A stretch of DNA of 54,634 nt from Girardia tigrina. Its lineage: Eukaryota. Location of the stretch: positions 27,749 to 82,382 of the forward strand of contig MQRK01199881.1 of the NCBI GenBank assembly GCA_001938485.1. The letters run 5' to 3'. The translations under genes were made by a program, and so were the position numbers. Below the pieces are notes generated by a model that ran no database searches, had not been told where the DNA came from, and was given only the letters and a program-made list of their open reading frames with translations. Shown in pieces: positions 1 through 54,634 of the stretch. Positions within the stretch are counted from its first letter, which is position 1; each line of letters starts with the position of its first letter.

Positions 1-744
1 GATTTGTTTGTATTCTTCAGTATTTTCTTGTTTTAATTATTTTTAACTCGTGCATCTGTACATAATTTGTCTAATGTTACCCTAATGTTGTGTTCTATTT
101 GCTTGTTTGTATACATATTGTATACATATTCTTAGAAGGCGCTTGAAGAAGGTATCTCAAAAAAATAAATTGAAAGTTGCAGAAATTCAAAATTTTCTAA
201 TTCCAAAGTGCACTTGAAATTTTCGAGCATTTTTAGGTCTGTGGAACTAATATTGACGCTTTATCAAGACTTAAACAGAATCAGAAGCTCCATTGCAGAC
301 TGCATGAAGCGAAAAATGTAAAGAAATATTTTGGTCAGACGAGTGCAATAGAAGTTTTAACGAGTTGAAGCAAAGGCTTGTGGTGAACAAACTTTGACAT
401 ATGTGAACCCGAATAATAATTTCATCTTCGATACAGATGCCTCATTCGGATCGATAGGAGCAGTATTACTTCAGAAAGCAGTAGAGAAAGAAGTAGTAAT
501 CGCGTATGCATCGAGGACTGTAACCGCACATGAAAAAGGGTTCTGTGTGACAGGAAAAAAACTATTAGCTCTATAAGAGTTCATGTTACCTTTTATGCAA
601 TATTTATATTGCAAGTGATTTAAAGTAAGAACTGATCATAAAGCACTGGTATATATGAAGAGTACTTCCAAACCAATAACTCCTCAGACATGGTTAGCAA
701 ACATGGCGGATTTTGACTTTAATTTGAAATATAGAAAAGGTGAC

Positions 745-940
745 TGTTGAGGACAGAAGATGTCCTCAATCTACAAAAAAAATAATTCCACGAAAAAAAA
801 TAAAAATCCAACGAAGAATTATCAAATTTATTTTGTATGAAACATTAATTCCAATTATTAATTATAAGCCATTAAAATCAATTTCATAATTTCTATATAT
901 AGTTAATAATATAAACAACAATAAGTAGTACGGCACTACA
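745..940. mobile_element. Short solo-LTR-like insertion (TG..CA) with 5-bp TSD GTGAC inside Gypsy RNase H
   Basis: gtgac at 740-744 and 941-945; removing the insert restores KYRKGDEHANADGLSR; also present in copy B at 22985-23171. Confidence 0.8.
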
Positions 941-1303
941 GTGACGAACATGCGAATGCAGATGGATTATCACGGTTATATGACGGTGTCTATGCACAAT
1001 GTGAAACAAAATATGAAGAACCAAAAGCAACAAAAGCAAGGGTGAAACACATCAATACAGTGGTGATTCAGTCTACAATTCAATGGATAAAAGACGAACA
1101 AGAGAAGTGCTCAGAGTTGAAACAAATACATGATATGGCAGAGGGTGGGAAAAAATGAAATTATCAAGGAGTTATTACAACTAAATAACCAATTAGTTTA
1201 TCAGAATCAGTTATTGGGTGGGCAGGAAGGAAATTGTGTTAGCATTGGTTCCGAAGAAAATTAGAAATTTATCAGGAAAATACTCAGAGATTTATGTCAT
1301 GTA

Positions 1304-1947
1304 TATGAAGTATTGTGGTTCATAAAATTAAAGTTAATTTAAATTTCCATCTTGCCAGAATAATTTATTATTTTTTTTTTAATTTAAAGGTAAAATATTT
1401 TAATGTTAATATGCGTATTAAATATTTTAAAAATTAACAAAGGATATAATAAAACAACTATTAAAAAATCAAATATGTACTTAAAAATAAAATATGTTTT
1501 TAATGTGTTTTTTTTAAAAATATTTCAAAAATTAAAAATGATATAATAAAAGAAAATCCCAAAAAAATAAATATCTATTTAAAAATAAAAAAATATCTTT
1601 TAATGTGTCTATTAAATATCTTAAAATTAAAAATGTTAAGAAAACCATTAAATATTTATTTTATAAATAAAAAATATTTTTACAGTCATAACAATTTATA
1701 TATTTTAATAGAAATTATGAAACAATTTTAAATAAATTTGAAAATAATTTTTCAGTTTTAATGGGAAAATTATATAATAAATTTGCAAAATTTTATAAAT
1801 TGAATCGAAAAATTTAATGGATTAATTCGTGGCGAGAAAATTAAATTAACAGAAAAATTTGTTTAAATGTGTGAATTTTTGTTTTAGTAATAAATTTTGG
1901 TGTTAAAAAAATGAATCCTGATATTGAGGTTGCAACCACTTCTCACA
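1304..1947 (+). mobile_element. Solo LTR of the Gypsy family whose 5' LTR-gag lies at 46367-48515
   Basis: TSD ATGTA at 1299-1303 and 1948-1952; 3' end atgaatcctgatattgaggttgcaaccacttctc(a/g)ca matches 46848-46884; absent from copy B (empty site near 23532). Confidence 0.85.
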
Positions 1948-2989
1948 ATGTAGATATCAAAAAGACAAAGAAGTCTATCAAAATAATTTTATGCTACCAG
2001 ATTCAACAAAAGAGGCGCAAATCGTTACAAGAGAATATCAAGAACACATACACAGAAAGATTTAAAGTGAAAAAAACAAAAGAGAAGTTTATTCCAATAA
2101 GAAGCAACGAGTTCTTAGAGAAAGTCGTAATGGATATCGCATATGGGGTCACAAGAATAGCATGCACCCATATGTATTGGTGATTGTGGACCAGTTTTCG
2201 AAATTAGTCTCTTTGACAGAGATTAGAACTCAAGCGAACACATGATAGTTCAATGCGTGTTGATAAAATGGATATATAGATAGGGGAAGCCAAAAATAAT
2301 ATTAACAGACAATGGAAAATGTTTCACTACCGGATTAATTTAAGATCTTTGCGGGAGATACGGAATCGAAAAATAATTTAGTAGCTAATTTAAACATCAA
2401 TCTAACGAACTGACAGAAAGAACTATTCAAACAGTGAGAGACATTTATAGTAAAAAGCAGAAGAGACACAGACGAACGATCATGGTGGCTAATTGTTCCG
2501 ACGATAGAATTCTATCTAAATGCAACAGTCCAGAGTACGACCGGATATTTTCCCTTCGTAGTTGTGTTTTGTAGAAAATAAACTTACATGTGGTAGCAGG
2601 AATAGCTAAAACGGAAGAGAGCAACGTCATCAAGATGAAAGTAAAAGAAAATCTAGAGAAAGCGGCAAGACAATTGGAAAATTAGGAGAGAGAAAAGAGA
2701 ACAAATCGACATTTTGAGGATGGTTAGAAAATCTTTGTAAAGCAAGATCCTACAAAACTGCGAAAGGACACTTTCCCATTCGATGGACAGTACCAAATTT
2801 AAGGCATATATCGTCACACGCATTGGAACTACTGAAAGATGGAAACATAATTCGTTGAAGAATTGAGTGGATTAAAAAAGTTAAAAACGAATTATAAAAG
2901 AGGGGAAAGTTGTGATTATTTATTTGTTTAAGTATTCTGAAAGATTGTAAATAATGAATATATTCTACTTGTTGATATTGTGACTTATT

Positions 2990-4512
2990 TAAGCGCATCA
3001 TGAAATTTCCAAATATTAGGGTAGAATTAGGTTATTAATTCACTAAAACCTCGATCCCATCCTTTGATATTATTATTATTATTATTGGTTCTTGGAAGTC
3101 CGGTAGTAATGTTATCATAAGAATTGCACATGTTAAGTGGAAATTTAAGTTTTCTGCGATTGCCATTTTGATAGCATTTCTCAATTCAATTATCCTCAAA
3201 GTAACTAACAAACCTCAACACCTCTGCTTCTGAATAAATTTAAGATGAATCGCAAAGTTCTTCAAAATACGTCACAAGATTCGTCGAAGGAACGAATGTT
3301 AAAGAACTAAATTTTTTCATGGACTGTTGAAAGTTTATATCGCTCTTATATTAAGACTTTAATTCAATAGAACAAATTAGTCTATAAATACATTGAGAAA
3401 AGTGATAATAACAGCCTCTATGACTAGGATTTTAAAAAATGGATGCAACTGCTCTTATCATTGACAATTAAAAGTCTGTCATAAAAGTAATTAGAGTATG
3501 ATTTAGAGTTAACTCTTTCACTTTATTCAAAAGATACTCGTAGCTTCTTGAGCTTTTATCTGCCAGAAGAGCATAAGTCAATGGTAACGATGTTTTTTAT
3601 TGCATGGATAGTATAAAGTTGTCAGAATAATGATGGAACTACCTTAAATGTTCTATCAGTATACCAGTGATCACTTTCCCTAAGAACGCTAAGATTGTTT
3701 TGAGTTCCAAATATCAGCAATCTATCTTTAGTCTTGCCAGAATCTAACAGTAAAAATAAATCACCTCGAAATGTAAATTTATATTTATCCTCAATGGTCA
3801 TTAATTCTCATAAAACAGGAAGTGTGGGAGCTGGAAAATTAATATTTCTAGCATACCGCATTCGTCTTTTAATATTACTAAACGTCGGTAAGTTTACTGT
3901 TATCTGTGTATCTACAGAAATTAGAGAATCTGTTATAATAACAGAAGGGGAATAATGAGTGTCTATGGGAGCACTTATAACTTTACTCGATGTCTTCTCA
4001 GCTATAAATTCTGTTGTATCTTCGTGATGATTGTGCTCAAATGAAGTTCGAATGAGAGTATATCCCATTGTTATAGCTCTTGCAGGGCAAGATATTCTGA
4101 GATATTGGACGCATTCCCAATATATTTTTACATTTTATACATTATTTTTATAAAATGTCCGTCCATTTAAAACAAGTTTAAAGTTATTTTGTGATGACCG
4201 AATTAATTCTACGTCCATTTTTCATCTAGAAAATTAAATAATAATATTTACTACATTACCAAAATATTTATTAATATTTACTTTTAAAATTATTAATATT
4301 ATTATTATTTTATTATTATGAATATTTATTTTTAAAAATATTTACTAAAATATTTAACTTAGACTTCAAATATTTTGCAATTCGACTTCTTTTAATGATT
4401 AAAAGAAATGTATTTTTATTAAAAAAAATTGATTACAGAAATTATAGTTATAGAAATTTTGATTTTAGAAATTCCCGTTGTAGAAATTTAAGTTTAGAAA
4501 TTGCCGTATACC
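2990..4512 (-). mobile_element. Mutator-like (MULE) transposon with FLYWCH zinc finger and DDE transposase pseudogene, copy A
   Basis: ATG at 4218; YWECVQ..CPARA..EHNH (FLYWCH-like); WYTDRTFKVVPSLF*QLYTIH (MULE core); GWDRGFSE..PNIWKF; terminal agaaatt subrepeats ending ttgccgtatacc at 4512. Confidence 0.85.
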
Positions 4513-4587
4513 ATTTGGTCATAGACCATTGTTTATATGTATATAATAATATAAATATTGATAGTTATATTAGTGATTTCTGCGACC

Positions 4588-5423
4588 TTACTTACCATTT
4601 AAACAGACAGAACCCATATTATTCGAACACATTTTATCCCAAAATTCATCCGAACTATTTTTGTAGGTCATGCAAGTTTCACCATTACTAAACCATTTAA
4701 TGTGTGGATAATACGACGATTTGTTGTCAGTCCAATATATCGAGCTTGGACGATTGATGTCATAGACGTTGACTGGAGTGGCGACCTTCATGTCGACCCA
4801 AACGCGATCTCTGTCAAACAAATAAATGTATATTATTAAAGTTATATTTGTTTTATCATTTTTCTATAATATCTTCAAACAATGATTACTAAATAGTCGA
4901 AAAAGGTTCTAAAAAGTTTTAAAGTTTATAAATATTTACAGAATTGATTACCGAATGAAAATTCAAAAAATAAAAATGATTTTATTTTTAAGAAAGCCGT
5001 TCTTTAATAAATTTTAATCAATTAAAAATTTTATTTATTTTATGTAATTAATTAAAATTTTGCAAAAAATTCTTTCTATGATAATTCGTTTTGTTTGACT
5101 TTTTACAGATTATATTTCGAAGTTTACGAAAATTATTTTTCTTATTGCTTATGATTTAATACTTCATTAAAATATTAATTGTAATAATAACTAATTAGAT
5201 TAAACAAGATTATAACTCACATATTCAGTTTCTGGAGTTCGGCTTTAAAAGAGACATATTGTTCTTCTGAGTAAAGTATTGGCAGTGCCATTCCTTTGGA
5301 GGAACACAAGGTCTTCGAAGTTGAAAAGTCTTTATCATCACTTGTTACCTGGACGAGCTGTAAGGTTGAAATCTTTGATGGAATATAAACAGAATAAATT
5401 ATATATAATATCACATAATTCAT
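4588..5423 (-). CDS. Secreted C-type lectin domain protein, copy A (exon 1 5423-5221; exon 2 4810-4596, or to stop at 4588)
   Basis: Hydrophobic N-terminus; GTGAGT donor and tttgacAG acceptor join in phase 2; CTLD pattern C-SSKGMALP...VWVDM...C-MTY...FWDKM-C...V-C with four canonical Cys; possible further donor G|GTAAGT at 4595. Confidence 0.8.
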
Positions 5424-5944
5424 TGAAAAATATATAGAATAATAAATGGGAAACTAATTTTATAGTATTATATATAATTATCGCTCAATTGTAAGCATAA
5501 AACATTTAATTATATCCCCATGGGTCAGTAAAAATGTGGAACATGAACGTAATTTCTGTTCAATTATTCGATATAATATTAATATTTTATAAAAATGTAT
5601 TTCCCATGATAATAAAACTTTGAGGTAATTCAACAACCTGCTTGAAATGAATTTTGTTTATTACTGAAACAATAAAACCTCGTTTTATTACCCGATATTA
5701 AAAATAAACATGAATATTTACAATTTAGTCAAAGTGTTTCTTTTGTTCGACGAGTCAATTTATAATTTATAAGGTAAATATTAACAATAATCGACTATAA
5801 TTGACATTCCTTGACGACCAAAGAGAATCTGTGTGTTTGTTGAATATATTTTCATAAAATATTAATAATATAAATTACAAGATTTATACAATATCTGAAG
5901 GAATTTGAGATAACAAAATTAAGATGAACCATCAACTGTTTCAT

Positions 5945-6183
5945 CGGTAAACGAGCATAAATTCTATTTTAGTATTTTACCAATATCGTATTTATAAAAA
6001 TATCGTGGTTCTGATTCTTTACGATAAAGTTCGCTAAAACATTCCATATTTCTGTGACCATCTAATGCTGTCTAGATCTTGAATTAAATCATTTATTGTT
6101 TTTAAAGATTCAGAATTCGTCAAGTAGAATCGATGATATTTCGGACGATTCATTTTTAGTTTGACGACGTTAACGATGTTCAT
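5945..6183 (-). pseudogene. Decayed ubiquitin-like domain fragment
   Basis: RFYLTNSESLKTINDLIQDLDSIRWSQKYGMF aligns ungapped with ubiquitin [32 protein letters not shown]; after a stop and frameshift, YDIGK/NTKIEFMLVYR resembles YNIQKESTLHLVLRLR. Confidence 0.5.
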
Positions 6184-6200
6184 TTTGCATCGCTCCAGAT

Positions 6201-6220
6201 CAGGTGTCGGCAACCTTTCA
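6201..6220 (+). mobile_element. hAT-type terminal inverted repeat end (orphan)
   Basis: caggtgtcggcaaccttt resembles the common hAT end CAGGGGTCGGCAACC. Confidence 0.4.
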
Positions 6221-6468
6221 ACACTCAAATTATCAAATAAACCTTTGGAGGGAGAATATTAAAAAAATTTTATCTCTGTAAAAACAATCCAAATTAAATT
6301 TAGTCTTACAATAATTTGGAGATCCTATTCAAGTTATTCTAATTTTATTGTTAAATCATTATTTTATCTCTGTAAGCAGAATTATAATCAAAACCAATAA
6401 ATGTATGTTGCGTAACGTATGCATGGAATGTTCTAGATGTGATCTCTGTATTGTTATGTAATAGTTCC

Positions 6469-9400
6469 TGTAGTGACCACCTTTAAAATACGAAAATTAT
6501 AATTACAAAAGAAAAATTAATTTTCATAAAAATATTTATATTAATTTAAAATACATATTAATATTTATATTATATTTATATTAATTTATAAATTATTTAT
6601 AAGAACACAAAAAAAACTTTTTGTTTTAATAATAAAATTTTACTGATCTTTTAAAAAAGCCTTATTTCTTATCAAAAAATATATTTAGTTTATTTTTATC
6701 CACTGGCTCTAAATTCAAATGGATGAAGAACACCCAAATCGGGAAGCGTTCGGAAACCACTCGGTGGGGATTTTCATATTGCAGGCAAATCGCTTCACAA
6801 AACTGGTGTCAGAAGAAAAAAATGGTGGCTCAACTCCCCGATAAATCGACTCATCCGGATGCCATTTTGTCTTCAACAGATCTATGAAATCAGATTAGAG
6901 ATCGGCATTCCAAGCGACAGTCCTCACATTACTGCACTGAACTTCCCGATCCGGTAATCAGCTATTCTGGTCGCGGAAAACACTGGGCAGACTAAAGCAA
7001 CCGCTGGTCCGATGACAACTCCGACAAAACATATCGACGATTCAGAGACCGACGGCTTTCATCAATCGACAAATTGCGTTCAGATCACAGTCCTATCCGA
7101 TCACCGGTCGCACGACCAACGGCGATCGGGTGATTGAATTCCCCGGTCGATTAATCAATGCGAACATCGCACTAATCAGAGAGAAACCGATTCATTCAGA
7201 CCAGTAACTGATAACTCAGGCGTAATCCGAATCGAAAGCCGTTCCGATCGGATGTTAGCAGCTGTTCTATCGATAACCTCTGCGACCGAATTCAATGACG
7301 AACCGAAGAGCGAAAATCCGAATCACCTTCGGACCGATCAGATTTCTCCAGTTACCGGCTCGACAACCACTCCGAAAACCACGATTCGCCAACCAGTAAA
7401 CCGAGTCGTAAATCAAACCGAGCGGGTGCTGAGAGATACTGTTCCAGAGCAAACTTCGACCGATCACATCTACGAGTTTGAAACCGTAGAGTCAATTCTA
7501 CGTCTACGATCCGGAAATTCTTCAACATTGAGCAGTCGGACCACAGTCTTTATCGATTACTGTTCACACAACAACTGTTGTATTATATTATATTATAATA
7601 ACGTATATATAAATCATATAAACATTTTTTATTTATACTATATATTCAATATATCAATTTCATTTGGGGTATTAACTACATTCCTGTACCGATTTAGGTG
7701 GGACAACGATAATACAAAATTAATCACATATGGCGGATTTTTGATTGTAAATAATCACATACATATCGATTTAAAAGCCACATTTGCATATTCCGTAAGT
7801 ATAGAAGTTTCCTAATCGCAACCTGACAAGCTCCATAACTTTAGACTTCAAAATCTAAAACATACCTCTATTATCCATCACGTTTATCAACATCACCGCA
7901 ACAATACATTGAATACTGAACACAGTAAGGCGAATTACACGTTTCACAAAGAGTCACACTTCAACACACATCGCAGTCACAACAACCGCACACACGAAAC
8001 AATTCAGATCATAAGCATCACCATTCGAAGCCTCACTGACCTCTCGAAAAATGCTTTTGATGTTAATATTATGTCCCCTATAGCTGATTTCATTTCCACC
8101 CTTGAGACCCTGAAAAAGTCCCCATTATACTTATTATATGGTGTAAGACCCTTCGTCCACACCTCACATGGAGCCAGTATGATATTACTGATAATACTGT
8201 ACTCAGTTTCCAATTTACCATACTTGGGGGTAGTGATGAACCGACCGATTTAAAAACCGAACCGGTTTCCGATATCAGCGCTCTGACGATCGCATCGCCG
8301 AAATTTTTCACCGATCAGACCGATTCACCGAAGGTTTGGCTTGAGATCATGGACTTTAGATTCAAGATCATGGGGATCAAGGCGCAGCATAGCCTATTTC
8401 AACATCTACTCGGAGCTATTCCGGAATATCAGCTGTAAACAATAGCACCTCACCTGACTAAGATCGTACATCATTCGGAGCTGTACAATCAACTCCGAAA
8501 ACGCATTATGATGGCTCACGAACCGAAATTTGATGTCGTCTTCGAAAACTATTTCCAGACGCAACAAATTGGTCTCGCCAAGCCATCACAATTTTTACAA
8601 CGAGTCATCGGTGACCTGGAGTTGATTCAACCGGGGATCACACAGGATAAAAACAATGAAATTTTGAAGACATTTTTCTTCCAATCGCTTCAACCGATGC
8701 ACAAAGCCATTCTTGCAGTCACGAGCACCACCGATTTGCAAGAATCAGCAAAAATGGCCGACAGAATCTCCGAAAAGGTGCCATCAAGTTCGAATACTTG
8801 TTACAATGTTGCAACACCAATCACCGAAAATACCGGTCCGAGTTCGGCAGCACAAGAAAGCACACAAATTGATCGATCAAGATCATGCGCTAATGGTTGC
8901 AAGTACCAACCGATAAAAACACTAAGTTCCTCTTCGGTTTTTGCAACCGACTCAGAAAACACCAACAATTTATGCGGCATTTTCACGTGCAACGCCACCA
9001 TCGACAATCATACCTCTAATATGATATCATTCTTGACTGACACCGGATCTGCAATATCAGTATTACCTCGTCGATTTCATCCGTGCAACATTCCCACTAC
9101 CAGATAACTCAAAGTCACAAATGAATCTATTGTTCATACATATGGAACCGTTCAATTGTCATTTTCATTGACACAACTGGACCAGAACCTCTTTTTTTAT
9201 GGACTTTTACTGTTGCTGATGTCACGCAACTTATACTTGACGCAGACTTATTTGATCATTTTGGACTTTTGGTGGACTGCAGAAACAAAAAGCTCGTCTT
9301 AAACTGCTCTTTGGAGACCCTTCTCACTACACTGACTGCAACACACACCAACCTTTAAATCTGACAATAATCCGTTGACCACTTCCTCTTTGTCTTGCAA

Positions 9401-10120
9401 AAGAAGCAAATCAATTTCTCTCTGGTGCCTGATTCTAACCAGCGGTCTGACTACTCTCCGGTGGTCCTTGTCAATAAACCCGAGCAGTTTCTGGGTTCAA
9501 CCAAGCCAGTGAACTCATTAGCCCAGACTGGTAAACCAAAGGAACCACCTTTCACTAATTCAGCCGAACCACCAGCTAAATTATTCTATTCATCTACGGT
9601 TACCATCGATTTCAAAGATACTATTTGTTAACATCAGCAAGCTAAATCTATGCATCCACAACAAGGATACGACTTTTGACACTCCGTTTTCACCAATAAA
9701 GAAACGCTCAGTCTCCATTTCACCGTGGGCTCAATTTAGCGATTTCCAGATTGCTGCTATCTAATCCTAGTCCACCACCATGCTCCGCATCTTTCGTTGG
9801 GGACTGATGTAGTGACCACATTTAAAATACAAAAATACAAAAATTATAATTACAAAAGAAAAATTAATTTTCATAAAAATATTTTTACATATTAATACTA
9901 AAATACGTATATAAATTATTTATAAGAACACAAAAAACTTTTTGTTTTAATAATAACATTTTGCTGATCTTTTAAAAAAGCCTTATTTCTTATCAAAAAA
10001 TATATTTAGTTTATTTTCATCCACTGGCTCAAAATCCAAATGGATGACGAACGCCCAAATCATGCGCTCGGATACCACTCGGTGGGGATTTTCATAATAC
10101 AGGCAAATCGCCTCAAAAAA
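6469..10120 (+). mobile_element. Non-autonomous Ty3/Gypsy element with both LTRs (6469-6802, 9808-10120), gag and protease, no RT/RNase H/IN core
   Basis: Two LTR copies starting tgtagtgaccac; PBS tggtgtcagaag at 6804; PPT-like gttggggactga before the 3' LTR; TSD gttcc/gttac; gag-like SPKFFTDQTDSPKVWLEIMDFRF at ~8290-9100; protease FLTDTGSAISVLP. Confidence 0.85.
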
Positions 10121-10418
10121 GTTACGAAATAGTGTGTATGGTGAAATGAATGAGTGGGTGTTTGACCCAGATTGATGACGACATTAATCAATATATTCTG
10201 ATGATATTCCTCATTCTAGTTTCTTAGGAAGATTATATCGTCTTTGAATAAATATTATGAGAGTCTTGAAGTCTTCTAACAATTACAATTCAAAACTTTT
10301 AAAAAAATAATTAATCATTTTCTAAACTTTATTATGAACATACTATTTATTCATGCACTATAAAAAATATAAAAATTACTGTGCTTCTCGGAATTGAACA
10401 TTTTCGACAAACTCATGA

Positions 10419-10880
10419 TTTGAGGAATATTTGGTGTATTAATGTTTTTGTGTAGTGTTTGCATGTTTAAATGTTGTTTGTTGATTTTGGATTGTGCCTC
10501 TCCTAATCAGATAAAGGATTAATATTTTAATTCCTTTAATCTAAAACTAATTTATTTAAATTTAGATTTAATATTCAAATTTTTAATTTTTATTATTGTA
10601 AATTTCAAATAATTTTATTGATTTATTTTTGTAAATTTTTAAATAATTAAAAACAAATTAATGTTTGAATATGATCATAAAAAGTATTTTATTTTAGCCA
10701 AAAAATCTAAATTAAATATTTTAAATAAAATAAAGTTTGTTCAGATTATAATAAGAAATATTAAAAAAAATTGAGTGATGGATTTAAGTAAAAGTAATGC
10801 TATTAATCATCATAGAGATGATAAGAAATGTGAATGTAATAAATGTTCTGTCAAATGTGTGAGTTCTCTTAACAATCATA
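10419..10880 (+). mobile_element. Solo LTR-like repeat; family also at 19740-20198 (inverted) and ~11820-12205 (diverged)
   Basis: Reverse-complement match to 19740-20198 (gaggaatatttggtgt...gtgcctctcctaatcag...ttgagtgatggatttaagt). Confidence 0.7.
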
Positions 10881-11029
10881 ATTCGGAATATACTTCGAGG
10901 TTCCAGTTCTTAGACATTATCAAGGTGAGAATCAGTTAGTCTCGAATAATATTTAGACTTCAAATATTCCATATTGGAAAAACTACTTTCACAATAATAT
11001 GTCGAAGCACAATATGAAAAAATTTTCAA

Positions 11030-12730
11030 AGCATAAATCATCAATAATGAATATTTATTTTCATCAACCAATTTCCAAAATTTTCGTCATTCTTATGTGC
11101 TTTTAAAATTAAGTCATTTTTCATTATTATAATTTCTACTCCCAAGGCTTCAATGGTGCTACTTTTAAAATATATTGTAATAATTTCAGCAATGTCACTA
11201 TCTGTAGAATCAAATGGGTTAAGGAAGTAGCATACAATTGGAAAAATCTGTGAATGGCGCACAAAACTCTTCCATAAGTATATCGAAGTGTGATGCCAGT
11301 GAAGTAATTGTTGTTGTTGTATAATTTTTGCATCTAAATGTTCAAAAATTTTTTTTTAATTTTGAAAATATACCAAAGAATTTTTCATCAGATGAGACTT
11401 TTATAACGTTAATTTGCTTGTAAATGCTTTTATTGAGACCAACATAATATGTAGGTTCTTCCCTTGTAAACTTAAATTCAGCTCATTAAGTTTTTCCATT
11501 ATATAAGTACGAAAGCCAGTAGCAATTAATCAATTTTTGTTTTCTAGTTGCTCGTAATATTGATTGCTGGGTGAATTAAATTCTCTGATTTGCGGAAAAA
11601 GTTTTATAAATCATTGCAGAATTATACCTCTGTTAAGCCATCTCACTTCGGTGTGTAGTAGAAGATCATTAAATTCGACATCTTGTTCAGCTAAAATTAG
11701 TTTGAATAATCTGTGCTGCGTTGATAGGGATAGAATTTATAATTTTTCTTACTGTTTGCATTATATGCTTAAATGCTAACTTTTGCCCATAATATTTCCT
11801 GATGGATGATGCTATGGTATTGTGAGGAATATTTTGAATGTTTGATGTTTTATGTTTGAATGTTGTATATTGATTTGGAATTATGTCTCTCCTACCCAGA
11901 TGGATGATCAATATTTTAATTCTTATTATCTGAAATATGTAATGTTTAAATTTATTTCTAATTTAAAATAATTGTAAAATTTTAAATAAGTTATTTAATT
12001 TTATTTACAATTTTTTATAAATAAATCGAATTAATATTTTTTAAATAATTAATAATCATTTTAATTTTTATGCAATAAATTTTGAGCAAATATATTAACA
12101 AATTGATTATATTACAATCTGTTAAAAATAAAAAGATTAAAGACATTAATCAATTAGTTAGAACTAAGACAATCTTAAAATTGTTTTTTATTCTTAGCTT
12201 ACATGTGTAAAATCTTATAAGAAGTAATTGTTTCTTTTTTGGTGGCTGGGTTAGCTTTGTAAAAAATTCTGTTTTCATGACAAAAAAGACTTCAGATCTG
12301 CAATCTTTTTATTCCTTTTTTCTGCATTTAATGGAAAATTGCTATTAATATTTGATTCCAGAGTTATAAAATGCCTTTCAACGTTACTTTTCTTAGACAT
12401 TGAAACTGTGTCATTGCATATTAAAATCAATAAAACAAAATTGTTTTTCCCAGTCATCATTAAAATAATAAATTCTTTACTTTTCATTCTTGTTAATTAT
12501 CATGGATAGCCTTTGTAAAATTAATAAATAATAAATAATATTGAGAACTTATTAAGCAGGGATGTTATTGGCTGCAGATCCACTTTTTGAAGATTTTAAA
12601 AATAAAAATGAACTAAAATCAGCCATTAATGTGATACATTTATCAGCGAGAACCGTGACTAGAAAAATCGAGATATTGAAATTAACAAATGACTTAACAA
12701 AATGTATATTTTTTTCATTTCAACTTAACA
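11030..12730 (-). mobile_element. Fragmented hAT (SPIN/GTF2IRD2-like) transposase, with one internal piece (~12560-12730) on the + strand
   Basis: Minus strand: CNDTVSMSKKSNVERHF, YHSIIHQE, LLLHTEVRWL, FLNPF; plus strand: LFEDFKNKNELKSAINVIHLSARTVTRKIE. Confidence 0.75.
11820..12205 (+). mobile_element. Diverged solo LTR interrupting the hAT transposase
   Basis: Starts tgtgaggaatatttt, similar to the 10419/20198 LTR family; ends near gcttaca. Confidence 0.5.
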
Positions 12731-13253
12731 AATGAATTACTTTTTAGTATTCTTCATTATAATTACTTCTAACTGAATATTATTATTAGGAAATAAAAAG
12801 TCTGCATTTATCAAAATATATTGAATTACCAAACTATCACAGTGGGTGGGGCAAATTCGTCAGTTTTTTACACTTTTTAATGTAAAAATTTCCACATAGT
12901 TGTAATCTTCAATATTAAGTGCTACTTTGGCCGGTGTGAAATAAAATTTCTCTCCACCAATGAAATTTTTTAAAATATTTACTCCCATGACACGAATTTT
13001 TTATGAAATTTACAGAGACACGCTTTACAAACACCTCTAGTCATTCTTGTAATGAATTATTTCATGACCGATTAAATTGCCAAAATCTGACCACAACGAA
13101 TAACTTTGTTACTGTTCATTTTAGGACATATGTTGACTTCAAATAAGTTGTTTAAAATTGAATAATCTATAAAATGAGTCATTATTTAACTTGTTTTTCC
13201 AAAAATGTTTGAAAAACTTTGTTATGTAATTTTTTTATGATGCTAGATTTGTA

Positions 13254-13730
13254 TTAGTCAATATACAATATATGAACCCTAAACTTCAATATGAATAAAA
13301 ATAGAAAGCAAATATCAATAATACTTAATTCATTAATGACATCCAAACAGTCTACATCCTGATCATCTACATCTTCCCCGGAAATAGACTCGCAGGGAAA
13401 TTGTTCAATCTGGTTTGAAACAGCCAAAGCCTCGCAAAACTTTCTACGACACACATCATACTTTGCTATATGCCAATCGTCAGGGTTCGAACTAAATCCT
13501 GATGATATTATTGAGTTTTGTATGGTTTCGGTTTTCAATTCATTTAATTTAATTAAATTATTTTAAAAATTAATGATTTTTTTTCAAATGATTTTTAAAA
13601 ACTTAAATAGAGTGATATTAATAGGGTCGTGATATTATTTAAATAGTACCACTAAAAAAATTTTAAATTGGTGATATTATTTGGGTCGTGATACTATATG
13701 GGTTGGTGATACTAATTGGCGATATCCGTT
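13254..13730 (-). mobile_element. Possible DNA transposon remnant (acidic ORF plus terminal gtgata(t/c)ta subrepeats)
   Basis: 94-aa ORF with acidic tail; repeated gtgata(t/c)ta motifs at 13610-13720. Confidence 0.3.
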
Positions 13731-13769
13731 ATTTATATATATATATATAATATTGAGTCTTGTGAAAGC

Positions 13770-14100
13770 AAGTTTAGTATTTCGAAAATATAATTTGATT
13801 AAAGCTTTTTTTATACAACTATTGGACATATTTCGATGTTTATATACATCATCATCAGCAATTTTCTATTGAATTGTTTGAATAATACAATTTTTCACAA
13901 TTTTAATAAATATAATTTACTTTAAAAGGTGACGAACAAATTAAACATTTTTATTTATGAAAATATTATTGGGTAATAATGGCAGATATTTTAATTAAAA
14001 ATTTTAAGTATTGAAATAACCTTACTTTGCCCATTCTGAATGTTAATTGATGAGTGTAGTGTCTTATTAGTAGAGATTCACAAATTTAATTTAATCAAAT
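13770..14100 (-). mobile_element. Penelope-like element 3' end (GIY-YIG C-terminus plus 3' UTR)
   Basis: Minus-strand CESLLIRHY../SINIQNGQSKVISILKIFN*, followed downstream by a hammerhead motif. Confidence 0.65.
13821..13863 (-). ncRNA. Minimal type I hammerhead ribozyme
   Basis: Minus strand ATTG-CTGATGA-T-GATGT(ATATAA)ACATC-GAAA-TATG-TC-CAAT: intact core boxes, stem II, stem I ATTG/CAAT, GUC cleavage triplet, 1-bp stem III. Confidence 0.8.
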
Positions 14101-14104
14101 TTCG

Positions 14105-14140
<36 letters not shown>

Positions 14141-15138
14141 CTATATCTACTTTAAATCATTCCTATTGTTCGGAGTTCAAAATTTTTATCATAATTTCTT
14201 GTGTAAGAGATATAATTTTTGAGCTAATTTTTTGTCAGCATCGCTGTGAAAATTTGTTTGTTGAATTGTGATGGTAAAGTTGTAAGTTTGAAATATGTGC
14301 TGTAAATTGGAGATTTGTAAATTGCTGATGAAATGTTTTTTTGGAAAAATAAAATATTGCATCGATTGTAAAATATTCTTCCAAATGTCGTTTGTTTTTT
14401 AAATGATTGTGAAAGAGAATATCCAACTAAGAAAAATATATTTGAATTAACAATTTACAATAATGATTATTAAAACAACACACACATTAAAATACATTAA
14501 TATTTACATAAGTATTCCACAATTGTAATAATTTAAAAACGTCTATCGATTTTCAAATTTATTGATAATGAGATCGAATTTCACTGCGCTCTGGCGTCGA
14601 TTAAATCGGCTATTTTGTTGGCACTTAAAATTTACGAATTTCGATCAATATATTGATCATGAATTAATTCTTCATAATTATGATTTGATATGTTTTTATT
14701 GTTTTGTTCGCCGTCACTCCTCAACAACACAAAAAATCAAAACTATTTATAAAAAACAATTTATGTTTAATTTATAAAAAACATTTTTTCAGTCAACTTA
14801 TTAAAAAATTGTTGTGACGATTTTTCTATTAAAAATCGTTGTGATTATATTATAAAGAGACTTTCGTTTGAGCGGCTGCGGACATTGGTGTCATATAAAG
14901 AACTTGTTACAGCTGTGATTTAAAAAATAAAAATTTAAAACGGTGAATTATACTTTTTTATTTTTAACATGGGTATGGAAGTAAAAAAACTGCTTCTGTT
15001 TGTAAATATAATTTTAAATGTAGTTTCCACAATTTTAATTTAATAATTTTAAATATTTTATGAAAATATTTTCTATTTTGTGTACGTCATACATTATGAA
15101 CGCTCACCATTTTATAAATTCCATTTTCGAAGTTGACT

Positions 15139-15214
15139 GTATATATATATATATATATATATATNNNNNNNNNNNNNNNNNNNNNNNNNNNNNNNNNNNN
15201 NNNNNNNNNNNNNN

Positions 15215-15267
<53 letters not shown>
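15139..15267. repeat. (TA)n microsatellite spanning an N gap
   Basis: Directly visible; a shorter (TA)n lies at ~14107-14136. Confidence 0.9.
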
Positions 15268-15269
<2 letters not shown>

Positions 15270-16089
15270 TGCATCATCCTTTTAAGAACACAATATTTGG
15301 AAGTCCTAAGTAATCCTGATCAGTCTAACACACTCGGAAGTTTCTCCATTGATGTTAAGATTAGGGTTAAGAATTTATTTCCTTCTGAATAGTCAACAAT
15401 TGTTAATTATCTTTAAATTACAAAAGCTAGGTAATTCAAAAAAATGTTTTCCGTCTTTGATCAATTGGTTTGCATTGATCGAATGTGTCATTATAACGAG
15501 TGTCATCAGTTCTTCCTAAGATAGTTCAGTTGAGAGAACATATTGTCTTCTCAAAATATCATTTCATCAGTAATTTCAGATTTTTCCTTTTGATTGTATT
15601 TAAATTTTGTTGGATTAAATGTAAAGGCCTACTGTAGTGTTCACTAAATCGCATCAGCAGTAGAAACCAATTAAGAGTTTTTTTGTCATATTCAATTTAA
15701 TTTTTTGATTTCTAATTTTGAAAAAACTTTCTTAATTGGACTTGCGACCCCTGGAATTTTTAAAACTGAAAAATTCAGATGAGCATTTAAAAAATTTTCA
15801 AAACAATTTAAAATTTTTAATTGATCAAAACTTAATTAATTAATCTGTGTGTGTTTAAATAATACAAATTATTTCATCGCGTATTTAATTTTATGACATT
15901 TGTAAATAAAAAATTGTGCTAATTTTTCGGGATCGGTATTACATTAACAACAAGAAAAATCACAATTTTTTCCGTGTATTTAGACAAACGTTTCAAAGTC
16001 ATGGCAAAATCCAAACAAGCCGAATCCATCAGCACAACAACTCCCGCGGAGCGATTGTCGCATTTATCGGTTGTAAATCGTCGACATCG

Positions 16090-16330
16090 AGCGTTTCTTC
16101 CTCGATCAATTGCGTCGCTTTCGATTTGTCGCGAGTGACCGAACCACGATCCTTCATCGTCTGGATCACGGTGCGTGCGGGTATGGTGGCGACCTTTCGA
16201 AAGTATGAACGCCACCAAAATACGGTAAGCCTTATTGATAGGCGAACGAATCTTCCCGTTTCACTCTTTAGAACGCAACCCCAACAATAACATTTCGTAG
16301 ATTGCATTGAGTGTGAGACGTCTTGCCTCA
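16090..16330 (-). pseudogene. Possible decayed forkhead-domain gene fragment
   Basis: Across shifting frames EARRLTLNAIYE ... RSYFRKVA ... KDRGSVTRDKSKATQLIEE resemble Fox KRLTLxxIYE ... YFxKV ... GKGSxWxxD. Confidence 0.4.
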
Positions 16331-16429
16331 CAAATTGATTTTTGTTTGGTTTCATGATCAAATGTTTTTATATATTATATAATGATAAATAATAGAATAA
16401 AAATATTGACTGATGATAATTGATATATA

Positions 16430-17691
16430 TTAGGTTGATGCAAAAGAAATGTCGATTTTAATGTATTTAATAATCATTGTTTGAAATATTTAGAAAATCA
16501 TTAATCAATAGATTCAAATTTAAATTTACTTTAAAGCTTAAACTTTACTTTATATTTTTATATCAAGTAGGACATTATTGTTGTTAATTTAAGGTGTATT
16601 TATTTTATTTTAGAAATGTTAGAAAAGAAGGAAATGAGAACAATTTTATTCTACGATTTCAAATTAAATCGAAAAAAGACAGAAACGGCTCAGAATATTA
16701 ACAATGTATTTGGACAACAAACAACTAATTTACGAAGAGTATAACGTTGGTTTTCTAAGTTTTGTAGTGGCAACGAGAGCCTTGAAGATCAAGAACAAGG
16801 TAGTCGACCATCACCAGTTGACGACGACCATTTGAAAAAGTTAATCAATGCCAACCCGCATAAAAATTCACGGGAAGTCCCTCAAGAACTCAACGTTTAC
16901 CAATCAACAGTTGTTCGCTACCTGAAGAAAATTGGGAAAGTGAAAAAGCTGGACAAGTGGGTGCCGCACAAATTAAACGAAAATCAAAAAAATCGTCGTT
17001 TTAACGTGTGTTCTTCTCTGCTTTTGCGTAATCAAAGATTTTTTTTGCGTTTCTGGATCGAATTGTAATGTGGAATGAAAAATTGATCCTATACGACAAC
17101 CGGCGACGTTCAGCTCAGTGGTTGGATTTCAATGAGGCTCCAAAGCCTTTCCCGAAGCCAAAATTACACCAAAAAAGTCATGGTAACTGTTTAGTGGTCC
17201 GCACCCGATTACAGTTTCCTAAAACAAGGCGAAACAATTACAACGGAAAAGTATTGTCAGCAAATTGACAAAATGCACCATAAACTACAAAAAAACGGCC
17301 GGCATTACTCAATAGAAAGGGACCAATTCTTCTGCATGACAGCGCTCGTTCATATGCTGCAAGAAAGAACATGCTGATGTTAAACGAACTGGGATATGAA
17401 ACTTTGCCTCATCCACCGTACTCACCAGACCTTTCTTCTACAGACTATAACCTTTTTAAATATTTCAGCCAGTTTCTTAGCGAAAAATGCTTCAGAAACC
17501 AAGGAGATGCTGAAAGAGCCTTGAAAGATTTCATCGCCTCCAGAACTCCTGAATTTTATGAAACTTGAATAAAAAAACTTGTTACCCGTTGGCAACAGTG
17601 TGTTCAATGTAATGGTTTATATTTTGACTAATAAAGTTAATTCTAAAGAAAGTTATGTTCATTTAAAGTTAACGGTTTTGCATCAACCTAA
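16430..17691 (+). mobile_element. Full-length degenerate mariner (cecropia/Hsmar1-like)
   Basis: TIRs ttaggttgatgcaaaa / ttttgcatcaacctaa with flanking TA; WVPHKL, NEKLILYDN, LHDSAR, HPPYSPDLSSTDY; stops and frameshifts. Confidence 0.95.
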
Positions 17692-17697
17692 TAATAA

Positions 17698-18080
17698 TCA
17701 AAAGTTGATTCTTAGTTCTTTCTTACCAAACCTTTTCTCCACTACTTTTTCGATTATCTCATCTGCTTTGCGAAACGCAATTGACGGGTAACCGGAACCT
17801 ACTCTTAACTCTTTGAGATCTTTCATCAAATCCAAAATAGATTTTTCTTTTGAAAATGCCGCCCGCATTTTCACTTTGGAAGTACTCCCTGTGGTCTTCT
17901 CGTATCTCAAAATCGCATCTGGAGTCAAGTAGGGTGTTACCAGTAGGATTTTTTCTCTTCTAATAATGCTATGATCTTTGAATACCTGTTAAAACTTATC
18001 AGGAATTCTTCTAATTTGTGCTCAGATCCATCAAATGTTTCTGGACCTTTGATGTTCGGAGTCACGTGGTGTGAAGTAAA
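17698..18080 (-). mobile_element. Gypsy gag N-terminal fragment
   Basis: KGPETFDGSEHKLEEFLISFNRYS resembles retrotransposon gag N-termini; same layout as the gag at 46902. Confidence 0.5.
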
Positions 18081-18318
18081 AGAACTCACATTTGATATAA
18101 CATTTATTACTGTTTTAGAATGAATTAAAAAATTTATCAAAATTGAAAAATAAATAAAATTGAATTCATGTAAAAAAATGTTTAATAAAAAATATTAATA
18201 CAACATCTATAATTATATATATATGTAAATATGTAGAGTTATAATTAAAAAATTATTGTCAGAAATTCGTTTGTTTAAACGAATTATTATTGTTAGTTCT
18301 TTGATAGCTAAATAAAGT

Positions 18319-18651
18319 TTACTTATTGGACAGGAAGCCGTGTCTCCGCGATATTTTAGAAAGAGAAGAATTGTTTTTCATTATGCATGTCGGTTGAAAA
18401 GTGCTTTTCATTTTATTAAACAAAATATTCAGCGGAATCCCATCTCGTTTACGCAATTCAAATGTGGCGATATCCCAACCGAGAAAATGATGACACGCAT
18501 CTTTATCTGCAGGGAAAACTTCGTATGATAACGCACTCTTTATCGATGTTATGATGAATTCAGGCATCAATTTTAAATTGGCTGAACAAATGACTTTCAG
18601 TTGTTCATCTTTATATTGGCCTTTAACTTCAAGTCCGAAATTTTCCCACAT
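18319..18651 (-). CDS. Unassigned 110-aa ORF
   Basis: ATG preceded by an A-run; coding-like composition in an AT-rich background; no motif recognised. Confidence 0.25.
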   Translation of the reverse strand: MWENFGLEVKGQYKDEQLKVICSANLKLMPEFIITSIKSALSYEVFPADKDACHHFLGWDIATFELRKRDGIPLNILFNKMKSTFQPTCIMKNNSSLSKISRRHGFLSNK

Positions 18652-19337
18652 TTTTTTATTATTTTGTCAATTTATTTAAAATTCTCTTTTAAATTGATAA
18701 TTGAAAAATTTACGATTGTTCACAAAATTTTATTTTAAAAGAAAACTGAGACAGATTGGCGCATTTTTTAAAGCTAATTTTTAAAATTGTGATAACAATT
18801 CACAAATAAAAAACATTCTTCACACACGCACACATTCAACCAATTAACACACATGCATGCAGACAATTCATCAATCATTTACATTAAACAAAACACACAT
18901 TCACTGCATCACACCAAAAATTAAAATAAAAATGAGGCTCACCATTTCATTAACTAATCCAACGAAATTTGTGATTACATAATTTGACTTCATTTAGCAA
19001 TCGATCGACTATCACGAATATTTTTTTCTTTAAAAATTCGACAATTACAATAAAGAAATTTTACGAAATTCGACAATTAAAAATAACTCAAATGATATTC
19101 TTTAATTTAATTGTTTTATATTTAGTTATTTTATTTATTTAATTTATTTACTTAATTTTAAATAGATTTATTTAATTATTTTAATTTATTAATTTATTTA
19201 TATATTTTTTTTATTTATGGATTTCTGAAACTTGCAAAAATGTTCGGTCAAATTGGCAATTCTCCGCTCCACTTATCAATATTGATTTCTTGCCATTATT
19301 TTGAGATTGAAAGTGTAATTTAAACGGACAGATAACT

Positions 19338-19740
19338 TTGCCTTTTGGTTATTTTTTTAATGTGGAATATTTTATCAAGACATGCGGAGGCATTTATGAA
19401 CCATGGTATGAATTGATGAGAATATTTCAAAGTTGTGGAAACAATATTGGAATGATGTTTTGGAAAATAATCATTAATGAACACGGAATCAAACCGACCA
19501 CTGGTGTTTACGAAGGCGACAGTGATTTGCAATTACCGAGAATTTACGTTTACTTTACTTTTGGAATTCATGGAAAATGTGTGCCAATCAGCGTTATGGT
19601 TGAATTGAATAGTACCACTCTCGCTTATGTACTGAATTCGAACCTTGGGAAATTCTTTCATCCCGATTATTTCATCGGAGGTTCCTCAAGTGCTTCTAAG
19701 AATTGCGAAAGACATACGGTCCTCTTCAGAGCCAAAATTC
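19338..19740 (+). pseudogene. Highly divergent beta-tubulin N-terminal fragment truncated by an LTR
   Basis: CGNNIGMMFWKIIINEHGIKPTTGVYEGDSDLQLPRIYVYF..GKCVPISVMVEL..LGKFFHPDYF versus beta-tubulin [62 protein letters not shown]. Confidence 0.85.
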
Positions 19741-20198
19741 GTGATTGAAAATTGGAGACGGATTGGACAAAAACAATTACATTTATTACAATTTTGATCA
19801 TCTCTATTACAATCACTATTATCGCTCGAACTTAAATCCATCACTCAATGTTTAATAGTTCTCATTACAATCTGAATTAACTTGAAGAAGATTATTTTAT
19901 TTAATTTAAATTTTATTGGCTAAAATAAAATTACTTTTTATAATCATTTTTAAACATTAATTGGATTTAATTATTTAAAAATTTACAAAAATAAAATCCA
20001 TAAAATTATTTAAAAGTTACATTTATAAAAATTAAAAATTTGTATATTAAATCTAAATTTAAATAAATTAGTTTCAGATTTAAGAATTAAAATATTAATC
20101 ATCCATCTGATTAGGAGAGGCACAATCCCAAATCAACACACAACATTTAAACATACAAACACTACACAAAAACATCAACACACCAAATATTCCTCACA
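19740..20198 (-). mobile_element. Solo LTR (inverted copy of the 10419-10880 family)
   Basis: Minus strand starts tgtgagga and ends caatcacg; matches 10419-10880. Confidence 0.7.
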
Positions 20199-21299
20199 AT
20201 GAGAATGAAATTGATCACGTTTAATGTATTTTCAATTAATTTTTAAATAATTAATTTTAATATTTTTTTACTAATTTTCATTCATAAATTTATTTTTATC
20301 CAATAGATTTTTGTGAATTCTGTTTTAATATATTTACAATTGTAAGTGAACCTTCAATCACTAAAATTGGCTCAAATGATTAATGAAATATTTGTCGAAA
20401 TTAGTTGTCTGATTTTCATTTCATGAAATTCTTTTCCTCGTCAACATCCTCAATCTTAGTCTCGGTTTTGGTCGTTGAGAATCATTGTCCTTTTTAATCA
20501 TTTATTTGATAATGATCGAACGTATGAATGTCTTCTTATTGTTCTTACTTGTGTCAAACTCGAACTTAAACTAATAGTACAGCTATTTATTTCAACATAA
20601 AATAGTCTTTTTAAAAAAGAGGAATACGATACATTCTTATACACATTAAAGTTTAATGATTAAAATTTTGCTTTAAAGTGTCTAACTACCAAGAAGACTT
20701 GATATGAAGACGGAATTTTTCATGATGTTCTAGTCAAAATTCATACAGGAAAAAGATTCAATTCAAAAAAATTCAATTAATTTTCCTCACAAAAAAGAAA
20801 CTTTTCTACCCAAAATTAAATTAAATTTTAAAGAATTGAAATATTGTTACAGCAGAAGTGACGAAACAACTTTCTTTCATTCTCACAATACCTTTTATTT
20901 TTATTTCTCTTTTTAAAGAAATGTATAATTCTTGATTGTATTATTATATGTATCAACAAAGTAACTCGCATGTTGTTCATTGATAACTTCCACTTAAAAC
21001 CCAAAAAACCTATTTTTATGAACATTTATAAAAAATTGAGATAGAACGATTTAATTCACATATAACATAATAATGGCGTTTACCAAATCAAATAAAACAA
21101 CAAAAAATATATTTTCTAAAACACAAATGTTACAGATAAAACAAACGATCTACAGAAGAATAATCGCAATAATAATCATAATAATAATAATAAAATAATA
21201 GTAATCATAAAATAATAATATATATTTGAAAAAAAATATAAAATAATAATAGAATAAAATATCCAAAAAATCGAATTGCGGAGGTAGTAGATAGGTCAC

Positions 21300-24200
21300 A
21301 TGATAGATGGTGGAGCGATGTTAAGCTGAACAATCACAATGTATTAAGGTTGTGAGATAGTGGAGCTGGTGGTTTAGTTTTTACTGAAAAGATTTGGTTG
21401 CAAATCGGAGTTAGAAAAGAGTCAAATTATACTAAATGGAGCGTTTTCAGAAGGCCATAAGTGTTTGGAGAAAATGACAGTGAAGTTGAAATGGAAAGAA
21501 GAGTGCCTTATGGTAGATATTTTAGTTGTAAAAGCAATCCTACTAGCAGTCATTGAAGGTGTTAATGTCATGCATAAATTCGGAATCAAACTTGAAAAAA
21601 GTATCAAGTAGTCAGTTATGATGGTGGAGAAAGATATAAAGCAGGAAGAGCAAAACAAACGACTGGAAGACCTTGTGAAACGATATGATGATATTTTCAT
21701 GAAACATGAATATGATTTTGGATTTACGGATATTGTGGTTCATAAAATTGAAACAGAAGGTAAACCGATTTTTCTTAATCTAAGAAGGCAATCGATTCAT
21801 GTATAAAGTCAAATTGAAGGATTTTTGAAAGGATTAGAAAAGGCAGGTATAATTCGGAAATGTAAAAGTGAATGGACCTCCCCGTTAGTCATTACACCAA
21901 AGAAAGATGGGGGTATTCGAATTTATTTAGATTTCAGGAAATTGAATGATGTATTAACGAAAGTTTCCTTTCCAATGCCAGACAGCCAAATGTTAATGGA
22001 TGCTCTTGGTGGTTCCAGAATTTTTTCAAGTACGGATTTTGGCAAAGCATACTATCAAGTAGCATTGGATGAAAGTTCTCAATAAAAAACTGCGTTTTGC
22101 ACAAGAACACAACAGTTTTGTTTTAACCGTGTACCGTTTAGACATTAACCAGCACCCGGAACGTTTCAAAGAATAATGAATTCATTATTTGAAGATTTAC
22201 TATTCTCTGGAGTAGTAATATACCTAGATTATGTCTTAATTTACTCAAAATCAATGGATGATAATATAAAACTATTAGAAGAAGTTTTGAATAGACTGAA
22301 GAAAGCAGGTTTAAAAGTCAATCCAGGGAAATGCAAATTCGGAGTGGGGAAGTTTGTATTTCTGGGACATACAATTAACAAAGAAGGTATAACAACAAAT
22401 AAAATAAAAGTTGCAGAAATTAAAAATTTTTTGATTCCAAAGTGTACTTGATATTTTCGAGCATTTTTAGGTCTGCGTATCTAATATTGACGGTTTATCA
22501 AGACTTAAACAGAATCAGAAGCACCTTTGCAGAGTACATGAAGCGGAAAATGTAAAGAAATATTTTGGTCTGACGAGGGCAATAGAAGTTTTAACGAATT
22601 GAAGCAAAAGCTATGTGGTGCACCAGTATTAGCATTTGTGAACCCGAATAATAATTTCATCTTAGATACAGATGCATCATTCGGATCGATAGGAGCAGTA
22701 TTACGTCAAATAGCAGAAAAGAAAGAAGTAGTAATCGCGTATGCATCGAGGACTGTACTACACATGAAAAAGGGTTCTGTGTGACAAGGAAAGAACTATT
22801 AGCTCTACAAGAGTTCATGTTACCTTTTATTCAATATTTATATGGCAAGCGATTTAAAGTAAGAACTGATCATAAAGCACTTGTATATATGAAGAGTACT
22901 TCCAAACCAATAACTCCTCAATTTCAGACATGGTTAGCAAACATGGCAAATTTTGACTTTAATTTGAAATATAGAAAAGGTGGCTGTTATTATTTCAATC
23001 TATAGAAATAATAATTCCACGAAAAAAAAAATAAAATTCCAACTAAGAATTATCAAATTTATTTTGTATGAAACATTAATTCCAATAATTAATTATAAGC
23101 CATTAAAATCAATTTCATAATTTCTATATATAGTTAATAATATAAATAACAATAAGTAGTACGGCACTACAGTGACAAACATGCGAATGCAGATGAATTG
23201 TCAGTTATATGACGGCGTCTGTGTACAATGTGAAACAAAATATGAAGAACCAAAATCAACAAAAGCAAGGGTGAAACACATCAATACAGTGGTGATTCAG
23301 TCTACAATTCAATGGATAAAAGACGAACAAGAGAAGTGCTCAGAGTTGAAACAAATACATGAGATGGTAGAGGGTGAAAAAAATGAAATCATCAAGGAGT
23401 TATTACAACTAAATAACCAATTAGTTTATCAGAATCAGTTATTGGGTGGGCAGGAAGGAAATTGTGTGTTACCATTGGTTCCGAAGAAAATTAGAAGAGA
23501 TTTAACAGGAAAATACACAGAGATTTATATCATGTAGATATCAAAAAGACAAAGAAGTATATCCAAAATAATTTTCTGCTACCAGATTCAACAAAAGAGG
23601 CGCAAATCTTTACAGGAGAATATCAAGAATACATACACAGAAAGATTTAAAGTGAAAAAACAAAAGAGAAGTTTATTTGAATAAGAAGCGACGAGTTCTT
23701 AGAGAAAGTCGTAATGGATATTGCATATGTGGGTGAGAAGAATAGCATGTACCCATATATATTGGTGATAGTGGACCAGTTATCGAAATAAGTCTCTTTG
23801 ACGGAGATTAGAACTCAAGCGAACACATGATAGTTCAATGCGTGTTGATAAAATGGATATATAGATAGGGGAAGCCAAAAATAATATTAACAGACAATGG
23901 AAAATGTTTCACTACCGGATTAATTTAAGATCTTTGCGGGAGATACGGAATCGAAAAATAATTTAGTAGCTAATTTAAACATCAATCTAACGAACTGACA
24001 GAAAGAACTATTCAAACAGTGAGAGACATTTATAGTAAAAAGCAGAAGAGACACAGACGAACGATCATGGTGGCTAATTGTTCCGACGATAGAATTCTAT
24101 CTAAATGCAACAGTCCAGAGTACGACCGGATATTTTCCCTTCGTAGTTGTGTTTTGTAGAAAATAAACTTACATGTGGTAGCAGGAATAGCTAAAACGGA

Positions 24201-24575
24201 AGAGAGCAACGTCATCAAGATGAAAGTAAAAGAAAATCTAGAGAAAGCGGCAAGACAATTGGAAAATTAGGAGAGAGAAAAGAGAACAAATCGACATTTT
24301 GAGGATGGTTAGAAAATCTTTGTAAAGCAAGATCCTACAAAACTGNGNAAGGACACTTTCCCATTCGANGGACAGTACCAAATTTAAGGCATATATCNNC
24401 ACACNCATTNGAACTACAGAATCTGAAAGATGGAAACATAATTCGTNGAAGAATTGAGTGGATTAANAAANTNAANAACGAATTATAAAAGAGGGGAAAG
24501 TTGTGATTATTTATTTGTTNANGTATTCTNAAAGATTGTAAATAATNAATATATTCTACTTGTTGATATTNTGAC
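21300..24575 (+). mobile_element. Degenerate Ty3/Gypsy pol (protease, RT, RNase H, integrase, PPT); contains duplication copy B
   Basis: DSGA protease; SEWTSPLVITPKKDGGIRIYLDFRKLN; IYLDYVLIYS (mutated YxDD); FILDTDASFGSIGAVL; RFKVRTDHKAL; PPT at ~24487-24500. Confidence 0.93.
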
Positions 24576-26185
24576 TTCTGAATTGAAACCTGCAGATTTG
24601 ACGTTAAATATCCAACTAGATTAATATTTTCATTCCAACCTTGAATAATTAGGCATAGTCGTTCCTTTGGTACTTAATATTTACTAACTCTTTTCGTTAA
24701 CTTCTCTCCACGTAAAATTTGTTGAAGTTTTATTTCAGTATAATTTTGTTCTTTTTTAAGCGCATCATGAAANTTCCAAATATTAGGGTAGAATNAGGTT
24801 ATTAATTCACTAAAACCTCGATCCCATCCTTTGATATTATTATTATTATTATTGGTNCTTGGAAGTCCGGTNGTAATGTTATCATAAGAATTGCANATGT
24901 TAAGTGGAAATTTAAGTTTTNTGCGANTGCCATTTTGATAGCATTTCTCAATTCAATTATCCTNAAAGTAACTAACAAACCTNAACACCTCTGCTTCTGA
25001 ATAAATTTAAGATGAATCGCAAAGTNCTTCAAAATACGTCACAAGATTCGTCGAAGGAACGAATGTTAAAGAACTAAATTTTTTCATGGACTGTTGAAAG
25101 TTTATATCGCTCTTATATTAAGACTTTAATTCAATAGAACAAATTAGTCTATAAATACATTGAGAAAAGTGATAATAACAGCCTCTATGACTAGGATTTT
25201 AAAAAATGGATGCAACTGCTCTTATCATTGACAATTAAAAGTCTGTCATAAAAGTAATTAGAGTATGATTTAGAGTTAACTCTTTCACTTTATTCAAAAG
25301 ATACTCGTAGCTTCTTGAGCTTTTATCTGCCAGAAGAGCATAAGTCAATGGTAACGATGTTTTTTATTGCATGGATAGTATAAAGTTGTCAGAATAATGA
25401 TGGAACTACCTTAAATGTTCTATCAGTATACCAGTGATCACTTTCCCTAAGAACGCTAAGATTGTTTTGAGTTCCAAATATCAGCAATCTATCTTTAGTC
25501 TTGCCAGAATCTAACAGTAAAAATAAATCACCTCGAAATGTAAATTTATATTTATCCTCAATGGTCATTAATTCTCATAAAACAGGAAGTGTGGGAGCTG
25601 GAAAATTAATATTTCTAGCATACCGCATTCGTCTTTTAATATTACTAAACGTCGGTAAGTTTACTGTTATCTGTGTATCTACAGAAATTAGAGAATCTGT
25701 TATAATAACAGAAGGGGAATAATGAGTGTCTATGGGAGCACTTATAACTTTACTCGATGTCTTCTCAGCTATAAATTCTGTTGTATCTTCGTGATGATTG
25801 TGCTCAAATGAAGTTCGAATGAGAGTATATCCCATTGTTATAGCTCTTGCAGGGCAAGATATTCTGAGATATTGGACGCATTCCCAATATATTTTTACAT
25901 TTTATACATTATTTTTATAAAATGTCCGTCCATTTAAAACAAGTTTAAAGTTATTTTGTGATGACCGAATTAATTCTACGTCTATTTTTTATCTAGAAAA
26001 TTAAATAATAATATTTACTAAATTACCAAAATATTTATTAATATTTACTTTTAAAATTATTAATATTATTATTATTTTATTATTATTAATATTTATTTTT
26101 AAAAATATTTACTAAAATATTTAACTTACACTTCAAATATATTGCAATTCGACTTCTTTTAATGATTAAAACAAATGTATTTTTA

Positions 26186-27000
26186 AATAAACTTGAAAAA
26201 GATGGCAATTTTTATTAAAAACAAATAAACGCCATTTAAAAGTATATTTTAGGATAATATATTTGACGGTTTAACCGTCATCATCAGATCACTGATTATG
26301 TTCTTTTTAATTGCTTTTATATAAGAAATGAATGATTATGTAATCACTTACGTAAGTCTGAGTGAAAACTCACAAAAACTGTTTATGAAGGTGTATAAAC
26401 CAGTATCAGTTTTCTTTCGATATATTTCAGTTTCATAATGATCATTTTTCCTTTCAATTAACAAATCAAGGAATGGTAATTTTCCGTTTATTTCCTGTTC
26501 TACTGTAAAGATTATATTTGGATGAATCGAATTCATGTAATCTAGAAAAGGAAACACATGTTCTCGAGATTCAAAGACTAGAAAGATATCATCCACATAT
26601 CTCTTATAAAGTAGTGGTTTTTTCTCCAAAAACAATTCTATTTTTTCTTCAATGGAAGAAAGAAATATAGAGGCTAACGTCGGAGCCAATCGTGAACCCA
26701 TTGCAACCCCATCTATTTGTTTGTACCATTCACCATTAAATAGAAAATGGACTTTTGAAGTAGCCAATGTTAAGAGTTTTCGAAAAGCAACTTCATCTAA
26801 ATCAGAATTGTGCAGATTATTCTTACGCCAAAAGATTTTTTGCAAGCATTTTAAAAATTATTGAGAGAGTGTCATGTGAAGCATTGTTAATAAGATCATG
26901 TGATCCAAAAATCAATGTTCAAACAGTACTCTCAACTAATTTGTTAAGAGTTTTTGATTAGACTTACGTAAGTGATTACACAATCATTCATTTCTTATAT
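26186..27000 (-). mobile_element. Rearranged Penelope-like element (RT fragment on minus, GIY-YIG C-terminus inverted on plus) with 13-bp TSD
   Basis: FLFNGEWYKQIDGVAMGSRLAPTLA, RYVDDIF, LPFLDL, IYRKKTDTGLY; plus-strand CEALLIRSCDPKINVQ; aaatgtattttta at 26173-26185 and 27001-27013, single copy at the paralogous empty site ~4406. Confidence 0.9.
26253..26291 (-). ncRNA. Degenerate minimal hammerhead ribozyme in the PLE 3' end
   Basis: GAT-CTGATGA-T-GACGG(TTAAA)CCGTC-AAA-TATA-TT-ATC; the G of the GAAA box is missing. Confidence 0.6.
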
Positions 27001-27016
27001 AAATGTATTTTTATTA

Positions 27017-27400
27017 CTAGCTTTAATTACGTTTCATTTGTTTGTTTGTCTGTCTGGATGCATCAAATCTTACGATCAAAAATTCACCCACTTCCCGTTC
27101 ACCTAGCGACATGAAACTTTCAGGACTGATGCATTCTATTCACTTTTTCACTGTCACTGTTCATCTACCGCGTTTAGTTTGGCCGCAAAAAGTAATTAAA
27201 GTGTCGTTCTCATGTTTTCCTCAGTAGTAGGCTTTGAAATTTGCTACATCTAAATGCAAATAGAAAGCGGGTTTTCGCCTAGTAGGCTTTGATAATTCAG
27301 TCAAAAAAATGTGGGAAGTGGGTGAAATAGATACAGAACCGCAAACATATGACAAATTATAAAAGCTTGTACACCAAAAATTTTTTTGGTATGATTATAC
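27017..27400 (+). mobile_element. Insertion specific to copy B containing a DINE/Helentron- or Helitron-like element
   Basis: gtttgtttgtctgtctg microsatellite; gcg(ggtttt)cgc hairpin followed by CTAG at 27279-27282; flanked by ttatta repeats; absent from copy A. Confidence 0.5.
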
Positions 27401-27570
27401 TTATTAAATATTTGATTACGGAAATTATAGTTATAGCAATTTTGACTTTAGAAATTCTCGTTGTAGAAATTTAAGTTTAGAAATTGTCGTATTCCATTTG
27501 GTCATAGACCATTGTTTATATGTATATAATAATATAAATATTGATAGTAATATTAGTGATTTCTGCGACC

Positions 27571-28406
27571 TTACTTACCATTTAAACAGACAGAAATCAT
27601 AGTACTCGAACACATGTAATCCCAAAATTCATCCGAACTATTTTTGTAGGTCATGCAAGTTTCATTATTACAATTCCATTTAATGTGTGGATAATACGAC
27701 GATTTGTTGTCAGTCCAATATATCGAGCTTGGACGATTCAATTCATAGACGTTGACTGGAGTGGCGACCTTCATGTCGACCCAGACGCGATCTCTGTCAA
27801 ACAAATAAATGTATATTATTAAAGTTATATTTGTTTTATCATTTTTCTATAATATCTTCAAACAATGATTACTAAATAGTCGAAAAAGGTTCTAAAAAGT
27901 TTTAAAGTTTATAAATATTTACAGAATTGGTTACCGAATGAAATTTCAAAAAATAAAAATGATTTTATTTTTAAGAAAGCCGTTCTTTAATAAATTTTAA
28001 TCAATTACAAATTTTAATTATTATATGTAATTAATTAAAATTTTGCAAAAAATTCTTTCTATGATAATTTGTTTTGTTTGACTTTTTACAGGTTATATTT
28101 CGAAGTTTACGAAAATTATTTTTCTTATTGCTTATGATTTAATACTTCATTAAAATATTAATTGTAATAATAAATAATTAGATTAAACAAGATTATAACT
28201 CACATATTCAGTTTCTGGAGTTCGGCTTTAAAAGAGACATATTGTTCTTCTGAGTAAAGTATTGGTAGTGCCATTCCTTTGGAGGAACACAAGGTCTTCG
28301 AAGTTGAAAAGTCTTTAGCATCACTTGTTACCTGGACGAGCTGAAAGGTCGAAATGTTTGATGGAATATAAACAGAACAAAGTAGAAATAATATCAGATA
28401 ACTCAT
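27571..28406 (-). CDS. Secreted C-type lectin domain protein, copy B (exon 1 28406-28204; exon 2 27793-27579, or to stop at 27571)
   Basis: Paralog of 4588-5423 with the same splice sites and open frame; CTLD cysteines retained, plus one extra Cys in the domain (WNCNNETC). Confidence 0.8.
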
Positions 28407-28779
28407 TGAAAAATGTTTGAATATTAAACATGAAATTTGTTTTATATTAAAAGTATATTTATATATAATAATTCAATTGTAAATATTAATTGTATTCCTT
28501 TGGGTAAATGAAATCATGAAACATGAAATAATGTACATATCATATTAAATTTGCTGATAAAATAATCATTATTATTTTAAATTAAACTTATTTCCCATGA
28601 TAATAAAACTTTTTTATATAAATATTAAGAAGGGACTTTTATAGCATAACAATAAAACATGAAAACTTTGTTACCCGAAAAAAACCATTCATCGATATAT
28701 AAATTATAAAACGACCGGTAATTTACATCAAAATAATTTTTCCAATATGTATAGATTGAAAAATTGAATAAAATTATTA

Positions 28780-29110
28780 TTAAACCGGTATTTACTAGAT
28801 TAATTTGTGATGAAAAACACAGTTAAACGCCACAGAGGTACGATCGATTAAAGAAACGATACTACGAAGTTAAGCTGGAAGATGAACCAAAAATTAAAAC
28901 AGTATACAAAAGACTGTAAACATTGTTTTTAAAGATTGTCTTTGGTTTAAAGCAAAAGCTTCATCAAATTTCCAAAGATTTGCATGAGAAGGAAACAGGA
29001 GAATAGTACTGCAAACAAAGTACATACACTTATTAGAAAAGATGAAATATTATAATTTTAACATGTGTATTTGATTGAAATTACAACGAAGAAGATGTAA
29101 TAGTCAGAAT
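28780..29110 (+). mobile_element. Highly decayed Gypsy RT fragment
   Basis: TID../KKRYYEVKLEDEPKIKTVY resembles STIDLxxAYYQVxLxEESKxKTAF. Confidence 0.4.
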
Positions 29111-29259
29111 AGAGAATATTTTGGTTGAAATTATAAGAAATTAGTTTAATAGAGTAATCCACCGTTAGATAATACTGTATATATATATGAATGTACATAG
29201 TAGGAGAAAAATGCGGGTTTGGTCTCTGTACCCCCAGGGTCTTGAAACCATGGAAACGG

Positions 29260-29555
29260 TCGCTATCACCTTAGCTACGGTTCTAATTGGTTCTTGTTAC
29301 GATAGCAACGGTTCCGATTTCATAAGCACCACATCTGATTGGTTCCAGTTTCCATAGCAACGGTTCCGATCACTTAGTAACCATAAAAAACATCTTAACA
29401 ACCATCGAAATCACCTTAAAAACCAATGAAATTACCTTAAAAACCAATGAAATTACCTTAAAAACCATCACAATTTCCTTACTAACCATCAAAGTTTGCT
29501 TTTCAATCTTCAAATTACCTTATAAACATTAAAAAAATACCTTATCAACCTTTAA
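29260..29555. repeat. Degenerate ~21-bp minisatellite (aaccaatgaaattaccttaaa)
   Basis: Two exact units at ~29421-29462 with progressively diverged neighbours. Confidence 0.7.
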
Positions 29556-29599
29556 ATAAATATTATAATATTATATTATATTATATGATTATATTATTA

Positions 29600-30210
29600 C
29601 TAGCGCGCTCGGCCCGCTTCGCGGCCCTCTCTTGCCGGGGGTTCAATTTTTTTTATATTATAAAAGCCCAAGTCACTCACTGCCTGCCTCACTGCCTCAC
29701 TAATGCNNNNNNNNNNNNNNNNNNNNNNNNNNNNNNNNNNNNNNNNNNNNNNNNNNNNNNNNNNNNNNNNNNNNNNNNNNNNNNNNNNNNNNNNNNNNNN
29801 NNNNNNNNNNNNNNNNNNNNNNNNNNNNNNNNNNNNNNNNNNNNNNNNNNNNNNNNNNNNNNNNNNNNNNNNNNNNNNNNNNNNNNNNNNNNNNNNNNNN
29901 NNNNNNNNNNATTGATATTTTTTCACATTTATTTTTCAACAAATAATACTATTATTACGTCAACAATTATTACGTAAGTGCGTTAGTGAAGCAGGCAGGC
30001 AGGCAGTGACTTGGGCTTTTATATAATATATATATAATAATAAATTGATATTTTTCCACATTAAATACAGAATTTTTCATAATAAATTGATATTTTTTCA
30101 CATTTATTTTTCAACAAATAATACTATTATTACGTCAACAATTATTACGCAAGTGTGTTAGTGAAGCAGGCAGGCAGGCAGTGACTTGGGCTTTTATATA
30201 ATATATATAT
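29600..30210 (-). mobile_element. Non-autonomous Helitron/Helentron-like element with subterminal inverted repeats
   Basis: Minus-strand 3' end ggccgcgaagcgggcc hairpin then CTAG|T at 29600; tataaaagcccaagtcac plus tgcc repeats present in inverted orientation near both ends; N gap inside. Confidence 0.65.
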
Positions 30211-30371
30211 TATCAACAATTATCTAATCAACCTTTCGAAAAGTGACCGTAACTATGTTGCTATCGTCATGCATTCGTTATGCTTTCATAGTGTCAATGT
30301 ATTTCATTCACCATGTCAACGAAATGTACAGTTAATCATTTCATATATAAAATAAATATCAATAGTATATA

Positions 30372-30755
30372 TTAGGGTGAACCAAAAGTCTTCGTATTTT
30401 CTACGTCTTTTTCTTCAATTGTTTCTTATTACCCAAATAAAGATATTTTATATACGTGTGTTATATTTTTTTAAAGCTCTTGAACTGCTCTATCACAATA
30501 TATATTAAAACTTCTAATTAGTCGTTAATATAATTTTTATGGTCTTTTAGAAAAATCATGGAAAATTTTGAAATTCGTGTTCTTTTACGCCATTACTGGA
30601 AACAGGGCTTAAACGTAACTGCAGCAACAAAGAAGATATGCAAAAGTGAAGGCGATAATGTGGTCTCAAATCGTACTGCACAAAATTGGTTCAAAAAGTT
30701 CAACGAAGGCGACATTGACTTCGGAGACAATGCACGTTCAGGCCGATCTATCACC
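30372..30755 (+). mobile_element. Mariner 5' fragment (TIR plus HTH domain)
   Basis: ta-ttagggtgaaccaaa end; MENFEIRVLLRHYWKQG..TAQNWFKKFNEGD..RSGR. Confidence 0.85.
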
Positions 30756-30834
30756 GACCTATCTGTGCATTTTCAAAAGTTTATTTTGCTGGATAATTTC
30801 TTCAATTTGGGTGTGAGGATCGTGAACACGGGTA

Positions 30835-31385
30835 GTTAACAGTTGACAGTGAGTTCCAACGATCGCCGAAAACACGAGTGAGCCGCATGGTGGGCGAAAC
30901 ACGTCGTTATGAACGATCTTCCATCTACGGTCGTCTTGATCGTCCCCCAATGACTCATTTGACTCAATCAATTGATTATATCTCACGAAATCCCGTCACA
31001 AAACTCGGCTGATTATGAACATGATAAACGTGACCAAGATGAACACGAGCACGAGACAGTTATTAATCGAGATCCAGTGGATCTCAACTGTCACCGAGAA
31101 AAAAATTGTATTGATTATCCGCTCTAATCGATCGCCGGTTCTCGTTTCTGCCTCGATCAATATGACCGAGTACGTGAAAGTGAACATTATCGATTTATGG
31201 CGGCGAGATCGATCGGATCTGATTGCGTGTCAAGATCAACGGGTAAATGATGTGATTCCCCTTAAACTCGATACGGATGTCGTGGTGCGTGAAAAGATTG
31301 GCTTTGTGCATGAGCTGCAGCAATTTACTCTCCTCGAGATTGCCGATGAATTGGATGATCAGAATTTCGTCCAACACGAATTCTA
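30835..31385 (-). pseudogene. TM9SF1: Intronless TM9SF1-like (nonaspanin/EMP70) fragment with stop and frameshift
   Basis: FIGNLEESKLL..HKANLFTHHDIRIEFKGNHII; EIHWISINNCLVLVFILVTF..RVL*RDFVRYN..WKIVHNDVFRPP match TM9SF1 signature segments. Confidence 0.8.
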
Positions 31386-31737
31386 TATAGTAGATATAAA
31401 AAAGCGAAATATTCGTCTCTCTAGAAAGTTAGGAACGAATATTTTATTTTTTTATTGTATTAAGTGAAATCTGAACAAGTCAATCTGTAAAGTATTGATG
31501 AATTAATCTTGTTCAATTTCAAAGTAATTAATTATGATGAATGAATAAATTAACTAATAGTATCAACGTTTACAACTTTTAATTAAATTAAAATAACTCA
31601 CAATCGTAACGTTCAATAATAAATCTCGACGATTTTCGATATAAATTTCGACTTGCGTTCCTTATTTTTTGTATTCGTTATTCACAATTCTTCTTTAATA
31701 ATATGTTCGTTTGATCGTTTGACTATGATTGCTTACC

Positions 31738-31873
31738 GATCGTTTCTTGGTAAAAAAATGGCAATGTGGGAACGATAATTTTAAATGAACAAAATAATAG
31801 TTTCACTGATCGTTTCTTGGTAAGAATGGCAATGTTGGAACAATAATTTTGAATGAACAAAATAATAATTTCA
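31738..31873. repeat. ~70-bp imperfect tandem duplication
   Basis: gatcgtttcttggtaa..atggcaatgt..aatgaacaaaataata.tttca occurs twice. Confidence 0.8.
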
Positions 31874-32499
31874 GGTAAGGCTTGTGGAACAATTGATATG
31901 GTTTAACAATTTATTAACAGTTAATTTCTTATTAAGTTATTTATTATTTGGTATTGATTTTTTTTTGAATTTTTAATTATATCTATTGGCGATTTATATT
32001 AATATTCTGATATATATCAAAATACTATTTCCTTTTTTTTATCTCAATATTTGACTATGAAAGATTTGAACTCGGGTCTGATTTAACGTATTCAGCTCTT
32101 GATTTTTTTTGAAAGAAAATAAAATTCTTGTGCCTTTAATTTGACGTTAATGACTCAATTCATTTTCATAATTATTGACGGAGCTCATCAGGGTTAAAGG
32201 TGGTGTTGCATTCGAACCTTGTTTTTTTTCTCAAAAGTAAAAAATCGAGATTGTGACAATCACTCTCGATTGGAGACTATTGCATATGATTTTCCATTTA
32301 ATTCGCTTCAATTAAAAGTAAAATTAACTAAGTATCACAATATTGGGGATCACATATCTCCAAGTTGTCATTACGTCACCCATTACCAACCAAACATATC
32401 TGATAACACAATAAAAAAAACTACATTAATTCGGAATATAATTCACACAAGACATAAAGGGATCAAGGAACAACGCACACGTGCACATAAGTAAGCAAA

Positions 32500-32990
32500 G
32501 TTCCGAACTCAACAATCACACATCACGGCTAACACGAGAATAACAAATGACAAACATTCTCTTTGGATAATCAGAACTCTATGGAACTTTACAGTAGAGA
32601 TCCTCGATAGAGCGGATAAATCGCTGCATGTCGGATTGTGTCAACGAGACACGAGAGAGAATTGAATTTTCCGTGTTTTGTGGGAATCGGATACGATAGA
32701 GCGATTTGGCCATTCGATCGTCGTCGAGGACTTCATCAAGTGTGAGACTTTTGAATGAGATTTCCGGTAGGAAACAGAGTTTTTACGATTGGCACTGTTT
32801 CGTTGAACAATAATTGAAAGAGATGACGGAAATGATAACATTTAGTAAATAATTCATTGTTTTCTTTTGTCGATAATTGATTGAAATTGGAAATTTCTGA
32901 CACCAATTTATTGGGGTGAGAATGAATTGTAATATATAATAATAAGAAAATTTGAAATACATATTTTTATTGATTCAATTATTAATTCTA
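32500..32990 (-). mobile_element. Possible Gypsy 5' leader remnant
   Basis: Minus-strand PBS-like tggtgtcagaa at ~32895-32905, same as at 6804; CpG-rich leader downstream. Confidence 0.35.
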
Positions 32991-33779
32991 ATATCCTTGG
33001 ATCTCGTTTCTTTTATTATAATTAAACAAACGTAAAATATATAAAAATTAACATATATACATGCAATGCCAAAATTAACGCAAAAAAACATTTTTTTAAA
33101 TTCTTTTATTTAGAACTGACACAAAAATGAACATATCTCAGTAATAAGTAAAATAAAATACAATAAATATATACAATGAGAGAGTCATACAAAAAGATTA
33201 AAATTCATGCAAAAATTAATATCAAACAACAATTTGCACCATTGTTCATAAATCGGCCACATATGCTGATGAAAATATCCTGTGGCTCCAACTAATTCTG
33301 AAAGATTTATTTTCCATTTTTTAGACCCAAATTAATTACTGGTTCCGTACCGGTTAATAAAAAATATATCTTGTTTCAGTTAATTTAAAGATTTATTTCC
33401 CCTTCATACGACAAGTGACGATCTCGGATGCCGTTCAGACGTACACAAATTGTCTCTCCATTCTGCCATTTATTACCTTCAAGCTCCCTTTACGGAGACT
33501 GTCATATTTTTTTGCTAATTGTTCTTTAGTTTAATATAATTATTTATTCTTATAAAATTGAAATTACATCATTAGTTTTATATTTTTTATTTTATTGTTT
33601 TTTTAATACAATATCTGTATATGAATGATTGTAGTTATTATATATAATAAATATTCTAGGATAATTCTACAGAAATATAATTTATAAACCAAATGACAGT
33701 TTTAATATTGTTGTTTTGAAATTCAGACTTGTGTTGGTGAATTAAAAGATTTAAAAACGCGTTTTCTATTTCATTTCAA

Positions 33780-34500
33780 GCTATCGCATAAAATTTCCGG
33801 AAGTGGTCAAAACATTTGAGAGGCTTGGAATGTTCGCAGTGGGGAAAAGTTTGAGGCTGTTGCAGTGATTTTGGGCCTGAGTAAGATTTCAGTGTTGACA
33901 ATGCTCCTTTATTGTTGGACATTCGAATTATTATCAGGAATGCCAAAAGACGAGCAAAGGAATTATAACGCGGTGAAACCTCGAAGAGGATTAATAGATT
34001 GAGAAGTTCATGTTGATGCTGCGGTGGCTATCGAGAGTACTACTTGCAAATTGACTGCAAAAATGAGCTTGCATCACGGATAAGCCACCGTCTCGGTCCT
34101 GGGACAGATTTATGTTTCATTTCAGGATTACTGTTATCAGCAAGTATAGATGCGCAGCTTCCCGTGGTCAATGATCTAGTCGGGTGGTAGTCTGTTAAAT
34201 TACTTGTCGACACTGGATGTTCTACAATGATAATGAAGGGTCAAATTGTGCATTCAAGTCGGATTCAGCGTGTATACGAGATTTTTCAGACCGTCCACAG
34301 CTAGGGGTTGGTGAATCAAGGGATGTTGGTAGAATTTGAATTGGCCGGGCGGTCAGAGGAATGTTGGGTTCTACTCACCCAGAGTTTAAAGCCAATTGGG
34401 GTAAACATGACCCTGGATATGGATGCAATTTCTAATGTAGGAGGGGTGCGAATCGGTAACACTGAGAGGAGACGATTTTTTGAGTTGAAGCACTAAATAA
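33780..34500 (+). mobile_element. Decayed LTR-retrotransposon gag/protease remnant
   Basis: QLPVVNDLVG..VKLLVDTGCSTMIM retropepsin motif. Confidence 0.55.
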
Positions 34501-34561
34501 GCCTCATAAAAAGCCGAAAAAAACGGAGAAACTTTAAAAATTATATATTTATGTTTATTAT

Positions 34562-35480
34562 TGTAGTGGTCAACTTTGTAAGAAAAATTTAGAAAATTAA
34601 CTTTTATAAATATTTATACATATAGATTAAATATATTAAAATTACCATATAAATTATTTATAACACACATAAAAAACAATTTGTTTATTCTCTTTTTGGT
34701 GAAAAATTTGAATTAAATAAATTCTCTTATCAAACAATATTTTCTTTTATTTTTAATGACATTGAACTCCGGAATTATCCGTTGAGTGTTTTCATCCACA
34801 ACAATTATTAAACACCAGTCACACATACGACTTTGGTATAAAATATATTTTAATTATAATTATTATTATAACTTATTATTATAATTATTAAAATTCGAAT
34901 TCGAGTTATAATTTCATAGCAATATTGATCATGATATGGAATTATAATTCGAAATTCATAAATAAATTAATTAATTAGAAATTATTTGTTGCTGTTGTAC
35001 CAAGTCAAAAACTATTTAATTGTTGAACAATGAATAGTTTAACTAATTTTGATCGAACAATTTTGACCATCAGATTTAATTTGAATTAAGAAAACCTCTG
35101 AGCGAAGCGAGCGTCTCACAATTATGTGATCTGGAACTCGGCGAGCCACAGCGGTGACCTGAACTACATTGGTGTCTGAATTGGTATCAACCGATCACAC
35201 CACTGTAATCCTTTATTTAAAAAAATTGCAGTTTTCTTGTGTTATATAAATTAAACATTATACACTGATCATGACTTAAATTATTCGTTCTCAAAACAAT
35301 CACAATGGACAACCCCAGATATTGTTTGCATATACATGCACGCCTGACATATTCCTAATGTGAAAAGCATTGAATCAGTCCCCAACACCGTCACCACATC
35401 CACCAAGTGAGGTATCACCAATAATTCCGAATTCTGATCGACTCTCTCATTGACGACTTCAAGAAAACCATCAGCAACTG
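34562..35480 (+). mobile_element. Gypsy 5' LTR (34562-35168), PBS and leader, truncated
   Basis: tgtagt...actaca inverted termini followed by tggtgtctgaa PBS. Confidence 0.6.
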
Positions 35481-35599
35481 CACCGGGTACCCAGTGATAC
35501 TATCTAACCTTTATCTAACTTTTCCGATTGTGCACTGTACACTTCACTTGTAATGGTTTAGTTGTTTTGTAAGAGTTCAAAATGACTGACACATTTAAA

Positions 35600-36360
35600 A
35601 TTCCACCAAATTCACAACATCACCTTCTTCGCATGCAAGTCAGGCTTTAACATGGCTTTCGCCGCTTTGCTTTTGTTCAACCATTGTAGTCATCTTTTCC
35701 GATTAACATGAGGCACCAGTTTTTCATCTCCTGTTACAATTTGCTCTAAAAACGGCAATCTGTCTTGACGAGAAAGGAACAAACTGCAGATTTTAATTCT
35801 TTGTTTGCGGTTGTTTTCGGTTAACTCATACGGAACCCACTTTCAAAACTTCTGGAGGTGGACAGCATTTGATTGCAAAAAGTTTTTTGCGAACAGTTTA
35901 ACGCTGTCTTAAGGTCTTGTTGCGAAATTTCAGTATTTGTTACCACAAGAGCCTTAAGTGCTTTCTGGTTAAAATCAGACACACGGCCTCGACCATTCTC
36001 GTCATTTAACGAAAGATTTCCATCGCGAAGTTTCCTAAACCAACGTTGGCATTTTCTGACTCAAACTGTTTCTTGGCCCAAAGCACTGCATATATATTTA
36101 GCAGCCTCATTTGCTTTTCTTTCCAACTGGAACTCGTAAAACATGCAATGCCTTATACAATCTTCATCTATTATCCTTTACCACCTACTTCGAAAAATAT
36201 TTAACAGTTAAAGCACAAAATATTTTCAACAAACCTTGTTAATTAAGCTTTACACTTTTTTGGATACACATCACTTTTTGTATTTGCCGCAGATTTGTAG
36301 GTTATATTGATGTATTTAAACGAGGATAAAATAAGCAACATTAATTATGACTAAACCTAA
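35600..36360 (-). mobile_element. Mariner 5' half, degenerate
   Basis: TIR ttaggtttagtcataa with TA; IRHCMFYEFQL..CQRWF, WVPYELTENN, QIVTGDEK. Confidence 0.85.
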
Positions 36361-38030
36361 TACTAGAATATAAAATTTATATATTCCATTGTTAAACAAG
36401 TCATTTATGGCATGAGAAACACTAATCTTCAAAGAGAAACTCTTTCAAAAAATTATTTCATAAAAGGACTGCCAAACCTTTTATCTAATACACATTAATA
36501 CTCTCCATTATTGCTACCTCAGATTAAACAAAATTGAAAACAATTTTCTATATCTCTTACCATTTACAGTAACTGAATGTTTTCAGGATCCTCACTGACT
36601 TGAAGCCCATAAACCTTTTGGAGGTTTTATCACATCTTTTTGTAACATTATGTGGGTTCAAGTGACTTGCACTTGAACGTTATGAAGCTTTTCGATACCC
36701 TAAAAGGTCGTCTTCTGTTTATAAATATGCCAGTCCAATGATCAAATTTTGAAGAAAATTGGTGCTGATTCTTGCAATTATCTGAAATCTGAGAGTATAA
36801 TTTAGCTAGTGTTGCAAGTTTAATGGTTTGTAAAGATTGGACGTATTTAACCATGTATGGAAACCATGTGTTAAAGTTTCTCTATATACTCTACAATGAA
36901 CTTCGTGAGAATTCAAGTTCTTGAGAATCTCTTCAAGTTAAAGTGCCTTAAATATAACGCTGCATATTTTCAGAACGTTCTGGCGTACATACTAAGAGAC
37001 TCTGTTTAAATTAAGATTAATCTACAACAAAACTCTGTTCTCAAAAATAATTCACCAAATTAACTTTTGTTGACTCTGTATGAGAGTGTCTAATATTAAA
37101 ATTTAACGTACAGGATCTTTAGGACAATGAAATCTTAAGCCTAACCCAAACAACACGTGCGAACCTAAAGAGCAGACAAAAAGATCATTTGTAAAAATAT
37201 GTAATGCTGAGAACTGTACTGATATCACTTATTGTGATAGGAAGAGATGTAATGCTACATGTGCTGGTTGCTGATGGTAACCGCATGAGTTACTTTAGCC
37301 ATCAATCAGCTTGCGACTTACGATTGGAAGATCAAAAAAACTAGTCGGAGTAAGTGTGATCGGTGGCAATGTAGAAAGCACTGTCTTACAGAACCAGCAG
37401 ATGGATCTACAGATGTATATAAAATATTTACATCAATTTCCAAGCTTTGTTGATCTAAAAAATATAAGATTGGATTCATGCATGTGATTGGAAGAAGCTA
37501 CAAGATCGATTGAGACATTTACGAAAACCTACATTTTATTCAATTGCTCGTAATGTTGGCTGGATGTGCTGCATTAAGTAATGTGAGAAGTTAGTGACAA
37601 AGGCAATGAAACTTTCGTACTTCTAACTTCGTAAAATAAAAAAATAATGTAGAACTTTAATCAAATGTGTTTTTCCATGTACATACACCTCTATTGACTC
37701 TCTTAAGTCATCTCTACGAACAGCATAGGATTAAATCACCTTTGAATCCTTCTTGTATCGTTCTTTTAAAACTCATATGACTGATTTAAATATACAATTT
37801 TTCTTCAATCTGTTTAGATAGCTTTGGAAACAAATAAGTTCATACTTATTACGCACTCTGTAAACATTAAACTATTGTTTAAAGTATTTATTTACAACGA
37901 AAGATTTAATAATAACAATTAACATAATAACAATTCTTACTGAAATTATGGCATAAAAAGATAATTCAATTAATTTTCCTAATGAAAATAAAAACTTTTC
38001 GTGTAAAAGAAAAATTTATACATAATTTAA

Positions 38031-38251
38031 CCTTTCGTAACATGGTGTGACACTGCTGTAACAAACCGTTGTAACTCTTACAGGATCTCTAACTATTAAC
38101 ATATCACATTTTAAATCACTGTTGCACATTTGTTACACACCGATCTATACAACATCGGTGATTTATTAGTACCTACAGGTGGCGTTGGTGAATTTTAAGA
38201 TGTTTTTTAATTTTAAGATGATGTTTTTTTAAGATATTGAGTTACCAAGGG
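38031..38251. mobile_element. piggyBac-type MITE
   Basis: TTAA-cctttcgtaac ... gttaccaaggg-TTAA: imperfect TIRs with TTAA TSD. Confidence 0.7.
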
Positions 38252-39370
38252 TTAATACACAAACAAAAATATTTATTCTAAAAAACATGAAATTCAAAAT
38301 AATAATCACAATATTTTAAATATTATTAATAAATATACGCATAATATTAATAAAATAATAATAATACTAACAATGACTGTTGGGTTCTTGATCGAGATTA
38401 AGACTCATTAACACCAAAATTTTTATTTATAACACAATTAACAGTTATTCAAACAATTTTGAGTTAACAATTTTTTTAATAACAATTGTTTGTTGAGGAA
38501 CTTTTCTTCGTTTTCTTTTTGACCAGATTGGTATATAAAAATATGAAAATATAAATACTGATAAGTTATTTTAAAATTGAAATTTTTTATTCTATTTATT
38601 TTTGAAAATTTACATTTTCCATTTTATGCAATTTAATTTAAATTAAAACCAACATAATTTTGTAGTCATATTTTTACTAAAGTAACCAAAATGATTTTTT
38701 ATTATTTTAGAATTAGTTTAATGTTATTTTCTTTTATTTAGGAAAAATTTTTTTAGTAATTAAAGATTTTAACGTTTTATTTATAATCAATATTTCAGTT
38801 TAAAATCATTTTTACCTACAATTATTTTAAATAATATACAAATTTTAAATACAATATAATTCAAAAAATAATTTACAATATTCAAATTTTTATTATTAGA
38901 ATAACTTTTAAAATTAGTACAAACATAATTATCCTTGCCTTTATATATTTCTTTTAAATCAATTATTTAAAAATCCATTATTTCCCAATTAATTTCATTT
39001 TAAGTTTTTACTCTACAATTAAAATTTGATTATTTTCGAAAATAACTTTTTAAAATTAATTAATATTTTTTACTTAAATTTGCTTAAAAACTTTAAATAT
39101 TTCATTATTTTAGAGATTCTTTATAAAAATTAATTGTTTCAAAAATTTTGAGAGTGAGCCTTTCCTTCACAATGACAATATATAAATATTATTATGGAAT
39201 GTTTTGATGCTTTTGACAGCATCAATAGTTATTATTTTTGTGAATGAAAAACAATATTAAACAAAATAATAAGAACTACATTTATTAAAGTTTTAGCAAA
39301 GGCGACTGACTAAAGCGTTCTCTTTTGAAAATTTTGTTTAAATTCTTAACAGAAAGCATCAATATTTCTA

Positions 39371-40564
39371 TTAGGTTGTTCGATATGAAACGGGTCAAAC
39401 TTCACACCTTACATTTCAATCGCGTATAACTTAACTTTGAACTATCGTATGAAAATAAATAAGGTATTTCTTGACAGATATNNNNNNNNNNNNNNNNNNN
39501 NNNNNNNNNNNNNNNNNNNNNNNNNNNNNNNNNNNNNNNNNNNNNNNNNNNNNNNNNNNNNNNNNNNNNNNNNNNNNNNNNNNNNNNNNNNNNNNNNNNN
39601 NNNNNNNNNNNNNNNNNNNNNNNNNNNNNNNNNNNNNNNNNNNNNNNNNNNNNNNNNNNNNNNNNNNNNNNNNNNNNNNNNNNNNNNNNNNNNNNNNNNN
39701 NNNNNNNNNNNNNNNNNNNNNNNNNNNNNNNNNNNNNNNNNNNNNNNNNNNNNNNNNNNNNNNNNNNNNNNNNNNNNNNNNNNNNNNNNNNNNNNNNNNN
39801 NNNNNNNNNNNNNNNNNNNNNNNNNNNNNNNNNNNNNNNNNNNNNNNNNNNNNNNNNNNNNNNNNNNNNNNNNNNNNNNNNNNNNNNNNNNNNNNNNNNN
39901 NNNNNNNNNNNNNNNNNNNNNNNNNNNNNNNNNNNNNNNNNNNNNNNNNNNNNNNNNNNNNNNNNNNNNNNNNNNNNNNNNNNNNNNNNNNNNNNNNNNN
40001 NNNNNNNNNNNNNNNNNNNNNNNNNNNNNNNNNNNNNNNNNNNNNNNNNNNNNNNNNNNNNNNNNNNNNNNNNNNNNNNNNNNNNNNNNNNNNNNNNNNN
40101 NNNNNNNNNNNNNNNNNNNNNNNNNNNNNNNNNNNNNNNNNNNNNNNNNNNNNNNNNNNNNNNNNNNNNNNNNNNNNNNNNNNNNNNNNNNNNNNNNNNN
40201 NNNNNNNNNNNNNNNNNNNNNNNNNNNNNNNNNNNNNNNNNNNNNNNNNNNNNNNNNNNNNNNNNNNNNNNNNNNNNNNNNNNNNNNNNNNNNNNNNNNN
40301 NNNNNNNNNNNNNNNNNNNNNNNNNNNNNNNNNNNNNNNNNNNNNNNNNNNNNNNNNNNNNNNNNNNNNNNNNNNNNNNNNNNNNNNNNNNNNNNNNNNN
40401 NNNNNNNNNNNNNNNNNNNNNNNNNNNNNNNNNNNNNNNNNNNNNNNNNNNNNNNNNTTGACAACATGGGGGGATATTTTGATTAAAAATAAAATGTTAT
40501 TATTTAAAAAAAATCGATTTACATTTTACTTTAATTTTGACCCGTTTCATATCGAACAACCTAA
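39371..40564 (+). mobile_element. Young mariner with perfect TIRs; interior is an assembly gap
   Basis: ttaggttgttcgatatgaaacgggtcaaa and its exact reverse complement, TA on both sides; transposase end DNMGGYFD*. Confidence 0.9.
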
Positions 40565-40689
40565 TATTATTATTATATTGTTTAAATCCCAAATATTAAA
40601 GGACTTTTTGAATTTTTATAAAATAAAATTGTAAAACTTATATTATTTTGGATTTAAACAATATAATGATAGTATAAATAATAGCGCCC

Positions 40690-42424
40690 CAATAAAAGTT
40701 TCTTTAGGCTTACATATTTGTTTTTTTAAGCTTCTGGTTGTCGAAATCCGGCTTGAAAACGTTCATATTCTATTTCCATTTGATTTTGTTCCTTTTTAAA
40801 ATGTTCCACTATTTTAAAAATTGAGGGATGGTTGCACTCCACGGTTTGTTGAAAGGCTCTATGCCAACCTTCAACTGAATTATTGGTACGCGGAAAATCA
40901 CTATTAACTCTACCAAACATATTCCAAACGTTTATTGGAAATATTGGTACTACTCTACGGTTGTGTCTCATTCTTTCAATATAATTATCCTCCAAATAAT
41001 TAGGGAAATAGTCACAATATTCAAGAACTTTAAATAAAGTGGATGGAAAAGTTCTTGATGGAGAACAAATTTTCCATTTTTTGTACCATGTTGTAGTTTC
41101 AATTTGCAATTTTTTTATATTGTATTGTGCACCACATTTTTAAGTGTTCACAAAATATCGTTTCGTCTAATTTTATAATGTTTCTTGTGAAACACTACTT
41201 TCGTATGCTTTGTGTATGTATGTGATTTTCTTTCCTTTTGTACAAAGTCTTGGTTTGATTAGTTGTTCTTTGTACATAGGGATTCCTGTGTGTGAGGAAT
41301 GTGATGTATTATAGAGTTGGTTGAATATTAGAGATTTTACTTTTTCTTGACGTCGAAATTGAAAACAATAGTCTTTCTCCGCCTCATTGTACAAAAATGA
41401 ATCGAAATATAAATCCATTATACATCATATATAATGGATTTATATTTCGATTCATTTTTGTACAATGAGGCGGAGAAAGACTATTGTTTTCAATTTCGAC
41501 GTCAAGAAAAAGTAAAATCTCCAATATTCAACCAGCTCTAAGTATCGCGCAAAATTTGTGATATTGAAATTAAAGTTATTAACACTTCCAAATTATCTCG
41601 TCCAGCATGCGGAGACACAACCGAAGAATTTGGACTGAGACTTTTTAAAGATGATATGTCAGTCTTATTTTTCTGGACTTGTAATTGCGGCCCGAAGTGG
41701 CGTCTCTTTTTATGTCAAAACACAGTGACTACATTGATAAAGTTAAAGAATATGTTATAATATAAGAATATAATATAATATATAATATATAATATGTAAT
41801 ATATAATATATAAGAAAATATAATATATATATATATAGATGAGAAAAAAAATCAATAAAAATATTGATTGATTAACTCAAGAATAACTAATTACCGAATT
41901 ACCGACGACTTATAATTGGAATTTTTGTTCGGTTTCGCGGTTGTGATTAATGTATGGTTTATATTTTTTTTTATTAAAGAGTTGTTAAAATTTTGTTTTC
42001 TTTTGTTTTCTGATCAGCTTAGTTTTTTTTGTCATACGATAATTATTTCTAATTGTAAAAGCAGCGAATAAATTAATTTAATTTATTCACTATTAAATTC
42101 GCTGCTTTTAATATTCAAGAACTTTTAATAAAGAGGATGGAAAATTTCTTGATGGAGAACAAATTTTCCATTTTTTGTACCATGTTGTAGTTTCAATTTG
42201 CATTTTTTTTATATTGTATTGTGCACCACATTTTTAAGTGTTCACAAAATATCGTTTCGTCTAATTTTATAATGTTTCTAATTAAAATATTTTTCTTGTT
42301 AAAAAGTTTTTTGACTCTCAAAATTAATTCATTTAAGAATTAGTTCAGTTAAGAATTTAAACAAAAATTTTAAAAAGTGGGCAATTTTTCCAGGGCGTTT
42401 TTGTCGGGGCTTTTGTCGGCTACC
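40690..42424 (-). mobile_element. Second MULE family, internally deleted and rearranged
   Basis: FPINVWN..PRTNNSVEGWHRAF..HPSIFKIVEHFKKEQ; TIR-like ttttgtcgg subrepeats ending ctacc at 42424; ~145-bp direct duplication 41041-41184 / 42135-42279. Confidence 0.8.
41312..41540. repeat. Long palindrome, ~110-bp arms with 7-nt spacer
   Basis: Arms 41312-41422 and 41430-41540, about 2 mismatches. Confidence 0.92.
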
Positions 42425-42429
42425 ATTAG

Positions 42430-42960
42430 CAAATAAGACTATGCGAAGAATGTTTGGAAAATTGAAGCAAGTGTAATTGATAAAGCATGGAAATATATAA
42501 AGAAAGAAACGTTTGAAGACAAGCTTCGAGAAAATTTAGTCTGATCCATTGAAGACAAAGGTACCAGTGAGAAATTCTTGAATTTATCTTGAATCACGTA
42601 ATCCAAACAGAAAAATATGAAGAATCAGTGACTGGGTAAAAATATAATCCAGTTGGGTTTAATATATTTAAAACTATCAATGAGTTTCAAAGTATTGGTA
42701 TTTATAGTAAAAGTAACATATCACTTATTAAGACTGTAGTAATAGATTATAAGAAGAATGTTTGGAAAATTTAACGATGAGTAATTGATAAAGTATGGAA
42801 ATTTATAAAGAAAGAAAAGTTTGAAAACAAGTTAAGAGAAAGTTTAGTGTGATCCATTGGACACAGAGTTACAAAAGAAGAAAGGAGGGTTTTTTCAATA
42901 GATTTATGGAAGGCAGAAAATATTTCGTAAAAGAAGTTAGCTAAAAATTCATCTCGCAAA
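42430..42960 (+). mobile_element. Duplicated decayed Gypsy gag-pol junction pieces
   Basis: gaagaatgtttggaaaatt..gtaattgataaag..aaagaaag occurs twice; resembles 48150-48260. Confidence 0.5.
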
Positions 42961-44277
42961 GTAGTTTATTTAGAAAATTCAAATTTAATATTATTGAAAT
43001 AATTTAAAATTAAATTTTTTGATTAATTAAAAATTCCAAACCATAAATAGAATTAAAAATGGCAATTAACAATTACAATTATTAAAACATGTTCATTCAA
43101 TATTTTAAAGGAATATATTAAAACTAAAAAAGGTAATGTAAAACCTCACAAAAATGGAACCAAGTTAATCTAAAACTTTTTAAACAGAAAAAATTAAAAA
43201 AAAATTTTAAAAATACCCCAAAAAAATTTATGTATAAAAAAAATAAACTAAATATTATTTATTATATTAAATATTATTTATTTATATTAAACTAAATATT
43301 ATACTAAAAATAAATAAACATAAAACTTAAATATATATGTTTTATTCGATATTACATAAAATAAATATAAACACATTTTAAAATATTTAACTGAAATAAA
43401 TATCGATTTTTTTTAAATAAAAGGAGAAAAAAATACAAATAACAAAAGTTTTTAAAGAAAAAGAGATTAAAATTTATTTAAACATATGTGTTTTCATTAA
43501 AATATAATCATCATGAATTCTAGTTCGAATATTGAAAACAATATAAATATGACTAACATTTCGTATGCCATAAGACTGGGCTGACCCAGTGTAAAAGTAA
43601 GAATATAACGTATCATGAATGATTATCTATTAGAAAGAGGTACATGAGAAATTTTAATTAGCAAAAAGATTTTTAAGAAAGTAATAGATGTAAACACAAA
43701 TGGACAGACATTAGATTGCGTTGGGAAAACAATATTGTACTGGATTGTGTGGGTAAAATATCCGTACGAAAAAGATAAAGAAAAACGAAAAAAGGTAACT
43801 GCCATTGTAGTAACCGACATAAATTCAGAAATAGTAGAGGAATGAAGTTGCAGATGGTGTTCAGAACTGAATTACGTTGGAGGAGAAAGGGTCAGAGGTA
43901 AATGAACAATTTTATCAAGTATTCAACTTAGAAGCCGAATATGGTTGAAAGGTAACAAAAGTGGATCGATTCAAAAGATAACACATTCGACAAAATGGTA
44001 ATTCATGAAATATATAATAAAAAAAATATAATAATTGTTAACAATTATAATTTTGAGCTTTTAAATAATTTTTAATATTTCAATTGGTGTGAAGTTACTG
44101 TTTTTAATGATTTATAATAATTTTTTTAATGATTAAATGTTTTGGTATCGTTTATAAATAAAAATTATTTTAGAATGAAAAAGATTAAATTAAAATCGGA
44201 TTAAACATTATGTTTAATTGTGAGTTTTAAAAAATATAATAATATTATATTAAAAAATATTATAATATTATTGATAT

Positions 44278-44450
44278 TTAACTATTAAAGATTATTCTTG
44301 CTCCTGTATCTAATAAAACGTCTTTTATAATTCGTTGTATCTTTATTTTTACGCTTGGTTGACATTGCATTTTATCGTACAAAATATTTTCTACTCTCCA
44401 TTCATTTATGGTTAGAATCTTCGCTTCTTCATTAGTCTTTTTATTCCTTG
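44278..44450 (-). mobile_element. Gypsy protease fragment
   Basis: ILYDKMQCQPSVKIKIQ..LLDTGAR, similar to 48249-48515. Confidence 0.7.
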
Positions 44451-44799
44451 GTGAAAACATCCATCGCATGGTTTCAAAGTCAGGAAAAAACGTTATGAAG
44501 GATATCATCAAATATTTATTTTCTCTAACGTACATTCATCAAGCTACAATCTTTGTCTAATAACCAATTTTCAAGTCCTGGGTATCAACCATTGCATCGT
44601 TACACTTAGTACAAATGTTGCTTTTTAAAGGGTAGAGAACAATTTGAAACACTTACTCAATTTCGCTTTTATTTCGCAACCTTAAAATGTTCTTTTGTGG
44701 TGCACAAAACTTTATGAGGTGTTTGTGGAGTAAAGTCTGCCCATTTTTTGACCATTTCTTCGAAGATTAAAATTTTGTTCACATTTTGTACTGTAATTA

Positions 44800-46130
44800 A
44801 TGCTTCGTTGTTCAAAATTTCACAAAAATTAAAATTTAGAAACTTTCATATCTTTGATGTAGCATAAAGGGAATTATCATCTAAATATAAAAGAAAATTA
44901 CTTGTAAAAAACTGAATAATCTAGTTTATCTTTATCTTTACAATTATCAAATTCTTCATTTAAACTTTTTTACTTTCTTCAGCTTCGAGAGTTGTATGAT
45001 ATTCAAATTTGGGTTCGGTAAATTTATTATGCGTCACTACATGGCGATTACCATGTACCCCAACCATTCCTCCTCTTGTTCCTTTTTCAAAGGAAAGGAA
45101 CATATCATAGGTTTTTTCACTAAAGTGTTTTAAATGGACTTTGGTGAATTTCATTCCAGCTTGGAATGTGAATCCAGGGGTTGAATAACAGTAACAGGGA
45201 TCTATTTCATAATACTCCATACACATTTCTCTGAAATTTTCAAATAAATCTTCTAATAGCAATACATCGGTTTTCATGTATTGAAGGACATAATCTTTCA
45301 TCGTATTACATCCGAGATCAACCCAATTTTGTTTGGCAATTTCATATTGCTTTGGTTTTATTAATTTTTTCTTTATAATATTATAAAAATGCTTATATTC
45401 TGGAATATGATCTTCATCCAGAATTTTCTTAATATCATCAAATTATAAGGGAATATCCCTATTTTAGGAAGATTTTTCTTTTGGTTATCATCAAAAAATA
45501 ATAAATTATTCCTCCTATGAAAATTGGCGTTGTATTCATTTAAAAATTTAGCTAGTCCGGCTAATTTTCCTCTAAGAAAATTCCTTGCGACAAGGAATCT
45601 CAAACATCCTACTTCAAGAGATATATAATCTTCAGATGTTTTGGCTAAGACTTTGAATTTAATTTTATTGGTATAACATTTTGCCAACAATTCACATATG
45701 AATAGATGGTTATCATATTTTGAATTGTTGAAAAATAATACTGGGATGAAATTAATCTTTTTTGCATTTAAATTGCAAGAATTGTGGGCTGCACCACGGA
45801 ATTTCAGTAATCTCTGACTTTCATTTTAGGGGAACGATAGAGGTTGTTTGCATTCGAAGAATTTCTTCATTACTTAAATTGAAAACCTCTTTACAAAAAT
45901 GGCATATTTCTGCCCCATTAAAATCCATCTCATCTTGTGGGGTCATTTGTAAAGGAATATTTATATTATTTAGTATCTCTGTATATTTCTTATTTATATT
46001 TAATAAATAATCCACATACTCTGATACTTCATGTTCACCAATGAAATCCTTGTAGTAATCTTCTTCAATCTCAGGTATTTCACTGTGAAAAGAGATTCCA
46101 CATATTAATGCTTTTTGGGTATATATTTCT
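44800..46130 (-). mobile_element. Polinton/Maverick protein-primed DNA polymerase B pseudogene
   Basis: CHFCKEVF, AAHNSCNLN, SKYDNHLF, YMKTDVLLLEDLFENFREMCMEYYEIDPCYCYSTPGFTFQA, EKGTRGG, LLYLDDNSLY; frameshifted. Confidence 0.88.
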
Positions 46131-46366
46131 TTTCTATTTTCATTTTCTTATAATTCAATTTTTTTATTACTTAATATTGGATTATTTAAATTGCATCTTT
46201 GATTTAAATATTTAGCATTAACATATNNNNNNNNNNNNNNNNNNNNNNNNNNNNNNNNNNNNNNNNNNNNNNNNNNNNNNNNNNNNNNNNNNNNNNNNNN
46301 NNNNNNNNNNNNNNNNNNNNNNNNNNNNNNNNNNNNNNNNNNNNNNNNNNNNNNNNNNNNNNNNNA

Positions 46367-48515
46367 TTCACAATAAATTGTATGAGGGGTTAATTTAAAT
46401 TTTTATCTCGCCTGAATAGTTTATTATTTTTTTTAATTTAAAGGGTAAAATATTTTTATGTTAATATGCTTATTCAATATTTTAAAATTAAAAATGATAT
46501 AATAAAAGAAAATCATAAAAAATAAAATATCTATTTAAAAATAAAACATCTTTTAATGTATCTATTAAATATCTTAAAATTAAAAATGCCAAGAAAACAA
46601 AAATATTAAATATTTATTTATAAATAAAAATATTTTTAATAAGCAATTTTAAATAAACTTTGAAATAATTTTTGAAAATAAAGTTTAAATAATTTTTGAA
46701 ATAAATTTTCGAAATAAATTTTCAGGATTTTAAAAATTAAATCGAAAAGAATTTAATAGATTAATTTGGGTCGAGATAATTAAATTAACAGGAAAATTTG
46801 TTTTAAATATGTGAATAGTTATAGAAATAAATTTTGGTGTTAAAAAAATGAATCCTGATATTGAGGTTGCAACCACTTCTCGCATGGCGACTAACGCTGC
46901 AATGGATATCTTCACTGGTCAACTGTTACCTGAAAAGTACAGGAAAGGTGATAATGTGGAGACATTTATTGAAGAATGTGAAACATTCTTTAATTTTGCA
47001 GGAATAGCAAAGGCCAAACAAGAGACCATAGTCGTTTGTTTATTGGACAGAGATCTGAAAGATCGATACAAAGCGGTAGAGAAGACAATAGTAGGTTATA
47101 AAGACCGATTGAGAAAGGCATTCTCTCGAACTTCCTCACTATTCGAAGACCTGGCTGAGGTATGCCGGTACAGGATGAAAGAAGATATACCGGAAGTATT
47201 TTTTGAGAAAGTAGAAAAGCTCGCAGCCAAGATCTTGAAACATGACTTGTCAAAAGAGGCCCTCACGGAAGCATTATTGTTACATTGTTGTGATGATTTG
47301 GACATAAAAAAGGAAGTGAGACTTAAGAAAGTGGAAGGAACAGATGAGATAAAAGAAAATATAAAGGTATTACATGACGTCAAAAGTGTGACAGAAGACG
47401 TGAATGTAGTAAGAGACCAGAGGATGCAAAACAGACGCCGGAGTTACAGAGAAGCAGTAACAGGAGACAGTAAATACAGACAAAATCAGACAGGGGTTGG
47501 TAAAAGTAATATAGAATACGCTCAAGGCATGAAAGCGGTTAAATGTAGAAATTGTGAAAAAGTAGATCACACAAGTGAAACTTGTAGTCAAAGAAAGCCA
47601 ATCAAGTGTTTCGGATGTGGAAAAGAAGGACACATTATAAGAAATTGTTCGGAAAGGAGACCAATAAAATGTTATGGTTGTGGACAACAGGGACACGTAA
47701 GAAGAAACTGTCCAAACATCGAATGCAAAAGATGTCAAGATAAATGGCACAGTGAAAGTGAATGTTATACAAACCTTAATGGCAGAAGAAGACAACAAAA
47801 TACAGGGGACAATAACTTCCGATGATCGGGCTACAATCAACAAAGATATAGAGATAGAGAAGACAGAAGACTAGGAGATAATCGGAGATTCGTGAATAAC
47901 ATTGAAGAAGGATATGAAGAATCGGTTACAGGAAGTGAACACCCAAAAGGCAACGCCTCGACAGAAGTGGAGCCAGTCGGGGCAATAAATTAAAGGATAC
48001 CAGCGACTCCCAAAGTATTGGTATTTATAGNNNNNNNNNNNNNNNNNNNNNNNNNNNNNNNNNNNNNNNNNNNNNNNNNNAGCGACTCCCAAAGTATTGG
48101 TATTTATAGTAGAAGTAATATATCAAATATTATAGACGTAGTGATAGACGATGAAAGGAATGTTGAGATAAATGAAGCAAGAGTAAATGATAAAGTACGA
48201 AAATTTATAAAGAAATAAACTTTTGAGAACAAGCTTGGACGATGTTTAGTGGGAACAATTGAAGAAGAGAACACAGAAGAAAATGCCAGGATTTTGTCAA
48301 TAGATGAATGTAAAGCAGAAAATATATCGTATGATAGAATGCAAGGCCGGCCGAGTATAAAGCTGATGATACAAGGTAACGTGGAGGATTGTTTATTAGA
48401 CACAGGTGCAAGAGTAAATGTAATCCACAGAAAGATTTTTGAGAAACTAACGAACGTAAAATTAGAAAAGGCAGATATTAAATTAAACTGTGCGAACAGT
48501 AGTCAACTAGATTGA
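46367..48515 (+). mobile_element. Ty3/Gypsy 5' part: LTR (to 46884), PBS, gag, protease; truncated
   Basis: LTR end ca then tggcgactaacgc PBS; gag ORF; CLLDTGARVNVI protease. Confidence 0.9.
46902..47825 (+). CDS. gag: Retrotransposon Gag with four CX2CX4HX4C zinc knuckles
   Basis: CRNCEKVDHTSETC, CFGCGKEGHIIRNC, CYGCGQQGHVRRNC, CKRCQDKWHSESEC; in-frame ATG just after the PBS. Confidence 0.85.
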   Translation: MDIFTGQLLPEKYRKGDNVETFIEECETFFNFAGIAKAKQETIVVCLLDRDLKDRYKAVEKTIVGYKDRLRKAFSRTSSLFEDLAEVCRYRMKEDIPEVFFEKVEKLAAKILKHDLSKEALTEALLLHCCDDLDIKKEVRLKKVEGTDEIKENIKVLHDVKSVTEDVNVVRDQRMQNRRRSYREAVTGDSKYRQNQTGVGKSNIEYAQGMKAVKCRNCEKVDHTSETCSQRKPIKCFGCGKEGHIIRNCSERRPIKCYGCGQQGHVRRNCPNIECKRCQDKWHSESECYTNLNGRRRQQNTGDNNFR

Positions 48516-48953
48516 TATTAGAATTTGCTTGGATTTTAGACAGTTAAACCTAGTCACGGAGAGACAGGCATTTCCTATGCCAAATATGATAGAAATGATG
48601 GAAATTTTATGGAACCAGATATTTCACATCATGGTAAATTTTTTTCCAGGAATTTTTTATATACAACTTTTTTTGCATTTTTATTTTTTAAAATTTTAAA
48701 TTTTTTTTCTAAATTTTTTTTCGATTTTATTAATTTAAAAATTTATTCAAAATTCATTGATTTTCATCAATTTTATACAATTATTTTTTCAAATTTCATA
48801 ATTAATATAATTTTGTTTTTTAAAATTTCATAAAATTATAGATCACCACCCAAGAATTACAGATTACTACCCAAGAAAATAGATTCTTATCAAAAATTAT
48901 CAAAAAATCATTGATTTTGCCCTATTTTCACTATTTTTATTCAAAATTTTCAT

Positions 48954-49007
48954 TAAATTATAGATCATTATCGAAGATTATAATCTTCGGTAATGATCTA
49001 TAATTTA
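48954..49007. repeat. 54-bp near-perfect spacerless palindrome
   Basis: taaattatagatcattatcgaagatta|taatcttcggtaatgatctataattta, one mismatch; made from local ~21-bp tagatc subrepeats. Confidence 0.85.
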
Positions 49008-49060
49008 CGCATACTATAATACACATACGTTTCTGAAGCATTTACTATCATATGTTTTAG

Positions 49061-49359
49061 GGAGACATTAGAGGTGTAGTATAAGTGGGAGACTTCGGTC
49101 AACAATGAAATACCACTACTCTGATTGTTTCTTTGCTTACTCAGTAATGCAGCACAGTTGACTTTGGTTAATTTGTTGTGGAGAAAAGGGAGTGATCTTC
49201 GGATGCTCTCGAGCTGTTCTGAGGACAGTATCAGATTGGGAGTTTGACTGGGGCGGTACATCTGTCAAATGGTAACGCAGGTGTCCCAAGGTGAGCTCAA
49301 CCAGGACAGAAACCTGGTGTAGACCAAAAGGGGAAAAGCTCACTTGATTTTGATTTTCA
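49061..49359 (+). rRNA. Dispersed 28S (LSU) rRNA fragment / pseudogene, domain V region
   Basis: gaggtgtag.ataagtgggag, gaaataccactac, gggagtttgactggggcggtacatctgtcaaa.ggtaacgcaggtgtcc, ggacagaaacc, cttgattttgattttca are conserved eukaryotic LSU segments. Confidence 0.93.
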
Positions 49360-50146
49360 AAATTGATCATACCCAGGATTTTCCCATTATTGGGTTTGGA
49401 AGTGGTCTAAGTCCCGATAAACATTCTACTCCCATGCCACATTTTTTCTTTCTTCACCATCAGTGTCAGTTCACTGCATTGACTTATTAAGGTTTCCAGT
49501 GACTAAAATAATCTTAGATTTTCAATCTAAATATTTTTCAAAATAATTTCATAACAATTTTCAAAAAATACATGATTAAATTGAAACAATAATTCCTTAA
49601 TATACGTGGGGTACTCGTTGCTTTAAGTTGTCGACTTCATCTTAACATATACTTCTGTTTTCAACTCGCAAAATATCTGGTGCTGAAATAGTTAAACTTA
49701 ATGTGGTTACCTCGAAGATATTTGATAGTGATTTTGGTATCCTTAAAATCTTTCACAATACTTTCCAAATCAGATTAATTATTTTTTATTATATCTGTTG
49801 TGATAATTAAATTAATATCAACACATATTTATATTTAAATTCATATCTCTACATATAAGTATATAAAGGATTCATTACCTTGTTGTGAATCACAACTTGT
49901 GATGTTGGTCTTTAAATAATCGAAATTTGTAATAAATTATGAAGTTTTGATTGGCTTATTTGATTTAAATCTTTTAAATTTAATTTATTTAAATTTTTTA
50001 ATTAACTATTATTATATTTAATTATAAATATCTTTATAATACAGATTATTTTGCAAACGTGATTTTAATATTTTTATTTTTACCGTTATTACTACCATAA
50101 ATAAAGTTATAAAATTTTTTATAAAGTAATCTCAGAAAATTGTAAT

Positions 50147-51061
50147 TTATGTATAATAAATGATACTGTTTTTCAGAATAAAAGTCCAAATTTCGTTTGA
50201 TAGTTCTTTAGAATAAGTGGTCGGTTCGTGTCGAAAGAACACATTATTGGAAACATAACTTGTTGAAACATTTTTTATATCCATATACATAAAATTCTCT
50301 GGAAAAGAAACCAAAGTCATATGTAAACTTTCTCTAACGAATCCCGACATAAAAACATCATCAATCCAAAAATATTTCATATTTAGAGATTTTTGTACTA
50401 TTTTAGTAATGCTTTTAATATTTCCTAAAATATAGGCGAATCCTTCGCAGAATTCCGGATAAAAAATATTAAGATATTCTTTTTTACTCACTTCCCATTT
50501 GCCTGAACGGTTGACAAATGCTATCATTACTTTACAATAAAAATCCTTGGCTAAAGGAAAATTTGTTAAGAAGTATTTCAAACGAAAGATGTCAACCATT
50601 GTATCATCATCAATTTTAATCAGAAATGATGATCTGTGACAATGCTCATTGATCCAGTTGTACAACGAAACGTGTTTCATTGTGAGATTGCAATAACTAT
50701 CAATGAAGTTTCCTTGAACAATATCCCGGTAGTTCGTACTCTCCTTCTCTATTTCTTCATTGACCTTCTTCTCTTGTGTCATTCCAAGCATAAAAAACAC
50801 CTGAATAGTCTTATCTCCAACTTTCTTGAAAGCACCAAACGTATTTCGTATGACATCTCTTTTGTCCTGATTAAGAGTTGATGAATGGACTGCAATCAAA
50901 ATGTCAGGCCCATTGTCCGTACATAAATCCCGTTCCTCTATAACATAATCGAGTGATGCGTTGGGGAAATATGATAAAACAGTTCTGTTATCTAAATTTT
51001 CACATGGCGCTTGATAAATCGGAGGATAAAGGATTGATAAAATGATGAACCATAAATACAT
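50147..51061 (-). CDS. Beta-1,3-galactosyltransferase-like glycosyltransferase (GT31)
   Basis: 304-aa intact ORF; N-terminal anchor; IAVHS..KRDVIRNTFG, GNFIDSYCNLTMK, KIDDD, YPEFCEGFAY, WIDDVFMSG; possible upstream acceptor near 51120. Confidence 0.92.
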   Translation of the reverse strand: MYLWFIILSILYPPIYQAPCENLDNRTVLSYFPNASLDYVIEERDLCTDNGPDILIAVHSSTLNQDKRDVIRNTFGAFKKVGDKTIQVFFMLGMTQEKKVNEEIEKESTNYRDIVQGNFIDSYCNLTMKHVSLYNWINEHCHRSSFLIKIDDDTMVDIFRLKYFLTNFPLAKDFYCKVMIAFVNRSGKWEVSKKEYLNIFYPEFCEGFAYILGNIKSITKIVQKSLNMKYFWIDDVFMSGFVRESLHMTLVSFPENFMYMDIKNVSTSYVSNNVFFRHEPTTYSKELSNEIWTFILKNSIIYYT

Positions 51062-52560
51062 CAGGACAACAGTTTCCCAACTTTGTGGTACTAGAATATG
51101 AACGTAGTTGTAATACTTCTAAATAGTGCTTAACCAAAAAAATAGACTACAGTTTATATATTTCAAAATGATTGTTAATCTAAGCAATTGTCATGGCTCA
51201 TTTATTCCATATTCTCTCTCAGCGGAATATACTAACAGCTTCAGTTCTAAACTCAAGTTATTTAAGTTTTTAACTCAAACAATATATCAATACTAAAGAA
51301 TGTTATCACAACAAAAGGTCAAATTATATACATTGCCATCACACTATAGAAAAGTTAAGAATTGCTACTGAATCATAAACTTTTGAATCATAATATTTAA
51401 TCTGTGATTTAAAAATAATTTATATTGTTATTGAACTTTACAAATTCAATGATTCATAAAGGGTCGTTTTGACGTTTAATAAATATTAGTTTATTGCAGT
51501 TTTAATGATGTTCTAAGAGTGAATTTTAACAGTTCCAGTGAAGCAAACGTGAAATTTTACGATGAGTACCTATAGACAGAAGACATTACTTTGAATGATG
51601 TTTTACATATACAACATATTATTAAATAACAGTAACATTAAGGGTTAAATTCTGATAGGAATTTCTGATTCTGCCATACAAATACAACAAGGAGATTAAA
51701 TTATATATTCTTGTAACCGGACGTTTCATCATATGGACATTAGCTCACACGGAAATTTACTCACATGGGAATTGCTCACACGAACACTGCTTAAAAGAGT
51801 TTTTAACAAAAATATTTTATTGAAAACAACTGTGTTATTAGTAATTTTTAAATTTCATTGAAAATTAATAAATAAAAAATCAATACAGCGAAAAAAATTT
51901 CAGTGAAGAGAATTTTGATGAAAGTAATTTCCGGTCAAAACTAAATTTTGGTAAATTAAAAAAAAATATTTGTAAAAATATTTTTATATTTTTTCTATTA
52001 ATTAAAATCGGATTGAAGAAAAGAAATTATATTGCATTAATTTCCATCAAGACTTTTAATTAAAAAATTTTATTAAAATAACTTTTGCTATTATTAATTC
52101 TCGATTGAATTTATGTTTTTTGTTTTACGTGTGCCTATAAAAAATCAATTTTTATTTTTAGTTTAATTTTTTGTAAGTATTCGCAAACAAGCTTGTAATT
52201 ATTGCTGTTATTTTTATGACTAATTACTTGAGATTTAGGTTTTGGTCGATAAACAATTTTCATAAAAATTTAATAAACGTTTTAGTGAATCCATTAACAT
52301 AGATTCAGATAGCGAATTGGAATATTTTTCAAGTACACGAGCCAAAGAGAAGTTGATTTAATATGGGTTTGATATAATTTATGGATGAAAAAAATAATTT
52401 GGAGATATGTTCAAGCAAAAAGTACATATTGCAAAGCATTTTTGCATTTAAATAAGAAAAATCCTTTAACTTTTCGGTGCTTTGTCATGAAAGGAGTCAC
52501 ATAAAGTTAAATCAAACACTATTTTATCGGATATGAAATATCATTCAATCAATTTTCCCA

Positions 52561-52887
52561 CCAGAGCTCTCTGGGGGATGGAAACTTCACCCCCCCAAAA
52601 AAAATTTTTATAGATTGTTAAAAAAATTAAAAAAAATTATTTTAAAAATAAAAATTAAGATGAAAAAGTATTTAAAAAAATTTAATTTATAGTGAAGTAT
52701 ATAAGGTTTTTAACTTCAATTAAAACTCTTTTTATTTCAAATTAAACCTTTTTTCCAAATTAAATACTCCATTGCTTCATCATTAGTATCCGCTCTGATT
52801 TAGAGTGAAAAAAACTGCATGCATATCGCGGTTTCACCCATGTTTTCTTGTTTCCCCACAAAGAAAAAGTTCTGGCGGGAACACTGC
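52561..52887. mobile_element. Possible hAT-derived non-autonomous remnant(s)
   Basis: cagagctctctgggggatg and ctggcgggaacactg resemble hAT termini, but they are not a clean TIR pair. Confidence 0.3.
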
Positions 52888-52989
52888 ACGCAAGCTAAGT
52901 TGATTCAAGCACACGTAATATTTTAGGTGAAGGATTCCATATCATTACGGAAGTAGTTCTGGTCTTTCTTCCAAGGCAATTGTTTTGAT

Positions 52990-53240
52990 TCGTCTTTACC
53001 CGATAAATTATCTAATGAAAATTCTAATATTGGATATACGCTAATCGTTCCTTATTCAGAAGGTTACTAAAAATTTAAATCGTCTATTTTAAGATCAATC
53101 GATAGTAAAAATTTGAATTTAAAAATCATTTCTAAATCTTACAAAATTCAAAGTATATTCAGCAATAAATCTCGTACTCCTTTGAGTTTATGTTCCAATC
53201 TGGTTTATCAATTTTCGTGTAATGGGTGCAACGAATTTTT
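52990..53240 (+). mobile_element. Penelope-like element fragment (start of GIY-YIG domain)
   Basis: IVPYSEG..KIQSIFSNKSRTPLSLCSNLVYQFSCNGCN. Confidence 0.7.
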
Positions 53241-53250
53241 CATTTCAGGT

Positions 53251-53590
53251 TGCTACGGATGTCGCTGTCATCGTCTGATTATTCGGAAATCAGCAGACAC
53301 ATGATTCATGTTGAATCATTTCGGATTTTTAATTAACTTTTCTTTATCTTTTAAAAGTTTCTACAGGGTCTTCTGAGGAATGACTTCGACAGAATTAAAA
53401 CAGAGCACAATCAAGGGAATCTTCTCCTCCTGTCTCTCATCCTACGCGCACTCGAAGCCTATTTAAAACTAACGGGGATAGTCGAGTTTGATTATCCCCA
53501 CATTTTCCACAATGCTTCAGTGCGTGTTGGATGATGTACATGGAGAGGGGTTCTTTCAAAATATAAGTGGCGAATATTCGTATCGTAACA
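53251..53590. mobile_element. Possible solo LTR
   Basis: tgctacggat ... atcgtaaca imperfect inverted termini; no TSD seen. Confidence 0.45.
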
Positions 53591-54400
53591 AGTTATTGGG
53601 TTCTTCGTTGTCATCATAAATGTTGTGAACTTATGGTCCGCCCTAAGTAGGAACATCTTTCCGTATAAGAAATATTTGAAGTGTTGGGTGAAGTAATAGA
53701 TTGTCAATAATTCCTTTCTTGTAATACAGCATCCAAGTTCGTGTTTGTTCATCTTATGGAATCCATATGCAATTAGTTTTTCCCTTCCGTATGCATCCTT
53801 CTGAACCAGTACTGCCCTGATTGTATCAAAACTGGCATCTGTATCCAGTATGAACTCCTTTTCGAAATCTGGATATGCTAGGATCCGGTGTTTTTTTTCA
53901 TTTAATATTGGTTCTCCTTGCGTCTCAATTTTATGTTTAGTTAGTGAGGGCTTCCCGATATCCCTTTTGTCTGCCATAAATATCGTTTTATATTCTATTA
54001 GTGATTTTATTAATGATTCATCTATCTTATCTGCGTATATTTCCCTTATTCTTTTAAGTCTGTCTCCATAAATTAAAGTATAGAGTATTACCAGCACTCC
54101 TTCGTTGTATCTTGTTTCTTTCTTTATTTTTATGCTAAATTTATTTTGAAAATCCATTCCTACAATCGTTTTGGGTTCCAAATCTTTTGTCTCCTTTATG
54201 TTGACATTGTTCATATTTTTTAGTATGTTTACTTTTTTTACGTTGAATCATGCTCCCATATCCAATAGACATCATATTTTTCTATTCTTTATTTGAAATT
54301 CTACACTAGGTCTCCCTTTCAGTTCTTAATATTTTATTTTAAACTTTGATATTTTCATTATATCTGTAATCCTTTCTTCATTTTTTCCTGTGATCAAACT
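53591..54400 (-). mobile_element. Gypsy pol remnant: protease joined to RNase H with RT deleted
   Basis: KHKIETQGEPI..ILAYPDFEKEFILDTDAS..ITRKELL..FLLRADHK; CLLDMGA near 54260. Confidence 0.85.
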
Positions 54401-54526
54401 GCCACACTTCTCATGGGGTATTTTGTTTTCACCATCTAATATACATAATTGATGAAGAATATATTCAACAGCATCCCATACTTAACATACATTATCATAC
54501 AGATCATACATATAGTCAACCATATA

Positions 54527-54634
54527 CAGGGTGCGGCAGCTATTTGAGAACAAAATGACATAAAGTTCAAAAAATGAATATACAACAGAAAAATAACATT
54601 TATTACAATTTAAAATTTTACATATATTAACACG
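54527..54634 (+). mobile_element. Start of a Tc1/mariner-superfamily element (TA-CAGGGTG end)
   Basis: tatacagggtgcggcagc at the window edge. Confidence 0.35.

What the first reader, a model, noticed from the sequence alone, without database searches (positions are those of the whole stretch)
4588..28406. Duplicated secreted C-type lectins whose lectin-domain exon diverges faster than the intron
Seen by manual alignment: exon 2 (215 bp) has about 15 substitutions giving 9 amino-acid changes (DI>EL, FS>NC, G>N, K>Y, NN>ST, G>I) with only 1 purely synonymous site, and many changes are multi-base within a codon. The 410-bp intron has only about 8. Changes cluster in the long loop and around the WD motif and last cysteines, which form the ligand-binding surface in CTLDs (established). 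Canonical EPN/QPD motifs are absent. Inference: a diversifying family of immune-recognition or mucus/toxin lectins under positive selection.
Basis: partly seen in the sequence, partly recalled or inferred. Interest (0 to 1): 0.8.

Follow-up and report, generated by a model that had tools for sequence, protein, structure and literature searches.

The report
Fast-diverging tandem flatworm lectin-like genes
Two neighbouring flatworm genes for small secreted lectin-like proteins have almost identical introns but differ by clustered amino-acid changes in three loops; the same pattern recurs in a family of 70 or more such genes and is best explained by selection for diversity acting on copies that also recombine with each other.

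Summary
Genes A (5423..4588, minus strand) and B (28406..27571) each have a 203-nt exon 1, a 410-nt intron and exon 2. Exon 2 differs at 15 positions (9 amino-acid changes, 1 synonymous); the intron differs at 8.

The fold is a divergent C-type-lectin-like domain without EPN/QPD. Pfam does not reach threshold, but a folded relative matches only CTLDs.

The neutral baseline is not simple. Gene A is a chimera: its promoter and signal-peptide start come from a third copy, D, upstream on the contig, and the rest comes from B, with the breakpoint at 5350-5367. Contigs from other individuals carry other A/B mosaics, so the copies exchange sequence.

Even so, exon-2 non-synonymous divergence (7.8%) exceeds the pooled flanking non-coding divergence (2.75%; P=0.002), and the 15 changes hit only 10 codons (P=0.0003). 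Independent young pairs elsewhere in the family repeat the pattern. Site models on 55 family members favour a positively selected class (about 16% of codons, omega about 2, P about 1e-7) that includes 5 of the 10 A/B codons.

Exon 2 ends in a family-wide splice donor. One RNA contig joins it to a mucin-like exon on another contig.

Verdict: real, and partly supported as diversifying selection; the biological function was not tested.

The parts
5221..5423 (-). Gene A exon 1: ATG at 5423, a hydrophobic signal-peptide-like start, and the N-terminal half of the CTLD including Cys40. It ends in phase 2 at a GT donor.
   Evidence: The splice to 4810 is seen in RNA contigs of run X3.
4811..5220 (-). 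Gene A intron 1, 410 nt, GT..AG. It has 8 differences from B's intron.
   Evidence: Joint 4810->5221 in two X3 contigs.
4588..4810 (-). Gene A exon 2, the C-terminal half of the CTLD (Cys114, Cys129, Cys137). It reads through to TAA at 4590-4588. A conserved phase-1 donor G|GTAAGT lies at 4596|4595, so the spliced exon would be 215 nt.
   Evidence: An X3 contig leaves the window at exactly 4596.
28204..28406 (-). Gene B exon 1.
27794..28203 (-). Gene B intron 1, 410 nt.
27571..27793 (-). Gene B exon 2, with the donor at 27579|27578. B keeps the family's extra Cys109, which A has lost.
4756..4759 (-). Variable patch 1 in A (codons 85-86, DI versus EL), in the loop after the WVDM strand. The B equivalent is 27739-27742.
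   Evidence: Site 86 has posterior 0.84-0.93 for omega>1.
4682..4692 (-). Variable patch 2 in A (codons 108-111, FSNG versus NCNN), in the loop directly before beta3. This is where EPN sits in canonical lectins. The B equivalent is 27665-27675.
   Evidence: Site 108 has posterior 0.37-0.89. Site 109 (Cys) is under purifying selection in the family.
4613..4635 (-). Variable patch 3 in A (codons 127-134, K..NN.G versus Y..ST.I), running from just after the FxD (WND-equivalent) through Cys129 to the last strand. The B equivalent is 27596-27618.
   Evidence: Sites 127, 131 and 132 have posteriors 0.86-1.00. Sites 131 and 132 each changed in 4 of 11 independent young pairs.
5350..5367 (-). Recombination breakpoint inside exon 1 of gene A. 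Upstream of it A matches copy D; downstream it matches copy B.
   Evidence: At sites where B and D differ, A=D at 72 of 79 sites upstream and A=B at 233 of 255 downstream.
5424..6016 (-). 5' flank (promoter region) of gene A. It is derived from copy D: 96-98% identical to D over 5424-5800, against 57-76% to B.
146..5621 (.). Copy-A side of the segmental duplication, paired with 22381-28612. Divergence is a mosaic: 2-11% at 146-2250, 0% at 2251-4168, and 2-7% at 4169-4587.
22381..28612 (.). Copy-B side of the duplication. It holds 27 single-letter N at 24346-25026, which were left out of all counts.
26186..27400 (.). Insertion of about 1.2 kb found only in B's 3' flank. It carries a reverse-transcriptase fragment (ORF 26348-26845).
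   Evidence: RVT_1 E=1.5e-6, just under the Pfam cut-off.
15165..15214 (.). Assembly gap between the two genes. It is not part of either gene.

Best explanation
A and B are two members of a tandem array (B, A, D in the direction of transcription) of planarian genes. Each encodes a signal peptide plus one compact, Ca2+-motif-less C-type-lectin-like domain. Gene A arose, or was overwritten, by non-allelic homologous recombination: it has D's promoter and signal-peptide start and B's gene body. That is why the A and B introns are about 98% identical. Since then both copies have accumulated almost only amino-acid-changing substitutions. These are packed into three loops that are hypervariable across the whole family of 70 or more genes, while the hydrophobic core, the cysteines and the neighbouring non-coding DNA stayed nearly unchanged. 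The most likely cause is diversifying (positive) selection on a ligand-contact surface, acting against a background of recombination and short-tract conversion that keeps homogenising the rest of the genes. Shown: the gene structure, splicing, the chimera, the substitution pattern, and the family-wide site heterogeneity. Inferred: that the three loops form one binding surface, that the ligands are external (microbes, prey or mucus partners), and that the proteins are secreted.
For: (1) Counts: 14 non-synonymous and 1 synonymous change in exon 2, against 8/410 in the intron. dN is 0.082, dS 0.026 and the intron 0.020. P=0.002 against 944 nt of non-coding DNA of the same age class (the A-B intron and 3' flank, and the A-D 5' flank). 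The 15 changes hit only 10 codons, P=0.00025. (2) Exon 2 of A lies inside a continuous B-derived tract: A=B at 53 of 63 informative sites in the exon, 115 of 121 in the intron and 56 of 59 in the 3' flank. It therefore shares the flanks' recent ancestry. The few D-like sites are isolated and do not form tracts. (3) Polarising with copies C and D puts changes on both lineages. Codons 108, 132 and 134 changed in both. None of the new states occurs in C or D. (4) Family replication: in young pairs other than A-B from clades that keep all four cysteines, pN is 0.065 and intron divergence 0.024, P=0.0003. Over all nine pairs the ratio is 1.65, P=0.0008. (5) Of 78 recent amino-acid-changing codon differences in 11 independent pairs, 60 fall in the 37 variable codons and 18 in the 32 conserved ones, so the core is still constrained. 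(6) Site models on 55 unique exon-2 sequences: M0 omega is 0.44; M2a beats M1a with LRT 31 (P=2e-7), placing 16% of codons at omega 1.9. With 41 cysteine-intact sequences the LRT is 31.9, with 18% of codons at omega 2.0. Codons 86, 108, 127, 131 and 132 of the A/B differences fall in that class. (7) Both reading frames are intact, and spliced B-type and D-type transcript contigs exist in run X3. (8) CTLD fold: the family relative P0003 was folded at pLDDT 77. All of Foldseek's top 50 matches are CTLDs, and VIA-align gives Z 6.2-7.3 at rmsd about 3 A over 90-108 residues. 28 of 30 Atlas neighbours are Lectin_C.
Against: Against synonymous sites alone the A/B excess is not significant (P about 0.2). 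The duplicated segment has very uneven divergence, from 0% over 1.9 kb to 8-11% at its far end, so 'neutral' depends on which flank is used. Contigs of two other individuals show different combinations of A and B states. In X1 the B-type exon-2 patch sits next to an A-type 3' flank at about double depth. The A-type patch at 4613-4692 was not seen in X1, X2 or X3. Conversion between the copies is therefore ongoing, and the A-type patch could be an older segment or come from an unassembled donor. Recombination, saturation at deep nodes and multi-nucleotide mutations are all known to inflate M2a-type tests. My codon models used branch lengths fixed from a nucleotide tree. Omega for the selected class is only about 2. 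The fold evidence comes from a relative, not from A or B, and its Z of about 7 is middling. No A-type transcript was seen. The true 3' end of the genes is open.
Confidence: 0.6

Rival explanations
1. Neutral mosaic of ages. A and B are old duplicates that are repeatedly patched by short gene-conversion tracts. The intron and flanks were homogenised recently, while the exon-2 patches escaped by chance and keep their older divergence. No positive selection is needed.
For: Divergence along the duplication runs from 0% to 11%. Gene A is demonstrably recombinant. X1 and X2 carry other A/B mosaics, including a B-type patch in an A-type flank. With only about 40 synonymous sites in exon 2, one synonymous difference is compatible with either 2.7% or 6.7% neutral divergence. 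Earlier notes of this scan report conversion mosaics in other paralog pairs of this genome (not checked by me).
Against: Escaped old DNA should differ at synonymous sites and be spread along the exon. Instead 14 of 15 changes are non-synonymous and hit 10 codons (P=0.00025). Even at a 6.7% neutral level with M1a-type constraint, about 7 non-synonymous changes are expected against 14 observed (my estimate, P about 0.02). The same exon excess recurs in unrelated young pairs. The patch states in A and B are not shared with C or D.
Confidence: 0.15
2. Templated diversification. The clustered multi-base changes were pasted in by micro-conversion from other family members or from unassembled copies, as in chicken immunoglobulin or some MHC loci. 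They are not new point mutations.
For: The changes are clustered: 5 codons carry two changes and 4 pairs of changed bases are adjacent. The assembly is very fragmented (255,254 contigs) and has collapsed or duplicated copies. The B-type patch has about double depth in X1, which hints at an extra copy.
Against: No assembled paralog carries the A-type or B-type patch states. After A and B, the nearest exon-2 relatives are only 62% and 59% identical in protein, which is too far for homologous conversion. The D-like sites in A's exon 2 are isolated single bases.
Confidence: 0.1
3. Relaxed constraint. A and B are 5' partial copies of a longer lectin-mucin gene that lost their downstream exons. They drift as young pseudogenes, and multi-nucleotide mutations make the changes look clustered.
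For: Exon 2 ends in a splice donor that is conserved across the family, and no third exon was found within 1.5-8 kb. No A-type transcript was seen. A lost the otherwise conserved Cys109. Many young pairs have omega near 1.
Against: Drift cannot push the non-synonymous rate to about 3 times the rate of adjacent non-coding DNA. Both frames are intact. Conserved codons are spared in A/B, apart from Cys109, and in young pairs generally. A B-type transcript is spliced at both junctions.
Confidence: 0.1
4. Assembly artefact. Near-identical paralog introns were collapsed or polished to one consensus, and exon variants were assigned to the wrong copy.
For: There is a 1.9-kb stretch of 0% divergence whose first 733 bp are a high-copy repeat, and copy B has 27 single N in 24346-25026 where A has ordinary letters. 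The A-type patch is seen only in the reference.
Against: Independent runs reproduce all eleven B-type letters at 4613-4692, several A/B intron differences (4947, 4961, 5087, 5109), and the A-specific hybrid junction at 5305-5479 with no differences. Errors would not preserve the frame or concentrate in the family's hypervariable codons.
Confidence: 0.05

Closest known systems
[quoted passage not shown]
   Same: Both are small secreted CTLD proteins without sugar-binding motifs, encoded in tandem clusters, with KA/KS above 1 between young copies. In both, coding regions change faster than the non-coding DNA around them.
   Different: This is a planarian family with no detectable sequence relation to snaclecs beyond the fold. 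No venom context is known. The extra cysteine lies between W107 and Cys114, not in the long swapped loop that links snaclec chains (the snaclec position is from my own knowledge). Heterodimer formation was not tested. Here the acceleration is confined to about 12 codons of one exon.
MHC class I/II peptide-binding exons versus their introns (established knowledge, not checked in the library)
   Same: Exon-restricted hypervariability sits in the ligand-contact residues, while flanking introns are kept similar by recombination and conversion. Different individuals carry mosaic alleles.
   Different: The fold and biology are different. Balancing selection, allelism and trans-species polymorphism are not shown here, and the A/B differences are between paralogs in one assembly.
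Planarian C-type lectin-like genes already described: Girardia tigrina SCARF family (Shagin 2002, as cited in PMC514892 and PMC7958881) and Dugesia japonica DjCTL (Gao 2017, cited in PMC7958881)
   Same: These are secreted CTLD proteins of planarians, expressed in gland, mucus and epidermal cells according to those papers. DjCTL is induced by bacterial products.
   Different: SCARF proteins are described as dual-CTLD proteins that keep the Ca/carbohydrate-binding residues (PMC514892). The family here has one CTLD and lacks those residues. I could not compare sequences, because none of those proteins is available in the tools.
Canonical Ca2+-dependent C-type lectin CRDs (mannose-binding protein, DC-SIGN, mannose receptor CRD4)
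   Same: The predicted fold of the family relative matches. The four cysteines have canonical spacing. There is a WIGL-like strand (VWVDM/VWINM) and an FxD..C motif at the place of WND..C.
   Different: There is no EPN or QPD. The loop between the conserved W and the beta3 cysteine is about 7 residues shorter. The Asn of WND is not conserved. Pfam Lectin_C does not reach its cut-off.

Membership tests
C-type lectin-like domain (Pfam PF00059 Lectin_C / CTLD fold) | Sequence match to the Lectin_C profile at the curated cut-off | tested here: not met
Single exons of A and B give no Lectin_C hit at E<=1. The full-length relative P0003 matches profile positions 3-106 of 107 at 19.5 bits (E=0.0018), against a cut-off of 22.6.
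C-type lectin-like domain (Pfam PF00059 Lectin_C / CTLD fold) | CTLD fold: two helices plus two antiparallel sheets with a long loop region | tested here: met
   Tested on the relative P0003 (33-40% identical to the A-D exon-2 peptides). The model has pLDDT 77.3 and pTM 0.64. All 50 listed Foldseek matches are CTLDs, with probability up to 0.99 but E no better than 0.01. VIA-align gives Z 6.2-7.3, rmsd 2.8-3.8 A, 89-108 aligned residues, spanning residues 40-171. The scores are middling and were not obtained on A or B themselves.
C-type lectin-like domain (Pfam PF00059 Lectin_C / CTLD fold) | Four conserved cysteines (C1-C4 and C2-C3) at canonical spacing | tested here: met
   Cys40, Cys114, Cys129 and Cys137 are present in A and B. 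The last three are invariant or nearly so in 55 family members. They align with the C2, C3 and C4 cysteines of collectin placenta 1 and agglucetin in the PDB profile search. The disulfide pairing itself is inferred.
Ca2+-dependent carbohydrate-recognition domain (true C-type lectin) | EPN or QPD motif plus WND, which together form Ca2+ site 2 | tested here: not met
   No EPN or QPD occurs in A, B or the family alignment. The W107-to-Cys114 loop has 6 residues. At the WND position the family has F-x-D with a hypervariable x.
Gene family under diversifying selection (accelerated evolution, as in venom CTLPs) | Non-synonymous rate above the neutral rate between young copies | tested here: met
   A/B exon 2 has dN 0.082 against intron 0.020 and a non-coding pool of 0.0275 (P=0.001-0.002). 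Other young pairs in cysteine-intact clades have pN/p(intron) 2.7, P=0.0003. Against synonymous sites alone the test is inconclusive: P about 0.2 for A/B and 0.03 pooled.
Gene family under diversifying selection (accelerated evolution, as in venom CTLPs) | A class of codons with omega>1 in site models | tested here: met
   M1a versus M2a gives LRT 31.0 (55 sequences) and 31.9 (41 sequences), with 16-18% of codons at omega 1.9-2.0. The implementation is my own, branch lengths were fixed from a GTR+G tree, and there was no correction for recombination.
Planarian SCARF family (Girardia tigrina) | Two CTLDs per protein, with Ca/carbohydrate-binding residues retained (PMC514892) | tested here: not met
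   A and B have one CTLD in two exons and lack those residues. A sequence comparison with SCARF was not possible.
Secreted lectin-mucin glycoprotein | CTLD joined in one transcript to a Pro/Thr/Ser-rich domain | tested here: inconclusive
   One X3 contig joins a B-type exon 2 at the donor (4596) to sequence found exactly once in this genome, at C232086:11569. That sequence lies behind a ttacag acceptor and opens an exon of 200 or more residues rich in Thr/Ser/Pro. The exon is on another contig, with no CTLD exon within 11.5 kb upstream. X3 also carries a different organism label.

The most novel reading that the evidence does not exclude
Planarians may maintain, by recombination between tandem copies plus balancing or diversifying selection, an MHC-like repertoire of CTLD heads. 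In this reading the heads are hypervariable only in three loops, are shuffled between promoters by non-allelic recombination, and are mounted through a conserved phase-1 splice donor on mucin stalks. That would amount to a polymorphic recognition layer in the worm's mucus. The A-type patch, absent from three other samples, would then be one allele of many.
Probability: 0.15. Interest if true: 0.75.

Novelty: new member of a known kind. Interest (0 to 1): 0.5.

Why it matters
Planarians live in microbe-rich water, regenerate open wounds and coat themselves in mucus, yet their recognition molecules are poorly known. A lineage-specific family of 70 or more CTLD genes whose variation is focused on about 12 loop codons gives concrete candidates for ligand-recognition proteins and names the residues to test. 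The D/A/B array is also a clean natural example of a hybrid gene made by unequal recombination: one paralog's promoter fused to another's coding body, with the breakpoint mapped to 18 bp. For genome scanning there is a practical lesson. An exon that diverges faster than its intron is a useful flag, but the intron's similarity here was itself produced by recombination, so the signal has to be replicated across the family before it is read as selection.

Tried and rejected
Pfam on the four single exons gave no Lectin_C hit. phmmer of each exon against PDB sequences gave only noise. A family profile against PDB put CTLDs on top, but at E 0.15-0.9. The word-based protein search found no homologue. 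The exhaustive profile search found six proteins. The hit to the multi-CTLD protein P0006 (E=1.9e-5) is the sum of six near-identical repeats scoring 7.5-10 bits each, so I do not count it as strong evidence. The five short relatives are unnamed singletons from ENA (one also in JGI/IMG) on contigs of 0.6-1.0 kb, and no DNA could be fetched for P0003. An alignment that included exon-1 peptides (A3) misplaced them on the C-terminal half and was discarded. I looked for a third exon. The 26 letters that follow the donor in the X3 contig are absent from the window. No Pro/Thr/Ser-rich frame lies within 1.5 kb downstream of about 30 family members, or within 5.5-8 kb downstream of C and D. The contig that holds the mucin exon shares no DNA with the D/A/B part of this contig and has no CTLD exon within 11.5 kb upstream. 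Conversion from C or D as the source of the patches was rejected on the codon table and on the isolated D-like sites. A GC-driven mutation bias was rejected on reasoning, not computation: it could raise the exon rate by at most about 1.3-1.4-fold, and five of the 15 changes are A<->T. The joined (spliced) A and B proteins were not sent to any search, fold or complex tool, under the operators' rule; exons were joined only inside scripts, by coordinates, for dN/dS.

Full report
WHAT IS THERE. The window is AT-rich eukaryotic DNA. A self-comparison shows a segmental duplication, 146-5621 against 22381-28612. At its right end, on the minus strand, each copy holds a two-exon reading frame. Gene A has exon 1 at 5423..5221, a 410-nt GT..AG intron, and exon 2 at 4810..4588. 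Gene B has exon 1 at 28406..28204, a 410-nt intron, and exon 2 at 27793..27571. Read to the first stop, each gives 141 residues: a hydrophobic start, then a domain with cysteines at 40, 114, 129 and 137. Two contigs of run X3 join 4810 to 5221 exactly, so the intron is real and the run behaves as RNA.

THE OBSERVATION. All three segments align without gaps. Exon 1 has 11 differences, nine of them in the first 62 nt. The intron has 8 of 410. The gap at 15165-15214 lies between the genes and does not touch any compared segment. I could not test continuity across it, although homologous blocks keep the same order on both sides as in the neighbouring repeat unit.

IS IT A C-TYPE LECTIN DOMAIN. Single-exon searches fail. 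A profile of 19 family exon-2 peptides puts CTLDs on top in the PDB, in the right register, but not significantly. The Atlas lists Lectin_C clusters for 28 of 30 neighbours. The exhaustive profile search found a 171-residue relative, P0003. It matches Lectin_C over nearly the whole profile but below the cut-off (19.5 against 22.6 bits). Folded with the family alignment (pLDDT 77.3), it matches only CTLDs: all 50 listed Foldseek matches, and VIA-align Z 6.2-7.3 at about 3 A over 90-108 residues. I accept a divergent C-type-lectin-like fold. There is no EPN or QPD, the loop that would carry it is about seven residues short, and the Asn of WND is not conserved. Sugar binding of the classical kind is therefore unlikely.

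THE SURROUNDINGS CHANGE THE READING. Divergence along the duplication is a mosaic. It is 2-11% at 146-2250 and zero over 2251-4168. The first 733 bp of that block are a high-copy repeat, and copy B has 27 single N nearby. Divergence is about 3.8% in the 3' flank (16 differences in about 419 bp at 4169-4587, my tally), 6.7% in exon 2, 2% in the intron, and 15-27% upstream of the ATG. A third copy, D, lies upstream on the same contig (exon 2 at contig 5579-5797, exon 1 at 8173-8373, intron 2.4 kb). A fourth copy, C, is on another contig. A four-way alignment shows that A's 5' flank is 96-98% identical to D's but only 57-76% to B's. From the end of the signal peptide onward, A is 93-98.5% identical to B and 57-93% to D. 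At sites where B and D differ, A follows D at 72 of 79 sites upstream of about 5360, and follows B at 233 of 255 sites downstream. The switch lies between 5367 and 5350. The D-to-A and A-to-B intervals are collinear. Gene A is therefore a hybrid made by non-allelic recombination, and it sits exactly where an unequal crossover between B and D would put it. The A/B intron similarity is thus a product of recombination, and the divergent first 60 nt of exon 1 is largely inherited from D.

DOES THE EXON EXCESS SURVIVE. Exon 2 lies in the middle of the B-derived tract, so it shares the flanks' ancestry. Three stretches of non-coding DNA belong to this age class: the A-B intron, the A-B 3' flank, and the A-D 5' flank. 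Together they show 26 differences in 944 nt (2.75%). Exon-2 non-synonymous divergence is 14 over 179.5 sites (7.8%), P=0.002. The 15 changes hit 10 codons (P=0.00025) and include four adjacent pairs (P=0.009). Nei-Gojobori omega is 3.2 for exon 2 and 1.97 for the whole CDS, but with one to three synonymous changes this is not significant on its own. Polarising with C and D puts changes on both lineages, with codons 108, 132 and 134 changed in both. None of the new states is present in C or D, and the next relatives are 48% identical or less in protein, so conversion from assembled paralogs is unlikely. A also has four lineage-specific replacements in the signal peptide and one at residue 30, with no lineage-specific synonymous change (read from the alignment printed).

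THE FAMILY. The genome has at least 71 exon-2 matches with the same exon limits, and I collected 55 distinct intact sequences. For example, L036/L040 have pN 0.112, pS 0.054 and intron 0.025; L056/L068 have pN 0.090, pS 0 and intron 0.020. Pooled without A-B, the clades that keep all cysteines give pN/p(intron) 2.7 (P=0.0003). All nine pairs give 1.65 (P=0.0008) and pN/pS 1.94 (P=0.03). Older pairs have omega 0.3-0.6. Recent replacements avoid the conserved codons (18 in 32 codons against 60 in 37) and recur at positions 82, 131 and 132 (four pairs each) and at 86, 108, 110, 120 and 127 (three each). Codon models run on a GTR+G tree with my own likelihood code give M0 omega 0.44. M2a beats M1a (LRT 31, P=2e-7; 16% of codons at omega 1.9). 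The result is unchanged when 14 sequences are removed, 13 of them from two clades that have lost cysteines (LRT 31.9). The selected class holds codons 82-84, 86, 108, 113, 119, 120, 127 and 130-132, which includes five of the ten A/B codons. By alignment to the P0003 model and to canonical CTLDs, these codons lie in four places: the loop after the WIGL-like strand, the loop before beta3 (the EPN position), the beta3-beta4 turn, and the stretch from the WND-equivalent through C3 to the last strand.

CAUTIONS FROM OTHER SAMPLES. Contigs of two DNA runs labelled as the same organism reproduce three features: the A-specific hybrid junction (5305-5479, no differences), all eleven B-type letters at 4613-4692, and several A/B intron differences. 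The variants are therefore real. They also show other combinations. In X1 the B-type patch is flanked by an A-type 3' flank and has about double depth. One intron contig is A-type at 4756-4801 and B-type at 4947-5109. X2 has a third intron type. The A-type patch at 4613-4692 was not seen in X1, X2 or X3, although contigs cannot prove absence. The copies therefore keep exchanging short tracts, or are highly polymorphic. This keeps the neutral-mosaic and unseen-donor rivals alive for this particular pair.

THE 3' END. In 50 of 55 members the final 'S/G-K/E' is always written (A/G)GT(A/G)AG, never TCN or AAA, and is followed by unconserved sequence with stops at random distances. That is a conserved phase-1 splice donor, not a conserved C-terminus. 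One X3 contig leaves a B-type exon 2 exactly there and continues with 26 letters that occur once in this genome, at C232086:11569. They lie directly behind a ttacag acceptor and open an exon of 200 or more residues rich in Thr, Ser and Pro. No CTLD exon lies within 11.5 kb upstream of it, and that contig shares nothing with the D/A/B part of this one. Either a further B-like copy is unassembled, or the arrangement differs in the X3 organism, or the assembly is broken. The X3 contig is also itself a mosaic: B-type at twelve sites and A-type at codons 85-86. A D-type spliced transcript is present too. Whether A and B make the 141-residue protein, a lectin-mucin, or both is open.

VERDICT. The best reading (about 0.6) is diversifying selection on three loops of a Ca2+-motif-less CTLD, in a large planarian-specific family whose tandem members also recombine. 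Selection is carried more by the family-wide replication than by the A/B pair alone. The phenomenon is of a known kind, seen in venom CTLPs (PMC6062510) and in MHC exon 2. The described planarian lectins (SCARF, DjCTL; PMC514892, PMC7958881) differ in architecture. Function remains untested.

Noticed in passing
window 2251-4168 vs 23836-25935; single N at 24346-25026: A 1.9-kb block has no differences between the two copies, although its flanks differ by 2-7%. Its first 733 bp are a dispersed repeat with thousands of candidate copies at about 88% identity. Copy B has 27 isolated N here where A has ordinary letters. This could be a very recent conversion or an assembly or polishing effect.
   Followed up: partly
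window 26186-27400 (ORF 26348-26845, minus): An insertion of about 1.2 kb is present only in copy B's 3' flank. It carries a reverse-transcriptase fragment (RVT_1, E=1.5e-6, just under the cut-off).
   Followed up: partly
L075:1501-2170 (G000:C232086:11569 onward, plus strand): A single-copy exon behind a ttacag acceptor encodes 200 or more residues rich in Thr/Ser/Pro (mucin-like). An RNA contig of run X3 joins it to a B-type lectin exon 2, but no lectin exon lies within 11.5 kb upstream on that contig.
   Followed up: partly
all family loci (L001-L070), last 9 nt of exon 2: The apparent C-terminal 'SK/GK + stop' of the family is a conserved 5' splice site, (A/G)|GT(A/G)AG, in phase 1. Gene finders that stop there probably truncate these genes.
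   Followed up: partly
L053 (G000:C138988:2553-4317), one open frame: One family member has a long insertion of nine-residue repeats of the TDTSPIP(T/N/S)I type, followed by further Ser/Thr-rich sequence, inside the lectin exon. It lies between the WINMTV strand and the RPxxIxW motif, so it is a mucin-like stretch within the long loop region.
   Followed up: no
L016-L019 (four contigs): Four identical copies of a family member with an in-frame TGA and a missing residue lie on four different contigs. They are either a repeated pseudogene or redundant assembly. Several intact members are also duplicated identically (L012-14, L023-25, L020/21, L027/28, L069/70).
   Followed up: no
family alignment: Most members carry two N-glycosylation sequons at fixed places (N-M-T in the WINMTV strand and N-x-S before YYP). 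Copies A-D lack both: they read VDMK at the first and D-x-K-S (DNKS, DHKS, DGKS) at the second. Most members also have an extra cysteine two residues after the conserved W (Cys109). B, C and D keep it and A has lost it, which leaves an odd number of cysteines in B, C and D.
   Followed up: partly
window 50147-51061 (minus): An intronless 304-residue frame has a clear galactosyltransferase domain (PF01762, E=1.8e-34).
   Followed up: no
window 46848-47825 (+) and 53492-54214 (-): Retroelement pieces: a 325-residue frame with two CCHC zinc knuckles, and a 240-residue frame with the RNase H domain of reverse transcriptases.
   Followed up: no
window 19338-19748 (+): A 136-residue frame matches the tubulin GTPase domain (E=3.4e-8). 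It may be a fragment or a single exon of a tubulin gene.
   Followed up: no
window 6485-6802 and 9832-10120; ORFs 7252-9107 (+): Two direct repeats (85% identical, 3.3 kb apart) bracket a GC-richer stretch (36-40%) with three open frames of 114-199 residues that have no Pfam match. This may be an LTR-type element.
   Followed up: no
window 10418-10789 vs 20200-19830: An inverted repeat of about 375 bp (87.5% identical) has arms 9 kb apart in the A-B intergenic region.
   Followed up: no
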